Shown piece by piece: positions 1 through 64,000 of a stretch of DNA of 64,000 nt. The position numbers and the translations under genes were made by a program. Below the pieces are notes generated by a model that worked only from the letters and a program-made list of their open reading frames with translations, was not told the DNA's origin and did not search any database. Position 1 is the stretch's first letter; the number at the start of each line of letters is the position of its first letter. The DNA is from an uncultured Fibrobacteraceae bacterium (GTDB lineage Bacteria; Krumholzibacteriota; Krumholzibacteriia; LZORAL124-64-63). The stretch is from positions 42,963-106,962 of the forward strand of contig CAZLHO010000003.1 of assembly GCA_964559455.1 (NCBI GenBank), in the 5' to 3' direction.

Positions 1-596
1 AGGCATTCCGTGTAGCGGTTCCAGTGCAGGATCTTGGTCGTCTCGGAGATGATCTGGATGATGCCCTTGGGACAGGCGCGGGCGCAGGAGCCGCAGCCGA
101 CGCAGCGGTCGGGGTCGAAGATCGGCAACCCCAGCGGGCCCATCGTGATCGCGCCGAACTTGCAGGCGCGCACGCAGGTGCCCAGGCCCAGGCAGCCGTG
201 GTCGCAGCGCACGGGACCGTGGTAGAAGAGCATCGCGGCGCGGCAGTCGTCGAAGCCGGCGTAGACGTACTTGCGCAGGGCGCGCACGCCGCCCTGGCAG
301 TCCGGACAGGCGATCTGCGGCTCGGTGTCGACCAGCTCCATGCCCAGGAACGCGGCGACCTGGGTCGCGACCTCGGTCTGGCCGACGACGCAGGCGTTGG
401 GTTCGGCCTGGGCCTTGACGATCGCCTCGGCGCAGGCGGCGCAGCCGGCGAAGCCGCAGCCGCCGCAGTTGGCGCCGGGCAGCAGGTCGGCCACCCCCTT
501 GATGCGGGGGTCCTCGGCGACGAAGAAGATGCGCGCGGCGACGCCCAGTCCGACGGCGGCGACGGCGGCGATCCCGCCCAGGATGGCGGCTGGCAT
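1..596 (-). CDS. rnfB: Rnf electron-transport complex subunit B (RnfB), C-terminal part runs off window edge
   Basis: Minus-strand reading frame open to position 1; ATG at 596..594. N-terminal TM helix (MPAAILGGIAAVAAVGL), then GANCGGCGFAGC-type Cys cluster and several CxxCxxC ferredoxin motifs. Positioned after rnfA as in rnfCDGEAB clusters. Confidence 0.8.
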   Translation of the reverse strand, partial: MPAAILGGIAAVAAVGLGVAARIFFVAEDPRIKGVADLLPGANCGGCGFAGCAACAEAIVKAQAEPNACVVGQTEVATQVAAFLGMELVDTEPQIACPDCQGGVRALRKYVYAGFDDCRAAMLFYHGPVRCDHGCLGLGTCVRACKFGAITMGPLGLPIFDPDRCVGCGSCARACPKGIIQIISETTKILHWNRYTEC

Positions 597-627
597 CCAC
601 ATATCCAGACTCCCGTCTCTACGGTCC

Positions 628-1203
628 CTACTGCACCATTCCGGCGAAGCCCAGGAACGCCAGCGACATGACGCCGGCGGTGACCAGGGCGATGGCGGTT
701 CCCTGCATCGAACGCGGCACCGGCGAGAGGAAGAGCCTCTCGCGCACGCCGGCGAAGAGCACGATCGCCAGGGCGAAACCGGCGGCGCTGGCCGCCGCGA
801 AGACCACCGTCTGCAGCAGGTTGAACTCGTGTTTGATGTTGAGCAACGCGATGCCCATCACGGCGCAGTTCGTCGTGATCAGCGGCAGGTAGATTCCCAG
901 CGAGTCGTAGAGGGCGCGGCTCTGCTTCTTCAGGAAGATCTCGACGAATTGCACCAGGGCGGCGATGACCAGGATGAAGACCAGCGTCTGCAGGTACTCC
1001 ATGCCCTGGGGCGCCAGGATGTAGTAGTAGGCCAGCCAGGTGAAGATCGAGGCCAGGGTGGCCACGAAGATCACGGCCAGCCCCATGCCCATGGCCGTGC
1101 CCAGCTTCTTCGAGACGCCGCAGAAGGGGCAGTTCCCCAGGTACTGCGCCAGCAGGATGTTGTTGACGAAGATGGCGCCGACGGCCAGCAGGATCAGGTT
1201 CAC
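628..1203 (-). CDS. rnfA: Rnf complex subunit A (RnfA/RsxA)
   Basis: 191 aa polytopic membrane protein with strong similarity to E. coli RsxA (VNNILLAQYLGNCPF.GVSKKL..AMGMGLAV...LPLITTNCAV). Confidence 0.95.
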   Translation of the reverse strand: MNLILLAVGAIFVNNILLAQYLGNCPFCGVSKKLGTAMGMGLAVIFVATLASIFTWLAYYYILAPQGMEYLQTLVFILVIAALVQFVEIFLKKQSRALYDSLGIYLPLITTNCAVMGIALLNIKHEFNLLQTVVFAAASAAGFALAIVLFAGVRERLFLSPVPRSMQGTAIALVTAGVMSLAFLGFAGMVQ

Positions 1204-1213
1204 GAGCCGCCCC

Positions 1214-1825
1214 CTAGGTCTGGATGAAAATCTCGCCGCGCTTGCGGCTCCAGGCGTTCATCAGCCCGAGCAGGACGCCCAGGCAGAGGAAGGCGCCGGG
1301 CGCCTTCACCATGAAACCGAAGGGCTCGTAGCCCTCGCCGAAGACCGGCATGGCGAACCAGGTGCCGGCGCCCAGGATCTCGCGCAGCGAGCCCACCAGC
1401 GTCAGCGACATGGTGAAGCCCAGGCCCACGCTGAGGCCGTCGGCCATCGAGATCGCCACCGGGTTGCGCGAGGCGAAGGCCTCGGCGCGGCCCAGGATGA
1501 TGCAGTTCACCACGATCAGCGGGATGTAGATGCCCAGCTGCTGCGAGAGCGGGAAGAAGAAGGCCTTCATCACCAGCTCGACCAGCACGACCAGGGTGGC
1601 GATCAGCACGATGTAGCTGGCGATGCGGACCTTGTCCGGGATCACCTTGCGCAGCATCGAGATGAACATGTTCGAGAAGATCAGGACGAAGGTCACGGCC
1701 ACCCCCATGCCCAGGCCGTTCTCGGCCGTGGCGGTCACGGCCAGCGAGGGGCAGAGCCCCAGCACCAGCCGGAAGGGGGGCAGGTCGCGCCAGAATCCGT
1801 GGGTCAGCGCCTGTCGGAAGTTCAT
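1214..1825 (-). CDS. rnfE: Rnf complex subunit E (RnfE/RsxE)
   Basis: 203 aa membrane protein, RnfA paralogue pattern (LVLGLCPSLAVT..GLGMG; IPLIVVNCIILGRAEAFA). Confidence 0.95.
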   Translation of the reverse strand: MNFRQALTHGFWRDLPPFRLVLGLCPSLAVTATAENGLGMGVAVTFVLIFSNMFISMLRKVIPDKVRIASYIVLIATLVVLVELVMKAFFFPLSQQLGIYIPLIVVNCIILGRAEAFASRNPVAISMADGLSVGLGFTMSLTLVGSLREILGAGTWFAMPVFGEGYEPFGFMVKAPGAFLCLGVLLGLMNAWSRKRGEIFIQT

Positions 1826-1828
1826 CGT

Positions 1829-2443
1829 CTACGCTCCCTCGGCGGGCCGGTCGTCGCCGGCGGCCGCGATCAGCTCCAGGATCTCGGCCTTGCGGCCGCG
1901 GACCAGGTCCAGCACCTGGTTCGTACCGTCGATCATCGCCCGGGACGAGTAGGTGGCGCCGGTGATGGCGTCCACCGATCCGCCGTCCGTGCGCAGGGCC
2001 GCCGGGGCGGCGACCGTCATTCCCGTCCACTGGCGGCGGAAGGAGGGGGTCTCGACCCGCGCCCCGACGCCGGGGGTCTCGCCGTGGGCGACGATCTCCA
2101 CGCCGAGCAGCCGCTCGCGGGGCAGGTCGACGCCGATCATGATCACGATGTCGCCGGCGTAGCCGCCGTGGCCGGGGGCCTCGACGGCGATGCCGGTCAC
2201 CTCGCCGTTCTCGCGGGTGAAGAAGACGGGGTAGGACAGGCCGTCGGATTCGATCACGACCTTGTTGGCCAGCAGTTCGTCGGCGGGGCGTTCGAAGAGC
2301 CGCTCGAGGGCGGGTCCCCGCACGTAGAAGTCGCTCTGCTGTTCGATGCGCGGGGCCAGGGCCTCGCGCACGTAGGCCAGCGCGGCGGCGCTCAGCGAGC
2401 AGATCAGGCCCAGGACGACGACCAGACGCAGGATCTCACGCAT
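1829..2443 (-). CDS. rnfG: Rnf complex subunit G (RnfG), FMN-binding
   Basis: Internal ATG at 2443 gives MREILRLVVVLGLICSLSAAALA signal-anchor. FMN-binding region with conserved S/TGATYSSRA motif. 8-nt overlap with rnfD. Confidence 0.9.
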   Translation of the reverse strand: MREILRLVVVLGLICSLSAAALAYVREALAPRIEQQSDFYVRGPALERLFERPADELLANKVVIESDGLSYPVFFTRENGEVTGIAVEAPGHGGYAGDIVIMIGVDLPRERLLGVEIVAHGETPGVGARVETPSFRRQWTGMTVAAPAALRTDGGSVDAITGATYSSRAMIDGTNQVLDLVRGRKAEILELIAAAGDDRPAEGA

Positions 2444-3416
2444 CGCTCGGCACCTCCAATCCCACGATCCGGGGCGTGAAGCGATCCAGCAGCGGACTCG
2501 CCAGGTTCGCCAGCAGCACGGCGAAGACCACGCCGTCGACATGGCTGGAGAAGGCGCGGATCAGCACCAGCAGGCAGCCGGCGAGCAGGCCGTAGATCAG
2601 CATCGGCCAGGGGTTCACCGGCGAGGTGGTGGACTCCGGCGCCAGGAAGAAGGCGGCCATCACGGTGCCGCCGGCCAGGATCTGGAAGAGGGGCGACGCG
2701 GTCAGCCCCGGGGCGGCCAGCCCGACGATCCAGGCGCAGAGCGCGACCCCGCCCAAAAATCCCAGGGGCACCTGCCAGGGGATCTGGCGCAGCACCAGCA
2801 GCAGCAGCCCGCCGGCCAGCAGCCAGAGGACCATGGCGCTGCCCGCGCCGGCGGCCTGGAAGCCCAGCAGCAGGTCCAGCTTGTCGTAGGCGCCCTCGGC
2901 GCCGGCGCCCAGGGTCTTCACCAGGCGCATCGGCTCGACGATGCTGCGCTCCCAGCCGATCCCCACCAGCGAGGCGGTGGCGTCCAGGCGGGCCGGCCAG
3001 GACACCGAGAGCATGGCGTAGCTCAGGGCCACCGGGTGGACCGGGTAGCCGCCCCAGCCGCCGAAGAGCTTCTTGCCGAAGATGATCATCAGGAAGCAGC
3101 CGACCAGGACCAGCCACCAGGGCGTGTCCAGGGGCAGCATCATGGCCAGCAGCACGCCCAGGGTGGCGCTGCTCCAGTTCCCGGTGTGGTCCTTGGCGGC
3201 CAGGAAGCGGTTGCCCAGCGCGTCGAAGACGATCGAGGCGCCGACGGCCAGTCCGATCACGCGCAGCGCGCGCACGCCGAAGACGGCCACGGCCGCGACC
3301 ACGGCCGGCAGCAGGGCCAGCAGCCACAGCAGCTGCATCCGGCTCAGGGAGCTGCCGTCGTGCAGGTGGGGGCTCGAGGCGACGCTCAGCGTGGTGGTTT
3401 CGAGATCCTGGTTCAT
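2436..3416 (-). CDS. rnfD: Rnf complex subunit D (RnfD)
   Basis: 326 aa polytopic membrane protein with RnfD/NqrB-like sequence (GGTVMAAFFLAPE.TTSP). Confidence 0.95.
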   Translation of the reverse strand: MNQDLETTTLSVASSPHLHDGSSLSRMQLLWLLALLPAVVAAVAVFGVRALRVIGLAVGASIVFDALGNRFLAAKDHTGNWSSATLGVLLAMMLPLDTPWWLVLVGCFLMIIFGKKLFGGWGGYPVHPVALSYAMLSVSWPARLDATASLVGIGWERSIVEPMRLVKTLGAGAEGAYDKLDLLLGFQAAGAGSAMVLWLLAGGLLLLVLRQIPWQVPLGFLGGVALCAWIVGLAAPGLTASPLFQILAGGTVMAAFFLAPESTTSPVNPWPMLIYGLLAGCLLVLIRAFSSHVDGVVFAVLLANLASPLLDRFTPRIVGLEVPSDA

Positions 3417-3419
3417 CGC

Positions 3420-4700
3420 TCAACCCCCGTACTTCTTGGCCATCTTCACCAGCTGCACCAGCGGCCGGTGAGCGGGGCAGACGAAGGCGCAGAGACCGCA
3501 TTCGTGGCAGGCTTCGGGATGCAGGGCCAGGGCGTCGGCCATCTGGTCGTATTCGACGCAGCGGCCGAGCAGGTGGACCTGGATGTTCTGGGGGCAGGCC
3601 TGGGTGCAGCGCCCGCAGTTGACGCAGGTCAGGTTCAGCTCCGTATGCAGGCGGTCGGCCGCCATCAGGTAGACGCCGTGCTGCAGCTTGGTCAGGGGCG
3701 TCTCGTCGGTGTACTGCGCCGTGCCGTGCATCGGCCCGCCCGCGATCAGCCGTCCGCCCTCGGGCAGGGACAGCCCCCGGTTCGCCAGCAGGTCGCGCAG
3801 CCGGGTGCCCAGCGGCGCGCGCAGCGTCACCGGACGGGGCAGCGAGTCGCCGGTCAGGGTCACCGTCTTGTGGGTGAAGGGCCGGCCGGAGAGGGCGTCC
3901 AGGGCGGCCAGGGCGTTCTCCACGGTGAGCACGCCCACGCCGTGGCTGCGGTAGGCCTGGTCGACGGGGATCCGGATGCCGGTCAGCCGCGGGATCACCA
4001 CGCGCTTGAGCCGGTTCCGGTAGTCGTCGGGCAGGCCCACGACCTCCACCGCGTCGCCGAAGGTCTCGGCCGCCCAATCCCGCAACGAGCGGGAGGTCAG
4101 CAGCCACAGCTTGGCCTGGGGCTCGATCTCCGTCACGCGGCGCACGCCGTCGCGGATGTCGTCGGCGCGGGCGCGCAGCAGCAGTTCCTGGTTGGAGATC
4201 GTCGGCTCCTGATGCATCGCCAGCAGCACGATGTGCCGGATGGGCGGGTAGGCGTCCAGGTCGCCCTCGCAGTCCATGTGGCCGGGCGTGGTCCAGGGTG
4301 TGATGACGCCGCCGACGCGCAGCAGTTCCAGGCGCGAGGCCGAGGCCAGATCGAGGCCGCTCTGGGCCAGGGTCTCCTCGGGGGCCAGGGCGGGCGGCGA
4401 GCCGCGGACGATCTCGACCGCCGGCACGTGGTACCCGCGGGCGGTCCAGACGGCGCGGATCTCGTCGACCCGGCCGCCGATCGAGGCGTGGATGCAGTTG
4501 CCCAGTTCCGAGCGGCCGATCACCTGGTTGCGGGCGACCTCGTCGCCGGCCTGTACCGTGGGGCGGAAGAGGATCCGGCCCGGGTACTCCAGGGGAATGA
4601 CGACCGACTCGGGATCGGGCAGGTCGACGATCTCGGGGTCGCCCTCGATGCGGCGCGGCACGCGCGCGGCGGGTGGTTTCAACAGGTCGAGCAGGCTCAT
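3420..4700 (-). CDS. rnfC: Rnf complex subunit C (RnfC), NADH-binding, 2x[4Fe-4S]
   Basis: 426 aa. C-terminal CVNCGRCTQACP and CHECGLCAFVCP ferredoxin motifs. RnfC N-terminal domain. Confidence 0.95.
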   Translation of the reverse strand: MSLLDLLKPPAARVPRRIEGDPEIVDLPDPESVVIPLEYPGRILFRPTVQAGDEVARNQVIGRSELGNCIHASIGGRVDEIRAVWTARGYHVPAVEIVRGSPPALAPEETLAQSGLDLASASRLELLRVGGVITPWTTPGHMDCEGDLDAYPPIRHIVLLAMHQEPTISNQELLLRARADDIRDGVRRVTEIEPQAKLWLLTSRSLRDWAAETFGDAVEVVGLPDDYRNRLKRVVIPRLTGIRIPVDQAYRSHGVGVLTVENALAALDALSGRPFTHKTVTLTGDSLPRPVTLRAPLGTRLRDLLANRGLSLPEGGRLIAGGPMHGTAQYTDETPLTKLQHGVYLMAADRLHTELNLTCVNCGRCTQACPQNIQVHLLGRCVEYDQMADALALHPEACHECGLCAFVCPAHRPLVQLVKMAKKYGG

Positions 4701-4716
4701 GGACTCTCGCTTCCGC

Positions 4717-5337
4717 TCACTTCAGGTGGCAGGCCCCGCACATGACCTCGCCCTTCGCGTCGGCGAAGCGGGTCGCGGCCGCCGCCAGGTGGCAGGCGTT
4801 GCATTGGGCGTGATAGGCGTCGGCGACCGAGCGCGGCGTGTGGCAGCCCACGCATTCGTGGCCGTCGATCGCCAGCAGTTCGGCGTGGGTCGCCATGTCG
4901 GGACCGAAGTCGTCGTCGTGGCAGGAGTCGCAGCCCAGGAAGGCGGCGCCCTCGGCGGCGGCGGCCGGGTGGCAGGCGCGGCAGCCGCGAGCCTGTCCGG
5001 AGTCCGCCAGCTCGTGGCAGCCCTCGCAGCTGTGGCCGTCGATCGCGGTCAACTCGTCGTGCCCGGCCAGGTCCGGTGTGTAGTCGTCGTCGTGACAGTC
5101 GGCGCAGGGACCGGCCTCGCCGACGAGCTCGTGGTGGCAGACCGCACAGGCGTCGGTCGCTTCCTGGTGTCCCGCATGCGCGAAGAGGACCGCGCCGCTG
5201 GAGTTGCGCAGGTAGACGGTGTCGGCGCCGGCTTCGGGGGCCGGCAGCAGGTAGCCGACCAGGCCGCAGACGCAGGCCGCGACGGCGACCGTCGTCAGCG
5301 CCAGCAGCTTCCCGCGGGGATTGGAGGGATTGGCCAT
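4717..5337 (-). CDS. Periplasmic multiheme c-type cytochrome (8 CxxCH motifs) encoded immediately upstream of rnfC
   Basis: Start at ATG 5337 (MANPSNPRGKLLALTTVAVAACVCGLVGYLL signal/anchor). Eight CxxCH motifs in ~150 residues with an internal tandem duplication (C.DCHDDD[YF].PD...H.EL.AIDGH.C.GCH). Stop lies 16 bp upstream of the rnfC start. Confidence 0.8.
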   Translation of the reverse strand: MANPSNPRGKLLALTTVAVAACVCGLVGYLLPAPEAGADTVYLRNSSGAVLFAHAGHQEATDACAVCHHELVGEAGPCADCHDDDYTPDLAGHDELTAIDGHSCEGCHELADSGQARGCRACHPAAAAEGAAFLGCDSCHDDDFGPDMATHAELLAIDGHECVGCHTPRSVADAYHAQCNACHLAAAATRFADAKGEVMCGACHLK

Positions 5338-5342
5338 CTTCG

Positions 5343-5816
5343 TCACCACTCCATGCTGTCGTCGAGGATGATCTTGTGCTGGTCGTCGGGATCGATGCGG
5401 TGCCAGTGGCAGCCTTCGCGCATGCAGAAGTAGAAGGGCACCTTGATGCTCGAGATCGCGACCATCACGCAGGCGACCTGGGCGTCGCCCCGCTCGCATA
5501 GGTGGCCTTCGACCCGCAGCGAGCGGTGGCAGTGGTCACAGCGCAGGTCGGCGACCTCCTGCCCGTCGGGCAGGCGGATGTCGCTGCGCCGCTCGAAGAC
5601 GTTCAGGAAGGGGCTGAGCTCGACCCACCCCGTCCGGCCGTCCTGGGTGACGGTCTCCAGATGGATCATGTGCTCGCGAACCAGGCTCTCGCCGCAATGC
5701 GGGCAGAAGGAGTTCAGGAAGGAGCCGGTCTTGAGCACCGTCCGCTCGTTGTAGCGGTGCGCCTTCCAGTAGATCTCCTCCCAGCGGTCACCCTTGTCGT
5801 TCTTGTCGGGGGCCAT
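5343..5816 (-). CDS. Cys-rich hypothetical protein (CPHC/CDHC zinc-ribbon-like), first gene of the cytochrome-rnf operon
   Basis: 157 aa, no signal peptide, eight Cys including CxxC pairs. 5-bp gap to the cytochrome gene. GC3-rich coding frame. Confidence 0.6.
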   Translation of the reverse strand: MAPDKNDKGDRWEEIYWKAHRYNERTVLKTGSFLNSFCPHCGESLVREHMIHLETVTQDGRTGWVELSPFLNVFERRSDIRLPDGQEVADLRCDHCHRSLRVEGHLCERGDAQVACVMVAISSIKVPFYFCMREGCHWHRIDPDDQHKIILDDSMEW

Positions 5817-5883
5817 GGGTCCACCTCGATTCCGCGCCCGGAGGCGGGCGCCGTGAAATTGCTCGCTCGTCCCTAAAGAGCGA

Positions 5884-5912
5884 TGTGAACGCTAGGTGAA
5901 CAAGCGTTCACG
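5884..5912. promoter_or_regulatory. Inverted repeat TGTGAACGCT-N9-AGCGTTCAC containing a Rex-like core GTGAA-N6-TTCAC (5897..5912) in the rnf operon upstream region
   Basis: Read directly: 5885 tgtgaacgct aggtgaaca agcgttcac 5912. Arms GTGAA/TTCAC with 6-nt spacer match the Rex operator core TTGTGAA-N6-TTCACAA. Lies in an AT-rich island between the epimerase stop (5981) and the rnf operon. Confidence 0.4.
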
Positions 5913-5980
5913 ATGAGAAATAATATCATATATCACCACAATGATATGACTTAGGCGGATGGCGGAGGCCGGCCCGGGGG

Positions 5981-7621
5981 TCAGCAGCCTCCGCGCAGGC
6001 GGACCGGCAGGGCATCCTCGCAGATGTTCTCGAGTTGCCGGACCATATGCTCAAGGTCGCCGGGGGAGGTCGGGAGCTCGCCCAGGTTCCGGATCCGGTC
6101 GAGGAACTCGGGCGACGGGTCCGCCAGCAGGTCGTAGGCGTCCTCGACCCCGTCCCCGGCCAGCTGGAAGCTGAGGTTGACGTGGTCGTGGATCTGCTGG
6201 TGGAAGTCGGCGAGGTCCGGCGTCTCGCGCAGGGAGGCGCCGATGATCTCGCCGACGGTCAGCAGGAAGTCGCGGACCTGCTCGGCCGAGAACCCTTCCT
6301 GGCGGCGGCGGACGGCGATCGCCTGGGCGTAGTTGCGGACCAGCTGCCGGTCGCGCGTCCTCACGGCGGTCACCAGCACCTGGTAGACCAGGGTGATGAA
6401 CCAGCGCAGCACTTCGGGGGCCATCTTGTGATAGCCGCAGAAGCGCTGCGCGTTCTCGGGGGCGGAGACGACCTGGGCGATGCGCTCGACCAGGGCCTCG
6501 CGCTGGTCGGTCAGGATCTCGCTGATCAGCAGGTTCGGACGGCGGGCGGTGCGGTGCAGGGCCGTCTCGTTGCGCAGGCTCCAGGCGCCGTGGTGGGATT
6601 TCATGTTCTCGATCATCACCAGCAGGCGGCGCTGGATGTCCAGACGCGGGGTCGGGCGCCAGCCCGTCTCGGCCTGGGTCCGCGTCGCGTCCACGCGCAG
6701 CTGCTTGTCGAGGTAGCGCATCATCCAGGGGGCCTCGAAGGGCGGCGAGCCGGTCAGGCGGCCCAGCCACCAGCGGGCGGCGACGCCGGGCGCGGCCAGC
6801 CACTTCGGCATCAGCCGGGGCTTGCCTTCCTCTCCGTAGAAGTAGCGCGTGGCCGAACGGAAGAGGTCCTTGTGGGTGGTGACGTGGTTCGGGCTGGCGT
6901 TCAGGACGTGGATCCGCGGCAGCTGGTCGCTGATCTCCAGGGTCCGGTGGATCAGCCGCATCAGGTCCTGGATGTGGATGTAGGTGACGGCGGAATCGCC
7001 GCGGCCGCCCAGGATGCGCGCGTTCCAGTGCTCCGAGAGCCATGTCCGCAGGAAGACGTAGACCGGAGGATACTCGCACCAGTCGCTGAAGACCGCCGCG
7101 AAGCGCAGGATCGAGGCCGGGAACCACTCGGCGAATTCGTTCACCATGTCCTCGCCGCGGCGCTTGCTCCAGGCGTAGGCGAAGTCGGCGTCGGGCGGGG
7201 TCTGCTCATCGACGACCGCGTCGCCCTCGGGGAAGCGGCAGGCGGCGAGCGAGCTGGCGAAGAGGAAGCGCTTGACGCTGAGCTGCTGGGTCAGCTTCAG
7301 CACGTTGCGCGTGCCCTGCACGTTGGTCCGCTCGTACTCGGGGTGGTTCATGTGCTGGAAGTCGTAGTAGCCCGCCAGGTGCAGCACGTAGTCGGCGCCG
7401 CCGTGGTCCTTGATGCAGCGCACGACCTCGCGCATCGTGCTCCAGTTGGCGATGTCGACCTGGGTCCAGCGCAGGTTGTCGTCGGGGGGGACGCCTACCT
7501 CGCGGCGGGAGCGCCGCGCCAGGCAGAACAGTCGGTAGCGGCCGGTGGCGCTGGCGAGGAAGTGGCGTCCGACGAAGCCCGAGGCTCCGGTGACCACGAT
7601 GCCGGGCAGGCTCTTGTCCAT
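5981..7621 (-). CDS. NAD-dependent epimerase/dehydratase (SDR) family protein with long C-terminal extension
   Basis: Start at ATG 7621 (MDKSLPGIVVTGASGFVGRH = Rossmann GxxGxxG). ~250-aa SDR core followed by ~290-aa extra domain. Confidence 0.8.
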   Translation of the reverse strand: MDKSLPGIVVTGASGFVGRHFLASATGRYRLFCLARRSRREVGVPPDDNLRWTQVDIANWSTMREVVRCIKDHGGADYVLHLAGYYDFQHMNHPEYERTNVQGTRNVLKLTQQLSVKRFLFASSLAACRFPEGDAVVDEQTPPDADFAYAWSKRRGEDMVNEFAEWFPASILRFAAVFSDWCEYPPVYVFLRTWLSEHWNARILGGRGDSAVTYIHIQDLMRLIHRTLEISDQLPRIHVLNASPNHVTTHKDLFRSATRYFYGEEGKPRLMPKWLAAPGVAARWWLGRLTGSPPFEAPWMMRYLDKQLRVDATRTQAETGWRPTPRLDIQRRLLVMIENMKSHHGAWSLRNETALHRTARRPNLLISEILTDQREALVERIAQVVSAPENAQRFCGYHKMAPEVLRWFITLVYQVLVTAVRTRDRQLVRNYAQAIAVRRRQEGFSAEQVRDFLLTVGEIIGASLRETPDLADFHQQIHDHVNLSFQLAGDGVEDAYDLLADPSPEFLDRIRNLGELPTSPGDLEHMVRQLENICEDALPVRLRGGC

Positions 7622-7732
7622 GGGCGTCCCTCCGCGCGGGGGTCTGGCGTCTATCTCTATCATGATGGTTGGATTTCATCAGCGCAAGGCCGGTGTCGCG
7701 GCGGGGCCCCGGCGGGGGGAAACAACGGATCC

Positions 7733-7753
7733 GGTCGTGCGTAGGTCGTGCGT
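7733..7753 (+). promoter_or_regulatory. Tandem direct repeat GGTCGTGCGT-a-GGTCGTGCGT, 25-45 bp upstream of the 7778 start codon
   Basis: Exact 10-bp unit repeated twice with 1-nt spacer in the divergent intergenic region between the epimerase and the secreted HExxH protein. Confidence 0.35.
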
Positions 7754-7777
7754 CGACTCCAGAGAAAGGAATTCACC

Positions 7778-8827
7778 ATGACACTGCCCGCCCGGGTCCA
7801 CCTCCTCCTCTTCGCATCCGCGGTGATCCTGCTCGCCGCCCCGCCCGTCGCGGCCCGGCCCGACGGCGTCGTGCTCGACACGGCCGAACCCGAGGCCGTC
7901 CTGGCCATCCTCGACGCGCTGAACGCGGGCGCCGATCCCGCCGACGCGGCCTGGGACCGCCTCTTCGCCACCGTCGGCTACCGCCGCCTGAAGGAGCGTG
8001 AGGCCGCCATGAAGCGCGACTTCACCGACGACGACTTCCGCGCCTTCGTGCTCGACCCCGCTCTGCGCGCCCGCGCCCCCGAACTGTGGACCTCGCTGGA
8101 GGCCTGGCGCCGCGTCGATATCGCAGGCGCCGTCACGTCCGCCCGGGCCTACCTGCCGCCGGACGCGCCCATCGACGTCACCATCCACCCTTCGATCAAG
8201 CCCAAGGGCAACAGCTTTGTCTGGGACCTGGGCGGCGACCCGACGATCTTCATGTACCTGGACCCGGCGGTGCCCTCGGAGCAGCTGGCCAACACCCTGG
8301 CCCACGAGCTGCACCACATCGGCCTGGGCGCCGCCTGCGACGGCGAGGGGGAAGAACCGCCGGAGCCCCTGGACAGCTTCGCGACCTGGCTGGGCGCCTT
8401 CGGCGAGGGCATGGCCATGCTCGCCGCCGCCGGCGGGCCGGACATCCACCCGCTGGCGACCCACCCGGACACGGCGCAGTCCCGCTGGGACCGCGACGCG
8501 GCCGCGATGCCGGCGGACCTGGATCGCGTCGACGCCTTCTTCCGCGGAATCCTGGACGGCACGCTGGCCGGCGGCGCGGTTCGCAAGGCCGGCTTCGCCT
8601 TCTTCGGCTGGCAGGGTCCCTGGTACACCGTCGGCTGGAAGATGTGGACGCTGGTCGAGCGCGAGCGGGGCCGCGCGGTCCTGGTCGAGCACGCCTGCGA
8701 CTACCCCCGCCTGATCCTGATCTACGACGCATGCGCCCGCGCCCGCAACGCCGCCGGCGCCGATCCGGCCTGGCCCCTCTGGTCCGACGCCGTGCTGGCG
8801 GCTTGCAGACGAATCGCCGAAAGCTGA
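7778..8827 (+). CDS. Secreted HExxH-motif protein (putative zinc-dependent peptidase-like)
   Basis: ATG 7778 with RBS aaagga. Signal peptide MTLPARVHLLLFASAVILLAAPPVAA. HELHH motif. Confidence 0.7.
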   Translation: MTLPARVHLLLFASAVILLAAPPVAARPDGVVLDTAEPEAVLAILDALNAGADPADAAWDRLFATVGYRRLKEREAAMKRDFTDDDFRAFVLDPALRARAPELWTSLEAWRRVDIAGAVTSARAYLPPDAPIDVTIHPSIKPKGNSFVWDLGGDPTIFMYLDPAVPSEQLANTLAHELHHIGLGAACDGEGEEPPEPLDSFATWLGAFGEGMAMLAAAGGPDIHPLATHPDTAQSRWDRDAAAMPADLDRVDAFFRGILDGTLAGGAVRKAGFAFFGWQGPWYTVGWKMWTLVERERGRAVLVEHACDYPRLILIYDACARARNAAGADPAWPLWSDAVLAACRRIAES

Positions 8828-8829
8828 AC

Positions 8830-8966
8830 AGGACGCGGACCACGCCTTCGCGGAAGGCCCGCGAGGCCGTCGCGGCGGCAGGACGCCGCCGCAGGCCGAG
8901 CGAGAGACGGGGAGACTCACGATGAGTCTCCCCGTTGTCCTTCCTCGAAGGCGTGGTCCGCGTCCT
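8830..8966. repeat. Nested inverted-repeat element filling the convergent intergenic gap (21-bp perfect outer IR enclosing 8-bp and 12-bp perfect hairpins)
   Basis: Outer IR AGGACGCGGACCACGCCTTCG (8830..8850) pairs with CGAAGGCGTGGTCCGCGTCCT (8946..8966). Inner hairpins GCGGCGGC-aggac-GCCGCCGC (~8870..8890) and ACGGGGAGACTC-acgat-GAGTCTCCCCGT (8906..8934). Occupies exactly the space between stop codons at 8827 and 8969. Confidence 0.5.
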
Positions 8967-8968
8967 CG

Positions 8969-9190
8969 TCAGTCTTTGCGCTTGCCTCCGGCCATCCCCA
9001 GCAGCGCATGCGCGATGCAGAAGAGCACGCTGACGGCGGCGAATTCGACCAGGCGGCCGGGGCTGTAGTCCATGAAGCGCAGGGTCTGGCCGTTCCAGTT
9101 CACGATCTTCTCGACGAGGGCGAGCAGCAGCAGCAGGTAGGCCAGCCACAGGAAGACCCCGCCGCCGCGGAAGCGATTGTCGCGGTTCAT
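8969..9190 (-). CDS. Small two-TM membrane protein (73 aa), unknown function
   Basis: ATG at 9190 overlaps the stop of the upstream lipoprotein gene (ATGA). Hydrophobic helices (VFLWLAYLLLLLALV; FAAVSVLFCIAHALLGMA). It is the only coherent part of a 787-aa artefactual ORF. Confidence 0.5.
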   Translation of the reverse strand: MNRDNRFRGGGVFLWLAYLLLLLALVEKIVNWNGQTLRFMDYSPGRLVEFAAVSVLFCIAHALLGMAGGKRKD

Positions 9191-9486
9191 GGCGCACCTC
9201 CCGGGCTCGCGGCGGGCAGCCGGTCGACGATCTTGACGTGGTCGGGGTTGTACTGCCAGGACGTGCGGTAGACGGGCACGTAGGTGATGACGCCCGTCTC
9301 GGGGTTGCTGAACCAGAGCTCGTACCAGTGCGGCTTGCTGTGATGCTGGGTCACGGAGATGAGCTGACCGTACTCGGCGGGCACCTGGTCGAAAGCGACG
9401 AGGCCCTCCAGGGACTCCTGCATCGGGCTGCAGGAGAGCAGCAGAAGAACCCCGCAGGACAAGAGAAGAACGGGCCACATGCGCAT
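9187..9486 (-). CDS. Small lipoprotein (99 aa), unknown function
   Basis: Signal peptide with lipobox (LLLLSCS). Translationally coupled (ATGA) to the downstream membrane protein. Confidence 0.55.
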   Translation of the reverse strand: MRMWPVLLLSCGVLLLLSCSPMQESLEGLVAFDQVPAEYGQLISVTQHHSKPHWYELWFSNPETGVITYVPVYRTSWQYNPDHVKIVDRLPAASPGGAP

Positions 9487-9771
9487 GGCGCTCCTCCTTT
9501 CGCAGGGCCGGACTCCAGGGCCCGACGCTAGCCGATGGGGTGAGAGTTGGCAACGGCGGTTCTTCCCCGGGCCCGCGGGGCTGGGGCGGGGGCCTCCGGT
9601 CGGGACGGCGTGGGGGTGGGTCAGGCCAGACGCGGGGGGCGATGCTTCCGGCTCCAGAGGGGATCCGGGAGCGTGGCCCGGGGCACGAGGCCCCGGGCCC
9701 GCGGACGAATAGGCGGCCGGGCGCAGGAAGCGCCGGCCGCCGTCCCCGATGGAGCCGGAAGCATCGCCCCC

Positions 9772-10191
9772 CTACTCGTCGTCGACCTTCCCCCGCGCCC
9801 GCTTGACCGACGACCGCCGCTTCTTCTCCTCCAGCCGCTTCCGCTGCGACGCAGCCGAAGGCTTCGTCGCCCTGCGCGGGCGGGGCTGCTCCGTGGCCCT
9901 GCGGATCAGTTCGGCCAGGCGGTCCAGGGCGTCCTGGCGGTTGCGCTCCTGGGTGCGGCGGCGGCGGGCGTCGATCACGATCACGCCCTCGTTGGTGGCG
10001 CGGGCGCCGGCCAGCGACAGCAGGCGCGCGCGGACGTCGTCGGGAAGCGAAGGTGAGTGGAGGGCGTCGAAGCGCAGCTGGACGGCGGTGGCCACCTTGT
10101 TCACGTTCTGGCCGCCGGGCCCGCTGGCGCGGACGAAGGCGAACTCCAGCTCTTCGTCGGGAATGGCGATGCGGTTCGTGACGCGGAGCAA
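9772..10191 (-). CDS. arfB: Alternative ribosome-rescue factor ArfB (peptidyl-tRNA hydrolase, GGQ motif); probable TTG start
   Basis: GPGGQNVNKV motif and Lys/Arg-rich C-terminal tail, collinear with E. coli ArfB. No in-frame ATG near the N-terminus; TTG at 10191..10189 preceded by GGGAGG (6-nt spacer) gives MLRVTNRIAIPDEEL. Confidence 0.75.
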   Translation of the reverse strand: MLRVTNRIAIPDEELEFAFVRASGPGGQNVNKVATAVQLRFDALHSPSLPDDVRARLLSLAGARATNEGVIVIDARRRRTQERNRQDALDRLAELIRRATEQPRPRRATKPSAASQRKRLEEKKRRSSVKRARGKVDDE

Positions 10192-10351
10192 GGCGGCCTC
10201 CCGGAGGGTGCGGGGCGCGGGACGGATCGCCGCCAGTATGGTCGCTGGGGGGCGATCCTGTCCAGGACGCCAGGGGGGTTGACGCGGACGGAAGCCGCGA
10301 CGAAACTGGGAGCTCCCGCAGACCGCCACCGCATTCCGAGGAGAGCGCCTC

Positions 10352-11722
10352 ATGCCCGAGATCCCCAACTGCTTCAAGGCCTATGACATCCGCGGCCGCG
10401 TGCCCGATGAGCTGGACGCCGGCCTGGCCCGGCGCATCGGCCGCGCCGCCGTCGCCCACCTGGGCGGACGCCGCTTCTGCGTGGGGCGCGACATCCGCGA
10501 CAGCAGCCCCGAACTGGCCGCGGCCGTGGCGGCGGGGCTGACCGACGCCGGCGCCGACGTCCAGGACCTGGGCCTCTGCGGCACCGAGCAGGTCTATTTC
10601 GCGACCTTCAGCCGGAAGCTGGACGGCGGCGTGATGGTCACCGCCAGCCACAATCCGGTCGGCTACAACGGCCTGAAGATCGTCCGCGAGCAGGCCCGCC
10701 CGGTCAGCGGCGACTCGGGGCTGCGCGACATCGGCGCCCTGGCCGTGGGCGGCGGGCTGGAACCGGCCGCGCAGCCGGGAACCGTCACCGCCGCGCCCTG
10801 CGACGAGGCCTTCGTGCGCTTCCTGCTGGACCTGGTCGATCCCGCCTCGCTGCCGCCGCTGAAGATCGTGGTCAACGCCGGCAACGGCTGCGCCGGACCG
10901 ATCCTGGACCGGCTGGAGCCCGCCCTGCCCGTCAGTTTCGTGCGCGTCAACCACGAGCCCGACGGCAGCTTCCCCAACGGCGTGCCCAACCCCCTGCTGC
11001 CCGGGAACCGGGCCGCCACCGCCGACGCCGTCCGCGCCCACGGCGCCGACCTGGGCCTGGCCTGGGACGGCGATTTCGACCGCTGCTTCTTCTTCGACGA
11101 GAGCGGCGCCTTCGTCGAGGGCTACTACCTGGTCGGCCTGCTGGCCCGCGCCGCCCTGCGCCGCGCCCCGGGGGCGAGCGTCGTCCACGACCCGCGCCTG
11201 GTCTGGAACACCCGGGCCGTGGTCGAGGCCGGCGGCGGCGTGGCGGTGCAGCACAAGGCAGGCCACGCCTTCATCAAGGAGCGCATGCGCGCCGAGGACG
11301 CCGTCTACGGCGGCGAGATGTCGGCCCACCACTACTTCCGCGAGTTCGCCTACTGCGACAGCGGCATGATCCCCTGGCTCTTCGTGCTGCAGGAGATGGC
11401 CGCGACCGGGAAGCCCCTGTCGGCCCTGGTGGCCGAGATGCAGCGCGATTTCCCGGCCAGCGGCGAGATCAACCGCCGCGTCGCCGATCCCGCGGCCGTG
11501 CTGGCCGCGATCGAGAAGCGCTACGGGCCCGAGGCGCGGGAGCTGGACCGCACCGACGGCCTGTCCTTCGACATGGGGCAGTGGCGTTTCAACCTGCGGG
11601 CCTCGAACACCGAGCCCCTGCTGCGTCTGAACGTCGAGGCCCGGGGCGACGCCGACCTGATGCGCCGGCGCACCGACGAGGTCCTGGCCGTGCTCCGGGA
11701 TCTGGGCGCCGAGGATTCCTGA
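10352..11722 (+). CDS. manB: Phosphomannomutase/phosphoglucomutase
   Basis: MPEIPNCFKAYDIRGRV N-terminus, active-site TASHNP, ~456 aa alpha-D-phosphohexomutase. Confidence 0.9.
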   Translation: MPEIPNCFKAYDIRGRVPDELDAGLARRIGRAAVAHLGGRRFCVGRDIRDSSPELAAAVAAGLTDAGADVQDLGLCGTEQVYFATFSRKLDGGVMVTASHNPVGYNGLKIVREQARPVSGDSGLRDIGALAVGGGLEPAAQPGTVTAAPCDEAFVRFLLDLVDPASLPPLKIVVNAGNGCAGPILDRLEPALPVSFVRVNHEPDGSFPNGVPNPLLPGNRAATADAVRAHGADLGLAWDGDFDRCFFFDESGAFVEGYYLVGLLARAALRRAPGASVVHDPRLVWNTRAVVEAGGGVAVQHKAGHAFIKERMRAEDAVYGGEMSAHHYFREFAYCDSGMIPWLFVLQEMAATGKPLSALVAEMQRDFPASGEINRRVADPAAVLAAIEKRYGPEARELDRTDGLSFDMGQWRFNLRASNTEPLLRLNVEARGDADLMRRRTDEVLAVLRDLGAEDS

Positions 11723-11742
11723 GCCGCGCCGGGGAGGCCGCC

Positions 11743-12651
11743 ATGCGGATGCGGACGACGACCCTGATCCTGCTGGCCGCAGTCCTGGTCGCCCTGGCGG
11801 CCCTGCGGCCCGGCGCGCCGGCGGCCGACGCCGCCGACGAGGTCGCGTCGCCGGCGGATGCGTCCCCGGGCGAGGGCTGGAGCCGGCTGGAGCCCGGCCT
11901 GGAGCTGGGCGTCTTCACGGCGCCGGTCCCCGCCGCCTCGGGCGAGTCCCGCATCCGCGTCCTGCGCGTGGACGTCCGCCGCTGGGAGCTGGTCCTCTGC
12001 AACACCTCGGCGCCGGGCGAGGGCGAGCTCCATTCGGCCCGGGAATGGTGCCGGCGCCGGGGGCTGGCCGCGGCGATCAACGCCGGCATGTTCCAGGCCG
12101 ACGGCCAGACCGGCGTCTCGCTGATGCGCACCCGCGACCACGTCAACAATCCCCGGTTGAGCAGGGACAACAGCGTGCTCGCCTTCGACGCCGGCGACGC
12201 CGCCCTGCCGCCGGTCACGCTCATCGACCGCCAGTGCGACGATTTCGAGGCCCTGGCCGAAGGCTACGGAACCCTGGTCCAGGGCATCCGCATGGTCTCG
12301 TGCCGCGGCAACAACGTCTGGGCCCCGCAGGAGCGCCGCTACAGCACGGCCGCCCTGGCCGTCGACGGCGCCGGCCGGGTCCTGCTGATCCACTGCCGCT
12401 CTCCCTACAGCACCCACGACCTGATCGAGAACCTGCTCGCCCTGCCCCTGGACATCGCGCGGGCGATGTACCTCGAGGGCGGGCCCCAGGCCCAGCTGGC
12501 CGTCGAGGCGGGCGGACGCAGCCTGGAGTTCGTGGGCAGCTATCGGACGGGATTGCTGGAGAGCGACCTCAACACGATCGGCTGGCCGGTGCCCAACGTC
12601 CTGGGCGTGGCGCGCCGCAAGGCGATCCAGCAGGGCGGCGGCGAGCAGTAG
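11743..12651 (+). CDS. Secreted hypothetical protein (possibly phosphodiester-glycosidase/DUF2233-like)
   Basis: ATG 11743 with RBS ggggagg. Signal peptide MRMRTTTLILLAAVLVALAAL. Function assignment weak. Confidence 0.55.
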   Translation: MRMRTTTLILLAAVLVALAALRPGAPAADAADEVASPADASPGEGWSRLEPGLELGVFTAPVPAASGESRIRVLRVDVRRWELVLCNTSAPGEGELHSAREWCRRRGLAAAINAGMFQADGQTGVSLMRTRDHVNNPRLSRDNSVLAFDAGDAALPPVTLIDRQCDDFEALAEGYGTLVQGIRMVSCRGNNVWAPQERRYSTAALAVDGAGRVLLIHCRSPYSTHDLIENLLALPLDIARAMYLEGGPQAQLAVEAGGRSLEFVGSYRTGLLESDLNTIGWPVPNVLGVARRKAIQQGGGEQ

Positions 12652-12668
12652 GCGGGCTCGAAAACGAC

Positions 12669-12706
12669 GAAGCGGGCGCCCCCTTGTTCGAGGGGACGCC
12701 CGCTTC
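12669..12706. terminator. Bidirectional intrinsic-terminator-like hairpin between convergent genes
   Basis: GAAGCGGGCGCCCCC-ttgttcga-GGGGACGCCCGCTTC (14/15 bp). On the minus strand it is followed by GUCGUUUUCG. Confidence 0.5.
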
Positions 12707-12731
12707 TCCATGTCGGCCATCGGCCGTTCTG

Positions 12732-13271
12732 CTAGCGGAACAATTCCTTCACGCCGCCCCAGGTCGTGTCCGCGTCGTCGACGGGGACCGTCAGGTAGGC
12801 GCAGGTGCCGGCGGCGGGCGTCGAGGCGCCCTGGCCGTCGCTCAGCGAGACGAAGCTGAAGCTGGGGTGGGGGATGGTGTTCAGGCGGCCGTAGTAGACC
12901 AGGAACTCGCCGGTGAAGAGGGTCAGCTCGCCGAGCACGACGGGCTGGCCGGCCGGATCCACGGGAACGTCCAGGGTCAGTTCGAGGCCGGTCTTGGCGC
13001 TGCCGATCGCCGTGCCGCCGAAGTAGATCTCGTCCAGGATCGTGATGTCGGGAAGGATGTCCAGCATGAAGGCCGCCCCGGCGATGGGGGTGTCGCTGAA
13101 GGCCAGGACCCAGGCGGTGTGCGTCTCGTCGTTGCCGCCGTTCAGGACCGCGTGGGCCTGCAGGCCGTCGGTGTCGAAGTAGACGCCGACCGAAGGGGTC
13201 TGGGCGACGGCGAGGACGGGGGTCAGGCCCAGGGCGAGGGCCAGGATCAGGATCGTTCGCATTCTCTTCAT
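12732..13271 (-). CDS. Small secreted protein (179 aa) ending in conserved tail ...VPVDDADTTWGGVKELFR
   Basis: ATG 13271. Signal peptide MKRMRTILILALALGLTPVLAVAQ. Beta-rich composition. C-terminal tail shared with the 36574..37617 protein. Confidence 0.65.
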   Translation of the reverse strand: MKRMRTILILALALGLTPVLAVAQTPSVGVYFDTDGLQAHAVLNGGNDETHTAWVLAFSDTPIAGAAFMLDILPDITILDEIYFGGTAIGSAKTGLELTLDVPVDPAGQPVVLGELTLFTGEFLVYYGRLNTIPHPSFSFVSLSDGQGASTPAAGTCAYLTVPVDDADTTWGGVKELFR

Positions 13272-13363
13272 GGGGGGCTCCTTTGGCTGCGGTCGTCCCG
13301 GCGGGGTTAAGCCGCCGGCGGGGGCGGCCGGTAAATACCGGATTATTTCCGTCTCTTTTACAA

Positions 13364-13392
13364 ACAATATTCGCATCGTCGCAGATAGTCAA
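13364..13392 (-). promoter_or_regulatory. Sigma-70-like promoter (TTGACT-N17-TATTGT, minus strand) in an AT-rich island upstream of the 13271 gene
   Basis: Minus-strand reading ttgactatctgcgacgatgcgaatattgt. Region 13290..13450 is markedly AT-rich relative to the window. Confidence 0.4.
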
Positions 13393-13474
13393 TATTAAAT
13401 TTGAGTATTATTGTCTTTTTTTAAATGGGCGTCGATGTTGCCATAGATCAACAAGTTGGGCGAATGGATGGAAA

Positions 13475-13498
13475 GGGCCGCGTCAGAGGACGCGGCCC
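13475..13498 (-). terminator. Intrinsic-terminator-like hairpin downstream of the 13528 gene
   Basis: GGGCCGCGTC-agag-GACGCGGCCC perfect 10-bp stem, followed on the minus strand by UUUCC. Confidence 0.5.
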
Positions 13499-13527
13499 GT
13501 AGGGAGGCAGGCGGCGGGCGCGCCGGG

Positions 13528-14673
13528 CTAGAAGACGTCCACGTAGAGCCCGTCGCGCATCAGGGGGCGCGGGCCGTCGGGGCCGTCGAGGTCGACCGAG
13601 ACGACCCGGATGCGGGGCTGCACCTCGGGGATGTAGACGCGGTCGATGTGGACCACGGCCTCCGGCGAGGAGAAGTCGCCCGGGCCCACGACGCCGCCGA
13701 AGTGGTCGCTGCGCCCGAAGGCCACGTGCAGGCCCAGCTTCTCGTCCAGCAGGATGCTGCCGGTCGGCGCCAGGCCGAAGTCGCCGAGCACGCCCAGGCC
13801 CAACTCCGAGAGGTTGGCGTAGGCCGGCTCGTCGACGATGCGGCGGGCCTCGGCCCTGCTCGCCTCGCCCTCGCTCAGCACTGCGACGGCGCGGTTGCCC
13901 TCGATGCGGTAGACGACGACCTCGTCGCCGAACTGCACGGGCAGCTCGCCGCGGCCGCCGCTGGGGTCGCCCGGGCGCTCGCCCTCGTAGGGCACGATGT
14001 AGGTCTCGCCCGAGGGCAGGTTGCCGGCGACGCCGTTGGCGGGGAAGAGGCCGCCCGAGGCGTGGCTCTCGCGGTGGCGCAGGTCCAGGTCGAGCCGGTG
14101 CTCGCGGCCGTCGGCGGCCAGGACCAGGCGGGCCCCGACGGCCGGATCCAGCAGCTCCTTGAGCGCCAGCACGCGCCGGTTGACCTCGCCGTAGTCGATC
14201 CTCAGGGCGGGGATCATCGACGGCAGGAAGCCGGGCATCGTCGCGGCCCGCAGGGCGCGCCCGCGGCAGGCCACCTTCATCGGCGCGGTGGCCGAGAGCT
14301 CGGTCGGGGCCAGCACCATGCTGTGGGCCGCGAAGAGCTCGGCGAAGGGCAGGGTCGCGCGGCCGGCCAGCTCGTCGGCGTGGTGCAGCGCCGCGCCACC
14401 GGGGGCCGGGACGCAGTCCGGCGGCAGGTCGGCGTTGTTGCCCCCGGCGTTGCGGTACCAGGCCAGGGTCACCGTTGCCGGGGCGCCGGCGGCGCCGTCC
14501 AGCAGGCGGACCCACTCGGCGGCCATCCCGCGCCGGGCGCGCCAGTCGGGGTTGTCGGCCACGCGGGCGTCGGGCAGGTCCACGATCACGGCCAGGCCGC
14601 GATCGTCGTCGCCGGGAAGGAAGACGCGCCGGACCAGTTGGACGAGGTCGTCTGCGGACAGGGATTCGTTCAT
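13528..14673 (-). CDS. Hypothetical protein, possibly aminopeptidase-like (M29-type)
   Basis: ATG at 14673 (MNESLSADDLVQLV...). 381 aa. Upstream part of the longer ORF is Arg-rich artefact. Functional call is weak. Confidence 0.5.
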   Translation of the reverse strand: MNESLSADDLVQLVRRVFLPGDDDRGLAVIVDLPDARVADNPDWRARRGMAAEWVRLLDGAAGAPATVTLAWYRNAGGNNADLPPDCVPAPGGAALHHADELAGRATLPFAELFAAHSMVLAPTELSATAPMKVACRGRALRAATMPGFLPSMIPALRIDYGEVNRRVLALKELLDPAVGARLVLAADGREHRLDLDLRHRESHASGGLFPANGVAGNLPSGETYIVPYEGERPGDPSGGRGELPVQFGDEVVVYRIEGNRAVAVLSEGEASRAEARRIVDEPAYANLSELGLGVLGDFGLAPTGSILLDEKLGLHVAFGRSDHFGGVVGPGDFSSPEAVVHIDRVYIPEVQPRIRVVSVDLDGPDGPRPLMRDGLYVDVF

Positions 14674-14854
14674 GGGGATCGCTCCGGAGTCTGGAGAGGT
14701 GGGATGACCGTGCCGGGCGGCAGTATAGCATCGTCCCCGGGCCGCGGGAAGGATTTGGGTGGCACTCCACGCGCCCATGTGGCTATGTTGCAACCGGAAA
14801 ACGGCGCGGCCCCCTTCCGGGACTCCGCCCCGCAACGTCTGCAAGGAGCTCCGC

Positions 14855-15979
14855 ATGAGCCAGAACCGCGAGACCAACCTCGCCCTTTTCATCGATTTCG
14901 ACAACGTCGCCCTGGGCGCGCGCGACGCGCGCAAGCGCTTCGACATCCGCCCCGTGCTCGAGCGCATCCTCGAGAAGGGCAAGATCATCATCAAGAAGGC
15001 CTATGCGGACTGGAGCTACTACCAGGACTACATGGCCGACCTGCACGGGGCCGCGATCGAGCTGATCGAGGTGCCCTCGCCCCGGGTCAGCGGCAAGAAC
15101 AGCGCCGACATCCGCCTGGTCGTGGACGCCATGGACCTGTGCTACAGCAAGGACCACATCGACACCTTCGTCATCATCTCGGGCGACTCCGACTTCTCGC
15201 CCCTGGTGTCGAAGCTGCGCGAGAACAACAAGTCGGTCATCGGCATCGGCATGAAGGATTCCAGCTCGAAGCTGCTGATCCGCAACTGCGACGAGTTCAT
15301 CTTCTACGACGACATCATGCACGCGCCGGCGCCGGCTCGCGCGGTGCGTCTGGACGACGTCCCGCCCGAGAAGCGCAAGCTCTTCAGCCTGATCCTGACC
15401 ACCCTGCAGGGCCTGATGCTCGAGCACAAGGGCGTGCTCTACTCGTCGCTGATCAAGGACACGATCAAGCGCAAGAAGCCCGACTTCAATGAGGGCAACT
15501 GGGGCTACGGCTCGTTCGGCGAGCTGCTGGAGGACGCCCAGGCCCACGGCCTGCTCTCCGCCCGCCGCGACGAGGCCGCCGGCGGCACCTGGGTCGTCGA
15601 GGCCCTGGGCGGCGAGGCCGCGCCGGCGCGCCAGGGCAACGGACGCAAGACCTCGCGCCGGCGTTCGCGCCGCCGGGGTGGCGCCGGAGCCCGCGAGGGC
15701 GCCGACAGCCAGGCCGCGGCCGAGACCCCGGCCGAGAAGAAGGCGTCGGCCGCAGCGGCCGAGAAGAAGGCGCCGGCTCCCGCGGCGGAGGCCGCCCCGG
15801 CGAAGAAGGGCGCGAAGAAGACGACGGCCGCCAAGGCCACGGCCGCGAAGAAGAAGACGACGGCGAAGAAGACGACCGCCGCCAAGAAGACGACGGCGAA
15901 GAAGACGACGGCCAAGAAGACCACCACGCGCAAGAAGACCGCCAAGAAGGCCGCGACGAAGAAGGCGGCCGGCAGCTAG
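14855..15979 (+). CDS. NYN-domain (LabA-like) + OST-HTH/LOTUS protein with Lys/Ala/Thr-rich histone-H1-like C-terminal tail
   Basis: ATG 14855 with RBS aaggag. LALFIDFDNVALG NYN signature. KRKLFSLILTTLQGLM...GYGSFGELLEDAQ OST-HTH-like region. ~110-aa tail of AKK/TTAKK repeats. Confidence 0.8.
   Translation: MSQNRETNLALFIDFDNVALGARDARKRFDIRPVLERILEKGKIIIKKAYADWSYYQDYMADLHGAAIELIEVPSPRVSGKNSADIRLVVDAMDLCYSKDHIDTFVIISGDSDFSPLVSKLRENNKSVIGIGMKDSSSKLLIRNCDEFIFYDDIMHAPAPARAVRLDDVPPEKRKLFSLILTTLQGLMLEHKGVLYSSLIKDTIKRKKPDFNEGNWGYGSFGELLEDAQAHGLLSARRDEAAGGTWVVEALGGEAAPARQGNGRKTSRRRSRRRGGAGAREGADSQAAAETPAEKKASAAAAEKKAPAPAAEAAPAKKGAKKTTAAKATAAKKKTTAKKTTAAKKTTAKKTTAKKTTTRKKTAKKAATKKAAGS
15700..15976 (+). 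repeat. Low-complexity coding repeat (AAKK/TTAKK units) encoding the Lys/Ala-rich tail
   Basis: Reiterated gccaagaag / acgacggcgaagaag units. Confidence 0.6.
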
Positions 15980-16003
15980 CCGGCCGCGCCGCCGGTCTTC
16001 GCG

Positions 16004-18328
16004 ATGGAGAGAGCGATGCCGCAGCCCACGGCCAAGACGCCCTGGCGCCAGGACTTGAACCATTTCCGTCGCCGCGACCCGGTCCTCTACGAGAAGATCA
16101 TCCGCTTCCTGATGCTCACCCTGCACAAGGAGGGCATCATGCGGATGGAGCAGATCGAGCTGAACGTCAGCCGCATCCTGGGCAACCCCGACTTCCTGCA
16201 CTGGACCGATCCCAACCGCCTCGAGCCCGCCCTGACCATGAAGGAGCTGCAGGCCCTGCGGGAGCTGGTGATCCAGTACGCGTCGCACCACTGGGACGAC
16301 GCCCGCATGAAGCAGCTGATCATGCTCGCGATCACGAAGGACGTCGCCCTGCGCCTCGAGGAGAAGGCCGACGACCCCTTCAGCACCTGGGACGGGATCC
16401 GCGCCGAGGTGCTGAAGTTCTGCGACCTGGCGCCGGGCGGCCCCGCGCTGCCCATGTCCGCCGTCCGCGGCGCCCGCGTGGCCCTGATTCGCCGCCTGCT
16501 CACCGACCAGCTCGAGCTGCTGCGCGTGGCTCGCGACACCCTGACCGTCCGCGACATCGCCGACATCATCACGCGCGTGATCGGCCCGGCGCGGGGCCTG
16601 GGCAAGCTGGGCGGCAAGGCCACCGGCTTCATCCTGGCCCACGACGTGCTGAACAAGGCCCGCGACGAGGGCCGTCCGGTCGGCGACTTCACGACCCCCC
16701 TGACCTACTACGTCCGCTCCGACGTGATGCTCGAGTTCGTCAAGATGAACGGGCTCGAGGAGGTCATCGACATCAAGTACGGCGACGTCGAGGAGCTGCG
16801 CAGCGAGTACCGTCTGCTCAAGCAGTTCTTCCGCAACGGACGCTTCCCGCGCTACGTCGTCTCGAACCTGGCGCGGATGCTGCGTCGGCTGGGCGAGGTG
16901 CCGCTGGTGGTGCGCTCGAGCAGCCTGCTCGAGGATCGCCTGGGCGCCGCCTTCTCGGGCAAGTACCAGAGCGTCTTCGTGGCCAACCAGGGTCCCCTGA
17001 GGCAGCGGCTGAGCGAACTGCTGGGCGCGATCACGCAGGTCTACGCCAGCATCTTCACGCCGGACGCCATCCAGTACCGCGACGAGCGGGGCCTGCTGGA
17101 CTTCAAGGAGGAGATGGCCTGCATCATCCAGCCGGTCGTGGGCCAGCGCCTGGGCCGCTACTGGCTGCCGGCCTTCGCGGGTGTCGCCTTCAGCCTGAAC
17201 GAGTACCGCTGGTCGCCGCGGCTCGAGCGCGGGAACGGCATGGTGCGGCTGGTGGCCGGCCTGGGCACGCGCGCCGTCGACCGCGTGGGCGAGGACTATC
17301 CCCGCCTCTTCAGCCCCGGCCAGCCCCGCCTGCGCACCAACGTGCATCCCGACGAAGTGCTGCGCTACAGCCAGCGCCTGGTCGACGTCATCGACCTGGA
17401 GGAGAACAAGTTCGCCACGATCCCCCTGGAGGCCCTGCTGCGGGAGCGGGGGGGGCGCTTCCCGGCCGGCGAGCGCATCTTCTCGGTCTTCCGCGACGGC
17501 GACCTGCTGCCGCAGACGGGCATGCTCTTCAACATCGACCCCCGCGACCTGATCGTCACCTTCAACGGCTTGATCGAGCGCACGCCCTTCGCCGCGCAGA
17601 TGAAGGCGATCCTGGACACCCTGGCCGAATCCTGGCGGGCGCCCGTCGACGTGGAGTTCGCCCACGACGGCCGCAAGCTCTACATCCTGCAGTGCCGCCC
17701 CCAGAGCCGCGGCGAGAAGCACGAGAAGGTGCGCATCCCCGGCGGCGTGCCTTCCGCCGACCGCATCTTCTCGGCGAACCGCTTCGTGCAGATGGCCCAC
17801 GTGCGCGACATCGACTACGTGGTCTACGTGCCGCCCGAGGCCTACGAGCAGGTGGAGTTCTACGACGACCTGGTGGAGATCGGCCGCGCGGTGGGCGAAC
17901 TGAACCGGCTGCTGCCCCACCGCCGCTTCATCCTGATCGGTCCCGGGCGCTGGGGAAGCCGCGGCGACATCAAGCTGGGCGTGCGCGTGGAGTACGCGGA
18001 CATCAACCACTCGCGGATGCTGGTCGAGGTGGCCCGCCGCAAGGGCGGCTACGTGCCCGACGTCTCCTTCGGCACGCACTTCTTCCAGGACCTGGTCGAG
18101 GCCGACATCGCCTACCTGCCCCTCTACCCCGACGAGCCGGACGTGGTCTTCAACGACGACTTCCTGGCCCGCTCCCCGAGCGTCCTGGCCGAGGTCCTGC
18201 CCCGCCGCGCCGAGCTGGCCGACGTGGTGCGCGTGATCCGCGTGCCGGACGTGACCGGGGGCCGCCGCCTGCATGTGGCCATGGACGCCGACCGCGACCG
18301 GGCGCTGGCCTACATCGGCGAGGGGTAG
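16004..18328 (+). CDS. PEP/pyruvate-binding (PPDK_N, PEP-synthase N-terminal-like ATP-grasp) domain protein, 774 aa, without phospho-His domain
   Basis: Central region matches the pyruvate phosphate dikinase nucleotide-binding domain (GKLGGKATGF; LVVRSSSLLEDRLGAAFSGKYQSVFV). ~190-aa N-terminal and ~250-aa C-terminal regions of unknown function. Begins 24 bp after the NYN gene. Confidence 0.8.
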   Translation: MERAMPQPTAKTPWRQDLNHFRRRDPVLYEKIIRFLMLTLHKEGIMRMEQIELNVSRILGNPDFLHWTDPNRLEPALTMKELQALRELVIQYASHHWDDARMKQLIMLAITKDVALRLEEKADDPFSTWDGIRAEVLKFCDLAPGGPALPMSAVRGARVALIRRLLTDQLELLRVARDTLTVRDIADIITRVIGPARGLGKLGGKATGFILAHDVLNKARDEGRPVGDFTTPLTYYVRSDVMLEFVKMNGLEEVIDIKYGDVEELRSEYRLLKQFFRNGRFPRYVVSNLARMLRRLGEVPLVVRSSSLLEDRLGAAFSGKYQSVFVANQGPLRQRLSELLGAITQVYASIFTPDAIQYRDERGLLDFKEEMACIIQPVVGQRLGRYWLPAFAGVAFSLNEYRWSPRLERGNGMVRLVAGLGTRAVDRVGEDYPRLFSPGQPRLRTNVHPDEVLRYSQRLVDVIDLEENKFATIPLEALLRERGGRFPAGERIFSVFRDGDLLPQTGMLFNIDPRDLIVTFNGLIERTPFAAQMKAILDTLAESWRAPVDVEFAHDGRKLYILQCRPQSRGEKHEKVRIPGGVPSADRIFSANRFVQMAHVRDIDYVVYVPPEAYEQVEFYDDLVEIGRAVGELNRLLPHRRFILIGPGRWGSRGDIKLGVRVEYADINHSRMLVEVARRKGGYVPDVSFGTHFFQDLVEADIAYLPLYPDEPDVVFNDDFLARSPSVLAEVLPRRAELADVVRVIRVPDVTGGRRLHVAMDADRDRALAYIGEG

Positions 18329-18350
18329 GCCGGGGCGCGGTCCCGGGCGG

Positions 18351-18388
18351 AGAAAAGAAAACCGGCGGCCCCTCCGGGACCGCCGGTT
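18351..18388. terminator. Bidirectional intrinsic terminator (A-tract + hairpin)
   Basis: AAAAGAAA then AACCGGCGG-cccctccggga-CCGCCGGTT then TCTTC. On the minus strand the hairpin is followed by UUUCUUUUCU, downstream of gdhA. Confidence 0.6.
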
Positions 18389-18474
18389 CTTCACTCTGCG
18401 GGAGGTCGCGACCGATTCGCGAGCGACTTTCGCGAAGCGAGGAGTCGAGCGGATCGCGTCGCGGCCGAGCCCGC

Positions 18475-19761
<1,287 letters not shown>

Positions 19762-19858
19762 GCCGATCCCCTTCCGGGAAACAACTCGTTATATGTGCGC
19801 GGGACGTGGCGCGCCGGCGGAAGTGGCGCGGCGCGGGACGGGCCGCAGGGGGGTACAG

Positions 19859-19873
19859 GTGGCGTAACGCCAC
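19859..19873. promoter_or_regulatory. Perfect 15-bp palindrome GTGGCGT-A-ACGCCAC ~100 bp upstream of gdhA
   Basis: Read directly; self-complementary. Lies in the gdhA 5' region. Confidence 0.3.
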
Positions 19874-19904
19874 GACAAATCTAGTCAGCCGAAGGCCGGG
19901 GACC

Positions 19905-19935
19905 AAAGGAAATCGGACCCGCTCGCGCAGGTCCG
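19905..19935 (-). terminator. Terminator-like hairpin downstream of the TPR gene
   Basis: CGGACC-cgctcgcgca-GGTCCG. On the minus strand followed by AUUUCCUUUGG. Confidence 0.4.
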
Positions 19936-19969
19936 ACTCCTTGGTGAGGGATCGTTTACGTCTTTGATT

Positions 19970-21034
19970 CTATTCGGTTACGGCGGCGACCGAGGTGTCG
20001 GGGGCCTCGGCCTCGACGGCTTCGGCGACCGTGTCGGTCGTTTCGCCGGGCGCGAAGGACGCGGCGAGGGCGACCAGGTCCGCGCGCGCGCCCGTGTCGG
20101 CCTCGGCCAGCGGCGCCAGGCGCTCCAGGCTGTCGCCGGCGAGCGCGTGGCCCGCATCGGCGGCCAGGGCGTAGGCCTCGGCGGCGTCGCGCAGGTGGCC
20201 GGTGCGCTCCAGCGCCACGCCCAGGTTGTTGCGGATGCGGCCCTGGTCGGCGGCGAGTTGAGCGGCCCGGGCCAGCGGCGCCAGGGCGTCGGCGAAGCGC
20301 TCGGCCTCGATATGCAGCAGGCCGAGGTTGTTCAGGGCCCAGACGTCGTCGTCGTCGCGGCGCAGCACCTGCTCGTAGGCGTCGACGGCCTCGTCGCCGC
20401 GGCCCAGGTTGTGGTAGACGCGGCCCAGCACCCGCCAGGCCTCGACCGACTCGGGGTCGCTGTCGAGCGCGGCCTCGACCAGGGGCAGGGCGTCGGCGGG
20501 ACGCCGCTGGTCGAGCAGCACCCGGGCCAGGTTGACGCGGCTCTTCTGGTGGTCGGGCATGATCTCGAGCGCGCGGCCGAAAGCGTCCTCGGCGTCCTCG
20601 AGCGCACCCTGCTTCCACAGCGCCAGGCCGAGCATGTACGGACCCCAGGCGTTGCCGGGCTTGCGGTCGGCGTAGGCGGCGAAGAGGCGGGCGGCCTCGG
20701 AGTGGTCGCCGGCGAAGTAGGCGGCCTCGCCATCGGCGTAGAGCATGTGGTCGGGCACGAAGGGGCCGATGGCCTCGGGCTCTTCCGCGGCCTCGGCGAC
20801 GACAACGGCGTCGTCGTCGACGGGCGCGGCCTCGGGCTCGGGCTGCGGCTCGGCCAGGGCGACGGTCGGGGCGGGGTCGGCCACGGAGGCGACCGTGGCC
20901 TCGCCGCCGCCGCCGGCCAGCTTCATGCCGATGAGGACGACGGCGGCCAGGGCGAAGACGAAGGCCAGGCCGGCCTCGGCGAACTTGATGTGCCGCTGGC
21001 GGCGGCTCGATCCGGTGGCTTCCTGCTGCTTCAT
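19970..21034 (-). CDS. TPR-repeat protein with N-terminal membrane anchor
   Basis: 354 aa. TM helix LAFVFALAAVVLIGM. Multiple TPR-like units (AW.VLG.VYHNLG, ALNNLG). Confidence 0.8.
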   Translation of the reverse strand: MKQQEATGSSRRQRHIKFAEAGLAFVFALAAVVLIGMKLAGGGGEATVASVADPAPTVALAEPQPEPEAAPVDDDAVVVAEAAEEPEAIGPFVPDHMLYADGEAAYFAGDHSEAARLFAAYADRKPGNAWGPYMLGLALWKQGALEDAEDAFGRALEIMPDHQKSRVNLARVLLDQRRPADALPLVEAALDSDPESVEAWRVLGRVYHNLGRGDEAVDAYEQVLRRDDDDVWALNNLGLLHIEAERFADALAPLARAAQLAADQGRIRNNLGVALERTGHLRDAAEAYALAADAGHALAGDSLERLAPLAEADTGARADLVALAASFAPGETTDTVAEAVEAEAPDTSVAAVTE

Positions 21035-21103
21035 GGCGAGCTCCTTTCGCTCGTGGGTCGTCGGGGCCGGAGCCCCGGGGTGGACGGTCGTTGCCCCAGG
21101 AAG

Positions 21104-21119
21104 CGCAAGGGAGCGGCCA
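21104..21119 (-). promoter_or_regulatory. Candidate sigma-54 (-24/-12) promoter TGGCCG-N5-TTGCG ~70-85 bp upstream of the TPR gene
   Basis: Minus-strand tggccgctcccttgcg. GG and GC dinucleotides at the canonical spacing of TGGCAC-N5-TTGC. Confidence 0.45.
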
Positions 21120-21157
21120 GAAGAGCGGCGGCAGCAGATTGTTTATAAGATGTTCTA

Positions 21158-21170
21158 TATCAATTGGTTG
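21158..21170. promoter_or_regulatory. IHF-like site TATCAATTGGTTG (WATCAA-N4-TTR) between UAS and the sigma-54 promoter
   Basis: Direct read. AT-rich segment 21140..21175. Confidence 0.35.
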
Positions 21171-21175
21171 AAGGG

Positions 21176-21256
21176 TGTACACGTACACGACTTCGCCGCA
21201 ATGAAGCAGAAGTGTGTCTGACGGGACACGTCGACTTGTGTTTGATTGGACACGTT
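21176..21256. promoter_or_regulatory. Candidate enhancer (UAS): repeated ACACGT motifs (TACACGTACACG; GGACACGT x2 spaced 24 bp)
   Basis: GGACACGT at 21224..21231 and 21248..21255, plus tandem ACACGT at 21178..21189. Lies 57-137 bp upstream of the -24/-12 element and immediately 3' of the sigma-54 activator gene. Confidence 0.4.
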
Positions 21257-21302
21257 GCGGGATGGTCGCGGTACCCCTCGTCGGACCAGGGGCCGAACGT
21301 CC

Positions 21303-24535
<3,233 letters not shown>

Positions 24536-24576
24536 AGGCCCGCGAGAGCGACTTTGGAGGGAGGCATAAGTAATTG

Positions 24577-24606
24577 TTGAAGATTCGTGAATACTTTTGA
24601 TATAAT
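24577..24606 (+). promoter_or_regulatory. Strong sigma-70 promoter TTGAAG-N18-TGaTATAAT (extended -10)
   Basis: Direct read: ttgaag attcgtgaatacttttga tataat. Lies in a low-GC island. Confidence 0.55.
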
Positions 24607-24612
24607 CGCCCC

Positions 24613-24800
24613 TAGCCCACGATCGGGTTTCCGGGTTTCTTGAGTCGCATTAAGGAGCAGTCTACCGGAAATGTTCTTCGTGGGGGCAGCGATCTAGGCA
24701 TCGCTAAGCTTCGGCCGGCCACGATCCCGCCCGTTCCGCGGTCGGGGGGTGGCCGGCTCGAAACTTCCTTCCTCGCCTCTTTTTCCGCTTCCGCTTTCCC
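24613..24800 (+). ncRNA. Candidate structured leader / small RNA downstream of promoter P1 (hairpins + pyrimidine tract)
   Basis: AGCGAT-ctaggc-ATCGCT hairpin (24689..24706). GGCCGGCCAC...GTGGCCGGC 9-10-bp stem (24713..24757). Then CCUCUUUUUCCGCUUCCGCUUUCCC tract (24775..24800). The overlapping 79-aa TTG ORF has atypically low GC3. Confidence 0.3.
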
Positions 24801-24809
24801 GCCGTCGGG

Positions 24810-24837
24810 TTGCTGTCTTGTAAAACTGGACTATTAT
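24810..24837 (+). promoter_or_regulatory. Second promoter-like element TTGCTG-N16-TATTAT immediately upstream of the CDGSH gene
   Basis: Direct read. RBS GGAGGG at 24871..24876 precedes ATG 24882. Confidence 0.4.
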
Positions 24838-24881
24838 GGTCAATATTATCTCCCGCCCATTCGGATCCTGGAGGGATAGAC

Positions 24882-25139
24882 ATGGAACATCCACGAGTCG
24901 TGGCCAAGCGCCCCGATGTCCGCGAGCTGGAACCGGGCACCTACCACTACTGCACCTGCGGCCTTTCGCAGAACCAGCCCTTCTGTGACGGCGGCCACGC
25001 CGGCTCCAGCTTCCGCCCCCACACGTTCACGGTCGAGGAGACCTGCAGGATGGCCCTGTGCCTCTGCAAGCATTCCAAGGAGAACCAGTGCTGCGACGGC
25101 TCGCATCGCATGGTGATGGAAGAAGGAGAAGAGCGATGA
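24882..25139 (+). CDS. CDGSH-type iron-sulfur domain protein (two CDG[GS]H motifs)
   Basis: 85 aa. CDGGH and CDGSH motifs with flanking Cys/His ligands (mitoNEET-like zf-CDGSH). Confidence 0.8.
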   Translation: MEHPRVVAKRPDVRELEPGTYHYCTCGLSQNQPFCDGGHAGSSFRPHTFTVEETCRMALCLCKHSKENQCCDGSHRMVMEEGEER

Positions 25140-25732
25140 CGAAGATCACTCGGACGATCCTGATGACGGCGGTCGCCGCGCTGCTGACCGCCGGTTCCGT
25201 GACCGCCGCCCCCTACGACCTGGACGCCTCGCATTCGAGCGTGGGCTTCAAGGTCAAGCACCTGGTGATCAGCAAGGTCACCGGCTCCTTCGGCGAATTC
25301 ACCGCCGAGCTGGACCTGGACGTCCAGGACATGACGAAGTCCAGCGTCAAGGCGACGATCGCCGTGGCGTCGATCGACACCGGCAACAAGGACCGCGACG
25401 ACCACCTGCGCGGCGCCGACTTCTTCGACGTGGAGCAGCACCCGGAGATGAGCTTCGTCTCGACCGGAGTCACCGCCCGCGAGGACGGCGGCTACGACCT
25501 GGCCGGCGAGCTGACCCTGCACGGAGTGACCAAGCCCGTCGTGCTGGACCTGACGTTCAACGGCACGGTCACCGACCCCTGGGGCAACGACCGCGCCGGG
25601 TTCAGCGCCGAGGGGAAGATCGACCGCAGCGAGTTCGGCCTGACCTGGAACAAGGCCCTGGAGACCGGCGGCGTGGTCGTCGGCGACGAGGTGGAGATCG
25701 AGATCGAGCTCGAGGCGATCAAGCGCAAGTGA
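25136..25732 (+). CDS. YceI-family periplasmic protein (polyisoprenoid-binding-like)
   Basis: ATGA overlap with the CDGSH gene stop. Signal peptide MTKITRTILMTAVAALLTAGSVTA. YceI-like 8-strand barrel sequence pattern. Confidence 0.85.
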   Translation: MTKITRTILMTAVAALLTAGSVTAAPYDLDASHSSVGFKVKHLVISKVTGSFGEFTAELDLDVQDMTKSSVKATIAVASIDTGNKDRDDHLRGADFFDVEQHPEMSFVSTGVTAREDGGYDLAGELTLHGVTKPVVLDLTFNGTVTDPWGNDRAGFSAEGKIDRSEFGLTWNKALETGGVVVGDEVEIEIELEAIKRK

Positions 25733-25767
25733 GGGGCGCCGGACGGCGCGACCTCGACGGGACGAAG

Positions 25768-25797
25768 GGGCGGCGCTTCCGGGCGCCGCCTCTTCTC
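25768..25797 (+). terminator. Intrinsic-terminator-like hairpin after the YceI gene
   Basis: GGCGGCGC-ttccgg-GCGCCGCC followed by TCTTCT. Confidence 0.5.
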
Positions 25798-26042
25798 GCG
25801 CTCCGGCTGCGCCGGCGTCCTGCCGGCGCGACGCCTCCGCGAGCCCGTCCCGGTCGCGCCGTCCGACGCCCAGGGGTAGGGCGGCCGTCGCTTCGCGCCC
25901 GGCGAAGATCATGGCGTCCCGCCGGCCCCGAAAATGTCCTCCGGGGTGCATCTCTGACCCCCTGGAGCGGGCTTCCCCCCGCTGCGAGGGGCTCGTGAGG
26001 GCGCGGCTCCGGCAGGACGCCGGAGCAGCCCGAACGCGAGAC

Positions 26043-26068
26043 GGGGCGACACCAGGAGGTGTCGCCCC
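26043..26068 (-). terminator. Perfect 11-bp hairpin downstream of mdh
   Basis: GGGGCGACACC-agga-GGTGTCGCCCC. Weak U-tract. Confidence 0.4.
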
Positions 26069-26097
26069 GTCGTCCCCGAGTAGCGGGGGGAACCCGC

Positions 26098-27051
26098 TCA
26101 GCCCAGCTTGTCGACCTCCGCGCAGGTCTTCTTGACCGCGTTGACCGACTTGCGGAAGCCCGCCTTCTCGGCCGGCGTCATCTTGACCTCGACGAACTTC
26201 TCGATGCCCTTCTTGCCCAGCACGACGGGCACGCCGACGAAGAGGCCCTTCACGCCGAACTCGCCCTGGAGCAGGGCGCAGGCGGCCATGATCTTCTTCT
26301 TGTCGAAGACGATGGCCTCGAGCATCTCGAGCGCCGACCAGGCCGGGCTGACGAAGGCCGAGCCGCTGCCCAGCAGGCCGACGATCTCGCCGCCCGCCTT
26401 GCGGGTGCGGAGCTCGATCGCCTCGAGCGTCTTCTTGTCGACGAACTGCTCCACGGGCAGGCCGGCGATGCGGCAGGTGCTGCGGATCGGCACCATGGTG
26501 TCGCCGTGGCCGCCCAGGACCATCGCCTCGACGTTCTCCACCGAAACGCCCGCGGCCTGGGCCACGAAGTAGCGGTAGCGCGCCGAGTCCAGCACGCCGG
26601 CCATGCCCATCAGGCGGCCGCGGGCCGGGCGCAGCTTCTGGTGCAGCCGGTAGACGATCGCGTCCAGGGGGTTGGCGATCGAGATCACCAGGGCCTTGGG
26701 GCAGTACTTCTTGATGCCCTCGGCCACGGCGTCGGTGATCTTCAGGTTGACGGCCAGCAGCTCCTCGCGGCTGGGGAAGGTGCCGTCGGGGCGCACGGTG
26801 CGGGGCACGCCGGCCGTGTTGATCACGTACTCGGCGCCGCGCAGGGCGCTGAAGTTCTTGGACGCCTTGTAGGCGATGTCGGCGCCGATCACCGCCGAGC
26901 CCTCGGCCACGTCCAGGCACTTGCCCTCGGCCAGGGCGGGGGGCTTGACGTCGACGAGGCCGACCTCGCGGGCCAGGCCGCGGGAGACGATTTCCGACAG
27001 CAGCACGCCGCCGATCTGGCCGCCGCCGACGAGTCCGATCTTGTTGACCAT
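26098..27051 (-). CDS. mdh: Malate dehydrogenase (LDH-like family)
   Basis: 317 aa. N-terminal KIGLVGGGQIGG Rossmann. Full-length similarity to LDH-type NAD-MDH. Confidence 0.95.
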   Translation of the reverse strand: MVNKIGLVGGGQIGGVLLSEIVSRGLAREVGLVDVKPPALAEGKCLDVAEGSAVIGADIAYKASKNFSALRGAEYVINTAGVPRTVRPDGTFPSREELLAVNLKITDAVAEGIKKYCPKALVISIANPLDAIVYRLHQKLRPARGRLMGMAGVLDSARYRYFVAQAAGVSVENVEAMVLGGHGDTMVPIRSTCRIAGLPVEQFVDKKTLEAIELRTRKAGGEIVGLLGSGSAFVSPAWSALEMLEAIVFDKKKIMAACALLQGEFGVKGLFVGVPVVLGKKGIEKFVEVKMTPAEKAGFRKSVNAVKKTCAEVDKLG

Positions 27052-27181
27052 GAGCCTATCTCCTCGCTCGCGTGGGACGACCCCCCGTGGACGTCGGGGG
27101 GCAGGGGATGTTATTTGTGCAACGTTGCGAATCTACTGGACTTCGCGACGGTTTTCCACGGAAAACTGACCGCGCCCGGAG

Positions 27182-27844
27182 CTAGGCGCCGGAGCCGAAG
27201 ATCCCCTCGATCGCGATCCGCGACCAGTCCTCGAAGCTGCCGCCGTCGGGCGCGGCGCCGGGACCGGTCATGCCGACCAGGTCGCCGACGGGCAGCCACA
27301 GCGCCCGGTGGGGCTCGGCCTGGGCCGAGACCAGGGCGACCAGCGCGTCGTCATCCTCGGGCCGCGCATCCAGGTCCACCCGGAAGACCACGCCGAAGTG
27401 CACGCTCGAGACGTCCTCGCGGTCGGAGTTGATGAACCCCGCCGGGCGCAGGGCCTCCGAAGCCACCGACAGTCCGGTCTCCTCGTCCAGTTCGCGCAGG
27501 GCGCCGGCCAGCACCAGGCCGTGCACCGCGGCCTCGCCCCGATCGCGGTCCAGGGGCTCGATGTGTCCGCCGAAGCCCACCGACCACAGGCCGCCCAGCC
27601 GGCTCTCGGAGTGGTCGCCGCGCCGCTGGTAGGCCAGCACGCGCGCCTGGGCCCCGCGGCCGCGCTGCAGCACGAGGTAGGGGATGATCTGCTTGAAGTG
27701 CGAGTTGCGCTCCATGAAGTCGCGCTCGGCGAAGAAGAGGTGGGGATGGATCGCCTCGAGGTCGATGGAGACCTCGGGCAGGAAGCCCTGGGGGCTCAGC
27801 CCCGGAAAGAGGTGCTTGCGGTCGAGGACGAGGATGCTGCGCAA
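27182..27844 (-). CDS. NUDIX hydrolase
   Basis: NUDIX box GGHIEPLDRDRGEAAVHGLVLAGALRELDEETGL. Confidence 0.8.
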   Translation of the reverse strand: MRSILVLDRKHLFPGLSPQGFLPEVSIDLEAIHPHLFFAERDFMERNSHFKQIIPYLVLQRGRGAQARVLAYQRRGDHSESRLGGLWSVGFGGHIEPLDRDRGEAAVHGLVLAGALRELDEETGLSVASEALRPAGFINSDREDVSSVHFGVVFRVDLDARPEDDDALVALVSAQAEPHRALWLPVGDLVGMTGPGAAPDGGSFEDWSRIAIEGIFGSGA

Positions 27845-27871
27845 TGTGGCCTCCGTAGCGTGGGCGCGGCG

Positions 27872-28708
27872 TCAGTCGGCGGCGCGCAGGCCGGCCGTGG
27901 CGGCCCGGAAGGCCTGGCGCTCGCGGCGGCGGGGGTGGTCGTTCATGTCGTAGGCCGCCAGCTCGGCGCGGGCCCTCGCGATGCGGTCGTCGGTGTTCGG
28001 ATGGGTGCTGAGCCAGCCGGCGAAGCCGGTGGGGCCGACGCCGTGCATCTGCGCCAGCTTGCCGAAGAAGTCCAGCATCGCGGCCGGGTCGTAGCCCGCC
28101 ATGTAGGCGTGCTTGACGCCGAACTGGTCGGCCTGGAATTCGTGGTCGCGGCTGTTCTTCATCATGAAGAGCCCGCCGCCCATGCCGGCCACCTGGCTCC
28201 AGAGCTGCTCGCCGGCGGCGTCGCCGAGCACGAGCTGGGCGGCCATCTGCAGGCCCATGGCGCTCTGCATCTGCCGCACCGAGTGGCGGCCGACCACGTG
28301 GCCGACCTCGTGGCTCAGGACGCAGGCCAGCTCGGCCTCGTCGTCGGCCATGGCCAGCAGGCCGGTCGTCACGTAGATGAAGCCGCCGGGCGCGGCGAAG
28401 GCGTTGACCACGTCGCTCTGCAGCACGGTGAAGGTGTAGTCCACGTCCTTGCGCTCGCTGTGGGCGGCGACCTGCGCGCCCACGCCCTGCACGTAGGCGC
28501 TCAGGGCCGCGTCCTGGACCACGGGGTATTCCTGGCGGATCCCCTTGTCGGTCTCCAGGCCCATGCGGACCTCGGTGGGGGTGTCGATCAGGATCAGGCT
28601 GCGCTCGCCGTGCGGGCCGGTGGTGGCGCAGCCGGCCAGCAGCGCGGCCAGCGCGGCGAGAAGGACCAGCGCGGACGCGGCGGCCGGGATTCGACGACGG
28701 CGGTTCAT
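27872..28708 (-). CDS. M48-family zinc metalloprotease lipoprotein
   Basis: Lipobox ALLAGC. HEVGHVVGRH HExxH motif. M48/BepA-like length and pattern. Confidence 0.85.
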   Translation of the reverse strand: MNRRRRIPAAASALVLLAALAALLAGCATTGPHGERSLILIDTPTEVRMGLETDKGIRQEYPVVQDAALSAYVQGVGAQVAAHSERKDVDYTFTVLQSDVVNAFAAPGGFIYVTTGLLAMADDEAELACVLSHEVGHVVGRHSVRQMQSAMGLQMAAQLVLGDAAGEQLWSQVAGMGGGLFMMKNSRDHEFQADQFGVKHAYMAGYDPAAMLDFFGKLAQMHGVGPTGFAGWLSTHPNTDDRIARARAELAAYDMNDHPRRRERQAFRAATAGLRAAD

Positions 28709-28778
28709 GGCGTTCCTTTCCCTCGGAAGGCGGCGGCGGGCGACGCCGCACAGGATAGCAGATCGAGGCGGCCCCGGC

Positions 28779-30083
28779 CTAGGGCAGGAAGCCGCGCACG
28801 TCCGAGAGCTTCTGCGGCAGGTACTCCTCGATCACGTAGTTCAGCCCGTGCTTGGCCAGGGCCTGCTGCTCGGCGCGCACCCCCATCTTGATCATCTGCA
28901 GCAGCGCCAGCTGCCACGGCTTGTGGTGGATCACGAAGGGGTCGTTCTTCAGGGCGTCCTTGGCCCGCTTGATGTCCACGTCCTTCAGGGGGTGGGTGGG
29001 CAGCTCGTAGTCCACGATGTCCTGCGGCGTGATGCCCAGGAAACGGGCCTGGGGCACGCAGAAGAAGCGGTTCAGGTGGGCGGCGTTGCCGCTGCCCACC
29101 TTCAGGGTGCGGTAGATGTTCATGAAGCCGTAGGGGTCGCCGTCGACGAAGACGTAGACCGGGATCTTCTTGGCGTCCGACAGGCGGCGCACGAAGCGGC
29201 GGCAGGCGCGCGTGGGCACGCCGCCCATCGAGATCAGGATGCAGCCGGCGTGCTTCCAGTAGTTGTGCTTCACCAGGCGCTGGAACATGCCCGCGGTCTC
29301 GATGCAGAGGATGAACTTGGCGTCGGTCTCGAAGCCCAGCTCCTCGACCGAGATCGGGATCGAGTAGGCGCCGCTGCCGAACTTCGTGCAGTCGATGCGC
29401 AGCTCCTCGCCGGTCTCGCCGTCGCGGTCGATCACGACCAGGCGCCCGGCCACGTCGCCGCCCTTCTCCTCGGGCACGAAGCCCATCTGCTCGCGGTTCA
29501 CGCCGTAGAAGGCCTCGACGTCCTCCATCACCGCGTCCGACTCGGGCTGCTCGCCGAAGCGGGCGTCCGCCCAGTTCTTGCTGACGTAGTAGGCCTCTCG
29601 CTTGGTGGCGATGTCGTCGGTCTCGACCAGTTCCTTGGACAGGGCCATCATCTTCAGGGTCTGGGCGAAGGTCTTGACCGTGCTCACGGTCAGGGTGCGC
29701 TCCTTGGTGCGGCCGCGCAGCTCGAAGAAGCCGACCTTGGGCTGGTAGCTGACGTTCTGCAGCGAGCGCAGCGGGAAGCGCAGCGACGGCTTGTCGCCCT
29801 TCAGGATCCGGCCTCGCACCGTGGCCGCCTCGTCGTGGATGCGCCCGAGCAGGGCGCCGCGGTCGTCGGGACCCTTCTTGGCGGCTCCGGCGGCCTTGCC
29901 CACGGCGGCCTTTGCCTGAGCGGTCTTCACGGGGGCCGTCCTGGCCGGCGCTTTTCCGGCGGCGGCCTTCTTCGCCGGCGCCGTCTTCTTCGGCGGCGGC
30001 CCGAAGGCCAGCTCGGCCTGCTTGTCGCCGGCCTTGGCGGGCGCCTTCTTCCCGGCGGTCTTCTTGCGCTTGTCCTGCGGCAA
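28779..30083 (-). CDS. top6A: Type IIB DNA topoisomerase VI subunit A (Spo11/Top6A homologue) with Lys/Ala-rich N-terminal extension
   Basis: TKREAYYVS (catalytic Tyr, 5Y-CAP). ILCIETAGMF and YVFVDGDPYG (Toprim DxD). ~75-aa KKAPAKAG/KTAPAKKAAAGK tail. TTG start at 30083. Confidence 0.8.
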   Translation of the reverse strand: MPQDKRKKTAGKKAPAKAGDKQAELAFGPPPKKTAPAKKAAAGKAPARTAPVKTAQAKAAVGKAAGAAKKGPDDRGALLGRIHDEAATVRGRILKGDKPSLRFPLRSLQNVSYQPKVGFFELRGRTKERTLTVSTVKTFAQTLKMMALSKELVETDDIATKREAYYVSKNWADARFGEQPESDAVMEDVEAFYGVNREQMGFVPEEKGGDVAGRLVVIDRDGETGEELRIDCTKFGSGAYSIPISVEELGFETDAKFILCIETAGMFQRLVKHNYWKHAGCILISMGGVPTRACRRFVRRLSDAKKIPVYVFVDGDPYGFMNIYRTLKVGSGNAAHLNRFFCVPQARFLGITPQDIVDYELPTHPLKDVDIKRAKDALKNDPFVIHHKPWQLALLQMIKMGVRAEQQALAKHGLNYVIEEYLPQKLSDVRGFLP

Positions 30084-30110
30084 CGCTTTGCCTCCGTGCG
30101 CGGCGAGGGG

Positions 30111-31619
30111 CTAGAGCCCGTAGAGCTCGCCGTACTTCTGGTTCAGGTAGTCCGCGAAGGGCGCGATCGACAGGTCGCGTCCGGTGACCTCGCGGCACAG
30201 GTCGGGGGCGGCCAGCAGCCGGCCCTTGACGTGGATCCGGCCCCGCAGCCAGTTCAGCAGCGGCGCGAACTCGCCCCGCGACGCCTGCTGCTGCAGGTCG
30301 CCCAGGTCCTCGGCGGCCTTCGCGTAGAACTGCGCCGCGTAGAGGTTCCCCAGGCTGTAGGTCGGGAAGTAGCCGAAGCTGCCGAAGGCCCAGTGGATGT
30401 CCTGCAGCACGCCCTCGGCGTCGTCGGTCGGCGTCAGCCCCAGGTACTCGCGCATCTTCTCGTTCCAGAGCCCGGGCAGGTCGGCCACGGCGATCTCGTC
30501 GCGGAAGAGCGCCGTCTCGAGCTCGGTGCGCAGCACGATGTGCAGGTTGTAGGTCATCTCGTCGGCCTCGATGCGCACGGGCGAGCGGCGCACGACGTTG
30601 GCGGCGCGATACAGGGCCTCGTCGTCGGCGTCGCCGAAGGCCTCGGGGAAGAGGCGCGTCAGCAGCGGCCGGCAGTGGGACAGGAAGGCGCGGCTGCGGC
30701 CGACCATGTTCTCCCAGAGCCGGGACTGCGATTCGTGGATGCCCAGGCTCGCCGCCTCTCCCATCGGGGTGCCGGCGTGCTCGACCGGGAAGCCCTGCTC
30801 GTAGAGGCCATGGCCGCCCTCGTGCAGGGTCGAGAAGAGCGAGTTCGAAAGGTCGCCGGTGTCGTAGTGGGTCGTCAGGCGCACGTCGCGCGGATCGACT
30901 CCCGAGGTGAAGGGATGCCGCGAGACGTCCAGGCGGCCGCGCCGGAAATCGAAGCCCATGATCTCCAGCACCCGCGTCGCTAGCTCCTGCTGCCGGGCGA
31001 CGGGGAAGCTGCCGCGCAGCAGGGCGTCGTCGTGGCGTTCGCCGCGGTCCACGACGGCCGCGACCAGGGGCACGAGCAGATTCTTCAGCTCGGCCAGCAG
31101 GGGCAGCAGGGCCGCGGTGGTCATGCCGGGCTCGTATTCGTCGAGCATGGCGTCGTAGGGCTCGCCGGCGTAGCCCACGCATTCGGCCTCGCGGCGGCGC
31201 AGCGCCGCCAGGCGCTCCAGGTTGGGGGCGAAGCGCGCCCAGTCGCGGGCGGCGCGGGCCTCGGCCCAGGCCTGCTGGGCCAGGCTGCCTTCGCGGGTCA
31301 GCTCGGTCACCAGCTCCTTCGGCACCTTCACGGCCCGGTCGCGGTCGCGGCGCGCCTCGCGCACGTTGGCCGCCTGCTCGGGCGTCAGGCCGTCGGCGGC
31401 CGCGAGCTCGTCGATCATCGCGCCCAGGGCCGGGTCGACCACCCGGTCGTGGACGATGCCGGACAGGGTGGCCCGCGAGCGGGCCCGCCCGGCGATCCCC
31501 TCGGGGGGCATGTAGGTCTCCTGATCCCAGGACAGCAGGGACTGGGCGGCGTTCAGGTCGTGGACCTCGCGGATATGCGCGAGGAAATCGGCATGGATTC
31601 CGGCGATACGTTCGGACAT
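30111..31619 (-). CDS. M32 carboxypeptidase (Taq-type thermostable carboxypeptidase family)
   Basis: HEGGHGLYE HExxH motif, HESQSRLWEN and DIHW motifs. ATG 31619 preceded by GGGAGG. Confidence 0.85.
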   Translation of the reverse strand: MSERIAGIHADFLAHIREVHDLNAAQSLLSWDQETYMPPEGIAGRARSRATLSGIVHDRVVDPALGAMIDELAAADGLTPEQAANVREARRDRDRAVKVPKELVTELTREGSLAQQAWAEARAARDWARFAPNLERLAALRRREAECVGYAGEPYDAMLDEYEPGMTTAALLPLLAELKNLLVPLVAAVVDRGERHDDALLRGSFPVARQQELATRVLEIMGFDFRRGRLDVSRHPFTSGVDPRDVRLTTHYDTGDLSNSLFSTLHEGGHGLYEQGFPVEHAGTPMGEAASLGIHESQSRLWENMVGRSRAFLSHCRPLLTRLFPEAFGDADDEALYRAANVVRRSPVRIEADEMTYNLHIVLRTELETALFRDEIAVADLPGLWNEKMREYLGLTPTDDAEGVLQDIHWAFGSFGYFPTYSLGNLYAAQFYAKAAEDLGDLQQQASRGEFAPLLNWLRGRIHVKGRLLAAPDLCREVTGRDLSIAPFADYLNQKYGELYGL

Positions 31620-31680
31620 GGGGAACCTCCCGGGTTCGGGCACGGGGAGGAAAAGGTGACGCCGCCGGGAGGGGGCGGCC

Positions 31681-33393
31681 TTACATCTTGCGGCTGCGTT
31701 CCAGGGTGTCGGTGAGCGTGACGATGATGTCCTCGCGCTCGTCCTCCTTCAGGCCCAGGATGTCGCGCAGGGCATCCCCGATGTGCGGGATGTACTTCTG
31801 GATGTAGCTCTGCTTCTTCAGGGCCTCGCGCTCGCGCACCCGGCGCCGGATGTGGCGCTGCAGCTGCCGGCCGGCCTCCTGCAGGCCCAGCCGGATCTCC
31901 TTGACGATCTCCGGGTAGTGGGCCACGGCCTCCTTGCTCTCCGACGTGAAGGGCACCCACACCGAGGCCATGTGCACCAGGATCACCAGCGGGCCGGTGG
32001 GCAGCGCGCCCCGCGACTGCTGCATGCCGTAGCTGCGCCAGTTGTTGGCGAGCACCGCCTTGTGGATGGCGCAGGCCGAGGCCTGGTAGAGCAGGGGCAC
32101 GCGGTTGGCGAAGCGCAGCACCTCGGCCAGCTCGTCGCCGGGCAGGTCGCCGCCGTAGGCCAGCCCGACCTCGATCTGGAAGGGGTTGCCGCGGTAGACG
32201 GCCGCGGGACGGGTCACCGCCGTGTAGAAGTCGGCCCGGATGCGCTGCTCCAGGCCCTTGAGCACCAGCTCGGCCCCGATCGGCGACAGGCAGTCGGTGG
32301 GCGGCGAGGGGATGCGCGTCTCGCCGATGGCGTCCAGCAGCGCCTGCACGTCCTCCTGGCCCAGCAGCCGCGGATTCTTGCGGGCGGGAAAGCCCGCGGC
32401 CTCCAGGACCTGGCCCGCGGTCTTCGGGCCGACGCGGCAGAATTCGTTGCGCAGGAACGCGGTCAGGTTGCGGCTCTTGGTCTCCTTGAGCATCTGCAGC
32501 ATGCGGCCCAGCTCGACCCCGTAGGGGTGGGGCCGGATCTCGGCGGCCTCGACCGGCAGCTCGTCGGCGGCCCGGGCGTAGACCACCTCCTCGCCGCGCG
32601 GGTTGCGGTAGACCAGGCGCACGTGGGGGTTGGCCACGGCCGTCTGCTGCAGGTAGGTGTCGACGGAGTGGTGGCCGCGCTTGTACGAACCCGCCAGCTC
32701 GATCTCCACGCGGGTGCCGTGCTCCACGTCCCAGGGCGCGGTCTCGTCCTTCTGGACCACGGGCTCGTTGCGCTTCATGTCCAGGGTCAGCTCGCAGCGC
32801 CGGGCCTCGGGCATGTCCTTGGTGCGGCTCAGGACGACCACCGGCTTGCCCGTGGTCAGCTGCCCGTACATGCCGGCGGCCGAGATGCCGATGCCCTGCT
32901 GGCCCCGGCTCTGGCGCAGGCTGTGGAACTTCGAGCCGTAGAGCAGCTTGCCGAAGATGCGCGGCACCTGGGCGCGCACGATGCCCGGGCCGTTGTCCTG
33001 GACCACGACCCGGAAGCGCTCCTCGCGCTGCGGAGGGGCGGCGCCGCGGCGTCGGCCGTTGCTCTTGCCGTTGCCGTTGTCCTCGGCGTGGGCCTCGCCG
33101 CCGTCCATCTCCAGGGAGGCCGCCGCGCGGTTCTTGCCGTTGCCGTTGGCCTGCACGGGCTGGATCTCGACCAGGATGTCGGGCAGGATCCCGGCCTCCT
33201 CGCAGGCGTCCAGGGCGTTGTCGACGGCTTCCTTGATCGTGGTCAACAGGGCCTTGGCCGGGGAGTCGAAGCCCAGCAGGTGGCGGTTCTTCGTGAAGAA
33301 CTCGCTGATCGAGATCTCCCGCTGCTTCTTCGCCATGCTCTGCGCGGTGGCGGCGGTGTGGTTGCGGGATGACTTGCGCGCGGTGGCAGGCAT
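31681..33393 (-). CDS. top6B: DNA topoisomerase VI subunit B (GHKL ATPase + transducer)
   Basis: Bergerat-fold N-box EAVDNALDA, G1 DNGPGI, G2 GQQGIGISAAG, H2TH-like and transducer regions. ATG 33393 with RBS aaggaacggag. Low-complexity insert between the N-box and G1. Confidence 0.8.
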   Translation of the reverse strand: MPATARKSSRNHTAATAQSMAKKQREISISEFFTKNRHLLGFDSPAKALLTTIKEAVDNALDACEEAGILPDILVEIQPVQANGNGKNRAAASLEMDGGEAHAEDNGNGKSNGRRRGAAPPQREERFRVVVQDNGPGIVRAQVPRIFGKLLYGSKFHSLRQSRGQQGIGISAAGMYGQLTTGKPVVVLSRTKDMPEARRCELTLDMKRNEPVVQKDETAPWDVEHGTRVEIELAGSYKRGHHSVDTYLQQTAVANPHVRLVYRNPRGEEVVYARAADELPVEAAEIRPHPYGVELGRMLQMLKETKSRNLTAFLRNEFCRVGPKTAGQVLEAAGFPARKNPRLLGQEDVQALLDAIGETRIPSPPTDCLSPIGAELVLKGLEQRIRADFYTAVTRPAAVYRGNPFQIEVGLAYGGDLPGDELAEVLRFANRVPLLYQASACAIHKAVLANNWRSYGMQQSRGALPTGPLVILVHMASVWVPFTSESKEAVAHYPEIVKEIRLGLQEAGRQLQRHIRRRVREREALKKQSYIQKYIPHIGDALRDILGLKEDEREDIIVTLTDTLERSRKM

Positions 33394-33501
33394 GAGACTC
33401 CGTTCCTTCCTGCCGGGAAGGGCTGACCAGAGGTTGCTGTTCGTGCGGCCCAACAGTACGGGAGGGCCCGGGCGATTGCAAGCCGGGCCTGACGGCGGGG
33501 G

Positions 33502-34350
33502 TCAGATCTCGGCGATGATGAAGAACGGGCTGAGCCGGAACAGGTCGACGGCCAGCCGGCGGAGGCGGCCACGGGGGATGCGGGCGGCCAGGGCCTCGCT
33601 CGGAAGGTAGCAGGCGCCGGGCAGGACGGTGAAGCGGGGCAGCCAGGGCAGGCGGCGGTACATCCGGTCCCGGAACAGCGGCGAGCGGACCCGCCGGAAC
33701 CCCGCCGCGCGGAGCATCGGCAGCAGGGAGCGGAAATCGTATTCCCGCAGGTGGAAGCAGGTGCTCTCGGCGTCGAAATGGCGCGAGACGTCGTGGGGGC
33801 CGGTCAGGCGGGAGGGGGTGTCGAAGACGTAGCGGCCGCCGGGCCGCAGCACGCGGCGCACCGCGGCCAGGTGGCGCGGCGCGTCGTCGGGGTGCAGGTG
33901 CTCCAGCAGCTGGTTGCTGATCACCACGTCGAAGCTCGCGTCGGGGATGACGGCCAGGTCCACGGCGTCGCCGAGCACGAAGGAGATGTTGGCGGGACGC
34001 TCGGCCTCGGGCATCAGCACCTCGGCCGAGACGTCCAGGCCCACGCAGCGGCGGTGCTGCGCGGCCAGCGCGATCAGCTGGTCGCCGCGGCCGCAGCCGA
34101 TGTCCAGCAGTTCCTTGTCCCGACCCGTGAAGCGCATGAAGGGTGCGTAGCCGACCTCCAGGTAACGCTTCTGGGCCTCGCCGCGGCGGAGGCCGTCGTG
34201 CCAGGTCACCTTGCGGAAGAGCTCGTCGTAGGCGGCGATCGTCACCTGCCGGCGCTCGTCGGCCGGGGCGTTGCGGATGCGGTCGGCCAGCTCCCGTTCC
34301 AGCCGGTAGTGGAACTCGATCTGCTCGGGAGTGGGTGGAATCGGCGGCAC
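33502..34350 (-). CDS. Class I SAM-dependent methyltransferase (paralogue 2), GTG start overlapping upstream stop
   Basis: LLDIGCGRGDQ motif I. VISNQLLEHLHPDD...LRPGG. GTG 34350..34348 shares a base with the TAG of the upstream gene. Confidence 0.75.
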   Translation of the reverse strand: MPPIPPTPEQIEFHYRLERELADRIRNAPADERRQVTIAAYDELFRKVTWHDGLRRGEAQKRYLEVGYAPFMRFTGRDKELLDIGCGRGDQLIALAAQHRRCVGLDVSAEVLMPEAERPANISFVLGDAVDLAVIPDASFDVVISNQLLEHLHPDDAPRHLAAVRRVLRPGGRYVFDTPSRLTGPHDVSRHFDAESTCFHLREYDFRSLLPMLRAAGFRRVRSPLFRDRMYRRLPWLPRFTVLPGACYLPSEALAARIPRGRLRRLAVDLFRLSPFFIIAEI

Positions 34351-35234
34351 TACTTGCGTCCGACGATGAAGATCGAGCTCGGCCCGTCGTCCGGAAGCCG
34401 GGTTCCGGAGAAGAGGGGATCGAACCAGCTGAAACCGAACATCAGGCGGCGGAACAGGCGTACGAGCCGCCGGAAGAGGGTCGGGTTCCCGAACGAGAAG
34501 ATCGCGGCCAGGAACTCGGAATTGACGGTCGCCGCCGCGGTGCCCAGTCCCGCGTTCACGCCCTGGCGGACAACCGTGAAGTCCTTCATCAGCTCGGACA
34601 GCCCTCGCGGCGTGTAGCGCCAAAAGTCGGAGTACATGTGGACGCACTGCAGGAAGGGCACGTCGACGAAGATCCAGCCGCCGGGCTTGAGCACCCGGCG
34701 CATCTCGGCGACCACCCGCCGGGGATCGCGGACGTGCTCCAGGACCGCCTGGGAAACCACGAAGTCGAAGCTCGCGTCGGGGAAGGGGATGGCGTGGCCG
34801 TCGGCGACGATGTCGACGACCGGACCCGGCTCGACTTCGAGGTTGACGAAATTGGCGAGGATCTTGCCGCCGAGAAGATCGATGTCCTTGCCGTAGCTCT
34901 GGATCCCGCCGCCCACGGCCAGGGTGACGGGGCGGGAGGGAAGGTTCTCGGCGATGAAGGCCATGTTCTCGCGGGTGACCGGCGAGCGATAGCTGTCGGG
35001 CAGGGCCTCGATCAGGCGGTCGAAGGTCCGCTTGAGGGGGCCGCGTCGCCGTGGCGGCTTGCCGGCCTCGGGATGGAGCAGGACCTCGTTGTGTTCCGCC
35101 AGCAGGACCGGGACGCCCGCGATGAAGCGATAGGTCCGATCGCAGCCGGGACAGTTCAGTTCCTCATCGCCGCGCACCAGATCGTGACGGCAGGCTGGAC
35201 AGATGAGGTTGTCCATCAGGGCGGATTTGCTCAT
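34350..35234 (-). CDS. Class I SAM-dependent methyltransferase (paralogue 1) with N-terminal Trm112-like zinc ribbon
   Basis: ATG 35234. CPACRHDL...CPGCDRTY Zn ribbon. TLAVGGG...VVSQAVLEHVRDP...LKPGG. Confidence 0.75.
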   Translation of the reverse strand: MSKSALMDNLICPACRHDLVRGDEELNCPGCDRTYRFIAGVPVLLAEHNEVLLHPEAGKPPRRRGPLKRTFDRLIEALPDSYRSPVTRENMAFIAENLPSRPVTLAVGGGIQSYGKDIDLLGGKILANFVNLEVEPGPVVDIVADGHAIPFPDASFDFVVSQAVLEHVRDPRRVVAEMRRVLKPGGWIFVDVPFLQCVHMYSDFWRYTPRGLSELMKDFTVVRQGVNAGLGTAAATVNSEFLAAIFSFGNPTLFRRLVRLFRRLMFGFSWFDPLFSGTRLPDDGPSSIFIVGRK

Positions 35235-35421
35235 GTTCGACTCTAGAATTAAGTTCACGCATCGCTGGATCGTTGACCCCGGATTTCGACGATGATAGCA
35301 TCCGCCCGCCGCAGGAAGCGATTGTTTTCGCTGACATTTATGTGATACCGGAGTCCCGCGGGGCAGGAGCGGCCGGGGAGCTTTCGCGCAGCGGCCGGTC
35401 CAGTCCAGCGAGGGGTGCCCG

Positions 35422-36540
35422 ATGTCCAGGCCGGTCCTGCTCCAGCTCACGGGTCTCACCAGCCTCAAGTACGGCGGCATCGAACGCTACCTGTGCGCAG
35501 TGTCCGCGGAATGCAGCCGGCGCGGCTGGAGCACCATCGTCCAGTTCGAAGCCCCGCCCGCTACGGAGAATATCGTCGCCGATTTCACGGCCGCCGGAGC
35601 GCGGCTGGAGTACTTCCCCACGAATCGTAACGGCTGGTCCGCGCGGCGGGGCATCATTTCCTGCCTGCGCCGCCACCGACCGGACATTCTCCACGTCCAT
35701 TTCACGAGCCGAGACAGCCTGCTGCTCACGCCGCGCCTGGCCCGGCTGCTCGGGACGAAGACGTCCGTCTCGACCCTTCACGGATTGGTCCATGATCAGG
35801 CTGGATGGGTCTGGCGGGTCGGCTACCGGGCCTTCGACCACATCGTTCCCGTCAGCGACGCCGTCGCCCGGTCCGCCGAGAGGGGCGGGTTCGGGCGCAA
35901 CCTGCGGCAACCCCTGTATCTGGGGCTCTTCGGCGACCCCGCGCCCGATCCGGCGCGCCGGGCGAGCACGCGGGCGGAGTTCGGCATTCCCGAACAGGCG
36001 CCCGTCGCCGCCTGCATCACCTTCGATGCGCGCATCAAGGGCGTCGACGTCCTGATGAGGGGCTTCGCGCTGCTCCGGGAGTCCGTGCCCGAGGCGAGGC
36101 TTCTCGTCGTGGGAATCGATCCGCGCAATTCTGATCTGCCGCGGATGGCAGACGAACTGGGTGCCGGGGACGGAGTGATCTGGGCGGGAATCCGGGACGA
36201 TGCCTGGCGCCTGTTCGACGCCGCCGACGTCTATGTCCAGCCCTCGCGATCCGAGGGGCTGCCGCTGGCCATCCTGGAGGCGATGGCGCTCGCCCTGCCC
36301 GTCGTGGGCAGCGATGTGGGCGGCATCCCCGAGGCGGTGGTCGATGGGGAGACGGGCCGCCTCGTGCCGGTCGAGGACCCGGTCGCCCTGGCCGACGCCG
36401 TGCAGGGGCTCTTCGCCGACGCCGGTCGAAGACGGGCCTGGGGCGAGGCCGGGCGCCGCCGCTACCAGGACATCTTCAAAGGGCCCGAATCCGTGCGGCG
36501 GCTGGTTTCCGAGTATTACGGCATTCCCGAACTGCAGTAG
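35422..36540 (+). CDS. GT4-family glycosyltransferase
   Basis: C-terminal EGLPLAILEAMA...PVVGSDVGGIPE signature. Confidence 0.85.
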   Translation: MSRPVLLQLTGLTSLKYGGIERYLCAVSAECSRRGWSTIVQFEAPPATENIVADFTAAGARLEYFPTNRNGWSARRGIISCLRRHRPDILHVHFTSRDSLLLTPRLARLLGTKTSVSTLHGLVHDQAGWVWRVGYRAFDHIVPVSDAVARSAERGGFGRNLRQPLYLGLFGDPAPDPARRASTRAEFGIPEQAPVAACITFDARIKGVDVLMRGFALLRESVPEARLLVVGIDPRNSDLPRMADELGAGDGVIWAGIRDDAWRLFDAADVYVQPSRSEGLPLAILEAMALALPVVGSDVGGIPEAVVDGETGRLVPVEDPVALADAVQGLFADAGRRRAWGEAGRRRYQDIFKGPESVRRLVSEYYGIPELQ

Positions 36541-36573
36541 AGAGACGCGACCCGCCCGGCGGCATGGCGCTTC

Positions 36574-37617
36574 CTAGCGGAAGAGGGCCTTGACGCGGCC
36601 CAGGGTCCGGGACTCGGCCGGCACCGGCACGTTGTCGCAGAGGATCTCGAGAGTGAAGGCGCCGTCGCCCTCGAAGTCGCCGCCCTCGGTGGTCAGGGGG
36701 CGGAAGGCGTCCACGCCCAGGTAGAAGACCCCGGCTTCGCCGGTGTCGTTCTCGTAGTCCAGCACCTCGCCGACCCCGGCCAGGCCCCGGTCGACGGCGG
36801 CCACGCAGACGGCGTCGGGGCCGACTCCGGAGAAAAGCCAGAGGGCGCCGTCGAAGACGATCTGGCTCAGCTCGGCGCGGAAGACGGCGGTATCCGGCAG
36901 GGTGACGGCGAACCAGACCTCGCCGCCCTTCTCCAGGTAGTCGGAGCAGCCGGCCGCGGCCGTCAGCAGGTCGGGCCGGTCGAAGATGTTGTCCAGGGCC
37001 GTGGCCCCCTCGACGTTGCAGGCCAGCGGCCGGGCGGCGGCGGCGACGGCGGGGTCCAGCCCCGCGGCGCCGGCGGCCAGGCTCAGCTCGTAGGCGCCCG
37101 CCGCGGCCGTGGCCGGATCCTGGCCCAGCCCGTCGACCACCAGCAGGTAGTCGCCGGCCTCGAGCTCGACGGCGAATTCGGCGTTGGCCCAGGCCACGCA
37201 GGCGTCGCTGTCGCAGTCCGAGAGCAGCAGCACGTCCAGGTCGGGCACCGGGTCCAGCAGCACGTGCAGCCGGGCGGCCTCGGGCAGGTGCAGGCGATAG
37301 AGATCCTCGCCGCCGGCCAGGAACCAGGCGGCGCAGGGGTAGTCCGAGACGCGGTCGGGCGCGGTCGAGGTGTCGCCGCTCCACGTGGTGTCGAATCCGG
37401 CGGTCACGGTGATCAGGGGCGCGGCGGCGCAGTCGATGGGCACGCGCAGCGGCGCGACGGCCGGCTTCGCGGGCAGGACGCGGGCGGGCTCGTCCTTGGG
37501 GAGCGCGACGGGGGGATGAGTGACGGGGACGCCGGCGCCTTGGCCCGGGCCTGCGGCGGCCAGGACCCAGAGGGCGATAGCGAACGGGATCGAGCTGTCT
37601 AAACGAAGGCGGCGCAT
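36574..37617 (-). CDS. Secreted protein with two PPC-like repeats, ending in conserved tail ...VPVPAESRTLGRVKALFR
   Basis: ATG 37617 with RBS gagga. Signal peptide. Internal duplication (SDYPCAAWF... / CSDYLEKGGEVWF...). C-terminal tail shared with the 12732..13271 protein. Confidence 0.65.
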   Translation of the reverse strand: MRRLRLDSSIPFAIALWVLAAAGPGQGAGVPVTHPPVALPKDEPARVLPAKPAVAPLRVPIDCAAAPLITVTAGFDTTWSGDTSTAPDRVSDYPCAAWFLAGGEDLYRLHLPEAARLHVLLDPVPDLDVLLLSDCDSDACVAWANAEFAVELEAGDYLLVVDGLGQDPATAAAGAYELSLAAGAAGLDPAVAAAARPLACNVEGATALDNIFDRPDLLTAAAGCSDYLEKGGEVWFAVTLPDTAVFRAELSQIVFDGALWLFSGVGPDAVCVAAVDRGLAGVGEVLDYENDTGEAGVFYLGVDAFRPLTTEGGDFEGDGAFTLEILCDNVPVPAESRTLGRVKALFR

Positions 37618-37831
37618 CGAGGTCCTCACTGGGGGTACGGGAAGGCGGCGTCCTCAAACGATAGCACATGAGCGCGCAGGCGGCCAAGGTCCAGGGTCTG
37701 GGCCGGGATGCGGGCGCCGTCTCCACCGCTTGACCGGGTCGGAAAGGCGATGATACTATTCCCGGCGGTCGCCAAACCCTGATGAATCAGGGCGATGGGC
37801 GCACAAGCCGGGGCGGCGCCGCACGAAGTCA

Positions 37832-37860
37832 GTTGAGATTTAGTTTGAAAAAATGTACAA
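37832..37860 (+). promoter_or_regulatory. Near-consensus sigma-70 promoter TTGAGA-N17-TACAAT upstream of gtrA
   Basis: Direct read. AT-rich island 37830..37900. RBS aggaag before ATG 37903. Confidence 0.55.
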
Positions 37861-37902
37861 TAGTCACCTTCGGCGCCTCGAATCCCGAAACAGGAAGCGC
37901 AA

Positions 37903-38331
37903 ATGATCGATAGACTCCTGCGCCAGCCTACCGACAACACCCTGATCCAGCTCTTCCGCTACACCTTCGTCGGCGGTTTCGCCTTCGTGGTGGATTTCGG
38001 CTCCCTCTACGCGCTGACCGAATTCGCCGGCCTCCACTACCTGGTGTCGGCGGCCGTCGCCTTCCTGCTCGGGCTCTGCGTCAACTACCTGCTGAGCGTG
38101 CGCTGGGTCTTCAATTCCCGCACCATGAGCAACCGCTGGCTCGAGTTCGGGCTCTTCGCCCTGGTCGGCGTCGTGGGTCTGGGGCTGAACGAACTGATCA
38201 TCTGGTTCTTCACCGAGAAGGTCGGCCTGCACTACATGGGCTCGAAGGCGGTCTCCGCGATCATCGTCTACCTTTGGAACTTCTTCGCCCGCAAGCGCCT
38301 CCTATTCAGCCGGGAGCAAAACGATTCATGA
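37903..38331 (+). CDS. GtrA-family membrane protein
   Basis: 142 aa, 4 TM, GtrA-like pattern ([16 protein letters not shown]; [22 protein letters not shown]). Confidence 0.85.
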
Positions 38332-39935
38332 AGAAAGCCGTGATCATCGGGGCGGGCCCCGCCGGTCTGACCGCCGCCTGGGAACTGCTCGACCGCACCG
38401 ACGTGAAGCCGGTCGTCTTCGAGGCGACCGGGGCCATCGGCGGCATCTCGCAGACGGTCGAGCACAACGGCAACCGCATGGACATCGGCGGGCACCGTTT
38501 CTTCTCGAAGTCGGACCGCGTCATGGACTGGTGGCGCAACATCATGCCGCTGCAGGGGGCGCCCGCCCGCGACGATCTCGCCCTCGGCCGCGAGGTGCCG
38601 CTCGCGCAATCGACGCGCCAGCGGCCCCTGGGCGACGGCGGCGCGGTCGATGTCCCGGCCCCCGATCCCGAGCGGACCGACAAGGTGATGCTCTACCGCC
38701 AGCGCCTGTCGCGGATCTTCTACCTGCGCAGCTTCTTCAGCTACCCCGTCTCGCTCACGTTGCAGACGATGCGCAACCTGGGCCTGGTCCGGATGGCCCG
38801 CATCGGGATCAGCTACGTCTGGGCGCGGCTGTTCCCGATCCGCGAGGAGAAGTCGCTCGAGGACTTCTTCATCAACCGCTTCGGCCGCGAGCTCTACGCC
38901 ACCTTCTTCAAGGACTACACCGAGAAGGTCTGGGGCGTGCCCTGCGACATCATCAAGCCCGAGTGGGGCGCCCAGCGGATCAAGGGCCTGAGCATCACCA
39001 AGGCCGTCATCCACGCCGTCGGCCAGCTGACCCGCCGCGACCGGTCCATCGACCAGAAGAACATCGAGACCAGCCTGATCGAGCAGTTCCTCTATCCCAA
39101 GCTGGGCCCGGGGCAGATGTGGGAGGAGGTCGCCCGGCAGGTCGCCGGCGGCGGCGGCGAGGTGCACTTGCACAGCGAGGTCAGCGGCCTGATCCTGCGC
39201 GACGGAGCCGTTGTCGGGGTGCGCGTGCGCGACGCGCGGACCGGGCAGACCGTCGATCACGACTGCGACCTGGTCTTCTCCACGATGCCGATCAAGGACC
39301 TGGTCGAGCGCGTCGACGGCGAGGTCCCGGCCGAGGCGCAGGAGGTCGCCGGCGGCCTGATGTACCGAGACTTCATCACGGTCGGGCTGCTGCTGGACAA
39401 GCTGCTGATCAGCAACGAGACCGACCGGCCGACCGTCGGCGGCATCGTCCCCGACAACTGGATCTACATCCAGGAGCGCGACGTCAGGCTGGGGCGCCTG
39501 CAGATCTTCAACAACTGGAGCCCCTACATGGTCGCCGATCCGTCCCAGACCTGGATCGGCATGGAGTATTTCTGCAACGAGGGCGATGATCTGTGGTCGA
39601 TGTCCGACGCCGACTTCGCCGACTTCGCCGTCGCCGAGCTCGCCAAGATCGACATCTGCGATCCGGCGGACGTCCGCGACAGCGTCGTGATCCGGATGCC
39701 CAAGACCTACCCCGCCTATTTCGGCACCTACGACCGCTTCGACGAGCTGCGCCGCTGGGCCGACGGGATCGGGAACCTCTATCTGATCGGCCGCAACGGG
39801 ATGCACCGCTACAACAACCAGGACCACTCCATGCTCACCGCCATGACCGCGGTCGACAACATCCTCGCCGGGCGCCTGGACAAGGCGAACATCTGGGACG
39901 TGAACGCGGAAGAGGAGTACCATGAGCAGAAGTGA
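38328..39935 (+). CDS. FAD/NAD(P)-binding oxidoreductase (amine-oxidase/UDP-galactopyranose-mutase-like)
   Basis: ATGA overlap with gtr[17 protein letters not shown] dinucleotide-binding motif. ~535 aa. Confidence 0.8.
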
Positions 39936-41499
39936 TCGGGACTGGCCGGCGCCGCGGTCCGGCCGCTACGTGCTGCTCTACCTGATCCTCGGCGCGGTCC
40001 TGCTGCCCTTCTTCCGGCACCAGATCAACTCGGACGGCCTGTCCTACATCTCCATCGCGATGCGTTACGCCGCCGGCGACCTGGCCGGAGCGGTCAACGG
40101 CTACTGGGGGCCGCTGCTCTCGTGGCTGATGGTCCCGCTGATCGCCCTGGGGATCGAACCGCTGCTGGCCGGCAAGATCGTCAGCCTGGGCCTGGGCGCC
40201 GCCGCCGCCGCGGGGCTGGTCCGGTTGGCCCGGTTCATGCCCCTGACCGAGAAGCTGCGGTGGATCACGCTGCTCTCGCTGCTGCCCTTCCTGGCGACGG
40301 CCTCGCTGCGCGCGCTCTTCCCCGACCTGCTGGTGGTGGCCCTCATGCTCCACTACCTGGCCTTCGTCTTCGCCGACGGCTACGAGGACCGCCTGCGCAA
40401 CGGCCTGTGGTGCGGACTCCTGGGCGGCCTGCTCTACTACGCCAAGGCCTACGGCTTCTACGTCTTCCTGCTGCACTTCGCCGTGATGGGCCTGCTGCGC
40501 CTGCTGCGCGCGGACGACGGGCGCCGCCGGCTGGCCCTGGTGCGCAACCACGCCCTCGGGCTGGCGGTCTTCGCCGTGCTGGCGGGCGCCTGGATCGGCG
40601 TGCTCAGCGCCCGCTACGGGGAGCCGACGATCAGCACGACCGGCGTCTTCAACCACGCCCTGGCCGGGCCCGCCTCGCGCGGGCAGCCGATGCATTATCT
40701 GGGCTTCCTGCCGCCCCAGGACGAGCGGGCCTTCAGCGCCTGGGAGACGCCCACCACGATCCCCATCGCCGACTGGTCGCTGCGCGATCCCGGCGGCCTG
40801 CGCCACCAGCTCGGGTTGCTGAAGGACAACCTCAAGCTGCTGGGCAGGGACATCACGGCCTATTCCCGCCTGATGGCGCTGATCCTCGTCGGGTCGCTGC
40901 TGCTGTGCGTCCAGCCGCTCCGCCGGCTGCTGCGCGACGGCCCCACGCTCTATCCCCTGGTCACCGTCGCCGTCTTCCCGGCCGGCTACCTGCTGATGCT
41001 GCTCGAGGTCCGCTACGTCTGGATCTGCCCGCTGCTGATCACCCTGATGGGGGCCCGGCTGCTCGGGATGTTCATGGAATCCGGCCTGGGCACCCGCCCT
41101 CGCCGCATCGCCGCGATCGCCCTGTTCGTCGTCTCGGTGATCATCTATCCGGTCAAGCTGATCGTCCAGGGCGTCGGCCAGGGCGAGCGGGTGCGCGCCG
41201 TCGCGGCGACGCTGGCCGACCTGGGGCTGGAGCGCGGCGCGCGCACGGCGTCGAACCGTGAATGGGCCGACTCCCTGTACCTGGCCTACCATCTGGATTC
41301 GCGATATTACGGCGAGCGGGGCGACCTGACCGACGAGCAGGTCGCGGCCGCGCTGCAAGAGTACCGGGTGCGCTACTATCTGGTCTGGGATCCGGAGCCG
41401 GCCGCGGCCGCGCCGCGGGAGGGATGGACCGAGATCACGGCCGGCAGGGTGCCGCGCCTGGCGGTCTACGAGGCGCCCCGGGAAAGCGTGGGACAATGA
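39922..41499 (+). CDS. Polytopic membrane glycosyltransferase (GT-C, ArnT/PMT-like) with C-terminal soluble domain
   Basis: ~11 predicted TM helices. Forms the GtrA/oxidoreductase/GT-C cassette. 14-bp overlap upstream. Confidence 0.7.
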
Positions 41500-42632
41500 A
41501 CGGTAAGGCCCTATTCGTCCGTTTCGGCACCTTTTCCCATACCAATCTCAGCGTTCTGGAGCAGTTGCGGATCAACTTTCCCGACGTCGAGATCGAGGAC
41601 TTCGACCTTCCGTCCGAGATCGGGAAAGGGGTCGGGGATCGATTACTGGCTCTGTGGCGGGTCCTGTTCGAGTACGGCCCGAAAGAACTGTCGAGCCTGA
41701 AGAAGATCCGTCGCGCCCGCTGGACTTCCGCTCCCATGTTCCGCCGTATCCGCGACATGGTGCGGGAAAGGGTCTCGGGATCGGGCGACTACCGCTTCAC
41801 CTTCCAGACCCAGAGCCTCTTCGACGCTTCGGTCCCGGGCATTCCCCATTTCGTCTACACCGACCACACCGTCGCCGTGAACGATCACTATCCGCTACGC
41901 AATCGCCGCCACATCTACTATTCCCGGCGATGGCTGAGGTTGGAGCCGGAGATCTACCGGAACGCAACCGCTGTCTTCACGATGAGCGATCACGTCTCCA
42001 GATCCCTGCGCGATGATTACGGCCTTCCCGCCGGAAGGGCGATCCGGGTCGGGGTGGGGTGCAACGCATTCCGCGACGGCGTGCTGCCCGACCTCGCGGC
42101 GGCCCCGCGGGATCGCTACGAACGCAAGAACATCCTGTTCGTCGGCACCGAATGGGATCTCAAGGGCGGGCCGGAACTTGCCGCGGCTTTCGCGCTCGTG
42201 CTGGAGACCCACCCGGACGCACGCCTGACGGTCGTCGGCGCCTCGCCGGAGCTCGATCTGCCGAACTGCGAAGTCCATGGGGTCGTCCCCTTGGAGAGGG
42301 TGCGGGACTTCTTCAGCGAGGCGACGGTCTTCTGCATGCCCAGCCGCGGCGACGCTTTCGGAATCGTCTTCGTGGAAGCCTTCCTCAGCGGGCTGCCGGT
42401 GGTGGCGCTGAATATCGGGGCGGCTCCCGACATCGTTCGCGATGGAGTGACCGGCCATCTGCTCGACCCCGACGATATCGAGGGTCTTGCACGGAAGCTG
42501 TCCGCGATCCTGGGCGATCCGGAAGGCTGCCGTCGGATGGGCGAGGCGGGACGAAAGCTGGCCGAGGAGTCCTATACGTGGTCCAGAGTCGGCCTGAGGC
42601 TGAAGGAAGAGATCATCAGGCTGATCGGCTGA
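41496..42632 (+). CDS. GT4-family glycosyltransferase
   Basis: ATGA overlap. FGIVFVEAFLSGLPVVALNIGAAPDIV signature. Confidence 0.85.
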   Translation: MNGKALFVRFGTFSHTNLSVLEQLRINFPDVEIEDFDLPSEIGKGVGDRLLALWRVLFEYGPKELSSLKKIRRARWTSAPMFRRIRDMVRERVSGSGDYRFTFQTQSLFDASVPGIPHFVYTDHTVAVNDHYPLRNRRHIYYSRRWLRLEPEIYRNATAVFTMSDHVSRSLRDDYGLPAGRAIRVGVGCNAFRDGVLPDLAAAPRDRYERKNILFVGTEWDLKGGPELAAAFALVLETHPDARLTVVGASPELDLPNCEVHGVVPLERVRDFFSEATVFCMPSRGDAFGIVFVEAFLSGLPVVALNIGAAPDIVRDGVTGHLLDPDDIEGLARKLSAILGDPEGCRRMGEAGRKLAEESYTWSRVGLRLKEEIIRLIG

Positions 42633-42644
42633 TATGCCGCCCCG

Positions 42645-44540
42645 TTACCCGGGTCGGCGATCGATCCAGTGGCGGGCGAAGAGTTCGACGGTACCCAACA
42701 ACCCCAATTCCAGTCCGAAGTCGGTTGTTCCGGCGAGGTGGTCTTCGACCATCCGCCTCGCCTCTTTCCCATCCCAAAGGGGGCGAGCCAGGGCGGGCCC
42801 GTCCAGGATCAGGTGGCGATAATATTCCTTCTGCGCGGGGCAGATTGATTCCGTCACCCTGATCCCGGTGCTGCCGGCGGGATCGAACGCAGGCCTGCCC
42901 GCCATCCGGTTGCGGATCTGGGTCACGATCTTGTGCCGAACCACTCTCGCCGCCGGCGTGTCGGCCGGCATTCCCGTATTGCCGTAGATGATGCCGGCGA
43001 CTTCGGGCATGAGCCGCTTGAACACCTCGATGTAGAGGCGGCGGCCACGGCGGTGCCGGTTGGGAGTCCGGAAGCACCGGTCGGTGAAATCGTAGTCGTA
43101 GAAGTGGGAAGCGTCGTCGAAATAGGGGCGGTCGGAGCGGGATCCCAGCATCGTCCAGCGTCGGACCCGGTTCTGCATCAACCACTGCTCGACCCTGTAC
43201 ACCGACGGAACGTCGGCCAGGGGACCGGCGAAGTCTGTCCGGATGCTTTCGACCAAGTCGGCGGCGGGTGTCGCCACGATGCCTGCCAACCCTGACTTCC
43301 CACCATAGAACGAAGCCATGAAAATGGCCAGAGCGCCATCGTCGTCGTTGTGCTCCAGCCAGGGCGAGGGGAAGTACGGACCGCGGCCGGTTCGGCTTTT
43401 CAGCCACTTGACCACGTCCTTGTACTTGGGCCCGACCATGTATCCGCCGGCGGAGACCTCGCCCGCCAGGCCGTTGAGGACCACGTTGGCCCTTCCGCGC
43501 AAGTCGAGCCTTCGCCCGCGACCATAGGCGTAGGACAGGGAGCAGGAACCGTCGACCGCATCGACGAACTCATCCGCGTACTCGGGCAGTGTCTCAGGGT
43601 CGGGGTCGAATGTCCGGTGGCCGAGCCCCAGGGCTCGGCAGACCTCGCCGGCGATGGTGATGTCGGTGGAGTCCGGGGAGCCGAAGGTCCAGGCTTCCCG
43701 GGGCTTCCCCGTTCTGACGGCCATCGCCGCCACCAGTCGTGAATCCATGCCGCCCGAAAGCCCGCAGAGGTAGGTCCCCTCGCGCCGCATGATCCGGCGA
43801 TTGGCCTCGATCAGCGTGTCACAGACCTCGTCCACGTGCTGAGTCAGCGAAAGCCCCCGCCGCTTCTCGCCGATGTGCCCGAAATGCCAGTAGCGCCGCA
43901 GCGATCGCTCCCTGCCGTCGAGGGGAATGCTCAGGATCGTGGCCGGGTCCATGGGCCGGACGCCCTTGATGAGGGTGTGGTCCCTGAAGAGCTGCCCATA
44001 GGTCAGGAACTCGGCGACGGATGCCGGATCCAGCTCCGGCTCGAAGAGTCCGCCGGCGGTCATCGGCCCCAGGTACGAGCAGAAAAGCGTCCAGTCGTCG
44101 CGCTCCAGTACGTACAGGGGCTCCAGGCCCTGGCGGTCGTTGGCTGCGATCAGCGTCCCGGCGTCGTCGTCGGCCAGCAGCACGGCGAAATGCCCGTGCA
44201 GCCGCGTGGCGAAGTCCGGGCCCAGGGCCCGGTAGGCGCCGACCGCCGCGGCGGCGTAGCGCTCGGCGTCGATGTCGGCGTCGATGCCGCAGCTTTCGTC
44301 GGAATGCCAGATCCAGCCCGAGAGCACGCAGGTCAGGTCGCCGTCGGCGTGGAAATGGGCGTGGGCGGGGTGGGGCGGCTGCGAGTTCCGGACGTGTCCG
44401 AGATACAGCCTTCCCGGCCGCGCTTCGCGCACGGCGGACTCCTGCCACTCGCAGAGGCGCATCCGGTCGGCGATCCGATTTGCTGCTTCACGCGCGCGGG
44501 GGAGGTCGCGAGTGGCGACCAGACCGAGGATTCCAGCCAT
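42645..44540 (-). CDS. Asparagine-synthase-family amidotransferase (PP-loop SGGMDS present; N-terminal nucleophile Cys replaced by Ala)
   Basis: ATG 44540 gives MAGILGLV (cf. MCGI in AsnB). LCGLSGGMDSRLVAA PP-loop. ~630 aa. Confidence 0.8.
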   Translation of the reverse strand: MAGILGLVATRDLPRAREAANRIADRMRLCEWQESAVREARPGRLYLGHVRNSQPPHPAHAHFHADGDLTCVLSGWIWHSDESCGIDADIDAERYAAAAVGAYRALGPDFATRLHGHFAVLLADDDAGTLIAANDRQGLEPLYVLERDDWTLFCSYLGPMTAGGLFEPELDPASVAEFLTYGQLFRDHTLIKGVRPMDPATILSIPLDGRERSLRRYWHFGHIGEKRRGLSLTQHVDEVCDTLIEANRRIMRREGTYLCGLSGGMDSRLVAAMAVRTGKPREAWTFGSPDSTDITIAGEVCRALGLGHRTFDPDPETLPEYADEFVDAVDGSCSLSYAYGRGRRLDLRGRANVVLNGLAGEVSAGGYMVGPKYKDVVKWLKSRTGRGPYFPSPWLEHNDDDGALAIFMASFYGGKSGLAGIVATPAADLVESIRTDFAGPLADVPSVYRVEQWLMQNRVRRWTMLGSRSDRPYFDDASHFYDYDFTDRCFRTPNRHRRGRRLYIEVFKRLMPEVAGIIYGNTGMPADTPAARVVRHKIVTQIRNRMAGRPAFDPAGSTGIRVTESICPAQKEYYRHLILDGPALARPLWDGKEARRMVEDHLAGTTDFGLELGLLGTVELFARHWIDRRPG

Positions 44541-44642
44541 GAGACCTTCCTCTGCGTCGCCTCTCCGGATCGCCCCTGCCATCCGGGATGACGACTTGTC
44601 CCGGTCGGGGCGTGCGGGCGCATGCCGACCCCGTCCCGACTA

Positions 44643-45833
44643 TTAAATGCCCCGTGATCTATGACCGGCCAGCGCCTCTTCCAGCTTGGCCATCATCTCC
44701 GCGGCCCTCGCCGCCCACGACTCGTCCTGCACATGTTCGATGCGCCGCCGGCGCAGTTCGGGGGAATCATCCGCCAGAGCCCTGCGCAGCCCGGCCAGGA
44801 ATTCCTCCGGCGTCGCCGCCAGGTAGACGACGTCGCGATAGCTCTTCTCCAGCTCCTCGATCGGGGTCGATACCACCGGCAGACCGAGGCTGAGGTATTC
44901 CTTCGTCTTCAGCGGGTTGCAGTTGCGGTACCAGTCTGTCTGCGGCCAGACCATGAACGCGCAGTCGAAGTGCTTGGCGTAGAGCGGCAGTTCGGCGTAG
45001 GGCCGGGGCCCCAGGAAATGCACGTTGGGCAGCTTCGCGACGGCCGAGAAGTCGCCGAGGACCGGGCCGATCAGGACGAAATGCAGCAAAGGGTCCGCGA
45101 CGGCGGCGTGACGGATCATCTCCTGGTCGTTGGCGTCGTCCAGCGAGCCGTAGTAGCCGATCCGGGGCTGAGGAATCGTGGCCAGGTCGACGGGCAACGG
45201 CGTTTCGGATGCCAGCGCGGAATTGAAATGTTGGAAATCCACCGCATGGGGCAGGTAGTGCACGTCGGGTCTGGTCCCGGCCAATTCGGCGTAGACCATT
45301 TCGGAGGCGCAGAAGACGGCGTCGGCGGCCTCGAGCAGCATCCGGTCGCAGGCGACGATGGCCGCCCGGGCGGTGATGCTCCGATGGGCGGTGTACTTGT
45401 CGGAATAGTAGTAGATCAGGGCCGAGCGCGGCAGCTTCTCGATCACGCCGGCGAACGCGGGGATCGAGGCGAAGACCACCGGGCGGCCCATGCCGGTCAG
45501 CCGGTAGGCGAGACCGATCTGCAGGCTCATCCAGGCGTTGTTGAGGCGCTCGAGCAGCCGGTTGCCGAACAGCGGCAAGGCGATCGGCGAGAGGACCCAG
45601 AAACCGGGTTCGGCCCGACGCAGCCATCGGCCCCAGCTGCGCAGCCTTTGCAGAACCCGCTTGGCGAGGCGCTTCCGCCGGAGGCTGGGCATGCTCATCC
45701 CGATGTTGTTCACCCAGAGCACACGGTAATCCCGCCGGTGCAGGGCGTGCATCAGGTGGTAGCGGCTGTGGGGATTGCTGAACCAGTAGTTGTCGCCGGC
45801 GTAGCAGACGACGGTTCTCCTATCGGTCGACAT
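44643..45833 (-). CDS. Glycosyltransferase (GT1/GT4-like)
   Basis: 396 aa. GT-B fold pattern (HFLGPRPYAELPLYAKHFDCAFMVW...GLPVVSTP). Confidence 0.75.
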   Translation of the reverse strand: MSTDRRTVVCYAGDNYWFSNPHSRYHLMHALHRRDYRVLWVNNIGMSMPSLRRKRLAKRVLQRLRSWGRWLRRAEPGFWVLSPIALPLFGNRLLERLNNAWMSLQIGLAYRLTGMGRPVVFASIPAFAGVIEKLPRSALIYYYSDKYTAHRSITARAAIVACDRMLLEAADAVFCASEMVYAELAGTRPDVHYLPHAVDFQHFNSALASETPLPVDLATIPQPRIGYYGSLDDANDQEMIRHAAVADPLLHFVLIGPVLGDFSAVAKLPNVHFLGPRPYAELPLYAKHFDCAFMVWPQTDWYRNCNPLKTKEYLSLGLPVVSTPIEELEKSYRDVVYLAATPEEFLAGLRRALADDSPELRRRRIEHVQDESWAARAAEMMAKLEEALAGHRSRGI

Positions 45834-47103
45834 CGCGGGGCCTTTGCTGGAGGCGACGGAAGAAATCCAGGAGCTTGGCCCCTTCGCGGATCAGGTCGAA
45901 ATCCGTTTCGATCTTTTGCCGGCCGGCGGCGGACAGCCGTGACACCGTCCGCGAATCATCGGCGATTGTCTGCAGGGCGTCGGCCAGAGCCCGGGCGTCG
46001 CCCTGGGGAACAGTAAGGCCCGCCCCGTCGCCGATCAACTCGGGGATCGCCGCCACGTCGGTCGAGATCACGGGACAGCCCGCGGCCATGGCTTCCATCA
46101 GCGACACCGGAATGTTGTCGCGGTCGCCGTCCGCCGCCACCACGCAGGGCAGGGCGAAAACGTCGGCCTTCTCCATCAGGGAACGGATCTCGTTCTGCTG
46201 CATGCCCCCCGCGAAATCCAGATCCTTGAGGCCCTCCGCATCGGCGCGGGCCCGCAGTTCGGCCGCGAGCGGTCCTTCGCCGACGATTCGCGCCCGCCAG
46301 GCGACGCCGCGCCGGTCCAGCTCGGCCAGGGCGTCGATCAGGACCGCGAAACCCTTCTTGGGCACCAGCCTGCCGACCGCGAGCACGTCGAGCGGCTTGC
46401 CCGCCCTCTCGCGGCGGTAGCAGGCGACGCTTCCCGAATCGATGCCGCAGCGCACCAGGGCGGTCGGCGGCAGATCGGCGACCAGGCTGTGGAAGTGGCG
46501 CCGGTTGTACTCCGAGATGCAGACGACCCCGGCGGCGCGGCGCAGCTTGGTGTCGAGGGCCGACTCCTCGCGGAAGATGTCCGCGGCGTGGCCGGTGAAG
46601 CTGAACGGAACGCCGGTCAGCTCGGATATCAGCAGCGCAAAGGTTGCCGGCGAGCTGGCGAAGTGGGCGTGGATGTGATCGTAGCCCTGGGCCTCGATCT
46701 CGGGCGCGACGGTCGTGGCGACGGCCAGTTGGTACAGCAGCTTCAGCTTGGTCGTCGCCGAGTCGCGACGGGAGGCCAGGCAGGCGCCCATCGCCGAGAT
46801 GAACCGCCGCGGGCGCCCGATCAGCGCGCGCGCCACTCCCCACAGGACGCGCAGCGGACCGACCGGATAGATCCGGCGCATCCCCGTCAGGTCGCATTCC
46901 GGGCGCGCGGCCCCGCTGCATCCGGAGTGGGTGCGCAGGGAGAGCAGCCCGATCTCGCAACCAGAACGTCGCAACTGGTTGATCTCGCGGGTGATGAAGG
47001 TGTGGGTCAGGGCTGTGAAACTCGTGGAGAGGTAGAGCAGCTTCAAGGCTTCTCCCGCGGTGCGGAGACGGGCGATATCAGAACACTGTCCGCCGCCGAT
47101 CAT
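45820..47103 (-). CDS. GT4-family glycosyltransferase
   Basis: ATG 47103. PKKGFAVLIDA...NIPVSLMEAMAAGCPVISTDVAAIPELI. Confidence 0.85.
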   Translation of the reverse strand: MIGGGQCSDIARLRTAGEALKLLYLSTSFTALTHTFITREINQLRRSGCEIGLLSLRTHSGCSGAARPECDLTGMRRIYPVGPLRVLWGVARALIGRPRRFISAMGACLASRRDSATTKLKLLYQLAVATTVAPEIEAQGYDHIHAHFASSPATFALLISELTGVPFSFTGHAADIFREESALDTKLRRAAGVVCISEYNRRHFHSLVADLPPTALVRCGIDSGSVACYRRERAGKPLDVLAVGRLVPKKGFAVLIDALAELDRRGVAWRARIVGEGPLAAELRARADAEGLKDLDFAGGMQQNEIRSLMEKADVFALPCVVAADGDRDNIPVSLMEAMAAGCPVISTDVAAIPELIGDGAGLTVPQGDARALADALQTIADDSRTVSRLSAAGRQKIETDFDLIREGAKLLDFFRRLQQRPRDVDR

Positions 47104-47205
47104 CGGCACGGAACGAAAACCGGCATGACAGGGAACAGCCGGTATAATACCATGACCCGCGATCCTGGGCAACCTCTCACCATGTCACAACCTACGGGAG
47201 CCGGC

Positions 47206-48372
47206 ATGCCCCGACGCATCCGCATCTGCTACGTCATCAACGCCTTCGCGATCGGGGGAGCGGAGACCGTGGTCCTGGACCTCGCCCGCGGCCTCGACCC
47301 CGAGATCTACGATGTCACCGTCCTGGCCGTCCACGATCGGGCCGGCGGCGAAGAGCCCGAGATGCGGCGCCGATTTCGGGCGGCGGGGGTGCGCACGGCG
47401 GCGATGACTCTGGGTTCGATGCGCAATCCGCTGTCGCTGTACCGGCTCTGGCGGTTCCTGCGGTCCGGCCGCTTCGACATCGTGCACGGTCACAATCGCC
47501 CGAGCGACGCCTGGGCGGTCACCGTCGGGGGCTGGGCCGGGATCCCCCACCGGTTGTGGACTCGGCATCTGGTCTATCGGGACATGAGCCCTCGCCAGTT
47601 GAGTCGCTATTCGGATATCTCGCGCCGGGCCGCGATCGTGCTGGCGGTCTCCGATGCGGTGCGGGAGAACTGCATCCGGGTCGAGGGCGTCTCGCCCGAC
47701 AAGGTGACGACGCTGGTCAACGGCATCGACACGGACCGTTACCGGCCGCTGGGCGCGGAGGCCAGGCGCGCCAAGAGACGCGACCTGGGACTCGCCGAGG
47801 GCCAGCGGATGCTTCTGTTCGTGGGCAGGTTGTCGCATCAGAAGGCCCCGGACGCCTTCGTGCGGCTGATCTGGTCGTTGCGCGAGGAGAGGCCGGAGAT
47901 CCGCGGGTTCGTCTGCGGCGGGGGACCGTTGGCGGCGGATCTGGCGACAATGGTCGCCGGCGGCCCCGGCGGCGTCGATCTGCTCGGTTTCCGGGGGGAT
48001 GTCCCGGCACTGCTCGGGGCCAGCGACCTTTTCGTCTCCACCTCGCGGAACGAGGGGCTGCCCTTGAACATGATGGAGGCCATGTCCTGCGCCGCGCCCT
48101 TCGTCGGGCCGGACATTCCGCAGGTCTCGTGCCTCTTCGCGGGCGAGGCTTCCCTGCGCAGGCGACTCTATGCGCCGCCGCCCCTGGAGGGGGATGTCCC
48201 CGCCGGGACCCTGGCTGCCTGGCGCGACCGGATTATCGCCGCGCTGGACGATCCCATGGCGGTCGCCGTCGGGAATCGGGGACGAGAAATCATCCGCGGG
48301 GAGTACTCGCTCGGCAGGATGATCGAGCGCCATCACGAGATCTACCTAAGTTTCGCGTTGTCAGGGAATTGA
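47206..48372 (+). CDS. GT4-family glycosyltransferase
   Basis: ATG 47206 preceded by GGGAG. ICYVINAFAIGGAE...NEGLPLNMMEAMS. Confidence 0.85.
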   Translation: MPRRIRICYVINAFAIGGAETVVLDLARGLDPEIYDVTVLAVHDRAGGEEPEMRRRFRAAGVRTAAMTLGSMRNPLSLYRLWRFLRSGRFDIVHGHNRPSDAWAVTVGGWAGIPHRLWTRHLVYRDMSPRQLSRYSDISRRAAIVLAVSDAVRENCIRVEGVSPDKVTTLVNGIDTDRYRPLGAEARRAKRRDLGLAEGQRMLLFVGRLSHQKAPDAFVRLIWSLREERPEIRGFVCGGGPLAADLATMVAGGPGGVDLLGFRGDVPALLGASDLFVSTSRNEGLPLNMMEAMSCAAPFVGPDIPQVSCLFAGEASLRRRLYAPPPLEGDVPAGTLAAWRDRIIAALDDPMAVAVGNRGREIIRGEYSLGRMIERHHEIYLSFALSGN

Positions 48373-48397
48373 CAATATGTCCGCAGTGGATTATCAT
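48369..48397 (+). promoter_or_regulatory. Sigma-70 promoter-like TTGACA-N17-TATCAT at the head of a 270-bp lower-GC leader
   Basis: Direct read. Overlaps the stop of the preceding GT4 gene. Confidence 0.45.
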
Positions 48398-48642
48398 AAG
48401 GGAGCGATTTGGACCGGTCCCCGTGCCTTCGGGAGACTTCCGGTTTTCAGCCTTGCCACCCCGCAACGGCTTCGTGAGGAGTTGACTAGAGCGATTTTTG
48501 CTACAGCCAGGCAACTCGCGGACGATTGTATTTTCACGTAGCCGGTGTGCGTCTGCCTTCAGACCAACGCAAGATATTCCAAGGGGGTGTGCCACCCCCC
48601 GCTACCCGGTATTCGCCGCCGGGCCAGGTTGACAGGTGTGCC

Positions 48643-49356
48643 ATGAGCAAGATTCTGGATTCTGTGAAGATCAAATCGGGTGGCGCGGACGAGATCACCC
48701 TGCGGTTGGCCAATATCGGCCGCAGTGCTCTCTTCCCGCTGCCGCATAAGCGTCAAAGGCGCGAATTCGAGAACATCACCAACGCACTGATGAATCTGCA
48801 CAACAGCAGGACCGGCGAGGCGGTGGTTTTCGCGTCGTCGGTCAAGGGAGAGGGCGCGTCCTTCGTTTCCTACAACGTGGCTCGCTTCATCAGCGTGCTT
48901 TTCGACCGGAGCGTGGCCTGGATCGACGCCAACTTCCGTTCTCCCCACCCCCGGCTGAATTCCGACGGCATCGATTTCCGCAGCCTGCTGCTCTATCCCG
49001 AACTCGTGCGCGACATTCCCGACAACGACTCGTTCCAGGTCATTCCCCACGGCACCGCGCCGATCAAATCGGCGGGCCTGCTGACCAGCGAAAACTACCT
49101 TCAGCTGCTGCGGGGACTTCAGGACAGATTCTTCTTCACAGTGATCGACGGCCCCCCGATACTGGACGCTGTGGATTCCGGCCACTTGGCTCTGCCGACG
49201 TTGGGGCTGGTGCTCGTCGTCGAGAGTCGGCGCCTGGACCGCGAGGTGATCCGCCATGGGATCCAGACCGTCAGGTCCAACAACGTGAACGTCCTGGGTT
49301 CGGTGCTCAACAGACGGGTGTACGACATCCCCGATTTCATCTATTCCAGGTTGTAG
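48643..49356 (+). CDS. BY-kinase/CpsD-like P-loop protein with degenerate Walker A (VKGEGAS instead of GxGKT)
   Basis: ATG 48643. VFASSVKGEGASFVSYNVA aligns to the BY-kinase Walker A but lacks Lys/Thr. FFTVIDGPPILD Walker-B-like DxxP region. Confidence 0.65.
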   Translation: MSKILDSVKIKSGGADEITLRLANIGRSALFPLPHKRQRREFENITNALMNLHNSRTGEAVVFASSVKGEGASFVSYNVARFISVLFDRSVAWIDANFRSPHPRLNSDGIDFRSLLLYPELVRDIPDNDSFQVIPHGTAPIKSAGLLTSENYLQLLRGLQDRFFFTVIDGPPILDAVDSGHLALPTLGLVLVVESRRLDREVIRHGIQTVRSNNVNVLGSVLNRRVYDIPDFIYSRL

Positions 49357-49370
49357 CCGGGAGGTCAGCC

Positions 49371-50168
49371 TTGCCCCTGATTCCGCCGAGCAGCGTCCGC
49401 CGCGGTCTTATTCCCCGGTTGACCCAAGCGGTCTTCTGCATCCTTGCGCTGGCTGCGCTTTCGGGATGCGGTTCGACGGGGCCTGCGGTCAGGACCGAGT
49501 TCCGGCCCTTCTCGGCGGAGGAGGCCGCCCTCGACCGGAGCCAGCGGGGAGCCCGCTATACGCTCCAGCCCGGCGATGTGGTCACCGTCAGCTTCAAGTA
49601 CGAGAAGGACCTGGACCAGAATCACCTGCGGGTGCTGCCCGACGGCCGATTCACCATGAGCGGCGCGGAGGACATCAAGGTTGTCGGCATGACCATCTCC
49701 GAGTTGGACAGCGTGCTGACCGGAACCTTCGCAGCGGACTACGTCGCTCCCGAACTGTCGGTCATCATGGAGGAGTTCGGGGCCCAGCAGGTCTTCGTTC
49801 TCGGCGAGGTCGGGGCGCCCGGCCAGTACAAGCTGCCGGACCAGGGGCGCGGCGTGCTGCAGGCGGTGGCGATGGCGGGCGGCTTCAGCCAGCACGCATC
49901 CACTTCCGAGGTCCTGCTGGTGCGGGTCGTGGACGGCGGCTTCGAGTACAAGCTCTTCGACGTCTCCCACCTCGAGAAAGAGGGGTTGCGGTCCTTCGAG
50001 GCCATGGATGTCAGGCCCAACGACATCATCTACGTTCCGCGATCCACACTCGGCGACCTCGGCTATTTCCACCAGACCGTCCTGCGCAACATCGTCGACC
50101 TCGGGGATCTGTTCTGGGACATCTACGCGATCGTGAACATCGAGGATGTGGACCGTCTTTACAGATAA
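49371..50168 (+). CDS. Polysaccharide export outer-membrane lipoprotein (Wza/GumB-like)
   Basis: TTG start with GGGAGG RBS. Lipobox LSGC. Poly_export + SLBB pattern. Confidence 0.8.
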   Translation: MPLIPPSSVRRGLIPRLTQAVFCILALAALSGCGSTGPAVRTEFRPFSAEEAALDRSQRGARYTLQPGDVVTVSFKYEKDLDQNHLRVLPDGRFTMSGAEDIKVVGMTISELDSVLTGTFAADYVAPELSVIMEEFGAQQVFVLGEVGAPGQYKLPDQGRGVLQAVAMAGGFSQHASTSEVLLVRVVDGGFEYKLFDVSHLEKEGLRSFEAMDVRPNDIIYVPRSTLGDLGYFHQTVLRNIVDLGDLFWDIYAIVNIEDVDRLYR

Positions 50169-50182
50169 GCGGGGACGCGACC

Positions 50183-51610
50183 ATGCGCGAGAGCGGTAAT
50201 TACGACGATCAGGTACAGTCGCCCCTTCCGACGCAATCCCGGATCGGGACGAAGGATCTCCTGGCCATTCTCAGCCGTCGCCGCTGGGTGGTCCTGGGCA
50301 TCGCCGTGCCCGTGATCATCATCGCCCTGATCGGCACCCTGAGGACCTCCAACGTCACCACGGCCAGCACCATGGTCATGCTGGAGATGCGCAGCCCCGA
50401 GAACCCGAGCTTCGGCAACCGGATCATCAACTACGACGTCGAGATCGCGTCGGCCGCCCAGGTGGCCATGAGCATCCCGGTGTCGCGCCTCGCCGCCGCC
50501 GCGCTCATAGATTCCCTGCCGGCGCTGGCCGAGAAGATGGAAAACGGCGTGGCGGTCGGGACCGAAGAGGATCTGGTCAATCTCCTGCAGGACGGGATCA
50601 ACTGCACGCAGGTCGGCGAGAGCACCATTCTCAGGATCGCCTACACCCATACCAGCCCCGACTTCGCGCTGCAGGCGGTGGAAGAGTTGACCGAAGCCTA
50701 CATCGAGTACACGATCAGCCGGGAGCACAATCCGCGCGCGGTCGACTACTACACCGACCAGATCGACGACGTCCAGGCCGAGATCGACAGCCTGCTGTCC
50801 CAGCGCGCCGACATCCTGCGGAAGGCCGGCTTCGCGGAAATGGTGACGGACGTGCGCGCGGCCTCGAACCTGATCTGGTCGTTGGAGGACGATTATTACC
50901 GGGCCCGTTCGAACCGCGTGGGATTGGAATCCCGGTACCAGGGCATGCTCGAATCGATCCGGCTGGATCCCGATTATGCCCCCAGCACCAAGACCGGCCA
51001 ATACGTGGAGCTCAGCAACCTGAAGGTGATGCTGTCTTCGGAGAAGGCCAAACTGGCCGCCCTGAGGCTCAAATACACCGAGGACTCGGTGTGGGTGCAG
51101 CGCCAGGCCGAGCTGGTCGAGGAGGCCCGCCGGGCGCTGGCGCATGAGCGCCAGAACATGATCAACGGGATCAAGCTCGACCTGGACGAGGCCCTCAGCA
51201 CCGAGCGGGAATTGAGCCGGATCATCGCCCAGCAGCGTGGGAATCTCGCCGATTATCCGGATGTCGAGCGGCAGGTTTCGTCTCTCCAGTACCAGATCAA
51301 TACCCGCAGCGATCTGATCGAGACCCTGCACATGAAGCGCGGAGAGGTCAGGCTGAAGTCGGCCTCCGACCAGCGAATCAGCAACATCATTCCCCTGAAC
51401 GAACCTTCCATCGGGATGATGGTCGGGGGCAGCAAGAAGGCCATCTACCTGACCCTGTCGACCCTGTTCGCGCTGGCCCTGGGCATCCTGGCGGCCCTGT
51501 TCATCGACAACAGCGACCGCCGGATCTACACCAAGCGCCAGGCGGAGGAAAGCCTCGGCGTCAACGTGTTGGGATACGTGAGCGACGACGGATCCGAACG
51601 TTCGAGGTAA
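50183..51610 (+). CDS. Polysaccharide co-polymerase / chain-length determinant (Wzz/GumC-like PCP, no kinase domain)
   Basis: ATG 50183. N-terminal TM (WVVLGIAVPVIIIAL), long coiled-coil periplasmic region, C-terminal TM (IYLTLSTLFALALGILAALFI). Confidence 0.8.
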   Translation: MRESGNYDDQVQSPLPTQSRIGTKDLLAILSRRRWVVLGIAVPVIIIALIGTLRTSNVTTASTMVMLEMRSPENPSFGNRIINYDVEIASAAQVAMSIPVSRLAAAALIDSLPALAEKMENGVAVGTEEDLVNLLQDGINCTQVGESTILRIAYTHTSPDFALQAVEELTEAYIEYTISREHNPRAVDYYTDQIDDVQAEIDSLLSQRADILRKAGFAEMVTDVRAASNLIWSLEDDYYRARSNRVGLESRYQGMLESIRLDPDYAPSTKTGQYVELSNLKVMLSSEKAKLAALRLKYTEDSVWVQRQAELVEEARRALAHERQNMINGIKLDLDEALSTERELSRIIAQQRGNLADYPDVERQVSSLQYQINTRSDLIETLHMKRGEVRLKSASDQRISNIIPLNEPSIGMMVGGSKKAIYLTLSTLFALALGILAALFIDNSDRRIYTKRQAEESLGVNVLGYVSDDGSERSR

Positions 51611-51615
51611 TCCCG

Positions 51616-53112
51616 ATGAGGCTCGCCACACAAGGCGGCATCGAGCGGCGGCTCCTGGCTGCCGTTTCTTCTCCCGGCTGGTCCGCCGTCCTGCTCTGCA
51701 TCGTCTTCATCTTCCTGGCCCAGTCCGCGGTCACGAAACTCGGCATGTCCGGGCTGGTGCTGGTCCTGGGCGGCCTGCTGGCCATGACCATCCTGACCGC
51801 CATCTCCCTGCACGATCTCACCATGGCCCTGATGATCTGGATGCTGTCGATGTCGGGCTTCCGATACCTCGGCATGGTCCGGATGCCGGTGCTGCCGGAC
51901 TTCTCGATCGATCGCCTGATGCTCGTGTGGATCATGCTGATGTTCCTGCTGCACTCCGTGGTCGAGAGGCGCAGACTGAAAGGTCCTTTCGGGGCCGACA
52001 TCGTCATGTTGGCTGGAGCCATTCTGGTCCTGTTCCAGGCCCAGCGAGGGGGCTTCACCCATTTCCACGAATGGGTCCTCAGCACCCTGTCGCCGCTCTT
52101 CGCCTACTTCTACGGGAAGAACGTGATCAACAAGGAAAGGGAGATCCGCAACATCATGATCTTCCTGTCCGGCCTGTGCCTGTATTACACGATCCAGGCC
52201 ATCGCCGAACACTTCATGTGGCGGCCCCTGATCTGGCCCAAGACGATCATCGACTACACGACCGGCTTCGTCGCCCCCGGGCGTTCGCGCGGCCCGATGC
52301 TGCACCCGCCCCTGTTCGGGCAGTTGGTGGGGATGGTGGTGATGGTCCAGTTCCTGTTCCTGGTCAAGGCCCGGACCATGCCCGCCCGGCTCGGGATGTT
52401 CGTGCTGCTCGGCGCCGGCCTGCTGGCGCTGTTCTTCTCGTACACCCGCGGCCCCTGGTTGGCCGCCGGCGTGGCCCTGGTGCTCCTGACCGTCCTGCGG
52501 CCAGGTTTCCGCCGCGTGACGATGGTGCTGGGCGTGGTCCTGTTCATCGGCGCGCTTTTCGGCGCACTCCAGATGGCTAACACCGAATTCTTCCAGGACC
52601 GGATGAACTCGCAGAACACGGTGGAAAACCGGCTCGGGATCTTTGCGAACACCCTGCGCATCATCCGGGACCATCCTTTCCTGGGCATCGGCTACTTCGA
52701 GTGGCAGAACGTGGTCGGCCTCTACAACCAGGCGGTCTACGTACCCCTCTACGGCTTCGTGAAGAAGTCGCTCGGGGCCGGCATGCCCATCCACGACATC
52801 TATCTCGGCCGGCTGGCGGAGGAGGGCATCTTCAGCTCGATCCTCCAGTTCACGTTCTACTTCATGGTCCTCAGGGCGTGGCTCCGCAAGTGGCGCCTGG
52901 ATCCCCGGGGGGATTGGTTCAACCGGGATACCCTGGCCGTCATGGCTGCGACCATGGTCTGCTATCTGGTCGGCGGCATGGTCATCGACTACCGCTACTT
53001 CGATCTCGTCAACGTCATCTTCTACTTCTTCGCCGGCATCATTTGCGGCTATTCGCCTCGAATCGCAAACAACGCTCTCGCTGAGGGCCGCGCCATGACG
53101 GCGCGTTCCTGA
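51616..53112 (+). CDS. O-antigen-ligase/Wzy-like polysaccharide polymerase
   Basis: ~11 TM helices. Wzy_C-type SYTRGPWLAAG motif. Confidence 0.75.
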   Translation: MRLATQGGIERRLLAAVSSPGWSAVLLCIVFIFLAQSAVTKLGMSGLVLVLGGLLAMTILTAISLHDLTMALMIWMLSMSGFRYLGMVRMPVLPDFSIDRLMLVWIMLMFLLHSVVERRRLKGPFGADIVMLAGAILVLFQAQRGGFTHFHEWVLSTLSPLFAYFYGKNVINKEREIRNIMIFLSGLCLYYTIQAIAEHFMWRPLIWPKTIIDYTTGFVAPGRSRGPMLHPPLFGQLVGMVVMVQFLFLVKARTMPARLGMFVLLGAGLLALFFSYTRGPWLAAGVALVLLTVLRPGFRRVTMVLGVVLFIGALFGALQMANTEFFQDRMNSQNTVENRLGIFANTLRIIRDHPFLGIGYFEWQNVVGLYNQAVYVPLYGFVKKSLGAGMPIHDIYLGRLAEEGIFSSILQFTFYFMVLRAWLRKWRLDPRGDWFNRDTLAVMAATMVCYLVGGMVIDYRYFDLVNVIFYFFAGIICGYSPRIANNALAEGRAMTARS

Positions 53113-53121
53113 GGGGGCGGC

Positions 53122-54690
53122 GTGAAGCTCGGGGATCTCAGACGCCAGTTGTTCGAGGGGGAAGTCCTGCGCCTGATGGGCATCACCCTGGTGACCAAGC
53201 CCATCGGCCTGGCGGTGCAGATGCTCATCGCCGGGATCTTCGGCGCCGGCTACAGCTACGACGCCTACGCCTTCTCCCTGTTCCTGGTCGGCCTCGTCGA
53301 CACTCCGCTGGCCTGCATCTACGATTCGGCCATCATCCCCCTGATCGCCAACCTGCGTCGGGAGTTGCCTCGCGACAAGCTGCTCGCGGTGCAGAACGCC
53401 ACCCTGCTGCTCTTCCTGGCGCCCGGTACCCTCTATGCCCTGTTGATGATCTTCCGTCCGGAAATCGTCATCGATGTCATCGGCGGCCGGCTGCCGCCGG
53501 AAACCAGGGCCTACGTCCTGCAGATGGTGCGGGTGATGGCGGTGCCTTCGCTGGTGATGCAGGCGGTGGCGATGCTCAAGTCCCTGCTGAACCTCTCGCG
53601 CCGGTTCCGGGTGCCGGCCGTGATGCCGCTGCTGAACAGCGTGACGATGCTGGTCGCGGTCCTGGCCGCCTACAAACCGCTGGGGATCTGGGCGCTGCCG
53701 CTCGGCTTCGTCGTCTCCTACATGATCCAATTGATTGCCACTTCGGTCTTCGCCGTGGGTTCCGGCACCCTGTCGCCGGTCAGGCCGAGGCTGCCGGCCG
53801 GCATGCTCGCGCGCATCTGGCGCCAGGGCCGGCTGCTGATCCTCTCGCAGGGCATGCTGATGGTGAATCTGTCGGTCGACCGGTTCTTCGCCGCGATGCT
53901 GGTCGCGGGCAGCATCTCCGCCGTCACCTACTCCTCGACGATCATGAACCTGGGCTGCCAGATGATCGGCTACAGCCTGGGCGTGGTGATGTTCACCCGC
54001 ATGGCCGAACTCTTCGCCGCCAGGGACTACCGGGTCTGCGGCGACTATATCCTCGTGAATCTGAGCCGCCTCATGCGCATCATCATGCCCGTCTGCCTGG
54101 CCCTGGTCCTGTCCGGCCCGGAGGTGGTGCGGGTCCTGTTCCAGCGCGGCGCCTTCGACGCCGAGGCGGCGGTCCGCACTTCGGGCGTCCTGGCGATGTA
54201 CCTGATCGGGATGCCGGCCACCCTGCTCAACCTGATCGTCGCGCGGGCCTTGAACGCGATGCAGAAGTATCGCGACAAGCTGTGGCTCGATGGGCAATAC
54301 ATGCTCACCAACATCATCGGCAACGCCATTCTGGTCCGCTACCTGGCGGTTAAGGGTCTGGCCATTTCCTCCGCCTTCGCGATCACCCTGCACGTGTCCC
54401 TGTCGCTCCTGGTGATGCATCGCTACCGGACAGGCATGGCCACCGGGGCCATCGGCCGCGTCGTGTTCCGCTCGTACTTGCTGGCTGCGGCAGCCTATGC
54501 GGTCTATTCACTCAGCGGTTTCGGCCGCTTCGTCGACAGCCTCGACCTGCTGCCGACCGTGCCGGGCGCCATCGGATCGGCGCTGCTGCGATTCGCTTTC
54601 GTGGCCGGCGTCTACTACCTGATGGATGTCGGCGCCGTCCTGTGGCGGCGCCGGAACCGCCGGCGGAGGGCGGAGGTGGGGACATCGTGA
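53122..54690 (+). CDS. MOP-superfamily flippase (MurJ/Wzx-like polysaccharide biosynthesis protein)
   Basis: GTG start with RBS gaggggg. 522 aa, ~14 TM. Confidence 0.8.
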   Translation: MKLGDLRRQLFEGEVLRLMGITLVTKPIGLAVQMLIAGIFGAGYSYDAYAFSLFLVGLVDTPLACIYDSAIIPLIANLRRELPRDKLLAVQNATLLLFLAPGTLYALLMIFRPEIVIDVIGGRLPPETRAYVLQMVRVMAVPSLVMQAVAMLKSLLNLSRRFRVPAVMPLLNSVTMLVAVLAAYKPLGIWALPLGFVVSYMIQLIATSVFAVGSGTLSPVRPRLPAGMLARIWRQGRLLILSQGMLMVNLSVDRFFAAMLVAGSISAVTYSSTIMNLGCQMIGYSLGVVMFTRMAELFAARDYRVCGDYILVNLSRLMRIIMPVCLALVLSGPEVVRVLFQRGAFDAEAAVRTSGVLAMYLIGMPATLLNLIVARALNAMQKYRDKLWLDGQYMLTNIIGNAILVRYLAVKGLAISSAFAITLHVSLSLLVMHRYRTGMATGAIGRVVFRSYLLAAAAYAVYSLSGFGRFVDSLDLLPTVPGAIGSALLRFAFVAGVYYLMDVGAVLWRRRNRRRRAEVGTS

Positions 54691-55715
54691 TCGTCCACGA
54701 ACTCGATCCCCTGCGCGATCCCCGCTGGCCGCGGTTCCTCGACCGGCAGGCCGCGGCGTCGATCTTCCACGGCCGGGGCTGGCTGACGGCGCTGCGCCGC
54801 AGCTACGGTTTCGAGCCCGTCGTCCTGACGACGACGCCGGCGGGACGCGAGCTCGACGACGGGATCGCGCTCTGCCGCGTGAACAGCCGCCTGACCGGTC
54901 GCCGGCTGGTCTCGCTGCCGTTTTCGGACCACTGCCAGCCGCTGTGCCAAGATGCCGGTGCCGCGGCCGCGCTGGCCGCCGGCCTGACGGCCATGGTCGA
55001 CGGCGGCGGCTGGCGGCGCTGCGAGCTGCGGCCCCTGGAGCCGGTCCCCTTCCCGGCGTCCCTGGCGCCCGGCGAGACCTTCCGCTTCCACGCGCTCGAC
55101 CTGACGCCGGACGAGGACGCGCTCTGGTCGGGCTTGCACAAGACGGCCGTCCGTCAGATGATCGGCCGCGGCGAGCGGGAGGATCTCCAGGTGAGCGCGG
55201 GCCGCGACGCCCGGCATATCGACCTCTTCTACGAGCTGCTGCTCAAGACCCGCCGCAAGCATCGGTTGCCGCCGCAGCCGCGGAGCTGGTTCCGGAACCT
55301 GGCCGCCTGCCTCGGCGACGCGGTCGGCTTCCGCGTGGCGCTGAAGGACGAACGCCCGGTGGCGGCGATCGTCACGACCCGGTATCGGGACGTCGTCACG
55401 CACAAGTACGGCTGTTCCGACGCGGCCTTCAGCGGCCTGGGCGGCACCCAGCTGCTGCTGTGGCGGGCCATGCTCGAGGGTCGGGCCGAGGGCGCCCGGG
55501 TCTTCGACATGGGCCGCAGCGATCCGGAGAACGAAGGGCTCGTCCGCTTCAAACGCCGCTGGGGCGCCGCGGAGCGGGAGATCGTCTACCTGGGCTACCC
55601 GGCGGCGGAATCCGGCGGCGGTCGCTTGACCGGCCTGGCCGGCGCCGTCTTCGCCCGCCTGCCCGATCCGTTGCTGGAGGCTGCCGGCAGGCTGCTGTAC
55701 CGACACGTCGGCTGA
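54687..55715 (+). CDS. FemAB-like/GNAT (CelD/BioF2-like) acyltransferase-fold protein
   Basis: GTG start with AGGTGG RBS, GTGA overlap with upstream stop. ~340 aa Acetyltransf_6/FemAB-like pattern. Confidence 0.65.
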
Positions 55716-55725
55716 GGAGAGGACC

Positions 55726-56220
55726 ATGGCCTACACGCGCGACGCCCGGCCCTTGAGCGCCGGTGACCGCCTCTGGATGCTGCGCAAGCGCCTGGCCAAG
55801 ATCGGCGGCCGCTTCTGGCCCATGCTGGGGATGCGTCTGCGCTGCCTGCGCGGCGCCGGCTACGTCATCGGCCGCGAGGTCTATATCGGCGAGGACTTCA
55901 TGGTGACCGACCTTCTCGAGGACCGGAGCCCCTCGCTGTTCGTGGGCGACCGCGTGGCGATCGCCCAGCGCGTGACGATCGTCACCGCGTCGGACCCGAA
56001 CTGGTCGCGTCTCTACCCCCATGTGCGCATCGAACGGGCGCCGGTGCGCATCGAGGACGACGCCTGGATCGGCGCCGGCGTCATCATCCTGCCGGGCGTG
56101 ACCGTCGGCGCGGGCGCGATCGTCGCCGCCGGAGCCGTCGTGAATCGCGACGTGCCGCCGTTGACCGTGGTCGGCGGAGTGCCCGCCCGCACCATCAAGA
56201 AGCTGGACGTGGAACTGTGA
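55726..56220 (+). CDS. Hexapeptide-repeat (LbH) sugar O-acetyltransferase
   Basis: [25 protein letters not shown] hexapeptide repeats. Confidence 0.85.
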
Positions 56221-57413
56221 GCGACAAGCGACGCATCGCGATGGTGGCCTACACCTTCTTCGCGCCGGACGCCAGGGTCCGCCGCCACGTCAAGGCCCTG
56301 CTCGAGGCCGGCTACGCCGTCGACGTCTTCTGCCTGCGCAATCCCGACGGGGACGGCGTGCCGCCCACGCCCGGGCTCGAATTCTTCTATCCCCGCTTCC
56401 GACGCTACGACAAGACCAGCCAGCTGAACGTCGTGACGGAGTACCTGCTCTTCGCCCTGATCTGCGGGGCGCGCCTGCTGCGGCATCAGCTGGGCGGTCG
56501 CCGCTACGCCCTGGTCCACGTCAACAACATGCCGAATTTCCTGGTCTTCGCGGCCTTGCCCCTGCGCCTGTTCGGCGTGCCCGTGCTGCTGGACATCCAC
56601 GACACGATGCCCGAGATCTACCAGGACCGCTTCGCCGTCGGCCCCGGGCATCCCGTGATCCGGATGCTGCGGCTCGAGGAGCGGCTGTCGATGGCGGCGG
56701 CCGGATTCGTGATGACCACGGAGCACACCAAGTGGGAGCGGCTGTTGCGGAACGGCCTGCGGCGCGGGAAGTCGGCCGTGACCCTGAACCTGCCCGACGC
56801 CGACCTCTTCCCCGACCTGCCGGTGCCCGCAGCGCCGCCGGCGGGCGACGGCTTCCGGCTGATCTACCACGGGACCTTCGCCCGACGCCTGGGCCTGGAC
56901 CTGGCCGTCCGGGCCGTGGCCCGGGTCCGCGACCGGATCCCCGGCCTGCGCTTCGACATCATCGGCGACGGCGAGCAGCGCTCCGAGCTCGAGGCCCTGG
57001 TCGCCGAGCTGGACGTCGCCGACGTGGTGCGCCTGAGCCCGGGCTTCGTGCCCACCTGCGATCTGCCCGCCATGGTGCGCGGGGCGGACCTGGCGCTGAT
57101 CCCCTCGCGCAACACGATCGGCACGAGCCTGATGCTGCCGACCAAGATGCTGGAATACGTCTGCATGGGAATCCCCTGCCTGACCGTGCCCACGCCGACG
57201 ATCACGCACTACTTCGACGAGCGGGCGGCGTATTTCGTGCCGACCGAGGACGTCGCGGCCATCGCCGACGGGATCGTCCGGCTTCACGCCGACCCGGAAC
57301 GGCGGCTGGCCCTGGCCCGGTCCGCCAAGCGTTTCTTCGCCGACCACGATTTCGCCGCGGAGCGCAGGCGCTACCTGGACTGCGTGGCGCGGATGTCGGG
57401 AGGAGAGTCGTGA
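56217..57413 (+). CDS. GT4-family glycosyltransferase
   Basis: GTGA overlap. [23 protein letters not shown] motif. Confidence 0.85.
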
Positions 57414-58750
57414 GCGTCGCCAGCCTGCACGAACGCTTCCGCATCGCCGGGGAGCCGCGCCTGGACAGCGCCGGGCCGGGGCACGGCGACGCCGGCTTCT
57501 TCGCCTTCGGCCCGGACGCCCTGGGCTTCGGGCGCCTTTCCGGACTCAGCCCCGCGTCGCGGGCGGACGCGCCGTTGCCCGACGCCTTGAGCCGCGTCGA
57601 ACTGTCCCCCGACGGCTGCCGCCTGCCCTTCGATCTCGACGAGGTCGTCGAGGCCCTGCGCCGCGAGCGGCACGCCGGCAGCGCCGGCGAGACCCAGGTC
57701 GCCGCGGGCCGGCGCTCGTTGCTGCGCACGCTCTACTATGCGGTTCGTCCCCTTTTGCCGGTGGACGTGCGCAAGCATCTGCAGCGCGTCTTTCTCTCGG
57801 GTTGGCGGCGGATCCCGTTCCCGGCCTGGCCCGTCGACGCCAGCGTCGACCTGATCCTGGAGCGTGCGCTCGAGTTGGCGATCAAGGCGTCGGGTGAGGG
57901 TTCCGTTCCCTTCATCTGGTTCTGGCCCGAGGGCCGCAGCGGCTGCCTGACCCTGACCCACGACGTCGAGACGGCCGACGGCCTGGCCGCCTGCCCCGAC
58001 ATGATGAACCGCGACGCCGCGCGGGGCTTCCGGGCCTCCTACCAGCTGGTGCCCGAGAAGTATCCGGTGGAGTTCGGCCACCTGGACGCTTTCCGGCAGG
58101 GCGGCTGCGAGATCAACGTCCACGGCCTGAGCCACGACGGGCTGCTCTTCCGCGACCGCGCGACGTTCCGCGAGCGGGTCGGCGCCATGCGCGGCTACGC
58201 CGAGCGCTGGGGGGCGCGCGGTTTCCGGTCCCCGGTGCTGTACCGCAACCTCGAATGGTTCGACGAACTGCCCTTCGACTACGACATGTCGGTGCCGAAC
58301 ACCGCCCGCCTGGATCCGCAGCGGGGAGGCTGCTGCACGGTCTTTCCCTACTTCGTGGGGAACGTCCTCGAGATCCCGTTGACGACGACCCAGGACTACT
58401 CCCTGATCCACGTCCTGGGCCGCGGCGACGCCGGGCTTTGGCGCGATCAGACGGAACGGATCCTGGCGCGCCACGGTCTGATCAGCGTGAATACCCATCC
58501 CGACTATCTCGCCGACAAGGCCGGCCGCGCGATCTACGCCGAGCTCCTGGACCTGCTCGCCCACCTGCGGGACGAGCGGAACCTCTGGGCGGCCCTGCCC
58601 GGGGAGATCGAGGCCTGGTGGCGGCGGCGCGCTGCGATGAGGCCCGTGCGCCGGGACGGCGAATGGGCGATCGAGGGGCCCCGGGACGAGCGCGCCCGCG
58701 TGGCCCTGGCCCGCAGCGGTACGCACGGTCTGGAGTTCGAGATCGTCTAG
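57410..58750 (+). CDS. Polysaccharide-deacetylase-like (CE4-related) protein
   Basis: GTG start with GGGAGGAGAG RBS, overlapping the upstream stop. LTLTHDVE and NVHGLSHD motifs. Assignment tentative. Confidence 0.55.
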   Translation: MSVASLHERFRIAGEPRLDSAGPGHGDAGFFAFGPDALGFGRLSGLSPASRADAPLPDALSRVELSPDGCRLPFDLDEVVEALRRERHAGSAGETQVAAGRRSLLRTLYYAVRPLLPVDVRKHLQRVFLSGWRRIPFPAWPVDASVDLILERALELAIKASGEGSVPFIWFWPEGRSGCLTLTHDVETADGLAACPDMMNRDAARGFRASYQLVPEKYPVEFGHLDAFRQGGCEINVHGLSHDGLLFRDRATFRERVGAMRGYAERWGARGFRSPVLYRNLEWFDELPFDYDMSVPNTARLDPQRGGCCTVFPYFVGNVLEIPLTTTQDYSLIHVLGRGDAGLWRDQTERILARHGLISVNTHPDYLADKAGRAIYAELLDLLAHLRDERNLWAALPGEIEAWWRRRAAMRPVRRDGEWAIEGPRDERARVALARSGTHGLEFEIV

Positions 58751-58862
58751 CCTCAGCGGTGCGGCGTCCTCGTTGTTGCCCGGAGCCCGCCGCTCGGCTA
58801 GATTCTGTTGCGCGACCATCGGCGCCGGACATCGACGGCGGGCCCCTTCGATTCGAGGAAGC

Positions 58863-60434
58863 ATGTACCTGGAACACTTCGGACTCTCGGCATCGCCGTT
58901 CATGCTCGGGCCCGAGACCCGCTTCGCCTATTCATCCACCGCCTACGGCGAGACGATGGCGCACCTCCTCTACGGATTGGAGGGCGGCGAGGAGATCGTC
59001 CTGATCACCGGGGAGATCGGCACCGGCAAGACGCTGGCCCTGCACTGCCTGATCGAGAACCTCAATCCCCTCTACCGGATCGCGTTCATCAACGTCACGG
59101 ACCTGAACTTCAACGAGTTCCTGAAGCTCGTTCTCGCGGAGCTCGATCTCGAGATCGCCGGCGGCGCCGACCGCGCCGATCTGCTGACAGCCCTGCGCCG
59201 GGAACTGGTGGCCAGCCGATCGCGCGCGGCAAAGATCCTGCTGATCGTCGACGAAGCCCAGAACCTCGAGATGCAGATTCTCGAGGATCTCAGGATGCTG
59301 ACGAACCTCGCCCAGCCCGGCGCCCAGGCCCTGCAGATCGTGTTCTCGGGGCAACCTTCGCTGGCCGCGAAAATCGACCATCCGGAGCTGGCCCAGCTCA
59401 AGCAGCGCATCAGGGTGCGCTATGAACTGGAGCCGCTTTCCCGCGACGAGATCGCGGACTACATCACCCACCGCATGCAGGTGGCGGGCGCCAGCTTGGA
59501 TCCCTTCGCGCGCTCGGCCGTCGACCGCATCTTTGTCCTGAGCGGCGGGATCCCGCGGCTGGTGAACTTCCTGGCCGACGGCGCCCTGCTCTCGGCCTTC
59601 GTCTCCGGCAGGAGCAAGGTGACCGCCGAGGATGTCGAGGACCGCGACCTCGCCCGCGCCTCTGCGGCGGCCCGGGTGTCCATCTCGCCGCCCTCGCCGG
59701 CGACGGAATCGCTCCCGGGCGGCAAGAGCGTCGAACCAGCGGGCCCGCCGCCGGAACCCGAGCCGGAGCCCGACCCGGAGCCCGACCCGGAACCCGAGCC
59801 CGAACGATCCGTCCCCCTGGCCGTGCGCCGCCCCCGTCGGGGAGGGGCCGGACGCGTCCTGGGCGTGGCGGCCGCGATCCTGGTCCTGGCCGCGGCGGCC
59901 TGGTTCTTCCGCGCCGGACTGGCCGACCTCTACGCGGGCCTGCGCGGGTCCGGGCCGGCGCCCGTCGCCGTCCAGCCGGTCCCGGACATCCCCAGCGACG
60001 TCGTGCCCGACGACGCACTCGACGAGGAGAGGGACGCCGCTGTCGACACGGCCGTCGCCGACGATACCGAGACCGACACGTCGGCGCCGACCGTCGTCCC
60101 GGCCGGGAACGAGGCCGAACCCGCCGCCGAATCCATCGCCGCGACACCCGAAGAGACCCCGCCGGCGGCGACCGCCGCCGCGCCCGCGCCCCTGGCGCCG
60201 GGCTTCTACATCCATGTCGGCTCGTTCCTGGATCCGGTCCGGGCCGAGGCCTACCGGCTGCGGCTGGAGGGCTCCGGCCACCCCACCGTCGTGCGCGACC
60301 GGAGCTTCGACGGCAGCCTCTGGCACCGGGTCTACGTGGGCCCCTTCGTCGACCTCGGCGCCGCCCGCGAGGCCGAGCTCGTCCTGAAGCGCGAGCACGC
60401 GATCACCTACACGATGATCCACGAGATCGGATGA
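58863..60434 (+). CDS. ExeA/GspA-like AAA ATPase fused to Pro/Glu-repeat linker, TM segment and C-terminal SPOR domain
   Basis: Walker A GEIGTGKT. Walker B LLIVDEAQ. (PEPEPEPDPEPDPEPEPE) linker. TM VLGVAAAILVLAAAAWFF. C-terminal FYIHVGSFLDP...WHRVYVGPF SPOR-like domain. Confidence 0.8.
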   Translation: MYLEHFGLSASPFMLGPETRFAYSSTAYGETMAHLLYGLEGGEEIVLITGEIGTGKTLALHCLIENLNPLYRIAFINVTDLNFNEFLKLVLAELDLEIAGGADRADLLTALRRELVASRSRAAKILLIVDEAQNLEMQILEDLRMLTNLAQPGAQALQIVFSGQPSLAAKIDHPELAQLKQRIRVRYELEPLSRDEIADYITHRMQVAGASLDPFARSAVDRIFVLSGGIPRLVNFLADGALLSAFVSGRSKVTAEDVEDRDLARASAAARVSISPPSPATESLPGGKSVEPAGPPPEPEPEPDPEPDPEPEPERSVPLAVRRPRRGGAGRVLGVAAAILVLAAAAWFFRAGLADLYAGLRGSGPAPVAVQPVPDIPSDVVPDDALDEERDAAVDTAVADDTETDTSAPTVVPAGNEAEPAAESIAATPEETPPAATAAAPAPLAPGFYIHVGSFLDPVRAEAYRLRLEGSGHPTVVRDRSFDGSLWHRVYVGPFVDLGAAREAELVLKREHAITYTMIHEIG

Positions 60435-60437
60435 GGC

Positions 60438-61628
60438 ATGGGGACTGCTGACGGGACATCCTCCCTGCGCGTCGCCCAGCTGATCGAGACCCTGGACATG
60501 GGCGGCGCCGAGCGCCTGGCGGTCCAGATCGCGAACGCCCGCGCCGCGGCGGGCGACGCCTCGCACCTCTACGTCCTGACCGATCCGGGCCCTCTCTCCG
60601 CCGCCATCGCTCCCGAGGTGCGCGTGCGCTACTTCGGCTATCGCCGGGTGCCGATCGGTCGGCCCTGGGCCTTTCTGGTCTCGCTGCGCCGCGGCTGGCG
60701 GCTGCTTTCGGAGCAGGCGGCCCGCGACGGGATCGCGATCATCCAGACCCACCTGCCGGCGGCAAACTTCTGGGGTCTGCTCCTGCAATGGCGGGGACGC
60801 TGCGCCGCGGTCCCCACCGTGCACAACAACCGGGAGTTCGACTACGGCGAGGCCGACGCCCCGCTGCGCCGCCGCCTGCGTCGACGCGCCTACGCCGAGA
60901 TGCTGCGCCGCTGCCCCGCAATCGTCGCGGTCAGCGAACGGGTGCGCGCCTCGCTGCTGACCGAGCTGGGCGCGGCCGACCCCGGTCCCGAACGCCTGCT
61001 GTCGGTGCCCAACGGCGTGCCCGAACCGCCGCCGCGCGACGACGCCTACCGCGCCGCCGTGCGCGAGCGCCACGGCGTCGGCGCCGACGAGTCCCTGGTC
61101 CTGGCCGCGGGCCGGCACTGCGAGCAGAAGGATTTCCGCACCCTGGTCGAGGCCGCCGCCCGGCTGCGCGATCGCGGCGTGTCCTGCCGGGTGCTGATCG
61201 CCGGCGACGGCCCGCTGCGCGCCGACCTGCGCCGGCGCGCGCGGCGCCTGGGTCTCGAGAGCGTCGTGCTTTTTCCCGGCAACGTGGACGACCTGGGCGA
61301 CCTGATGCAGGCCGCGGACATCTTCGTGCTCTCCTCGCTCTGGGAGGGCCTGCCCCTGGTCCTGCTCGAGGCCATGGCGGCCGCCCTGCCCGTGGTCGGC
61401 ACCCGCATCGACGGCATCGGCGAGATCCTGCGCGACGGCGAGACCGGTCGCCTGGTCTCGCCCGCCGATCCGGAGGTCATGGCCGACGCCGTCGCCGAGC
61501 TGCTGGCCGACCCTCAGCGGCGACGGGCCCTCGGCGAGGGGGGACGCGACCTGGTGCGGGAACGCTTTTCCTTCGCCCGCGTCGACCGCGACCTGGCGGC
61601 GCTGTACCATCGCATCGCCGGCGTCTGA
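60438..61628 (+). CDS. GT4-family glycosyltransferase
   Basis: WEGLPLVLLEAMAAALPVVGTRIDGIGE signature. Confidence 0.85.
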   Translation: MGTADGTSSLRVAQLIETLDMGGAERLAVQIANARAAAGDASHLYVLTDPGPLSAAIAPEVRVRYFGYRRVPIGRPWAFLVSLRRGWRLLSEQAARDGIAIIQTHLPAANFWGLLLQWRGRCAAVPTVHNNREFDYGEADAPLRRRLRRRAYAEMLRRCPAIVAVSERVRASLLTELGAADPGPERLLSVPNGVPEPPPRDDAYRAAVRERHGVGADESLVLAAGRHCEQKDFRTLVEAAARLRDRGVSCRVLIAGDGPLRADLRRRARRLGLESVVLFPGNVDDLGDLMQAADIFVLSSLWEGLPLVLLEAMAAALPVVGTRIDGIGEILRDGETGRLVSPADPEVMADAVAELLADPQRRRALGEGGRDLVRERFSFARVDRDLAALYHRIAGV

Positions 61629-61673
61629 GCCGCTTCGTCCCGAACACCGCCCGCGTCCGAACCGAGGACCGCC

Positions 61674-62528
61674 ATGCCCCTGCGCATCGCCAACGTCGCC
61701 TTCCTGAACACGCGCCCTCTCGTGGCTGGTCTGGCCGACGATCCCGGGGTGGAGCTGGTCGCCGACCTGCCCAGCCGCCTGGGCGCCCTGCTCGACGAGG
61801 ACCGGGCCGACGTGGCCATGCTCCCGGTCGTCGAGCACCTGCGCGGGGTCGGCGCCTGCCTGGTGCCGGGGGCGGCCATCGCGGCCCGGGGGCCCGTGGC
61901 CAGCGTCAAGCTCTTCCACCGGGGCGACGCCGCGGGGCTGGACCGCGTGGTCGTCGATCGGGGCAGCCGCACCAGCGCCGCCCTGCTCCGGGTGCTGCTG
62001 GACGAGCGGCACGGCGTCCGCCCCGATTTCGTCGAGGTGGCGCCCGATCCACGCGATCCCCTGGCCGGCGCCGACGGCGCGCTGGTCATCGGCGACCGCT
62101 GCTTCGCGGTCGAGGGGGCGCTGCGGCGGTCCGGCCGGCTGGGCCGCGACCTGTCGGCCATGGACCTGGGCGAGGCCTGGCACGCGATGACGGGCCTGCC
62201 CTTCGTCTTCGCCGCCTGGGTCGTGGGCGAGGGTTTCGCCCGGCGGGCCGGCGATGACGGACTACGCACCCTGACGGCGATGCTGCAGCGGGCCCGCAAC
62301 GCCGGGCTGGCGACCCTGGACGCGATCGCCGACCGGGCCGCCGCCGAGGGGCATGTCGGCCCCGGCGGGGAGCCCTCGGCGGCCGCCCTGCGCCGCTACT
62401 ACCGCGACAACCTGGATTTCGACCTCGGCGACGAGGAGCTGGCGGGCCTGGCGCGCTTCCGCGACCTGGCCGCGGCGCGGGGGCTCTGCCCGGCGGACCG
62501 GCCGCTGCGGCTGGCGCCCGGCCCCTAG
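61674..62528 (+). CDS. mqnA: Chorismate dehydratase MqnA (futalosine pathway)
   Basis: IANVAFLNTRPLVAGL N-terminus and overall MqnA (VitK2_biosynth) pattern. Confidence 0.8.
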   Translation: MPLRIANVAFLNTRPLVAGLADDPGVELVADLPSRLGALLDEDRADVAMLPVVEHLRGVGACLVPGAAIAARGPVASVKLFHRGDAAGLDRVVVDRGSRTSAALLRVLLDERHGVRPDFVEVAPDPRDPLAGADGALVIGDRCFAVEGALRRSGRLGRDLSAMDLGEAWHAMTGLPFVFAAWVVGEGFARRAGDDGLRTLTAMLQRARNAGLATLDAIADRAAAEGHVGPGGEPSAAALRRYYRDNLDFDLGDEELAGLARFRDLAAARGLCPADRPLRLAPGP

Positions 62529-62600
62529 CAGGCGTTGGCGGCCGCGGCGCCCCGGACTTAGCTTTCCCCGACCGCGCACGACCGCGCGGCGCACCCCTCC

Positions 62601-63779
62601 GTGGAGGACCCGATGGACGCCCGGACCCCGGAACCGACGACCGCCGCCATCGCCGACGCCGTGCCCCCGACCTCGTCGCCCGAGGCGCTGGAGATCCTGG
62701 CCGAGGCCGGTCGCCGCCGCCTCTCCGGCGGCGAGATCCTGCTGCTCTTCGAGGAGGCCGCCCTGCCCGACCTGGGCCGCGTCGCCCACGCCCTGCGCCT
62801 GGAGCGCGCCGACGCCGGCCTGGCCACCTACGTCGTCGACCGCAACGTCACCTACACGAACCTCTGCTACGTCGACTGCGAGTTCTGCGCCTTCAACCGG
62901 CACAAGGGCGACGCGGACGCCTACCTGTTGGAGCCGGACGAGATCCGCGCCAAGGTCGCCAGCGTCTTCGCCGCCGGCGGCAACCAGATCCTGCTGCAGG
63001 GGGGCCACCACCCGACGCTGAAGATCGACTGGTACGAGGATCTGCTGCGCGACCTCAAGCGTGAGTTTCCGGAGCTGTGGGTGCACGGCTTCTCGCCGAA
63101 CGAGGTGTTGCACGTGGCCAAGGTCACGCGCATCGCCACGCTCGAGGTCCTGAAGCGTCTGAGGGAGGCCGGCCTGGACTCGATCCCGGGCGGCGGCGCC
63201 GAGATCCTCAGCCCCCGCGTCCGCGAGCTGCTGGCCGCGCGCAAGACCACGGCCGACGAGTGGATCGCGATCATGGAGGAGGCCCACTTCCTGGGCCTGC
63301 CCACGACGGCGACCATGATGTTCGGCCACGTCGAGACCCTGGCCGAGCGGGTCGAGCACCTGCTGCGCCTGCGCGAGAGCCAGGACAAGACCCGCGGCTA
63401 TACAGCCTTCATCCCCTGGACCTTCCAGCCCGGCAACACCCCGCTGAGCCGCAAGCCGGAGCTGATGGCCGCCGTGACCGCCCGCGGCTACGCCGGCGCC
63501 CTGGACTACCTGCGCACCCTGGCGGTCTCGCGCATCGCCCTGGACAACTTCGCGAACATCCAGGCCTCGTGGGTCACGCAGGGCAAGGCCGTGGGCCAAC
63601 TGACCCTGCTCCACGGCGCCAACGACCTGGGCAGCACGATGATGGAGGAGAGCGTCGTCTCGGCCGCCGGCACGACCCACCCCCTGACCCGGACGGACCT
63701 GCACGAGATGATCCGCGGCGCCGGTTTCCGGCCCGCCCGGCGCGACAACGGCTACAACGTGCTCGAGCTCATCGACTGA
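62601..63779 (+). CDS. Radical SAM enzyme of the futalosine pathway (MqnC/MqnE family)
   Basis: CYVDCEFCAF radical-SAM CxxxCxxC. ~390 aa with MqnC/MqnE-like C-terminal region. Confidence 0.75.
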   Translation: MEDPMDARTPEPTTAAIADAVPPTSSPEALEILAEAGRRRLSGGEILLLFEEAALPDLGRVAHALRLERADAGLATYVVDRNVTYTNLCYVDCEFCAFNRHKGDADAYLLEPDEIRAKVASVFAAGGNQILLQGGHHPTLKIDWYEDLLRDLKREFPELWVHGFSPNEVLHVAKVTRIATLEVLKRLREAGLDSIPGGGAEILSPRVRELLAARKTTADEWIAIMEEAHFLGLPTTATMMFGHVETLAERVEHLLRLRESQDKTRGYTAFIPWTFQPGNTPLSRKPELMAAVTARGYAGALDYLRTLAVSRIALDNFANIQASWVTQGKAVGQLTLLHGANDLGSTMMEESVVSAAGTTHPLTRTDLHEMIRGAGFRPARRDNGYNVLELID

Positions 63780-63850
63780 TCCGAGTTCGGGGAACGCGAC
63801 GAGGCCGGCTTCCCGCGGGGGAGGCCGGCCTTCTCGCGTGCGGCGGCGGC

Positions 63851-64000
63851 CTATTCCAGGCGCAGCCAGTCCGTTCCGTAGATGGCGCGGGGGAAGAGGC
63901 GGGGCACCAGCCCGTAGAGGAACTGGCGCAGCTTCAGGGCCAGGTGGCTGGCGGCGTGGGCGCCGTGGACGGTGCGCAGGAAGCCCTCGAGGGTGTAGAT
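63851..64000 (-). CDS. Partial CDS (C-terminal 49 aa), unknown product
   Basis: Minus-strand ORF entering from the right edge, stop at 63851..63853. GC3-rich. Confidence 0.35.
   Translation of the reverse strand: MYTLEGFLRTVHGAHAASHLALKLRQFLYGLVPRLFPRAIYGTDWLRLE

What the first reader, a model, noticed from the sequence alone, without database searches (positions are those of the whole stretch)
14855..18328. NYN-LOTUS RNA-binding protein with histone-H1-like tail directly upstream of an orphan PPDK_N kinase-like protein
Seen: a 374-aa protein combines an N-terminal NYN (LabA-like) domain, an OST-HTH/LOTUS-like domain and a ~110-aa (A/T)AKK repeat tail. It is followed 24 bp downstream by a 774-aa protein containing only the nucleotide-binding half of PEP synthase / pyruvate phosphate dikinase, flanked by two unknown domains, with no phospho-His carrier domain. 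Established: NYN and OST-HTH domains are predicted RNase/RNA-binding modules, and Lys/Ala tails bind nucleic acid non-specifically. Inference: a two-gene nucleic-acid-associated module of unknown function. The same genome also places a Lys/Ala tail on Top6A, which suggests a lineage-specific use of H1-like tails.
Basis: partly seen in the sequence, partly recalled or inferred. Interest (0 to 1): 0.5.

Follow-up and report, generated by a model that had tools for sequence, protein, structure and literature searches.

The report
RNase gene beside GDH-linked kinase-like gene
The two genes are real and their domains were read correctly, but they are probably neighbours by accident: the first is a known kind of bacterial RNA-cutting protein with a lineage-specific lysine-rich tail, and the second belongs to a large uncharacterised enzyme family whose usual genomic partner is glutamate dehydrogenase.

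Summary
Both ORFs exist as described. Gene 1 (14855-15979, 374 aa) has a NYN domain (Pfam 2.7e-36) and a LOTUS domain that is weak here but hit in 15 of 17 orthologues. It ends in a 118-aa basic tail. NYN+LOTUS is the stereotypic bacterial "MARF1-like" architecture, reported in 2010 to lack conserved neighbours. The Lys-rich tail is confined to the Krumholzibacteria-like lineage.

Gene 2 (16004/16016-18328) has a helical N-domain, a PPDK_N ATP-grasp with the catalytic motifs kept, and a family-specific C-domain with an invariant His. No canonical phospho-His or PEP-binding domain was found. It is not an orphan or a fragment: more than 7000 full-length relatives were recovered.

The proposed two-gene module is not supported. 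The pair is adjacent in only 4 of 11 related lineages, in 1 of 80 NYN loci across species and in 0 of 80 loci of the PPDK_N-like family. In contrast, 53 of 60 assessable loci of that family have a glutamate dehydrogenase (GDH) gene next to it. In the window GDH lies 146 bp downstream, convergent. Two syntenic relatives lack PPDK_N and GDH together.

Many relatives carry an extra nucleotidyltransferase domain. The substrate is unknown. Two other independent NYN-GDH-PPDK_N juxtapositions remain unexplained.

The parts
13528..14673 (-). 381-aa protein of unknown function, transcribed divergently from the NYN gene across a 181-bp spacer. Context: it is the most consistently conserved neighbour of the NYN gene in this lineage.
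   Evidence: No Pfam, NCBIfam, PADLOC or PDB sequence match. Present directly upstream of NYN, on the opposite strand, in L001, L002, L007, L010-L015, L020 and L171-L173.
14855..15979 (+). Gene for the NYN-LOTUS protein with a basic tail (374 aa plus stop).
   Evidence: ORF. AAGGAG ribosome-binding site 7 nt upstream. Thousands of homologues, the listed top 120 at 65-81% identity over residues 1-265.
14879..15307 (+). NYN (LabA-like / LK-nuclease) domain, residues 9-151, with acidic residues D14, D16, D85, D91, D111 and D113 invariant.
   Evidence: Pfam PF01936, E=2.7e-36. Profile hit to PDB 2qip (VPA0982) at 2.4e-10 and a weak hit to the MARF1 NYN domain 6fdl. Invariant columns listed.
15362..15610 (+). 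OST-HTH/LOTUS-like winged-helix region, about residues 170-252.
   Evidence: PF12872 scores E=0.091 in this sequence. It is hit in 15 of 17 aligned orthologues, best 1e-6. The region is strongly conserved.
15623..15976 (+). Low-complexity basic C-terminal region, residues 257-374: an Arg-rich stretch, an Ala/Glu/Pro linker, then (T/A)AKK-type repeats.
   Evidence: 23% K and 31% K+R. HC2 hit of 24.4 bits, below the cut-off of 40. DNA tandem repeats of period 15 and 30 at 15850-15964. Orthologues conserve the composition but not the sequence.
15965..15987 (.). Perfect 9-bp G+C hairpin spanning the NYN stop codon, in the short spacer before the next gene. No U-tract follows on the + strand.
   Evidence: It was flagged only on the - strand by the terminator scan, so it is not evidence of termination between the two genes.
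16004..18328 (+). Gene for the PPDK_N-like protein: 774 aa from ATG 16004, or more likely 770 aa from ATG 16016, which follows GGAGAG.
   Evidence: The 100%-identical database protein P0001 is 770 aa. AlphaFold model with pLDDT 83 and pTM 0.82.
16043..16573 (+). All-helical N-terminal domain, about residues 14-190, with no family assignment.
   Evidence: Secondary structure of the model. No Pfam or NCBIfam hit. Absent from the 575-590-aa paralogue found in other genomes.
16601..17734 (+). PPDK_N ATP-grasp (nucleotide-binding) domain, residues 200-577. It keeps the motifs GGK (K205), RSS...ED (R304-D311), D549-x-E551 and Q563-x-R565.
   Evidence: PF01326, E=3e-53. Foldseek top hits are rifampin phosphotransferase 5hv3 (2e-14), PEP synthase 2ols, HpeI 9goj and PPDK. 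Invariant columns. Motif-by-motif alignment with E. coli PpsA.
17735..18325 (+). Family-specific C-terminal alpha/beta domain, residues 578-774, with invariant motifs GPGRWGS-x-GD and SFGTH(692)FF. The His692 codon is at 18077-18079.
18358..18390 (.). 15-bp-stem hairpin between the convergent PPDK_N-like and GDH genes. It has an A-run before it and a T-rich stretch after it, so it looks like a bidirectional terminator.
18475..19761 (-). Glutamate dehydrogenase gene (428 aa), convergent with the PPDK_N-like gene across a 146-bp spacer. It is the conserved genomic partner of the PPDK_N-like family.
   Evidence: PF02812 and PF00208. Scores below the NCBIfam GdhA cut-offs. Homologues at 60-75% identity lie next to the PPDK_N-like gene in 53 of 60 assessable loci.

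Best explanation
The window holds two functionally separate genes that happen to be adjacent and are probably co-transcribed in this one clade.

Gene 1 is a stand-alone bacterial 'MARF1-like' ribonuclease. Its NYN/LabA-type metal-dependent nuclease domain would cut RNA. [quoted passage not shown] The lineage-specific Lys-rich tail would add non-specific electrostatic affinity for nucleic acid. All three activities are inferred.

Gene 2 is a short form of a large uncharacterised family of dikinase-type ATP-grasp enzymes. The ATP site is intact, which is shown by motif conservation. The canonical swivelling phospho-His domain and the PEP/pyruvate-binding barrel are replaced by a helical N-domain and a family-specific C-domain with an invariant Gly-Thr-His. 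I infer that it uses ATP to phosphorylate an unknown acceptor, possibly through that His. I also infer that the acceptor belongs to glutamate/2-oxoglutarate/ammonium metabolism or is GDH itself, because the family's conserved neighbour is GDH.

In this clade a PPDK_N-like + GDH pair sits between the NYN gene and a TPR gene. That placement created the NYN-PPDK_N adjacency.
For: NYN-LOTUS is a known architecture.
- Anantharaman et al. 2010 describe LK-nuclease (DUF88) + OST-HTH as the stereotypic bacterial form, with no conserved gene neighbourhoods (PMC2848206).
- Core-only forms of 243-262 aa dominate in Acidobacteriota and other phyla. K-rich tails (17-28% K) occur only in the Krumholzibacteria-like loci.

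The pair is not conserved.
- Of 80 species-level NYN loci, only L010 (window clade) has the window-type PPDK_N-like gene downstream.
- L011, L013, L015, L020, L171, L172 and L173 keep the divergent 381-aa gene and NYN but have other genes downstream.
- None of 80 loci of the PPDK_N-like family has the NYN orthologue.

The family is linked to GDH.
- GDH lies upstream in 53 of 60 assessable loci, and co-directional in 52 of them.
- The link spans 37 of 50 clusters at 70% identity.
- By form: nucleotidyltransferase-bearing long form 37 with GDH and 1 without; 920-aa form 11 and 1; window-type short form 7 and 6.
- The Acidobacteria locus L008 has GDH downstream and convergent, as do the window, L001 and L007.

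The two genes are gained or lost together. L011 and L013 keep the order PGM, NAGPA, 381-aa gene, NYN, TPR, sigma-54 regulator, kinase. Both lack PPDK_N and GDH between NYN and TPR.

The enzyme looks active. The ATP-grasp motifs are invariant and align with E. coli PpsA. The fold matches rifampin phosphotransferase, PEP synthase and PPDK.

It is not a fragment. More than 7000 hits were recovered, and nearly all of the 120 listed are full length at about 770 aa. The C-domain profile finds 1787 clusters.
Against: The two genes lie on the same strand, 24-36 bp apart, with no terminator between them. They are therefore probably co-transcribed here.

The adjacency has persisted across relatives whose PPDK_N-like proteins are only 64-77% identical.

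Two other independent loci place a NYN-LOTUS gene upstream of, and co-directional with, a GDH + PPDK_N-like pair. These are L164, with 33% NYN identity, and L027, a Thermoanaerobaculia MAG with 55% NYN identity and a 28%-identical PPDK_N-like gene. One such locus per 80 is roughly what chance would give, about 0.2-0.4 by my estimate. The same order and orientation in all three cases is unexplained.

For window-type short forms the GDH link is weaker, at 7 of 13. One member of the window clade, L002, has lost it.

No activity, substrate or phospho-His has been demonstrated for any member of the family.
Confidence: 0.68

Rival explanations
1. The NYN-LOTUS protein and the PPDK_N-like protein form a functional two-gene nucleic-acid module. 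For example, the ATP-grasp enzyme might phosphorylate the RNase, its tail or RNA ends, or the two might act on a common RNA substrate.
For: Same strand, a 24-36 bp gap and no intervening terminator. The adjacency is kept in four species-level lineages: the window, L001/L010, L002/L003 and L007. Two further independent juxtapositions, in L164 and L027, have the same order and orientation.
Against: The adjacency is absent in 7 of 11 related genomes that keep the rest of the synteny. It is absent from 78 of 80 NYN loci and from 79 of 80 loci of the PPDK_N-like family. The PPDK_N-like gene is gained or lost together with GDH, not with NYN. The published survey of NYN+LOTUS proteins found no conserved neighbourhoods. 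Nothing in the PPDK_N-like protein resembles a nucleic-acid-binding domain.
Confidence: 0.1
2. The PPDK_N-like protein, together with its nucleotidyltransferase-bearing relatives, is specifically a covalent regulator of glutamate dehydrogenase. It would phosphorylate or nucleotidylate GDH in response to nitrogen or energy status, by analogy with GlnE acting on glutamine synthetase. On this view it is not a small-molecule enzyme.
For: Very strong GDH adjacency. Long forms end in a Pol-beta-type nucleotidyltransferase domain (PF01909); that this is the enzyme class GlnE and GlnD use is my own knowledge. A metallophosphoesterase gene, a possible reversing enzyme, lies directly downstream in 24 loci. 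The adjacency survives rearrangement, being co-directional in most loci and convergent in the window clade and L008.
Against: There is no biochemical precedent for such a modification of bacterial GDH in the papers searched. The window's short form lacks the nucleotidyltransferase and the N-terminal extension. Every characterised PPDK_N-type enzyme I compared phosphorylates small molecules. Gene adjacency cannot tell a regulator from a pathway partner.
Confidence: 0.2
3. The 774-aa ORF is a truncated or mis-assembled PEP synthase or PPDK that has lost its His and PEP-binding domains. On this view it is a pseudogene or an assembly artefact.
For: It carries only the PPDK_N domain of the canonical three. 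NCBIfam PEP synthase models match only the N-terminal part, at 61.9 bits against a cut-off of 739.75.
Against: The same full-length architecture of about 770 aa recurs at 98-100% coverage in nearly all of the 120 listed hits, at 46-78% identity, from independent assemblies. The flanking domains are strongly conserved, with a mean column identity of 65% and many invariant residues. The model is confident, at pLDDT 83. Identical sequence was recovered on two separate contigs.
Confidence: 0.01

Closest known systems
Bacterial LK-nuclease (DUF88/NYN, LabA-like) + OST-HTH/LOTUS proteins, also called 'MARF1-like' proteins (Anantharaman, Zhang and Aravind 2010, PMC2848206; Ding et al. 2020, PMC7498356)
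   Same: The same two-domain core in the same order, with the acidic residues of the nuclease conserved and no conserved operon partner across phyla.
   Different: This lineage adds a basic tail of 120-195 aa, Lys/Thr/Ala-rich in most members, which most family members lack. Other lineages have other tails, for example long mixed-charge tails in Burkholderiales and short KPRWRPR-type tails in Thermodesulfobacteriota and related Deltaproteobacteria-labelled MAGs. No bacterial member has a demonstrated cellular role.
Histone H1-like / Hc2-type Lys/Ala-rich bacterial nucleoid proteins (Pfam PF07382, NCBIfam NF038052 and NF038053)
   Same: The composition and short-period K/A/T repeats of the tail. 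There are weak sub-threshold hits, and 11 of 17 orthologues hit HC2.
   Different: The scores fall below the family cut-offs. The similarity is compositional, and here the segment is an appendage on an enzyme rather than a free-standing protein.
PEP synthase, pyruvate phosphate dikinase and rifampin phosphotransferase (three-domain His-swivel dikinases)
   Same: An ATP-grasp nucleotide-binding domain with the same catalytic motifs and fold. The overall logic is also similar: an ATP-grasp plus a substrate domain plus a third small domain carrying an invariant His.
   Different: There is no detectable PEP-utilizers swivel domain and no PEP/pyruvate-binding barrel. The domain order differs: helical N-domain, ATP-grasp, C-domain. 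The C-domain has its own motifs, GPGRWGS and SFGTHFF.
[quoted passage not shown]
   Same: They are a precedent for a PPDK_N protein that lacks its own canonical His domain. HpeI, PDB 9goj, is among the top structural matches.
   Different: Those subunits carry no extra domains (the HpeI chain 9goj is 330-387 residues), and, by my own knowledge, their His-carrier partner is encoded next to them. Here the protein is 770 aa with two additional conserved domains, and no such partner is adjacent.

Membership tests
Bacterial NYN (LK-nuclease) + OST-HTH/LOTUS proteins | N-terminal NYN/LabA-like (PF01936) nuclease domain | tested here: met
   E=2.7e-36 and 125.7 bits against a cut-off of 24.2, residues 9-151. 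PDB 2qip hit at 2.4e-10.
Bacterial NYN (LK-nuclease) + OST-HTH/LOTUS proteins | Conserved acidic residues of the PIN-like active site | tested here: met
   D14, D16, D85, D91, D111 and D113 are invariant in 17 orthologues. Mapping them onto catalytic positions is an inference, not a structural test.
Bacterial NYN (LK-nuclease) + OST-HTH/LOTUS proteins | OST-HTH/LOTUS domain C-terminal to the nuclease | tested here: met
   This sequence scores below threshold, at E=0.091 and 13.1 bits against 23.8. However, 15 of 17 aligned orthologues hit PF12872, best 1e-6, in a region of high conservation.
Bacterial NYN (LK-nuclease) + OST-HTH/LOTUS proteins | Ribonuclease activity and RNA binding | not testable with these tools
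   This needs an in vitro assay.
Histone H1-like / Hc2 proteins (PF07382, NF038052, NF038053) | Score above the family's curated cut-off | tested here: not met
   HC2 scores 24.4 bits against 40. NF038053 scores 20.1 against 80, and NF038052 scores 14.2 against 135. The resemblance is compositional only.
PEP synthase / pyruvate phosphate dikinase | PPDK_N ATP-grasp nucleotide-binding domain with catalytic motifs | tested here: met
   PF01326, E=3e-53. Invariant K205, R304, D549, E551, Q563 and R565. Aligned with E. coli PpsA. Fold matches.
PEP synthase / pyruvate phosphate dikinase | PEP-utilizers phospho-His swivel domain (PF00391, GG-x-T-S-H motif) | tested here: not met
PEP synthase / pyruvate phosphate dikinase | PEP/pyruvate-binding TIM-barrel domain (PF02896) and a full-length equivalog score | tested here: not met
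   No hit. TIGR01418 scores 61.9 bits against a cut-off of 739.75, and NF005057 scores 60.2 against 598.
Rifampin phosphotransferase | ATP-grasp plus rifampin-binding domain plus C-terminal His swivel domain | tested here: not met
   Only the ATP-grasp aligns, over about 400 columns with TM about 0.3. NF041857 scores 36.7 bits against a cut-off of 999.
Split dikinases (PpsAB, AcvAB, CreHI, HpeI type) | Adjacent gene for a His-carrying partner subunit | tested here: not met
   The neighbours are the NYN gene and GDH. No PtsI-like His domain was found by tblastn in the window or in any locus held at that point.
   Adjacent in 4 of 11 lineages of the same clade. One of 80 NYN loci has the window-type gene downstream, plus one distant case, L027. 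None of 80 loci of the PPDK_N-like family has the NYN orthologue; one has a 33%-identical paralogue, L164.
GDH-linked PPDK_N-like family (delimited here, not a curated family) | PPDK_N domain followed by the C-domain with GPGRWGS and S-x-G-(T/S)-H-F-F motifs | tested here: met
   The motifs are invariant in 29 family members. They are also present in the 581-aa paralogue and in the long forms. A profile of the domain finds 1787 clusters.
GDH-linked PPDK_N-like family (delimited here, not a curated family) | A glutamate dehydrogenase gene adjacent | tested here: met
   In the window, GDH at 18475-19761 (-) lies 146 bp after the stop codon. Across the family, 53 of 60 assessable loci have GDH adjacent.

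The most novel reading that the evidence does not exclude
The PPDK_N-like family is an unrecognised, widespread partner system of bacterial glutamate dehydrogenase. It comprises at least 1787 clusters at 50% identity. Many members are fused to a nucleotidyltransferase, and many have a second paralogue and a metallophosphoesterase nearby. It would be either a covalent (phospho- or nucleotidyl-) regulator of GDH, or a new ATP-dependent phosphotransfer step in glutamate/2-oxoglutarate metabolism that uses a non-canonical His-bearing domain. The recurrent NYN-LOTUS gene just upstream (window clade, L164, L027) might then reflect an occasional post-transcriptional control layer.
Probability: 0.3. 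Interest if true: 0.7.

Novelty: new variant of a known kind. Interest (0 to 1): 0.38.

Why it matters
The finding as stated would have suggested a new RNA-associated kinase/nuclease system. The evidence shows this is most likely a chance juxtaposition, so that lead should be dropped.

Two smaller points remain.

First, a known bacterial RNase architecture (NYN+LOTUS) has acquired a histone-H1-like tail in one candidate phylum, where Top6A also carries a basic extension. This hints at a lineage habit of adding polycationic segments to nucleic-acid enzymes.

Second, and more useful, a large unstudied family of dikinase-type ATP-grasp proteins is tied to glutamate dehydrogenase across several phyla. 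Its members are currently annotated 'PEP/pyruvate-binding domain-containing protein' or mis-annotated 'pyruvate, water dikinase'. That link gives a concrete and testable starting point for assigning a function, and a reason to correct the annotation.

Tried and rejected
**Is the C-domain a diverged phospho-His swivel domain?** The question stays open.
- Pfam at E<=10 on 19 members found nothing.
- A profile search against PDB sequences found nothing.
- hhalign against PpsA and PtsI, and then against 7 genuine His domains, gave probability below 1%.
- Foldseek on the domain model found nothing below E=1.
- The isolated-domain model is poor exactly over the conserved motifs, with pLDDT below 50 for domain residues 73-115.

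**A degenerate Pol-beta nucleotidyltransferase reading of GPGRWGS...D...D.** I considered this from the motif spacing alone. It is not supported by any search.

**Fragment or assembly artefact.** Rejected.

**Defence-system membership.** PADLOC gives only a weak domain-level NYN hit and nothing for the other two proteins.

**RNA elements.** There are no Rfam families and no tRNAs in the window, and no sigma-70-like promoter in 14500-18700.

**Literature.** I found no paper linking PPDK_N proteins to GDH or describing this family.

**The 381-aa upstream gene.** No family or PDB relative was found. My impression that its motifs resemble M29 aminopeptidases is untested.

**Unavailable tool.** The afdb50 structure library was not available.

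Full report
**1. What is in the sequence**

The window is about 70% G+C. Two co-directional ORFs lie at 14855-15979 (374 aa) and 16004-18328 (774 aa).

The first ORF has AAGGAG 7 nt before its ATG, and its orthologues begin at the same Met. The second ORF more probably starts at the ATG at 16016, which follows GGAGAG. That start gives the 770-aa form found in public assemblies, P0001, which is 100% identical.

The spacer between the genes is 24-36 bp. It holds a G+C hairpin over the stop codon but no U-tract, so the genes are probably co-transcribed.

A strong hairpin at 18358-18390 separates the second gene from a convergent glutamate dehydrogenase gene (GDH) at 18475-19761.

A 381-aa gene of unknown function lies 181 bp upstream of the first ORF and is transcribed divergently, at 13528-14673.

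**2. The NYN-LOTUS protein**

*Domains.* Pfam gives NYN at 2.7e-36. OST-HTH reaches only 0.091 in this sequence, and HC2 scores below its cut-off. In an alignment of 17 orthologues, 15 hit OST-HTH (best 1e-6) and 11 hit HC2. A profile of the alignment finds the LabA-like structure 2qip and, weakly, the MARF1 NYN domain. The acidic residues D14, D16, D85, D91, D111 and D113 are invariant.

*Distribution.* The family is very widespread and well conserved, at 43-68% identity. It occurs in Krumholzibacteria, Acidobacteriota, Thermodesulfobacteriota, Burkholderiales, Actinomycetota, Planctomycetota and Methylomirabilota.

*Prior description.* Anantharaman, Zhang and Aravind (2010) described this architecture as the stereotypic bacterial form: LK-nuclease (DUF88) plus OST-HTH. 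They noted that it has no conserved gene neighbourhoods and proposed a stand-alone RNA-degrading enzyme (PMC2848206). Ding et al. [quoted passage not shown]

*The tail.* The tail is the new element. In the window it is 118 aa, with 23% K and 31% K+R, and it is built on DNA repeats of 15 and 30 nt. Comparable tails with 17-28% K are found only in the Krumholzibacteria-like loci. Most Acidobacteriota and other members stop after the LOTUS domain, at 243-262 aa. Other lineages carry different low-complexity tails.

*Top6A.* The Top6A in the window (28782-30083, -) has a K/A/P-rich extension, but it is N-terminal.

**3. The PPDK_N-like protein**

*Sequence family.* Only PPDK_N is detected (3e-53, residues 202-577). 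The NCBIfam PEP synthase models match only that part and score far below their cut-offs. The protein is not an orphan or a fragment. More than 7000 relatives were recovered, and the listed ones are nearly all about 770 aa with 98-100% coverage at 46-78% identity.

*Structure.* An AlphaFold model built on 29 sequences has pLDDT 83 and pTM 0.82. It shows three parts:
- a helical N-domain, residues 14-190;
- the ATP-grasp, residues 200-577;
- an alpha/beta C-domain, residues 578-774.

Foldseek matches only the ATP-grasp. The hits are rifampin phosphotransferase, PEP synthase, HpeI and PPDK.

*ATP site.* The motifs GGK205, R304-SS...ED311, D549-x-E551 and Q563-x-R565 are invariant and align with those of E. 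coli PpsA.

*C-domain.* The C-domain has the invariant motifs GPGRWGS-x-GD and SFGTH692FF. These are shared with a shorter paralogue. A profile of the domain finds 1787 clusters at 50% identity. The listed hits have lengths that fit PPDK_N-containing architectures, about 580, 770, 920, 1060 and 1500-1650 aa, or are shorter sequences likely to be fragments.

**4. Are the two genes a module?**

*From the NYN side.* I examined 80 loci, one genome per species. Only L010 has the window-type gene downstream, and its PPDK_N-like protein is 77% identical to the window's.

*Within the Krumholzibacteria-like lineage.* The adjacency is present in the window, L001/L010, L002/L003 and L007. It is absent in L011, L013, L015, L020, L171, L172 and L173. 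All seven keep the divergent 381-aa gene next to NYN.

*From the PPDK_N side.* I examined 80 metagenomic loci whose proteins are 42-52% identical to the window's. None has the NYN orthologue.

*Gain or loss together.* L011 and L013 retain the order PGM, NAGPA, 381-aa gene, NYN, TPR, sigma-54 regulator, kinase. Both lack PPDK_N and GDH between NYN and TPR. So in this syntenic block the PPDK_N-like gene and GDH are present or absent together.

**5. The conserved partner is GDH**

A GDH at 60-75% identity to the window's lies upstream in 53 of 60 assessable loci of the PPDK_N-like family, and co-directional in 52. It is either directly adjacent or separated by one gene. That gene is a 575-590-aa paralogue made of the ATP-grasp and the C-domain.

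The sample is diverse. Median pairwise identity is 56%, and 37 of 50 clusters at 70% identity include a GDH-adjacent member.

Most members are about 1060 aa. They have an extra N-terminal segment and a C-terminal Pol-beta-type nucleotidyltransferase domain. Some are fused to the paralogue, giving proteins of about 1650 aa.

The GDH link by form:

| Form | With GDH | Without GDH |
|---|---|---|
| Nucleotidyltransferase-bearing long form | 37 | 1 |
| 920-aa form | 11 | 1 |
| Window-type short form | 7 | 6 |

In an Acidobacteria MAG the order is PPDK_N-like, ATP-cone/PRK, then a convergent GDH. A metallophosphoesterase gene follows the long form in 24 loci. Named members come from Latescibacteria, Acidobacteria, Holophagae and Ignavibacteriales/Melioribacteraceae, and all carry generic names. 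I found no paper on this association.

**6. An unexplained residue**

Two further independent loci place a NYN-LOTUS gene just upstream of, and co-directional with, a GDH + PPDK_N-like pair.
- L164: a response regulator, then a 516-aa NYN protein in which Pfam detects OST-HTH in the second half (the two-LOTUS reading rests on a weak second tblastn match), then GDH, then the long form.
- L027, a Thermoanaerobaculia MAG: NYN-LOTUS, then an ELFV dehydrogenase, then a PPDK_N-like gene of the paralogue type.

One such case per 80 loci is close to my rough chance expectation of about 0.2-0.4. That figure assumes a 12-kb window in a genome of about 4 Mb. Thirteen other Thermoanaerobaculia NYN loci lack the arrangement. 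The identical order and orientation in three lineages keeps a small probability alive for an occasional functional link.

**7. Mechanism**

*Shown:*
- the domain content of both proteins;
- conservation of the nuclease acidic residues;
- conservation of the ATP-grasp catalytic motifs;
- an invariant His in the C-domain;
- the neighbourhood statistics.

*Inferred:*
- The NYN protein is a Mg-dependent endoribonuclease. Its LOTUS domain selects G-rich or structured RNA, and its polycationic tail raises general affinity for nucleic acid.
- The PPDK_N-like protein binds ATP in the ATP-grasp and transfers phosphate to an acceptor bound by the helical N-domain, possibly through His692. This is analogous to the ATP-grasp / His / substrate-domain relay in rifampin phosphotransferase and PEP synthase.
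- The acceptor is GDH or a metabolite of the glutamate/2-oxoglutarate node.

Split dikinases show that a PPDK_N protein can work without its own canonical His domain. Their diagnostic adjacent His-carrier gene is missing here.

**8. Verdict**

The interpretation as a nucleic-acid module is not supported. Gene 1 is a new tail-bearing variant of a known family. Gene 2 is a member of a large uncharacterised family whose informative context is GDH. Interest is moderate and rests mainly on the GDH link.

Noticed in passing
window 13528-14673 (-): A 381-aa protein with no Pfam, NCBIfam, PADLOC or PDB relative is the constant divergent neighbour of the NYN-LOTUS gene in every Krumholzibacteria-like locus examined (L001, L002, L007, L010-L015, L020, L171-L173). 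It is absent next to NYN in other phyla. It is a better candidate than the PPDK_N-like gene for a lineage-level partner of the RNase.
   Followed up: partly
window 28782-30083 (-), 30114-31643 (-), 31684-33453 (-): Bacterial topoisomerase VI. Top6A has an N-terminal K/A/P-rich extension of about 85 aa and probably starts at a non-ATG codon. Top6B lies nearby, and an M32 carboxypeptidase gene sits between the two subunit genes. The same Top6A, M32, Top6B order is seen in L172.
   Followed up: partly
L090-L169, for example L128 1600-3342 and 3339-6524; L112 2787-7739: Most relatives of the PPDK_N-like protein are about 1060 aa, with a C-terminal Pol-beta nucleotidyltransferase domain (PF01909). 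They are preceded by a 575-590-aa paralogue. In some genomes the two are fused into proteins of about 1650 aa.
   Followed up: partly
24 loci, for example L099 7732-8661 (-) and L128 6527-7360 (-): A calcineurin-like metallophosphoesterase gene of about 287 aa lies immediately downstream of the long PPDK_N-like gene, mostly in convergent orientation. There is no homologue in the window.
   Followed up: partly
L008 9819-11165 (+): In an Acidobacteria MAG, an ATP-cone + phosphoribulokinase/uridine-kinase-family protein (448 aa) sits between the PPDK_N-like gene and the convergent GDH.
   Followed up: no
L164 1069-7739; L027 290-5011: Two independent loci have the order NYN-LOTUS, then GDH, then PPDK_N-like, all on one strand. 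They involve distant versions of all three genes. The count is near chance expectation, but the arrangement is the same as in the window clade.
   Followed up: partly
window 18358-18390: A 15-bp-stem hairpin flanked by an A-run and a T-rich stretch lies between the convergent PPDK_N-like and GDH genes. It looks like a bidirectional terminator.
   Followed up: no
window 15965-15987: A perfect 9-bp G+C hairpin is centred on the stop codon of the NYN gene, in the short spacer before the PPDK_N-like gene. No U-tract follows on the coding strand. Its role, if any, is unknown.
   Followed up: no
L010 and L011 (record titles): Two MAGs whose loci are syntenic with the Krumholzibacteria-like window are titled 'uncultured Fibrobacteraceae bacterium' in their records. 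This is probably a taxonomic mislabel of the bins.
   Followed up: no

What the first reader, a model, noticed from the sequence alone, without database searches (positions are those of the whole stretch)
28779..33393. Bacterial topoisomerase VI encoded as top6B - M32 carboxypeptidase - top6A, with a histone-H1-like tail on Top6A
Seen: a GHKL ATPase with N-box, G1 and G2 plus a transducer region (Top6B, 31681..33393). A Spo11/Top6A homologue with REAYY catalytic Tyr and a DGD Toprim motif (28779..30083). An M32 carboxypeptidase gene inserted between them with only 27 and 61 bp gaps (both gaps verified by coordinate arithmetic), all on the same strand. Top6A carries a 75-aa Lys/Ala/Pro-rich N-terminal extension. 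Established: Topo VI is archaeal/eukaryotic and only sporadic in bacteria, and subunits A and B are normally adjacent. Inference: an operon in which a peptidase is interleaved between the two subunits is unusual, as is the H1-like DNA-binding tail. It may reflect a functional linkage or an ancient insertion.
Basis: partly seen in the sequence, partly recalled or inferred. Interest (0 to 1): 0.6.

Follow-up and report, generated by a model that had tools for sequence, protein, structure and literature searches.

The report
Bacterial topoisomerase VI with clamp-binding-like tail
This is a genuine archaeal-type DNA-untangling enzyme (topoisomerase VI) in an uncultured bacterium: the peptidase gene between its two subunit genes looks like a conserved passenger, and the enzyme's basic tail carries a conserved short motif resembling those that dock proteins onto the bacterial replication clamp.

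Summary
On the minus strand lie top6B (31681..33393), an intact M32 carboxypeptidase gene (30111..31619) and top6A (28779..30083). The gaps are 61 and 27 bp, and Top6A has a ~80-aa Lys/Ala/Pro-rich N-terminal tail.

The B-M32-A order is not an assembly error. It recurs in at least 10 independent assemblies of Krumholzibacteriota-like MAGs, sometimes with overlapping stop and start codons. One relative nested in that clade has B-A adjacent. Eisenbacteria-labelled relatives carry unrelated genes (cyclase, kynureninase-like) in the same slot. M32 is therefore best read as a lineage-specific passenger in a permissive operon position, not a Topo VI partner.

The tail is the more interesting part. 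Inside it is a short motif, QAELAF (30003..30020).
- 100 of 111 related Top6A tails carry it; composition-preserving shuffles give 0.4.
- It matches the published beta-clamp-binding consensus and resembles E. coli Pol III alpha QVELEF.
- In Eisenbacteria-labelled relatives the same kind of motif (QEELLF, QSDLF and others) sits on the Top6B N-terminal tail instead.
- The closest archaeal relatives lack N-terminal tails.

I infer a DNA-binding tail that also tethers Topo VI to the sliding clamp. This is untested, and the motif is not universal among bacterial Topo VI.

The parts
31681..33393 (-). top6B (570 aa): GHKL ATPase, H2TH and transducer; short N-terminus with no clamp-binding-like motif
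33013..33159 (-). Clade-specific Asn/Gly-rich low-complexity insertion (Top6B residues ~79-127) inside the GHKL domain
   Evidence: The split alignment to M. mazei 2q2e_B jumps from query residue 78 to 128. The insertion is present in all 10 Krumholzi-type loci and absent from Eisenbacteria-labelled, Planctomycetota-labelled and archaeal-labelled loci.
30111..31619 (-). M32 (Taq-type) carboxypeptidase gene, 502 aa, catalytic motifs intact, no signal peptide evident
   Evidence: PF02074 at 1.4e-174. ATG preceded by GGGAGG. The same position in 10 related loci.
28779..30083 (-). top6A (434 aa): basic N-terminal tail, 5Y-CAP and Toprim
29844..30083 (-). Lys/Ala/Pro-rich N-terminal tail of Top6A (residues 1-80), predicted unstructured
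   Evidence: Composition, net charge +15 and GC3 0.93 in frame. AF2 pLDDT is below 50 with no secondary structure for residues 1-72, though the model is poor overall. Basic tails of median 77 aa occur in 120 relatives.
30003..30020 (-). QAELAF (Top6A residues 22-27): conserved short linear motif matching the beta-clamp-binding hexapeptide consensus
   Evidence: Read. Q22 and F27 are at least 90% conserved in an otherwise variable tail. 100 of 111 tails carry the motif against a shuffle mean of 0.37. Synonymous codon changes occur within the motif. The consensus Q-phi-x-[L/M]-x-[F/L] comes from bioRxiv 10.1101/2025.08.20.671105.
29586..29600 (-). REAYY: R162 and catalytic Tyr166
   Evidence: Aligned to REAYY of M. 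jannaschii 1d3y. Invariant in 40 relatives.
29136..29144 (-). Toprim DGD (D314, D316); Toprim Glu262 lies at 29298..29300
30091..30095 (-). GGAGG Shine-Dalgarno sequence 7 nt before the TTG start of top6A
27872..28708 (-). M48 metallopeptidase lipoprotein gene, same strand, 70 bp downstream of top6A
   Evidence: PF01435 at 5e-37. LAGC lipobox in the translation. Present in 7 and absent from 4 of the 11 Krumholzi-type relatives.
27182..27844 (-). NUDIX hydrolase gene, same strand, conserved downstream neighbour
   Evidence: PF00293. Conserved in L001, L002, L024 and L061-L066.
27172..27189 (-). The only terminator-like hairpin on this strand between top6B and the malate dehydrogenase gene; likely end of the transcription unit

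Best explanation
The region encodes a complete, catalytically intact type IIB topoisomerase (Topo VI) of an uncultured, high-GC, Krumholzibacteriota-like bacterium. It is probably expressed as one transcript, top6B-M32-top6A(-M48-NUDIX). The M32 carboxypeptidase gene is a lineage-specific insertion into a permissive slot between the subunit genes. It is co-expressed with the enzyme but not mechanistically part of it. The ~80-residue Lys/Ala/Pro-rich N-terminal tail of Top6A is translated and disordered. I propose it has two roles. The first is non-specific DNA binding, which raises local concentration or processivity. The second works through the embedded QAELAF motif, which would dock the enzyme onto the beta sliding clamp (DnaN). 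Clamps are left on newly replicated DNA, so this would place a preferential decatenase where precatenanes and crossings arise. Shown: gene identities, catalytic residues, conserved synteny, composition and conservation of the tail, the motif and its complementary placement on the A or B subunit. Inferred: co-transcription, DNA binding by the tail, and clamp binding.
For: Identity and intact motifs are shown. For the operon, all genes share one strand, the gaps are 61, 27 and 70 bp with SD sequences, and no terminator-like site occurs before 27189. In relatives the M32 stop overlaps the top6A start (L061, L065) or lies 2 bp from the top6B stop (L062). For M32 as a passenger, B-M32-A is found in 10 relatives: L001, L024, L002, L061-L065 and L068. 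L066 has B-A adjacent within the same NUDIX/MDH/M14 neighbourhood and nests inside the M32 clade in an NJ tree. Eisenbacteria-labelled loci have PF04199 cyclase, with or without a PF00266/PF22580 kynureninase-like gene, in the same slot. The tail is translated: GC3 is 0.93 in frame and the motif is conserved at protein level with synonymous changes. The motif is found in 100 of 111 Top6A tails against a shuffle mean of 0.37 and maximum of 4. It is on Top6A only in 10 Krumholzi-type loci, on Top6B only in the Eisenbacteria-labelled loci with a complete Top6B (one of them, L007, only as a QLALL-type variant), and on neither N-terminus in 8 archaeal-labelled loci. 24 of 24 long Top6B tails in the closest Eisenbacteria-type group carry it: 18 hexamers of the form QxxLxF and 6 pentamers of the form Qx[SD]LF. 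This 5-mer/6-mer duality and the sequences QSDLF and QVDLF match the canonical CBM QL[S/D]LF. QAELAF fits Q-phi-x-[L/M]-x-[F/L] and differs at two positions from Pol III alpha QVELEF; RecB QVEMEF binds the clamp with Kd 2 uM. A prediction was also met: P0068 was called without the motif, yet QGVLAFGAP lies in frame upstream of the called start in the 374-bp gap after M32. Lysine-rich tails confer processivity on actinobacterial TopA (PMC5714199). Topo VI is a preferential decatenase (PMC8837201).
Against: There is no binding data and no structure of a complex, and DnaN of this organism was not available. Position 2 of the motif is aliphatic (A) in the window but is mostly G, P or Q in relatives, which departs from the published consensus. 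The motif is not universal. L067 has a K-rich Top6A tail but no motif on either subunit, and the L069/L070 lineage has none either. 57 of 102 more distant Top6B tails show no recognisable motif. Co-transcription is inferred from layout alone. I found no paper linking any bacterial type II topoisomerase to a clamp-binding motif, so there is no precedent to lean on.
Confidence: 0.6

Rival explanations
1. The peptidase is functionally coupled to Topo VI, for example by trimming a subunit C-terminus or regulating enzyme turnover, and that coupling is why it sits between the subunit genes.
For: The position is conserved and tightly packed, sometimes translationally coupled, across at least 10 loci whose Top6A is 72-88% identical to the window's. 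A second peptidase gene (M48) often follows top6A.
Against: L066, nested in the clade, lacks M32 but keeps the neighbourhood. The Eisenbacteria-labelled clade has unrelated metabolic genes in the same slot. L002 has an additional methyltransferase there. M48 is missing from L002, L063, L064 and L066. The Top6A and Top6B C-termini are conserved and show no extension to trim. M32 enzymes are broad-specificity cytosolic carboxypeptidases (my own knowledge).
Confidence: 0.1
2. The conserved QxELxF motif is a real short linear motif but binds a partner other than the beta clamp, such as an SMC/condensin component or another replisome or nucleoid protein, or it contacts the enzyme itself as an autoinhibitory or subunit-bridging peptide.
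For: Position 2 is often G, P or Q rather than aliphatic, and the FGAP flank is conserved beyond the CBM core. E. coli Topo IV is recruited through MukB rather than the clamp (PMC3950513, PMC5061553).
Against: The motif works from either subunit's N-terminus, which argues against a fixed intramolecular contact. Both pentamer (Qx[SD]LF) and hexamer (QxxLxF) forms occur, plus QLxLxx forms in more distant lineages. That spectrum is the one described for clamp-binding motifs. I know of no other bacterial motif class that fits as well.
Confidence: 0.25
3. The tail is only a generic polycationic DNA-binding or nucleoid-targeting extension of the kind common in high-GC bacteria, and the motif has no separate function.
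For: Basic K/A/P tails are frequent on DNA-binding proteins; actinobacterial TopA is one example (PMC5714199). L067 has a tail without the motif.
Against: The rest of the tail drifts freely in length and sequence, while Q, E, L and F are kept in 93-98 of 98 tails. Shuffles give 0.37 expected against 100 observed. The motif carries an acidic residue and two hydrophobic residues in an otherwise basic, non-hydrophobic tail.
Confidence: 0.1
4. The B-M32-A order or the long Top6A ORF is an assembly, binning or start-codon artefact.
For: The sequence is metagenomic. 70% GC keeps spurious frames open.
Against: A near-identical gene order (Top6A differs from the window's by one tail residue) occurs on contigs from two separate ENA samples, and the same order occurs in NCBI, JGI and ENA assemblies of diverged relatives. 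SD plus TTG, in-frame GC3 and protein-level motif conservation support the long ORF.
Confidence: 0.01

Closest known systems
Archaeal topoisomerase VI (M. mazei 2q2e, S. shibatae 2zbk, M. jannaschii Top6A 1d3y)
   Same: It has the same two-subunit architecture and domains: GHKL, H2TH and transducer on B, 5Y-CAP and Toprim on A. All catalytic motifs are present. Sequence matches are very strong (E=2e-115 and 4e-152).
   Different: The host is bacterial. Top6A has a ~60-80-aa basic N-terminal tail with a clamp-binding-like motif. Top6B has a ~49-aa N/G-rich insertion in the GHKL domain and lacks the extra C-terminal region of the 621-aa M. mazei Top6B: its alignment to that chain ends near chain residue 494. 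An M32 gene lies between the subunit genes.
Bacterial beta-clamp-binding motifs: canonical QL[S/D]LF; Pol III alpha QADMF and QVELEF; RecB QVEMEF
   Same: QAELAF fits the published hexapeptide consensus Q-phi-x-[L/M]-x-[F/L]. It sits in a disordered terminal region, as Hda, Pol IV and MutS motifs do (my own knowledge). Relatives show both 5-mer and 6-mer forms.
   Different: No type II topoisomerase was listed among clamp partners in the papers I could search. Position 2 is often non-aliphatic in relatives. Binding is untested.
Lysine-repeat C-terminal domain of actinobacterial topoisomerase I (TopA)
   Same: It is a Lys/Ala-rich, low-complexity extension on a topoisomerase in high-GC bacteria, shown to stabilise the enzyme-DNA complex and raise processivity (PMC5714199).
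   Different: That enzyme is type IA and the extension is C-terminal. I am not aware of an embedded protein-docking motif in it (not checked in the paper).
Recruitment of E. coli Topo IV by MukBEF
   Same: It follows the same logic: a decatenase is positioned by docking onto a chromosome-bound machine (PMC3950513, PMC5061553).
   Different: The contact there is between the folded ParC C-terminal domain and the MukB hinge, not a short linear motif binding the sliding clamp.
Taq carboxypeptidase family (MEROPS M32)
   Same: It gives a full-length PF02074 match at 1.4e-174 and has the HEGGH zinc site.
   Different: Only the genomic position, inside a Topo VI operon, differs.

Membership tests
Topoisomerase VI (type IIB), subunit A | 5Y-CAP domain with Arg and catalytic Tyr (RxxYY) | tested here: met
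   REAYY at residues 162-166 aligns to REAYY of 1d3y. PF04406 gives 4e-15. Invariant in 40 relatives.
Topoisomerase VI (type IIB), subunit A | Toprim domain with metal-binding Glu and DxD | tested here: met
   PF21180 gives 9e-59 over profile positions 1-170 of 170. E262, D314 and D316 are invariant.
Topoisomerase VI (type IIB), subunit A | Score above a curated equivalog cutoff (NCBIfam) | tested here: not met
   The best model is NF003337 at 487.6 bits against a cutoff of 675. These cutoffs belong to narrow sub-models, and all three Pfam domain cutoffs are passed. I therefore read this as a divergent lineage, not as non-membership.
Topoisomerase VI (type IIB), subunit B | GHKL/Bergerat fold with N-box, G1 and G2 | tested here: met
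   EAVDNALDA, DNGPGI and GQQGIGIS align with archaeal Top6B. PF02518 and PF13589 are above cutoff.
Topoisomerase VI (type IIB), subunit B | Transducer domain and full-length equivalog score | tested here: met
   PF09239 gives 1e-59. NF003218 scores 684 bits against a cutoff of 274, and TIGR01052 scores 534 against 381. The FTSESKEA stretch aligns with FTSESKDA of M. mazei; that this lysine is the ATPase switch lysine is my own reading, not tested here.
Topoisomerase VI (type IIB) | ATP-dependent strand passage (relaxation and decatenation) by an A2B2 enzyme | not testable with these tools
   Requires purified protein.
Peptidase M32 (carboxypeptidase Taq) | Full-length family profile match and HExxH zinc site | tested here: met
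   PF02074 scores 581.8 bits against a cutoff of 25.1 over profile positions 3-489 of 489. HEGGH, HESQS, HPF and IEADE are readable in the translation. The motif list is from my own knowledge.
Beta-clamp (DnaN) binding proteins | Sequence match to the CBM consensus (QL[S/D]LF; Q-phi-x-[L/M][F/L]; Q-phi-x-[L/M]-x-[F/L]) | tested here: met
   The window's QAELAF fits the hexapeptide form. Relatives are mixed: position 2 is G in 43, A in 22, P in 14 and Q in 12 of 98 tails.
Beta-clamp (DnaN) binding proteins | Motif lies in an accessible, unstructured region and is conserved among orthologues | tested here: met
   pLDDT is below 50 with no secondary structure for residues 1-72, in a low-quality model. 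100 of 111 tails carry the motif against a shuffle mean of 0.37. Placement on A or B is complementary.
Beta-clamp (DnaN) binding proteins | Physical, motif-dependent binding to the hydrophobic cleft of DnaN | not testable with these tools
   No multimer prediction was possible and the cognate DnaN was not available. This is the decisive missing test.
Histone-H1-like / KAP-rich DNA-binding tails | Lys/Ala/Pro-dominated low-complexity composition with high net positive charge | tested here: met
   A 29%, K 21%, P 11%, net charge +15 over 80 residues, against net +5 over the 354-residue core.
Histone-H1-like / KAP-rich DNA-binding tails | Demonstrated DNA binding or compaction | not testable with these tools
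   Inference from composition and the TopA precedent.
Operon (single transcription unit top6B-M32-top6A) | Co-transcription | tested here: inconclusive
   Same strand, short gaps, SD sites, no terminator-like site before 27189, and overlapping stop/start codons in relatives. There are no RNA data.

The most novel reading that the evidence does not exclude
Topo VI of this lineage is a sliding-clamp client in both domains. The archaeal (Woesearchaeota/Nanoarchaeota-labelled) enzymes carry a conserved Q-x-x-L-x peptide at the extreme C-terminus of a charged Top6B tail, plausibly a minimal PCNA-binding peptide. After transfer into bacteria the enzyme was re-fitted with an N-terminal basic tail bearing a beta-clamp-binding motif, on Top6A in Krumholzibacteriota-like lineages and on Top6B in Eisenbacteria-labelled ones. 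As far as my literature searches show, this would be the first type II topoisomerase directly tethered to the bacterial replisome clamp, and an example of a horizontally acquired enzyme being plugged into the host machinery by swapping a short linear motif.
Probability: 0.4. Interest if true: 0.75.

Novelty: new variant of a known kind. Interest (0 to 1): 0.55.

Why it matters
Bacterial Topo VI has hardly been studied. How it is deployed alongside, or instead of, gyrase and Topo IV is unknown. A conserved clamp-binding-like motif gives a concrete and cheaply testable hypothesis for where and when it acts: behind replication forks, on clamp-marked sister duplexes. That fits the recent finding that Topo VI is a preferential decatenase. 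The placement of the motif on either subunit, and its absence from the N-termini of the closest archaeal relatives, would also be a clear case of a transferred enzyme adapting to a new cellular machine through a short linear motif. The M32 interleaving itself matters less. It shows that the slot between the subunit genes tolerates unrelated cargo, so gene adjacency here should not be read as functional coupling.

Tried and rejected
- Assembly artefact was rejected. A near-identical gene order occurs on contigs from two separate samples, and the same order in diverged relatives.
- M32 as a universal partner was rejected because of L066 and the Eisenbacteria-labelled loci.
- A canonical PIP box (Qxx[LIMV]xx[FYWH][FYWL]) was not found in the Top6A or Top6B C-terminal regions that were scanned, in archaeal-labelled or bacterial loci.
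- The AF2 model of Top6A from a 40-sequence alignment was poor (mean pLDDT 58, pTM 0.41). I used it only for the unstructured residues 1-72 and ran no fold search.
- The universality of the motif failed as a prediction. L067 has no motif on either subunit, L069/L070 have none, and L071 was uninformative because the contig ends there.
- The sigma-70 promoter scan found nothing useful near top6B.
- Rfam and tRNA scans of the whole window found nothing.
- Literature searches for a Topo VI-clamp link, a Topo IV-CBM link, or Topo VI in Krumholzibacteriota or Eisenbacteria found no report.
- The NJ tree is a midpoint-rooted distance tree. I used it only for clade membership, not for the direction of transfer.


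Full report
**1. What is in the sequence**

The window is about 70% G+C. On the minus strand, three long ORFs with GC3 of 0.95-0.98 occupy the stated coordinates.

The first ORF (31681..33453) most plausibly starts at the ATG at 33393, which follows AGGAAGGAA. This gives a 570-aa Top6B.
- It passes two curated full-length equivalog cutoffs: NF003218 at 684 bits (cutoff 274) and TIGR01052 at 534 bits (cutoff 381).
- It has the transducer domain (PF09239, 1e-59).
- It matches M. mazei Top6B 2q2e_B at E=4e-152.
- The N-box, G1 and G2 motifs are intact.

The second ORF is a full-length M32 carboxypeptidase (PF02074, 1.4e-174). It starts at the ATG at 31619, which follows GGGAGG. The HEGGH and HESQS motifs are present.

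The third ORF (28779..30083) is Top6A.
- All three Top6A/Spo11 Pfam domains are above cutoff.
- It matches M. jannaschii Top6A 1d3y at E=2e-115.
- R162, Y166, E262, D314 and D316 are invariant among 40 relatives.

Downstream on the same strand lie an M48 lipoprotein peptidase gene and a NUDIX gene. The only terminator-like hairpin follows at 27189..27172, and a malate dehydrogenase gene comes after it.

The rest of the window is ordinary chromosome. It holds Rnf genes, sugar and polysaccharide genes, glutamate dehydrogenase and a two-component system. There are no mobile-element genes, no tRNA or Rfam hits, and no gyrase, Topo IV or DnaN.

**2. Whose genome, and is the gene order real?**

The closest Top6A proteins (70-88% identical in the core) come from metagenome bins. 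Where a source names them, the name is Candidatus Krumholzibacteriota or Krumholzibacteria.

A Top6A that differs from the window's by a single tail residue lies in the same gene order on contigs from two separate ENA samples.

The order top6B-M32-top6A recurs in L001, L024, L002, L061, L062, L063, L064, L065 and L068. L063 is GCA_035392125.1, named Ca. Krumholzibacteria. These loci come from ENA, NCBI and JGI assemblies.

In L061 and L065 the M32 stop overlaps the top6A start. In L062 only 2 bp separate top6B from M32. The layout therefore behaves as a compact operon. Misassembly is excluded.

**3. Is the peptidase functionally tied to Topo VI?**

The comparative evidence says probably not.
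- L066 has the same neighbourhood (glycosyltransferases upstream, NUDIX-MDH-M14 downstream). It nests within the M32-bearing clade in an NJ tree of Top6A. Yet top6B and top6A are adjacent there.
- L002 has an additional SAM-methyltransferase gene between M32 and top6A.
- M48 is present in some relatives and absent in others.
- In the neighbouring clade, labelled Eisenbacteria, the same slot holds a PF04199 cyclase (kynurenine-formamidase-like) gene. This occurs alone in 13 loci, and together with a class-V aminotransferase/kynureninase-like gene in 6 loci. In L003, L004 and L040 the slot is empty.
- One archaeal-labelled locus (L022) has an unknown 215-aa ORF in the slot.
- Six Planctomycetota-labelled top6A loci have no top6B in the flanks held, which reach up to 8 kb upstream where the contig allows.

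The slot between the two subunit genes therefore repeatedly accepts unrelated housekeeping genes. I read M32 as a conserved passenger that benefits from, or is neutral to, co-expression.

**4. The tail**

Residues 1-80 of Top6A are 29% Ala, 21% Lys, 11% Pro and 11% Gly, with net charge +15. The 354-residue core has net charge +5.

The tail is in the coding frame by GC3: 0.93 against 0.71 and 0.61 in the other frames. Sixteen of its 17 Lys codons are AAG. The TTG start has a GGAGG sequence 7 nt upstream.

An AF2 model was poor overall (mean pLDDT 58). It gave pLDDT below 50 and no secondary structure for residues 1-72.

Basic tails are the rule in this clade. The median is 77 aa over 120 relatives, with net charge typically +10 to +30 and up to +51. 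'H1-like' is a fair description of the composition.

**5. A conserved motif inside the tail**

Tail sequences otherwise drift freely, but nearly all contain Q-x-E-L-x-F, usually followed by G-A-P. In the window this is QAELAF, residues 22-27, at 30003..30020.
- 100 of 111 tails of at least 40 aa have Q..[LMIF].F or Q..[LM]F. A thousand composition-preserving shuffles give a mean of 0.37 and a maximum of 4.
- Q22 and F27 are at least 90% conserved in the 40-sequence alignment.
- Codons vary synonymously within the motif (CAG/CAA, GAG/GAA, CTG/CTC), so the constraint acts on the protein.

The placement of the motif is complementary between the two subunits.

| Group | Motif on Top6A tail | Motif on Top6B tail |
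|---|---|---|
| 10 Krumholzi-type loci | yes | no |
| Eisenbacteria-labelled loci | no (tails short) | yes, on a long basic N-terminal tail |
| 8 archaeal-labelled loci (Woesearchaeota/Nanoarchaeota) | no N-terminal tail | no N-terminal tail |

The Eisenbacteria-labelled Top6B motifs include QEELLF, QEEFLF, QGELLF, QAELSF, QEELSF, and the five-residue forms QTALF, QTGLF, QQDLF and QEDLF. L007 carries only a QLALL-type variant.

In a separate search with an Eisenbacteria-type Top6B, all 24 long tails in the closest group carry the motif. Eighteen are hexamers and 6 are pentamers such as QSDLF and QVDLF. Shuffles expect 0.03 of each. More distant Top6B tails show QLSLVP, QLALLE, QLTLVE and QLKLKL types in 19 cases, and nothing recognisable in 57 of 102.

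**6. What the motif resembles**

A recent preprint summarises the bacterial clamp-binding motif. The canonical form is QL[S/D]LF. The revised consensus forms are Q-phi-x-[L/M][F/L] and Q-phi-x-[L/M]-x-[F/L]. The Pol III alpha motifs are QADMF and QVELEF. RecB QVEMEF binds the clamp with Kd about 2 uM in an F-dependent way (bioRxiv 10.1101/2025.08.20.671105).

Four points favour a clamp-binding reading.
- QAELAF fits the hexapeptide consensus exactly and differs from QVELEF at two positions.
- The coexistence of 5-mer, 6-mer and QLxLxx variants is what is described for clamp-binding motifs.
- The motif lies in a disordered terminal region.
- It works from either subunit.

The last point argues against a fixed intramolecular contact and for a portable docking peptide.

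I therefore propose that the tail both binds DNA non-specifically and tethers Topo VI to DnaN. Lysine repeats on actinobacterial TopA are a precedent for the first role (PMC5714199). Topo VI is a preferential decatenase acting at DNA crossings (PMC8837201). Clamps remain on newly made DNA (my own knowledge). Tethering would therefore concentrate the enzyme where precatenanes form. This is functionally analogous to MukB-directed Topo IV in E. coli (PMC3950513, PMC5061553).

**7. Caveats**

- Binding is not shown, and I could not model a complex or obtain the cognate DnaN.
- In relatives, position 2 of the motif is mostly G, P or Q rather than aliphatic.
- Out-of-sample checks were mixed. P0068 was annotated without the motif, but QGVLAFGAP lies in frame upstream of the called start, in a 374-bp 'gap' after M32. 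This counts as a hit and implies a mis-called start.
- L067 has a K-rich Top6A tail and no motif on either subunit, and the L069/L070 lineage has none. The feature is clade-specific, not universal.
- I found no publication linking a bacterial type II topoisomerase, or Topo VI in any domain, to a clamp-binding motif. The only related item is Topo VI subunits co-purifying with NucS, PCNA and RFC in P. abyssi pull-downs (PMC4929162). The searchable library is limited.

**8. Side observation that fits the same theme**

The Woesearchaeota/Nanoarchaeota-labelled Top6B relatives have a variable charged C-terminal tail. In 93 of 120 proteins it ends in Q-x-x-L-x at the very C-terminus, with consensus QTTL[F/I]. 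Shuffles give a mean of 0.21. This is not a canonical PIP box. It does resemble the first five residues of archaeal C-terminal PIP peptides (my own recollection, not checked). It may be the archaeal counterpart of the bacterial motif.

**9. Verdict**

The interleaved peptidase gene is real, conserved within one clade and most likely incidental to Topo VI function. The tail is real and more than 'H1-like': it carries a conserved clamp-binding-like motif. That motif is the feature worth following up.

As a kind, this is a new variant of a known enzyme system. My confidence by component:

| Claim | Confidence |
|---|---|
| Topo VI identity | ~0.97 |
| Tail is translated | ~0.9 |
| M32 is a passenger | ~0.75 |
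| Motif binds the clamp | ~0.5 |

Noticed in passing
Proteins P0241-P0360; loci L020, L022, L044, L045, L046 (Top6B C-termini): Woesearchaeota/Nanoarchaeota-labelled Top6B relatives end in a variable charged tail. The extreme C-terminus is Q-x-x-L-x (consensus QTTL[F/I]) in 93 of 120 proteins, against a shuffle mean of 0.21. It may be a minimal PCNA-binding peptide, parallel to the bacterial N-terminal motif.
   Followed up: partly
window 33013..33159 (-), Top6B residues ~79-127: A ~49-aa Asn/Gly-rich low-complexity insertion lies in the GHKL domain between the N-box helix and G1. It is present, with variable sequence, in all 10 Krumholzi-type loci. It is absent from Eisenbacteria-labelled, Planctomycetota-labelled and archaeal-labelled loci and from M. 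mazei Top6B. Its function is unknown.
   Followed up: partly
L005-L010, L014, L018, L026, L028, L031-L033, L035, L038, L039, L043, L049, L050: In Eisenbacteria-labelled loci a PF04199 cyclase (kynurenine-formamidase-like) gene lies between top6B and top6A. In six loci a class-V aminotransferase/kynureninase-like gene (PF00266, PF22580) lies there as well. This is a second, independent filling of the same slot.
   Followed up: partly
L013, L015, L016, L017, L021, L023: Planctomycetota-labelled top6A loci (69-73% identical to the window's Top6A) have no top6B in the flanks held (up to 8 kb upstream where the contig allows). The subunit genes appear unlinked there.
   Followed up: no
L068:4329-4701: The called start of Top6A (P0068) is probably too far downstream. 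The 374-bp 'gap' after M32 is open in frame and encodes the conserved motif QGVLAFGAP. P0119 (L063), called without any tail, likewise has QGELVF in frame upstream of its called start.
   Followed up: yes
L011, L012, L020, L022, L025 and the NJ tree: The bacterial Top6A clade is 61-74% identical to Woesearchaeota/Nanoarchaeota-labelled Top6A. Its best PDB match is M. jannaschii (E=2e-115), far better than M. mazei or S. shibatae. This suggests inter-domain transfer involving a DPANN- or Methanococcales-like lineage. The direction and timing were not established.
   Followed up: partly
P0227 (1150 aa): One Top6B homologue carries additional intein/LAGLIDADG-type Pfam domains (PF14528, PF14890) according to the precomputed annotation. 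It is presumably an intein-containing Top6B.
   Followed up: no
window 27872..28708 (-) and 30111..31619 (-): Two unrelated metallopeptidase genes flank top6A: cytosolic M32 upstream and lipoprotein M48 (BepA/LoiP-like, LAGC lipobox) downstream. M48 is present in only some relatives.
   Followed up: partly
window 36574..37629 (-), 39922..41499 (+), 13528..14994 (-): Three sizeable high-GC3 ORFs (351, 525 and 488 aa) have no Pfam match at E<=1e-4. They are uncharacterised proteins next to the polysaccharide gene cluster.
   Followed up: no

Follow-up and report, generated by a model that had tools for sequence, protein, structure and literature searches.

The region 35422-61628 of the window (the whole stretch of 64,000 nucleotides that was analyzed) carries the genes g01 to g21, a fairly ordinary cluster for the synthesis and export of a surface polysaccharide in an uncultivated relative of Krumholzibacteriota (FCB group). 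Gene calls were based on GC3 frame analysis and agree with those available for this DNA in three public assemblies; families were assigned by Pfam and NCBIfam profile scans. Unless indicated otherwise, the genes lie on the forward strand.

Gene content of the locus

Seven GT4/GT1 glycosyltransferases were recognized by Pfam and NCBIfam. These are the GT4 enzymes g01 (35422..36540; PF00534 with 122 bits, PF13439; TIGR03088 with 114 bits against a cut-off of 409), g06 (41496..42632; PF00534, 94 bits), g09 (45820..47046, reverse strand; PF00534, 112 bits; EpsE model NF041876, 192 bits against a cut-off of 400), g10 (47206..48372; PF13439, 91 bits; PF00534, 68 bits), g18 (56217..57413; PF13692, 73 bits; PF00534, 71 bits), and g21 (60438..61628; TIGR03088, 162 bits against a cut-off of 409), as well as the GT1/GT4-like g08 (44643..45833, reverse strand; PF13524 and PF13692 with about 30 bits, TuaH-like with an E-value of 5e-18).

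The GtrA-family membrane protein g03 (37903..38331; PF04138, 92 bits) is followed by the NAD(P)/FAD-dependent oxidoreductase g04 (38328..39935; NF005546 with 868 bits, above its cut-off of 418; PF01593, PF13450) and by g05 (39922..41499), a polytopic membrane protein with nine hydrophobic segments that matched no family in Pfam, NCBIfam, or the PDB and whose single-sequence AlphaFold model had a pLDDT of 45. g05 co-occurs with g03 and g04 in two related loci (L024 and L047). The asparagine-synthase-like (AsnB-like) protein g07 (42645..44540, reverse strand) was assigned by a weak match to PF00733 (44 bits) and by PF13537 (37 bits), and its NCBIfam matches (TIGR01536, 85 bits; TIGR03104, 84 bits; TIGR03108, 78 bits) were all far under their cut-offs. 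As the protein begins with MAGILG, it lacks an N-terminal Cys nucleophile. Two class I SAM methyltransferases directly upstream of the locus (33502..35234, reverse strand; NF045667-like matches below the cut-off) are possible members that are not conserved in related loci.

The genes from g11 to g21 (48643-61628) constitute one co-directional operon, in which neighbors overlap or are at most 15 bases apart, with the exception of 113 bases before g20. The first genes encode the stand-alone BY pseudokinase g11 (48643..49356), the OPX polysaccharide export lipoprotein g12 (49371..50168), and the PCP-2-type co-polymerase g13 (50183..51610), which has no kinase domain. They are followed by the Wzy_C-family polymerase or ligase g14 (51616..53112; PF04932 with 54 bits, above its cut-off of 31.7), the MurJ/MviN-family MOP flippase g15 (53122..54690; PF03023, 155 bits; TIGR01695, 172 bits against a cut-off of 236), the FemAB-like GNAT-fold protein g16 (54687..55715; PF13480, 57 bits), and the left-handed beta-helix (hexapeptide, LbH) acetyltransferase g17 (55726..56220; PF00132, 46 bits; WcaF- and Maa-like matches). 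g19 (57410..58750) had no profile match in Pfam or NCBIfam. Its AlphaFold model (pLDDT 89.6, pTM 0.91) yielded 43 Foldseek matches to the PDB with E<=1e-3, nearly all of the CE4 family (3rxz, 1e-9; ArnD, 7e-8), which suggests a deacetylase-like protein of the CE4/NodB fold. The ExeA/GspA-like ATPase g20 (58863..60434) combines an AAA_22 domain (PF13401, 78 bits) with a SPOR domain (PF05036, 31 bits) and has one transmembrane helix at 331-349. These profile scans, together with AlphaFold and Foldseek for the deacetylase-like protein, bore out the gene inventory of the sequence-only reading, with the exception of the label "GT-C" for g05, which found no match.

The pseudokinase and the export proteins

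The sequence VKGEGAS, which had been noted in g11 in place of the P-loop, is indeed present, and the loss of the lysine persisted upon realignment. In a HMMER alignment to CapB of Staphylococcus aureus (PDB 3bfv, E 1.5e-9), the motif GEGAS was paired with GAGKS, IDANFR with VDGDMR, and VIDGPP with IIDTPP. The Walker A motif of g11 thus has an alanine at the position of the catalytic Lys55 of CapB, and Walker A' reads DxN instead of DxD, whereas the glycine-rich loop with its serine and the Walker B aspartate are kept. The tyrosine cluster is gone. The same losses were seen in about 115 g11 homologs, among which E70, G71, S73, D95, N97, and D169 are invariant and just one tyrosine is conserved. 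Judged by these motifs, g11 is a stand-alone BY-kinase homolog that is unable to phosphorylate. As the P-loop glycines, the serine, and the Walker B aspartate are strictly conserved, nucleotide binding may persist, and a pure scaffold model for g11 may therefore be incomplete. The EX2RX2R motif, by which BY-kinases form rings, is not conserved, and oligomerization of g11 therefore cannot be assumed.

The OPX protein g12 (265 aa) has the lipobox LSGC and consists of Poly_export and SLBB domains only (PF02563, 48 bits; PF22461; PF10531), followed by a conserved C-terminal segment; Wza_C was not matched in the profile scan of this protein, which had been called Wza before. The PCP g13 (475 aa) matched TIGR03017 over its full length (E 5e-23) and has transmembrane helices at 35-53 and 423-441. 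The second helix is followed by a cytoplasmic tail of about 34 residues, which is conserved in the orthologs of related loci (DHRIY...L.VPVLG.IS).

Because one operon encodes Wzx, Wzy_C, PCP, and OPX together, we regard the locus as probably Wzx/Wzy-dependent, serving a secreted or capsular heteropolysaccharide with a pseudokinase and a kinase-less PCP. Such a pathway had been proposed from the sequence, and it is supported by gene content, motif losses, and synteny. By homology, up to seven GT4/GT1 enzymes would assemble the repeat units on a lipid carrier, and the LbH acetyltransferase and the FemAB-like, AsnB-like, and CE4-like enzymes would probably tailor them. The MurJ-family flippase would then flip the units, the Wzy_C protein would polymerize them under the control of the PCP, and the polymer would exit via the OPX lipoprotein. 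Most likely, g11 would act as a scaffold on the cytoplasmic C-terminal tail of g13, as the CapA tail binds CapB, and would set the oligomeric state of the PCP without a phosphorylation cycle. The absence of a phosphatase gene (LMW-PTP or PHP) in the window fits this model. By analogy to ExeA/GspA, the AAA+SPOR protein g20 may help the export apparatus to cross the peptidoglycan.

Conservation of the locus and alternative explanations

The cassette of pseudokinase, OPX, PCP, and Wzy is kept in 35-42 of the 46 related loci, and the glycosyltransferases vary. The AAA+SPOR ATPase g20 often follows the core cassette (at least 23 of 46), and the glycosyltransferase g21 is conserved at the end of the operon (25 of 46). 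The locus has a conserved chromosomal position that adjoins mqnA and mqnC.

An initiating phosphoglycosyl transferase (PF02397 or PF00953) was found neither in the window nor in the adjoining 6.4 kb on the right, and this absence of a priming transferase counts against an explanation as a Wzx/Wzy locus. So does the failure to find an outer-membrane beta-barrel partner for the OPX g12, in which no Wza_C helix was recognized.

The conserved position beside mqnA and mqnC, with a variable block of glycosyltransferases, is a pattern known from O-antigen loci. The cluster could accordingly be an LPS O-antigen locus, in which Wzy_C is a polymerase or a WaaL-type ligase, the PCP is a Wzz chain-length regulator, and the varying glycosyltransferases determine serotypes. 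PF04932 spans O-antigen ligases and polymerases alike, and enterobacterial O-antigen loci that depend on WecA likewise have no priming transferase. However, capsule and EPS export are characterized by an OPX protein together with a PCP that has a BY-kinase-like partner, whereas O-antigen leaves the cell through Lpt. Moreover, the 475-residue PCP was best matched by EPS-type EpsF and PCP-2 models and reached just 21 bits with Wzz (PF02706), which is below the cut-off. We thus consider an O-antigen locus very unlikely.

The locus resembles exosortase systems only weakly. The sequence-only reading had seen an exosortase-type locus minus its exosortase, a view that did not hold in the TIGRFAM scan: TIGR03006 had no match, and the other seven models stayed below their cut-offs, namely TIGR03007 (g13, 50 bits against 279, E 1e-13), TIGR03015 (g20, 218 against 324.5), TIGR03018 (g11, 60 against 231), TIGR03019 (g16, 126 against 260), TIGR03027 (g12, 69 against 180), TIGR03097 (g14, 39 against 188), and TIGR03108 (g07, 78 against 817). 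The cluster could still supply the polysaccharide for a genuine XrtA-like exosortase/PEP-CTERM system, with the genes for exosortase, cargo, and regulators located in another part of the genome. XrtA-associated NCBIfam models scored best for the kinase-like, OPX, Wzy_C, and FemAB-like proteins, the ATPase, and four glycosyltransferases, and for the PCP and the amidotransferase they came in second or third place. All these matches, however, reached just 10-67% of the curated cut-offs. A trio of sigma-54 response regulator, histidine kinase, and TPR protein at 19970-24535 would suit such a system, but the regulator was a better match to AtoC and NtrC than to PrsR (365 bits, cut-off 503), and the kinase and TPR matches were generic rather than PrsK and PrsT. 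As had been claimed, exosortase and PEP-CTERM proteins are absent from the window. PF09721 was also unmatched among the called genes of the adjoining 6.4 kb on the right, a stretch that likewise has no PEP-CTERM tail, and a regex search detected no PEP-CTERM-type tail in the window or the fetched related loci. Polytopic ORFs in the 46 related loci, taken together with 10 kb on either side, were without exception Wzy_C proteins, flippases, g05 homologs, or MBOAT proteins, with no exosortase among them. Only EpsH is restricted to genomes with PEP-CTERM, and the accessory EPS families are also encoded where PEP-CTERM is missing (Haft et al. 2006, PMC1569441). We found no connection between the cluster and protein sorting by an exosortase, and a remote exosortase appears unlikely.

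The secreted protein g02 (36574..37617, reverse strand) ends in ...TLGRVKALFR and was assigned two PPC-like domains; the window copy itself had no profile match, and 6 of 11 homologs weakly matched PF04151 (PPC). In 22 of the 46 related loci, a homolog is located upstream of the pseudokinase in divergent orientation, and the tail is retained in homologs that are 31-42% identical overall. Due to this synteny with the operon, a role of g02 as an accessory factor or cargo of the polysaccharide locus is plausible. The same role had been suggested for a second LFR-tailed protein (12732-13376), for which, at a distance of 22 kb, no link to the locus was seen.

The syntenic g02 with its conserved tail, and the occurrence of one tail (...G.[IV][KR].[LM][FY]R) on two unrelated secreted proteins, would also suit an operon that glycosylates and displays surface proteins, in analogy to the link that has been proposed between PEP-CTERM proteins and EPS. 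Wzy_C would then be an O-oligosaccharyltransferase acting on tailed proteins, first of all on the syntenic PPC-domain protein, and its sole NCBIfam match, TIGR03097, is indeed named "putative O-glycosylation ligase". That match is the one far below its cut-off, the PCP/OPX pathway needs the single Wzy_C gene as its polymerase, and the tail has neither a transmembrane segment nor a known processing enzyme, so that protein glycosylation is highly improbable.

Comparison with known systems

The Wzx/Wzy-dependent reading finds its closest parallels in systems in which a BY pseudokinase is paired with a kinase-less PCP-2. The dead kinase is no anomaly: g11 is an inactive pseudokinase of an already described kind, as the pairs EcpK/EpsV and HfsB/HfsA are known, for which a scaffold-type mechanism without phosphorylation was proposed (PMC12004946).

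EPS of Myxococcus xanthus is likewise made by a Wzx/Wzy-dependent pathway with a PCP-2, EpsV, that has no kinase domain, and its class-3 OPX, like g12, is short, with Poly_export and SLBB only (PMC12004946, PMC9603273). By description, EcpK resembles g11 as a stand-alone BY-kinase homolog without catalytic residues or a Tyr-rich tail, and both pathways have no phosphatase. However, none of the three Walker motifs is left in EcpK, whereas g11 retains the GxG-S loop along with the Walker B aspartate and has lost only the lysine, the second aspartate of Walker A', and the tyrosine cluster. In the present locus, only the OPX gene lies between the pseudokinase and PCP genes, which are in separate clusters in M. 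xanthus, and no outer-membrane beta-barrel partner of g12 was found, which also differs from M. xanthus EPS. The holdfast of Caulobacter crescentus, again likened by description, depends on a Wzx/Wzy pathway with the kinase-less PCP-2 HfsA and the stand-alone pseudokinase HfsB (PMC12004946). It belongs to another phylum and is another product. The holdfast locus is not known to encode an AAA+SPOR protein or a PPC-tail protein.

Among solved structures, S. aureus CapB (3bfv, 2ved) was the best match of g11. CapA/CapB and g13/g11 are both split into a membrane protein with a short cytoplasmic C-terminal tail and a separate P-loop protein. CapB, however, is an active autokinase with GAGKS, DGD, EX2RX2R, and a tyrosine cluster, in contrast to GEGAS, DAN, no EX2RX2R, and one conserved tyrosine in g11. 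The sequence in 2ved is a K-to-M mutant, the kinase-dead form of the octamer structure; similarly, kinase-dead Wzc K540M was used for the octamer structure 7nhr (PMC12004946).

With the XrtA/PEP-CTERM EPS loci (Haft et al. 2006), the cluster shares an ExeA-like ATPase, a BY-kinase-like protein, OPX, PCP, and O-antigen-ligase-like, FemAB-like, amidotransferase-like, and deacetylase-fold proteins, but not the exosortase, the PEP-CTERM proteins, or PrsK/R/T. The architecture of g20 is that of ExeA (GspA) from Aeromonas and Vibrio. In ExeA, a cytoplasmic AAA-type P-loop ATPase is joined by one transmembrane helix to a periplasmic peptidoglycan-binding domain. This module is SPOR (PF05036) in g20 and PF01471 in ExeA, and the putative partner would be the polysaccharide export apparatus for g20 instead of the T2SS secretin for ExeA.

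Extent and components of the locus

Genes in the window were called from third-position G+C (GC3), and the resulting map agrees with the calls that three public assemblies give for this DNA; raw ORF lists were crowded with shadow ORFs because the window has a G+C content of about 70%. By coordinate mapping, the longest public scaffold with the locus (ENA MUDA16-1 scaffold_5, 146,638 bases) stops at about window position 29590, so the window stems from a different assembly of this organism. On these calls, 21 genes (g01 to g21) lie between 35422 and 61628. Genes g11 to g21 form a 13-kb co-directional operon (48643-61628), with junctions that overlap or measure at most 15 bases, except for a 113-base gap before g20. 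The end of the locus stays where the sequence-only reading had placed it, because a PF02621 (MqnA/MqnD family) gene at 61674-62528 and then MqnC come next. The G+C content is 63-64% in the export core (48000-54000, pseudokinase to flippase) compared to about 70% in the remaining window. A sigma-70-type promoter that appears near-consensus by eye (TTGACA, 17 bases, TATCAT) is located at 48370-48398 (+), at the stop codon of the GT4 glycosyltransferase gene g10 (47206-48372, +), about 250 bases 5' of the pseudokinase gene and inside the only intergenic gap of notable length within the plus-strand block.

Two class I SAM methyltransferase genes (33502-35234, -) lie directly upstream of and divergent from the first glycosyltransferase gene and are not conserved in related loci; possibly the locus extends to them, with a role in sugar O-methylation. 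Elsewhere in the window, there are genes for the A and B subunits of DNA topoisomerase VI, an enzyme characteristic of archaea that is uncommon among bacteria, at 28779-30083 (-) and 31681-33453 (-). NF003218 matches the B subunit with 684 bits, and an intervening gene resembles an M32 carboxypeptidase by eye. A set of Rnf complex genes (RnfB, A, E, G, D, and C by Pfam) at 1-5816 is followed by a gene for a Cys/His-rich protein with repeated CxxCH, by eye a multihaem cytochrome.

Pfam and NCBIfam confirmed the following items in the gene inventory of the sequence-only reading: seven GT4/GT1 glycosyltransferases, GtrA, an FAD oxidoreductase (g04; NF005546, 868 bits, over its cut-off), the OPX protein g12 (49371-50168, +), the PCP g13 (50183-51610, +), the Wzy_C protein g14 (51616-53112, +), the MurJ-family flippase g15 (53122-54690, +), a FemAB-like protein (g16), a hexapeptide (LbH) acetyltransferase (g17), a weakly matching asparagine-synthase-like protein (g07; 42645-44540, -), and an AAA_22 ATPase (g20; 58863-60434, +). 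The proposed Wzx/Wzy-dependent pathway was likewise recovered. The MOP-family flippase (PF03023, 155 bits, cut-off 27), the Wzy-type protein (PF04932, 54 bits, cut-off 31.7; eight hydrophobic segments), and the OPX (PF02563, 48 bits, cut-off 28, plus two SLBB models) all score above the cut-offs of their models. The PCP, which has two transmembrane helices and a large periplasmic domain, stays below the cut-off of PF02706 (21 versus 25.5). TIGR03017 matches the PCP with an E-value of 5e-23, with residues 24-466 aligned to positions 4-443 of the 444 in the model. g14 is either a polymerase or a ligase, which cannot be separated from sequence alone. An initiating phosphoglycosyl transferase was not found in the locus, as neither the Pfam-scanned window genes nor the Pfam matches recorded in the 6.4-kb right flank include PF02397 or PF00953; the priming transferase may be encoded elsewhere in the genome.

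The OPX has the domain architecture of class 3 as defined in PMC9603273, and together with its orthologues it carries, after SLBB, a conserved C-terminal segment of about 39 residues (...LFWDIYAI.NLDK.DR..R) that is not recognised by Pfam Wza_C. No gene was seen for a beta-barrel protein that would partner the OPX in the outer membrane. g20 combines the AAA_22 ATPase with one transmembrane helix and a C-terminal SPOR domain, an architecture like that of ExeA/GspA, and by analogy with these it could help the exporter through the peptidoglycan.

To obtain related loci, one genome per species was scanned with the pseudokinase as query, which gave 46 close loci, and the window proteins were compared to them by tblastn. 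The source MAGs are titled Krumholzibacteriia/Krumholzibacteriota, "uncultured Fibrobacteraceae", Latescibacterota, or Gemmatimonadales. As it is based on such titles, several of which read "Fibrobacteraceae", placement in Krumholzibacteriota is tentative. The pseudokinase is present in all 46 loci because it was the query. The OPX was found in 42 loci, the PCP in 36, and Wzy_C in 35; the terminal GT4 (g21; 60438-61628, +) in 25, the AAA+SPOR ATPase in 23, the secreted protein g02 (36574-37617, -) in 22, and the flippase in 13. The remaining glycosyltransferases are found in fewer loci. Two loci have the AsnB-like gene and two the GtrA/oxidoreductase/membrane-protein cassette, and none of the 46 gave a hit for the FemAB-like, LbH, or CE4-like gene. 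The core often adjoins mqnA/mqnC in these loci. This pattern of a conserved export core and a variable sugar-specific block is the usual one.

Within the sugar block, g19 (57410-58750, +) had no profile or PDB sequence match in Pfam, NCBIfam, or PDB. Its family is very large, with over 6,400 hits at identities of about 50% in Hydrogenedentota, Acidobacteriota, and other groups; neither Pfam nor NCBIfam models it, and its members are annotated as "hypothetical". An AlphaFold model built with 36 homologues was confident (pLDDT 89.6, pTM 0.91), and Foldseek matched it in the PDB to 3rxz (1.3e-9), ArnD (8t0j, 7e-8), and many more CE4 entries. The earlier label "deacetylase-like" therefore holds at the level of the fold, as the model matches CE4 deacetylases including ArnD. 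Across the family, H184-D185, H242-D243, and R273...Y278 do not vary; they may or may not correspond to the catalytic and metal-binding motifs of CE4 enzymes (TFDD, H[ST]xxH, RxPY). In two family members, P0328 and P0345, a formyltransferase domain (PF00551) is joined to the protein, an arrangement reminiscent of ArnA/ArnD chemistry. The polytopic protein g05 (39922-41499, +), which had been read as GT-C, could be matched to nothing in Pfam, NCBIfam, or PDB, also when a three-sequence profile was used, and its single-sequence AlphaFold model (pLDDT 45) was too poor for a structure search. Ntn amidotransferases start with MCGI. g07 starts with MAGILG, so the glutaminase nucleophile Cys is missing, and there is no in-frame upstream Cys; g07 is apparently a second "dead" catalytic site in the locus, beside the pseudokinase.

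Exosortase-associated models and the tailed secreted proteins

The sequence-only reading had likened the locus to exosortase/PEP-CTERM-type EPS gene sets and had singled out the missing exosortase. XrtA-associated NCBIfam models are indeed often the best match for the locus proteins, yet none comes near its curated cut-off. In the TIGRFAM scan that the reading had named, TIGR03015 reached 218 bits (cut-off 324.5), TIGR03018 60 bits (231), TIGR03019 126 bits (260), TIGR03027 69 bits (180), TIGR03007 50 bits (279), and TIGR03097 39 bits (188), and TIGR03006 gave no hit. TIGR03108 and TIGR03088 also remained under their cut-offs, with 78 bits (817) and at most 162 bits (409), respectively.

That the window holds neither an exosortase nor a PEP-CTERM protein was confirmed. 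The Pfam scans covered 53 GC3-supported window genes (five genes at 27185-33453 were covered by NCBIfam only, and MqnC was left out of Pfam), and PF09721 matched none of the scanned genes and is not among the Pfam matches recorded in the 6.4 kb past the right end. In the 46 related loci with 10-kb flanks, each polytopic ORF of at least 220 aa was a Wzy_C protein, a MurJ/Wzx flippase, a g05 homologue, or an MBOAT protein, and none was an exosortase. A regular-expression search of all ORFs of the window and 66 loci, a heuristic distinct from the TIGR02595 model, returned a single PEP-CTERM-type tail, which was spurious. Among the papers listed in a literature search, none joins Krumholzibacteriota and exosortase.

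According to Haft et al. (2006, PMC1569441), only EpsH lacks homologues in PEP-CTERM-negative species. In view of this statement, the sub-threshold scores, and the absences in the window, the right flank, and the 46 related loci, we reject an exosortase link, and the resemblance therefore reflects distantly related EPS machinery and not membership. The lack of an exosortase at the locus is not anomalous, and the value for the original question is mostly negative, since this absence needs no explanation.

As a separate candidate, a PrsK/PrsR/PrsT identity was considered for the sigma-54 response regulator, histidine kinase, and TPR protein genes at 19970-24535 and rejected as generic, since all three are under the respective cut-offs (TIGR02915, 365 bits versus 503, with AtoC and NtrC scoring higher; TIGR02916, 83 versus 300; TIGR02917, 74 versus 312). 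The sigma-54 promoter pattern had fewer matches than expected by chance, none of them upstream of the operon.

The reading had also suggested that two secreted proteins with an LFR tail are cargo or accessory factors of the locus. Three secreted proteins, unrelated to one another, share the C-terminal tail [ST][WFL]G.[IVLM][KR].[LMF][FY]R-COOH: the secreted protein at 12732-13376 (-) of the window (TTWGGVKELFR), g02 (RTLGRVKALFR), and a secreted protein at 1842-2561 (-) of the related locus L014 (GSWSSIKAAYR). g02 has two PPC-like domains; the window copy gives no Pfam match, and PF04151 weakly matched six of 11 homologues. The homologues are divergent beside the pseudokinase gene, often immediately adjoining it, and nearly all of them end with the tail motif. 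A word-index search for g02 homologues gave only a near-identical copy, and a PDB match of the g02 locus-ORF profile to a designed PPR protein was rejected as spurious. A role of g02 as an accessory factor or cargo of the operon is plausible; the protein at 12732-13376 has no visible link to the locus.

The tail is not a PEP-CTERM-type signal because it has no transmembrane segment. No NCBIfam model matches the motif, and a literature search found nothing relevant; perhaps proteins of this lineage carry it as a C-terminal tag that has yet to be described. A further reading, to which we give little credence, is that Krumholzibacteriota-like bacteria use it as a new non-exosortase signal for protein sorting or anchoring, in functional coupling with the export operon. 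In that case, the pseudokinase/PCP/OPX machine, or another enzyme, would act on the tagged proteins or link polymer to them, and the locus would resemble the PEP-CTERM/exosortase and EPS pairing in function without being homologous to it.

The kinase-like protein g11 and its relatives

In a HMMER comparison of g11 (48643-49356, +) to the PDB, the best match was S. aureus CapB (E 1.5e-9), followed by VpsO, Wzc, Etk, and BceF. The CapB alignment places GEGAS on GAGKS, IDANFR on VDGDMR, and VIDGPP on IIDTPP. The Walker A Lys is therefore replaced by Ala, and the second Asp of Walker A' by Asn. The active Walker A sequence GxxxxGK[ST] with its catalytic Lys is thus not present, and DxD of Walker A' reads DxN, with the Walker B Asp being kept. 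The EX2RX2R motif is absent from g11 in this alignment, and the last 22 residues (NVLGSVLNRRVYDIPDFIYSRL) contain two Tyr and do not form a C-terminal tyrosine cluster.

A database search gave 132 homologues, about 115 of which are full-length members of the family, with lengths near 237 aa; most come from MAGs that carry the label Krumholzibacteria. None of the full-length members checked (about 115) has the Walker A Lys, and the position is occupied by A, S, T, N, C, G, or V. E70, G71, S73, D95, N97, and D169 are invariant, and Y234 is the only nearly invariant Tyr. A compensating "shifted lysine", namely the Lys of VKGEGAS, which occupies the place of the MinD signature Lys, was considered and rejected because this Lys is not conserved, with S, A, R, H, or Q found there in homologues. 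The realignment with active CapB and the Lys-free family thus bear out the earlier view of a Walker-A-dead kinase. Judged by these residues, g11 is a conserved BY pseudokinase. The polysaccharide locus that includes it is real, clearly bounded, and of the Wzx/Wzy type.

A profile search over 1.84 billion representatives, with a profile built from Lys-less sequences and therefore biased in its ranking, showed that the g11 clade is a discrete group above about 190 bits, after which scores drop to about 140 bits. Of the top-scoring other representatives, 137 could be scored: the Walker A Lys is missing in 126, and 102 combine a non-Lys residue with DxN and an intact Walker B Asp. Lys-less proteins thus prevail among the nearest sequence neighbours. 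The best-scoring non-Lys representatives include 115 stand-alone proteins and 18 that are fused to a PCP. Despite the profile bias, BY-kinase homologues that lack the Lys are clearly common. Several of ten scanned relatives reached the domain cut-off (108 bits) of TIGR01007 "tyrosine autokinase", and none that of TIGR03018. As some Lys-less relatives pass this cut-off, automatic annotation overstates kinase activity. The Lys-less homologues P0136, P0139, P0142, P0148, and P0161, which score at or above 108 bits, would be named "tyrosine autokinase" by pipelines.

The g11/g13 pair and published pseudokinase/PCP pairs

The PCP g13 is encoded two genes downstream of g11 and has no kinase domain. 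Its transmembrane helices are at 35-53 and 423-441, and the protein ends about 34 cytoplasmic residues past the second. The pairing of a g11-type pseudokinase with the PCP is kept in 36 of the 46 related loci, and the cytoplasmic tail after the second helix is conserved among the PCP orthologues (DHRIY...L.VPVLG.IS). In fused Wzc-type proteins, this tail leads into the kinase domain, and in CapA it docks on CapB. The conservation is no more than suggestive of a docking site for g11. A tyrosine phosphatase was not found among the Pfam-scanned window genes or the Pfam matches recorded in the 6.4-kb right flank, which agrees with a phosphorylation-independent pair.

Pairs of a BY pseudokinase and a kinase-less PCP-2 have already been described (PMC12004946), with genetic, proteomic, and two-hybrid evidence for EcpK/EpsV of M. 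xanthus; HfsB/HfsA of Caulobacter is the other such pair. As a BY-kinase homologue without the catalytic residues and the Tyr tail, g11 agrees with the definition given there, and the g11/g13 pair fits the published description. The pseudokinase concept is thus not new, and g11 adds a further case, which extends the recently proposed phosphorylation-independent PCP-2 subfamily, with a pseudokinase in place of the Tyr-phosphorylation cycle, to a candidate phylum without cultured representatives.

The type of pseudokinase found here has lost only the Walker A Lys, the second Walker A' Asp, and the Tyr cluster, and the rest of the nucleotide pocket is invariant. EcpK, in contrast, has lost all Walker motifs. 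Because the glycine loop, the Ser, and the Walker B Asp are invariant in the g11 family, its members may possibly still bind nucleotide, and whether such binding drives the PCP cycle in the absence of phosphotransfer becomes a testable question.
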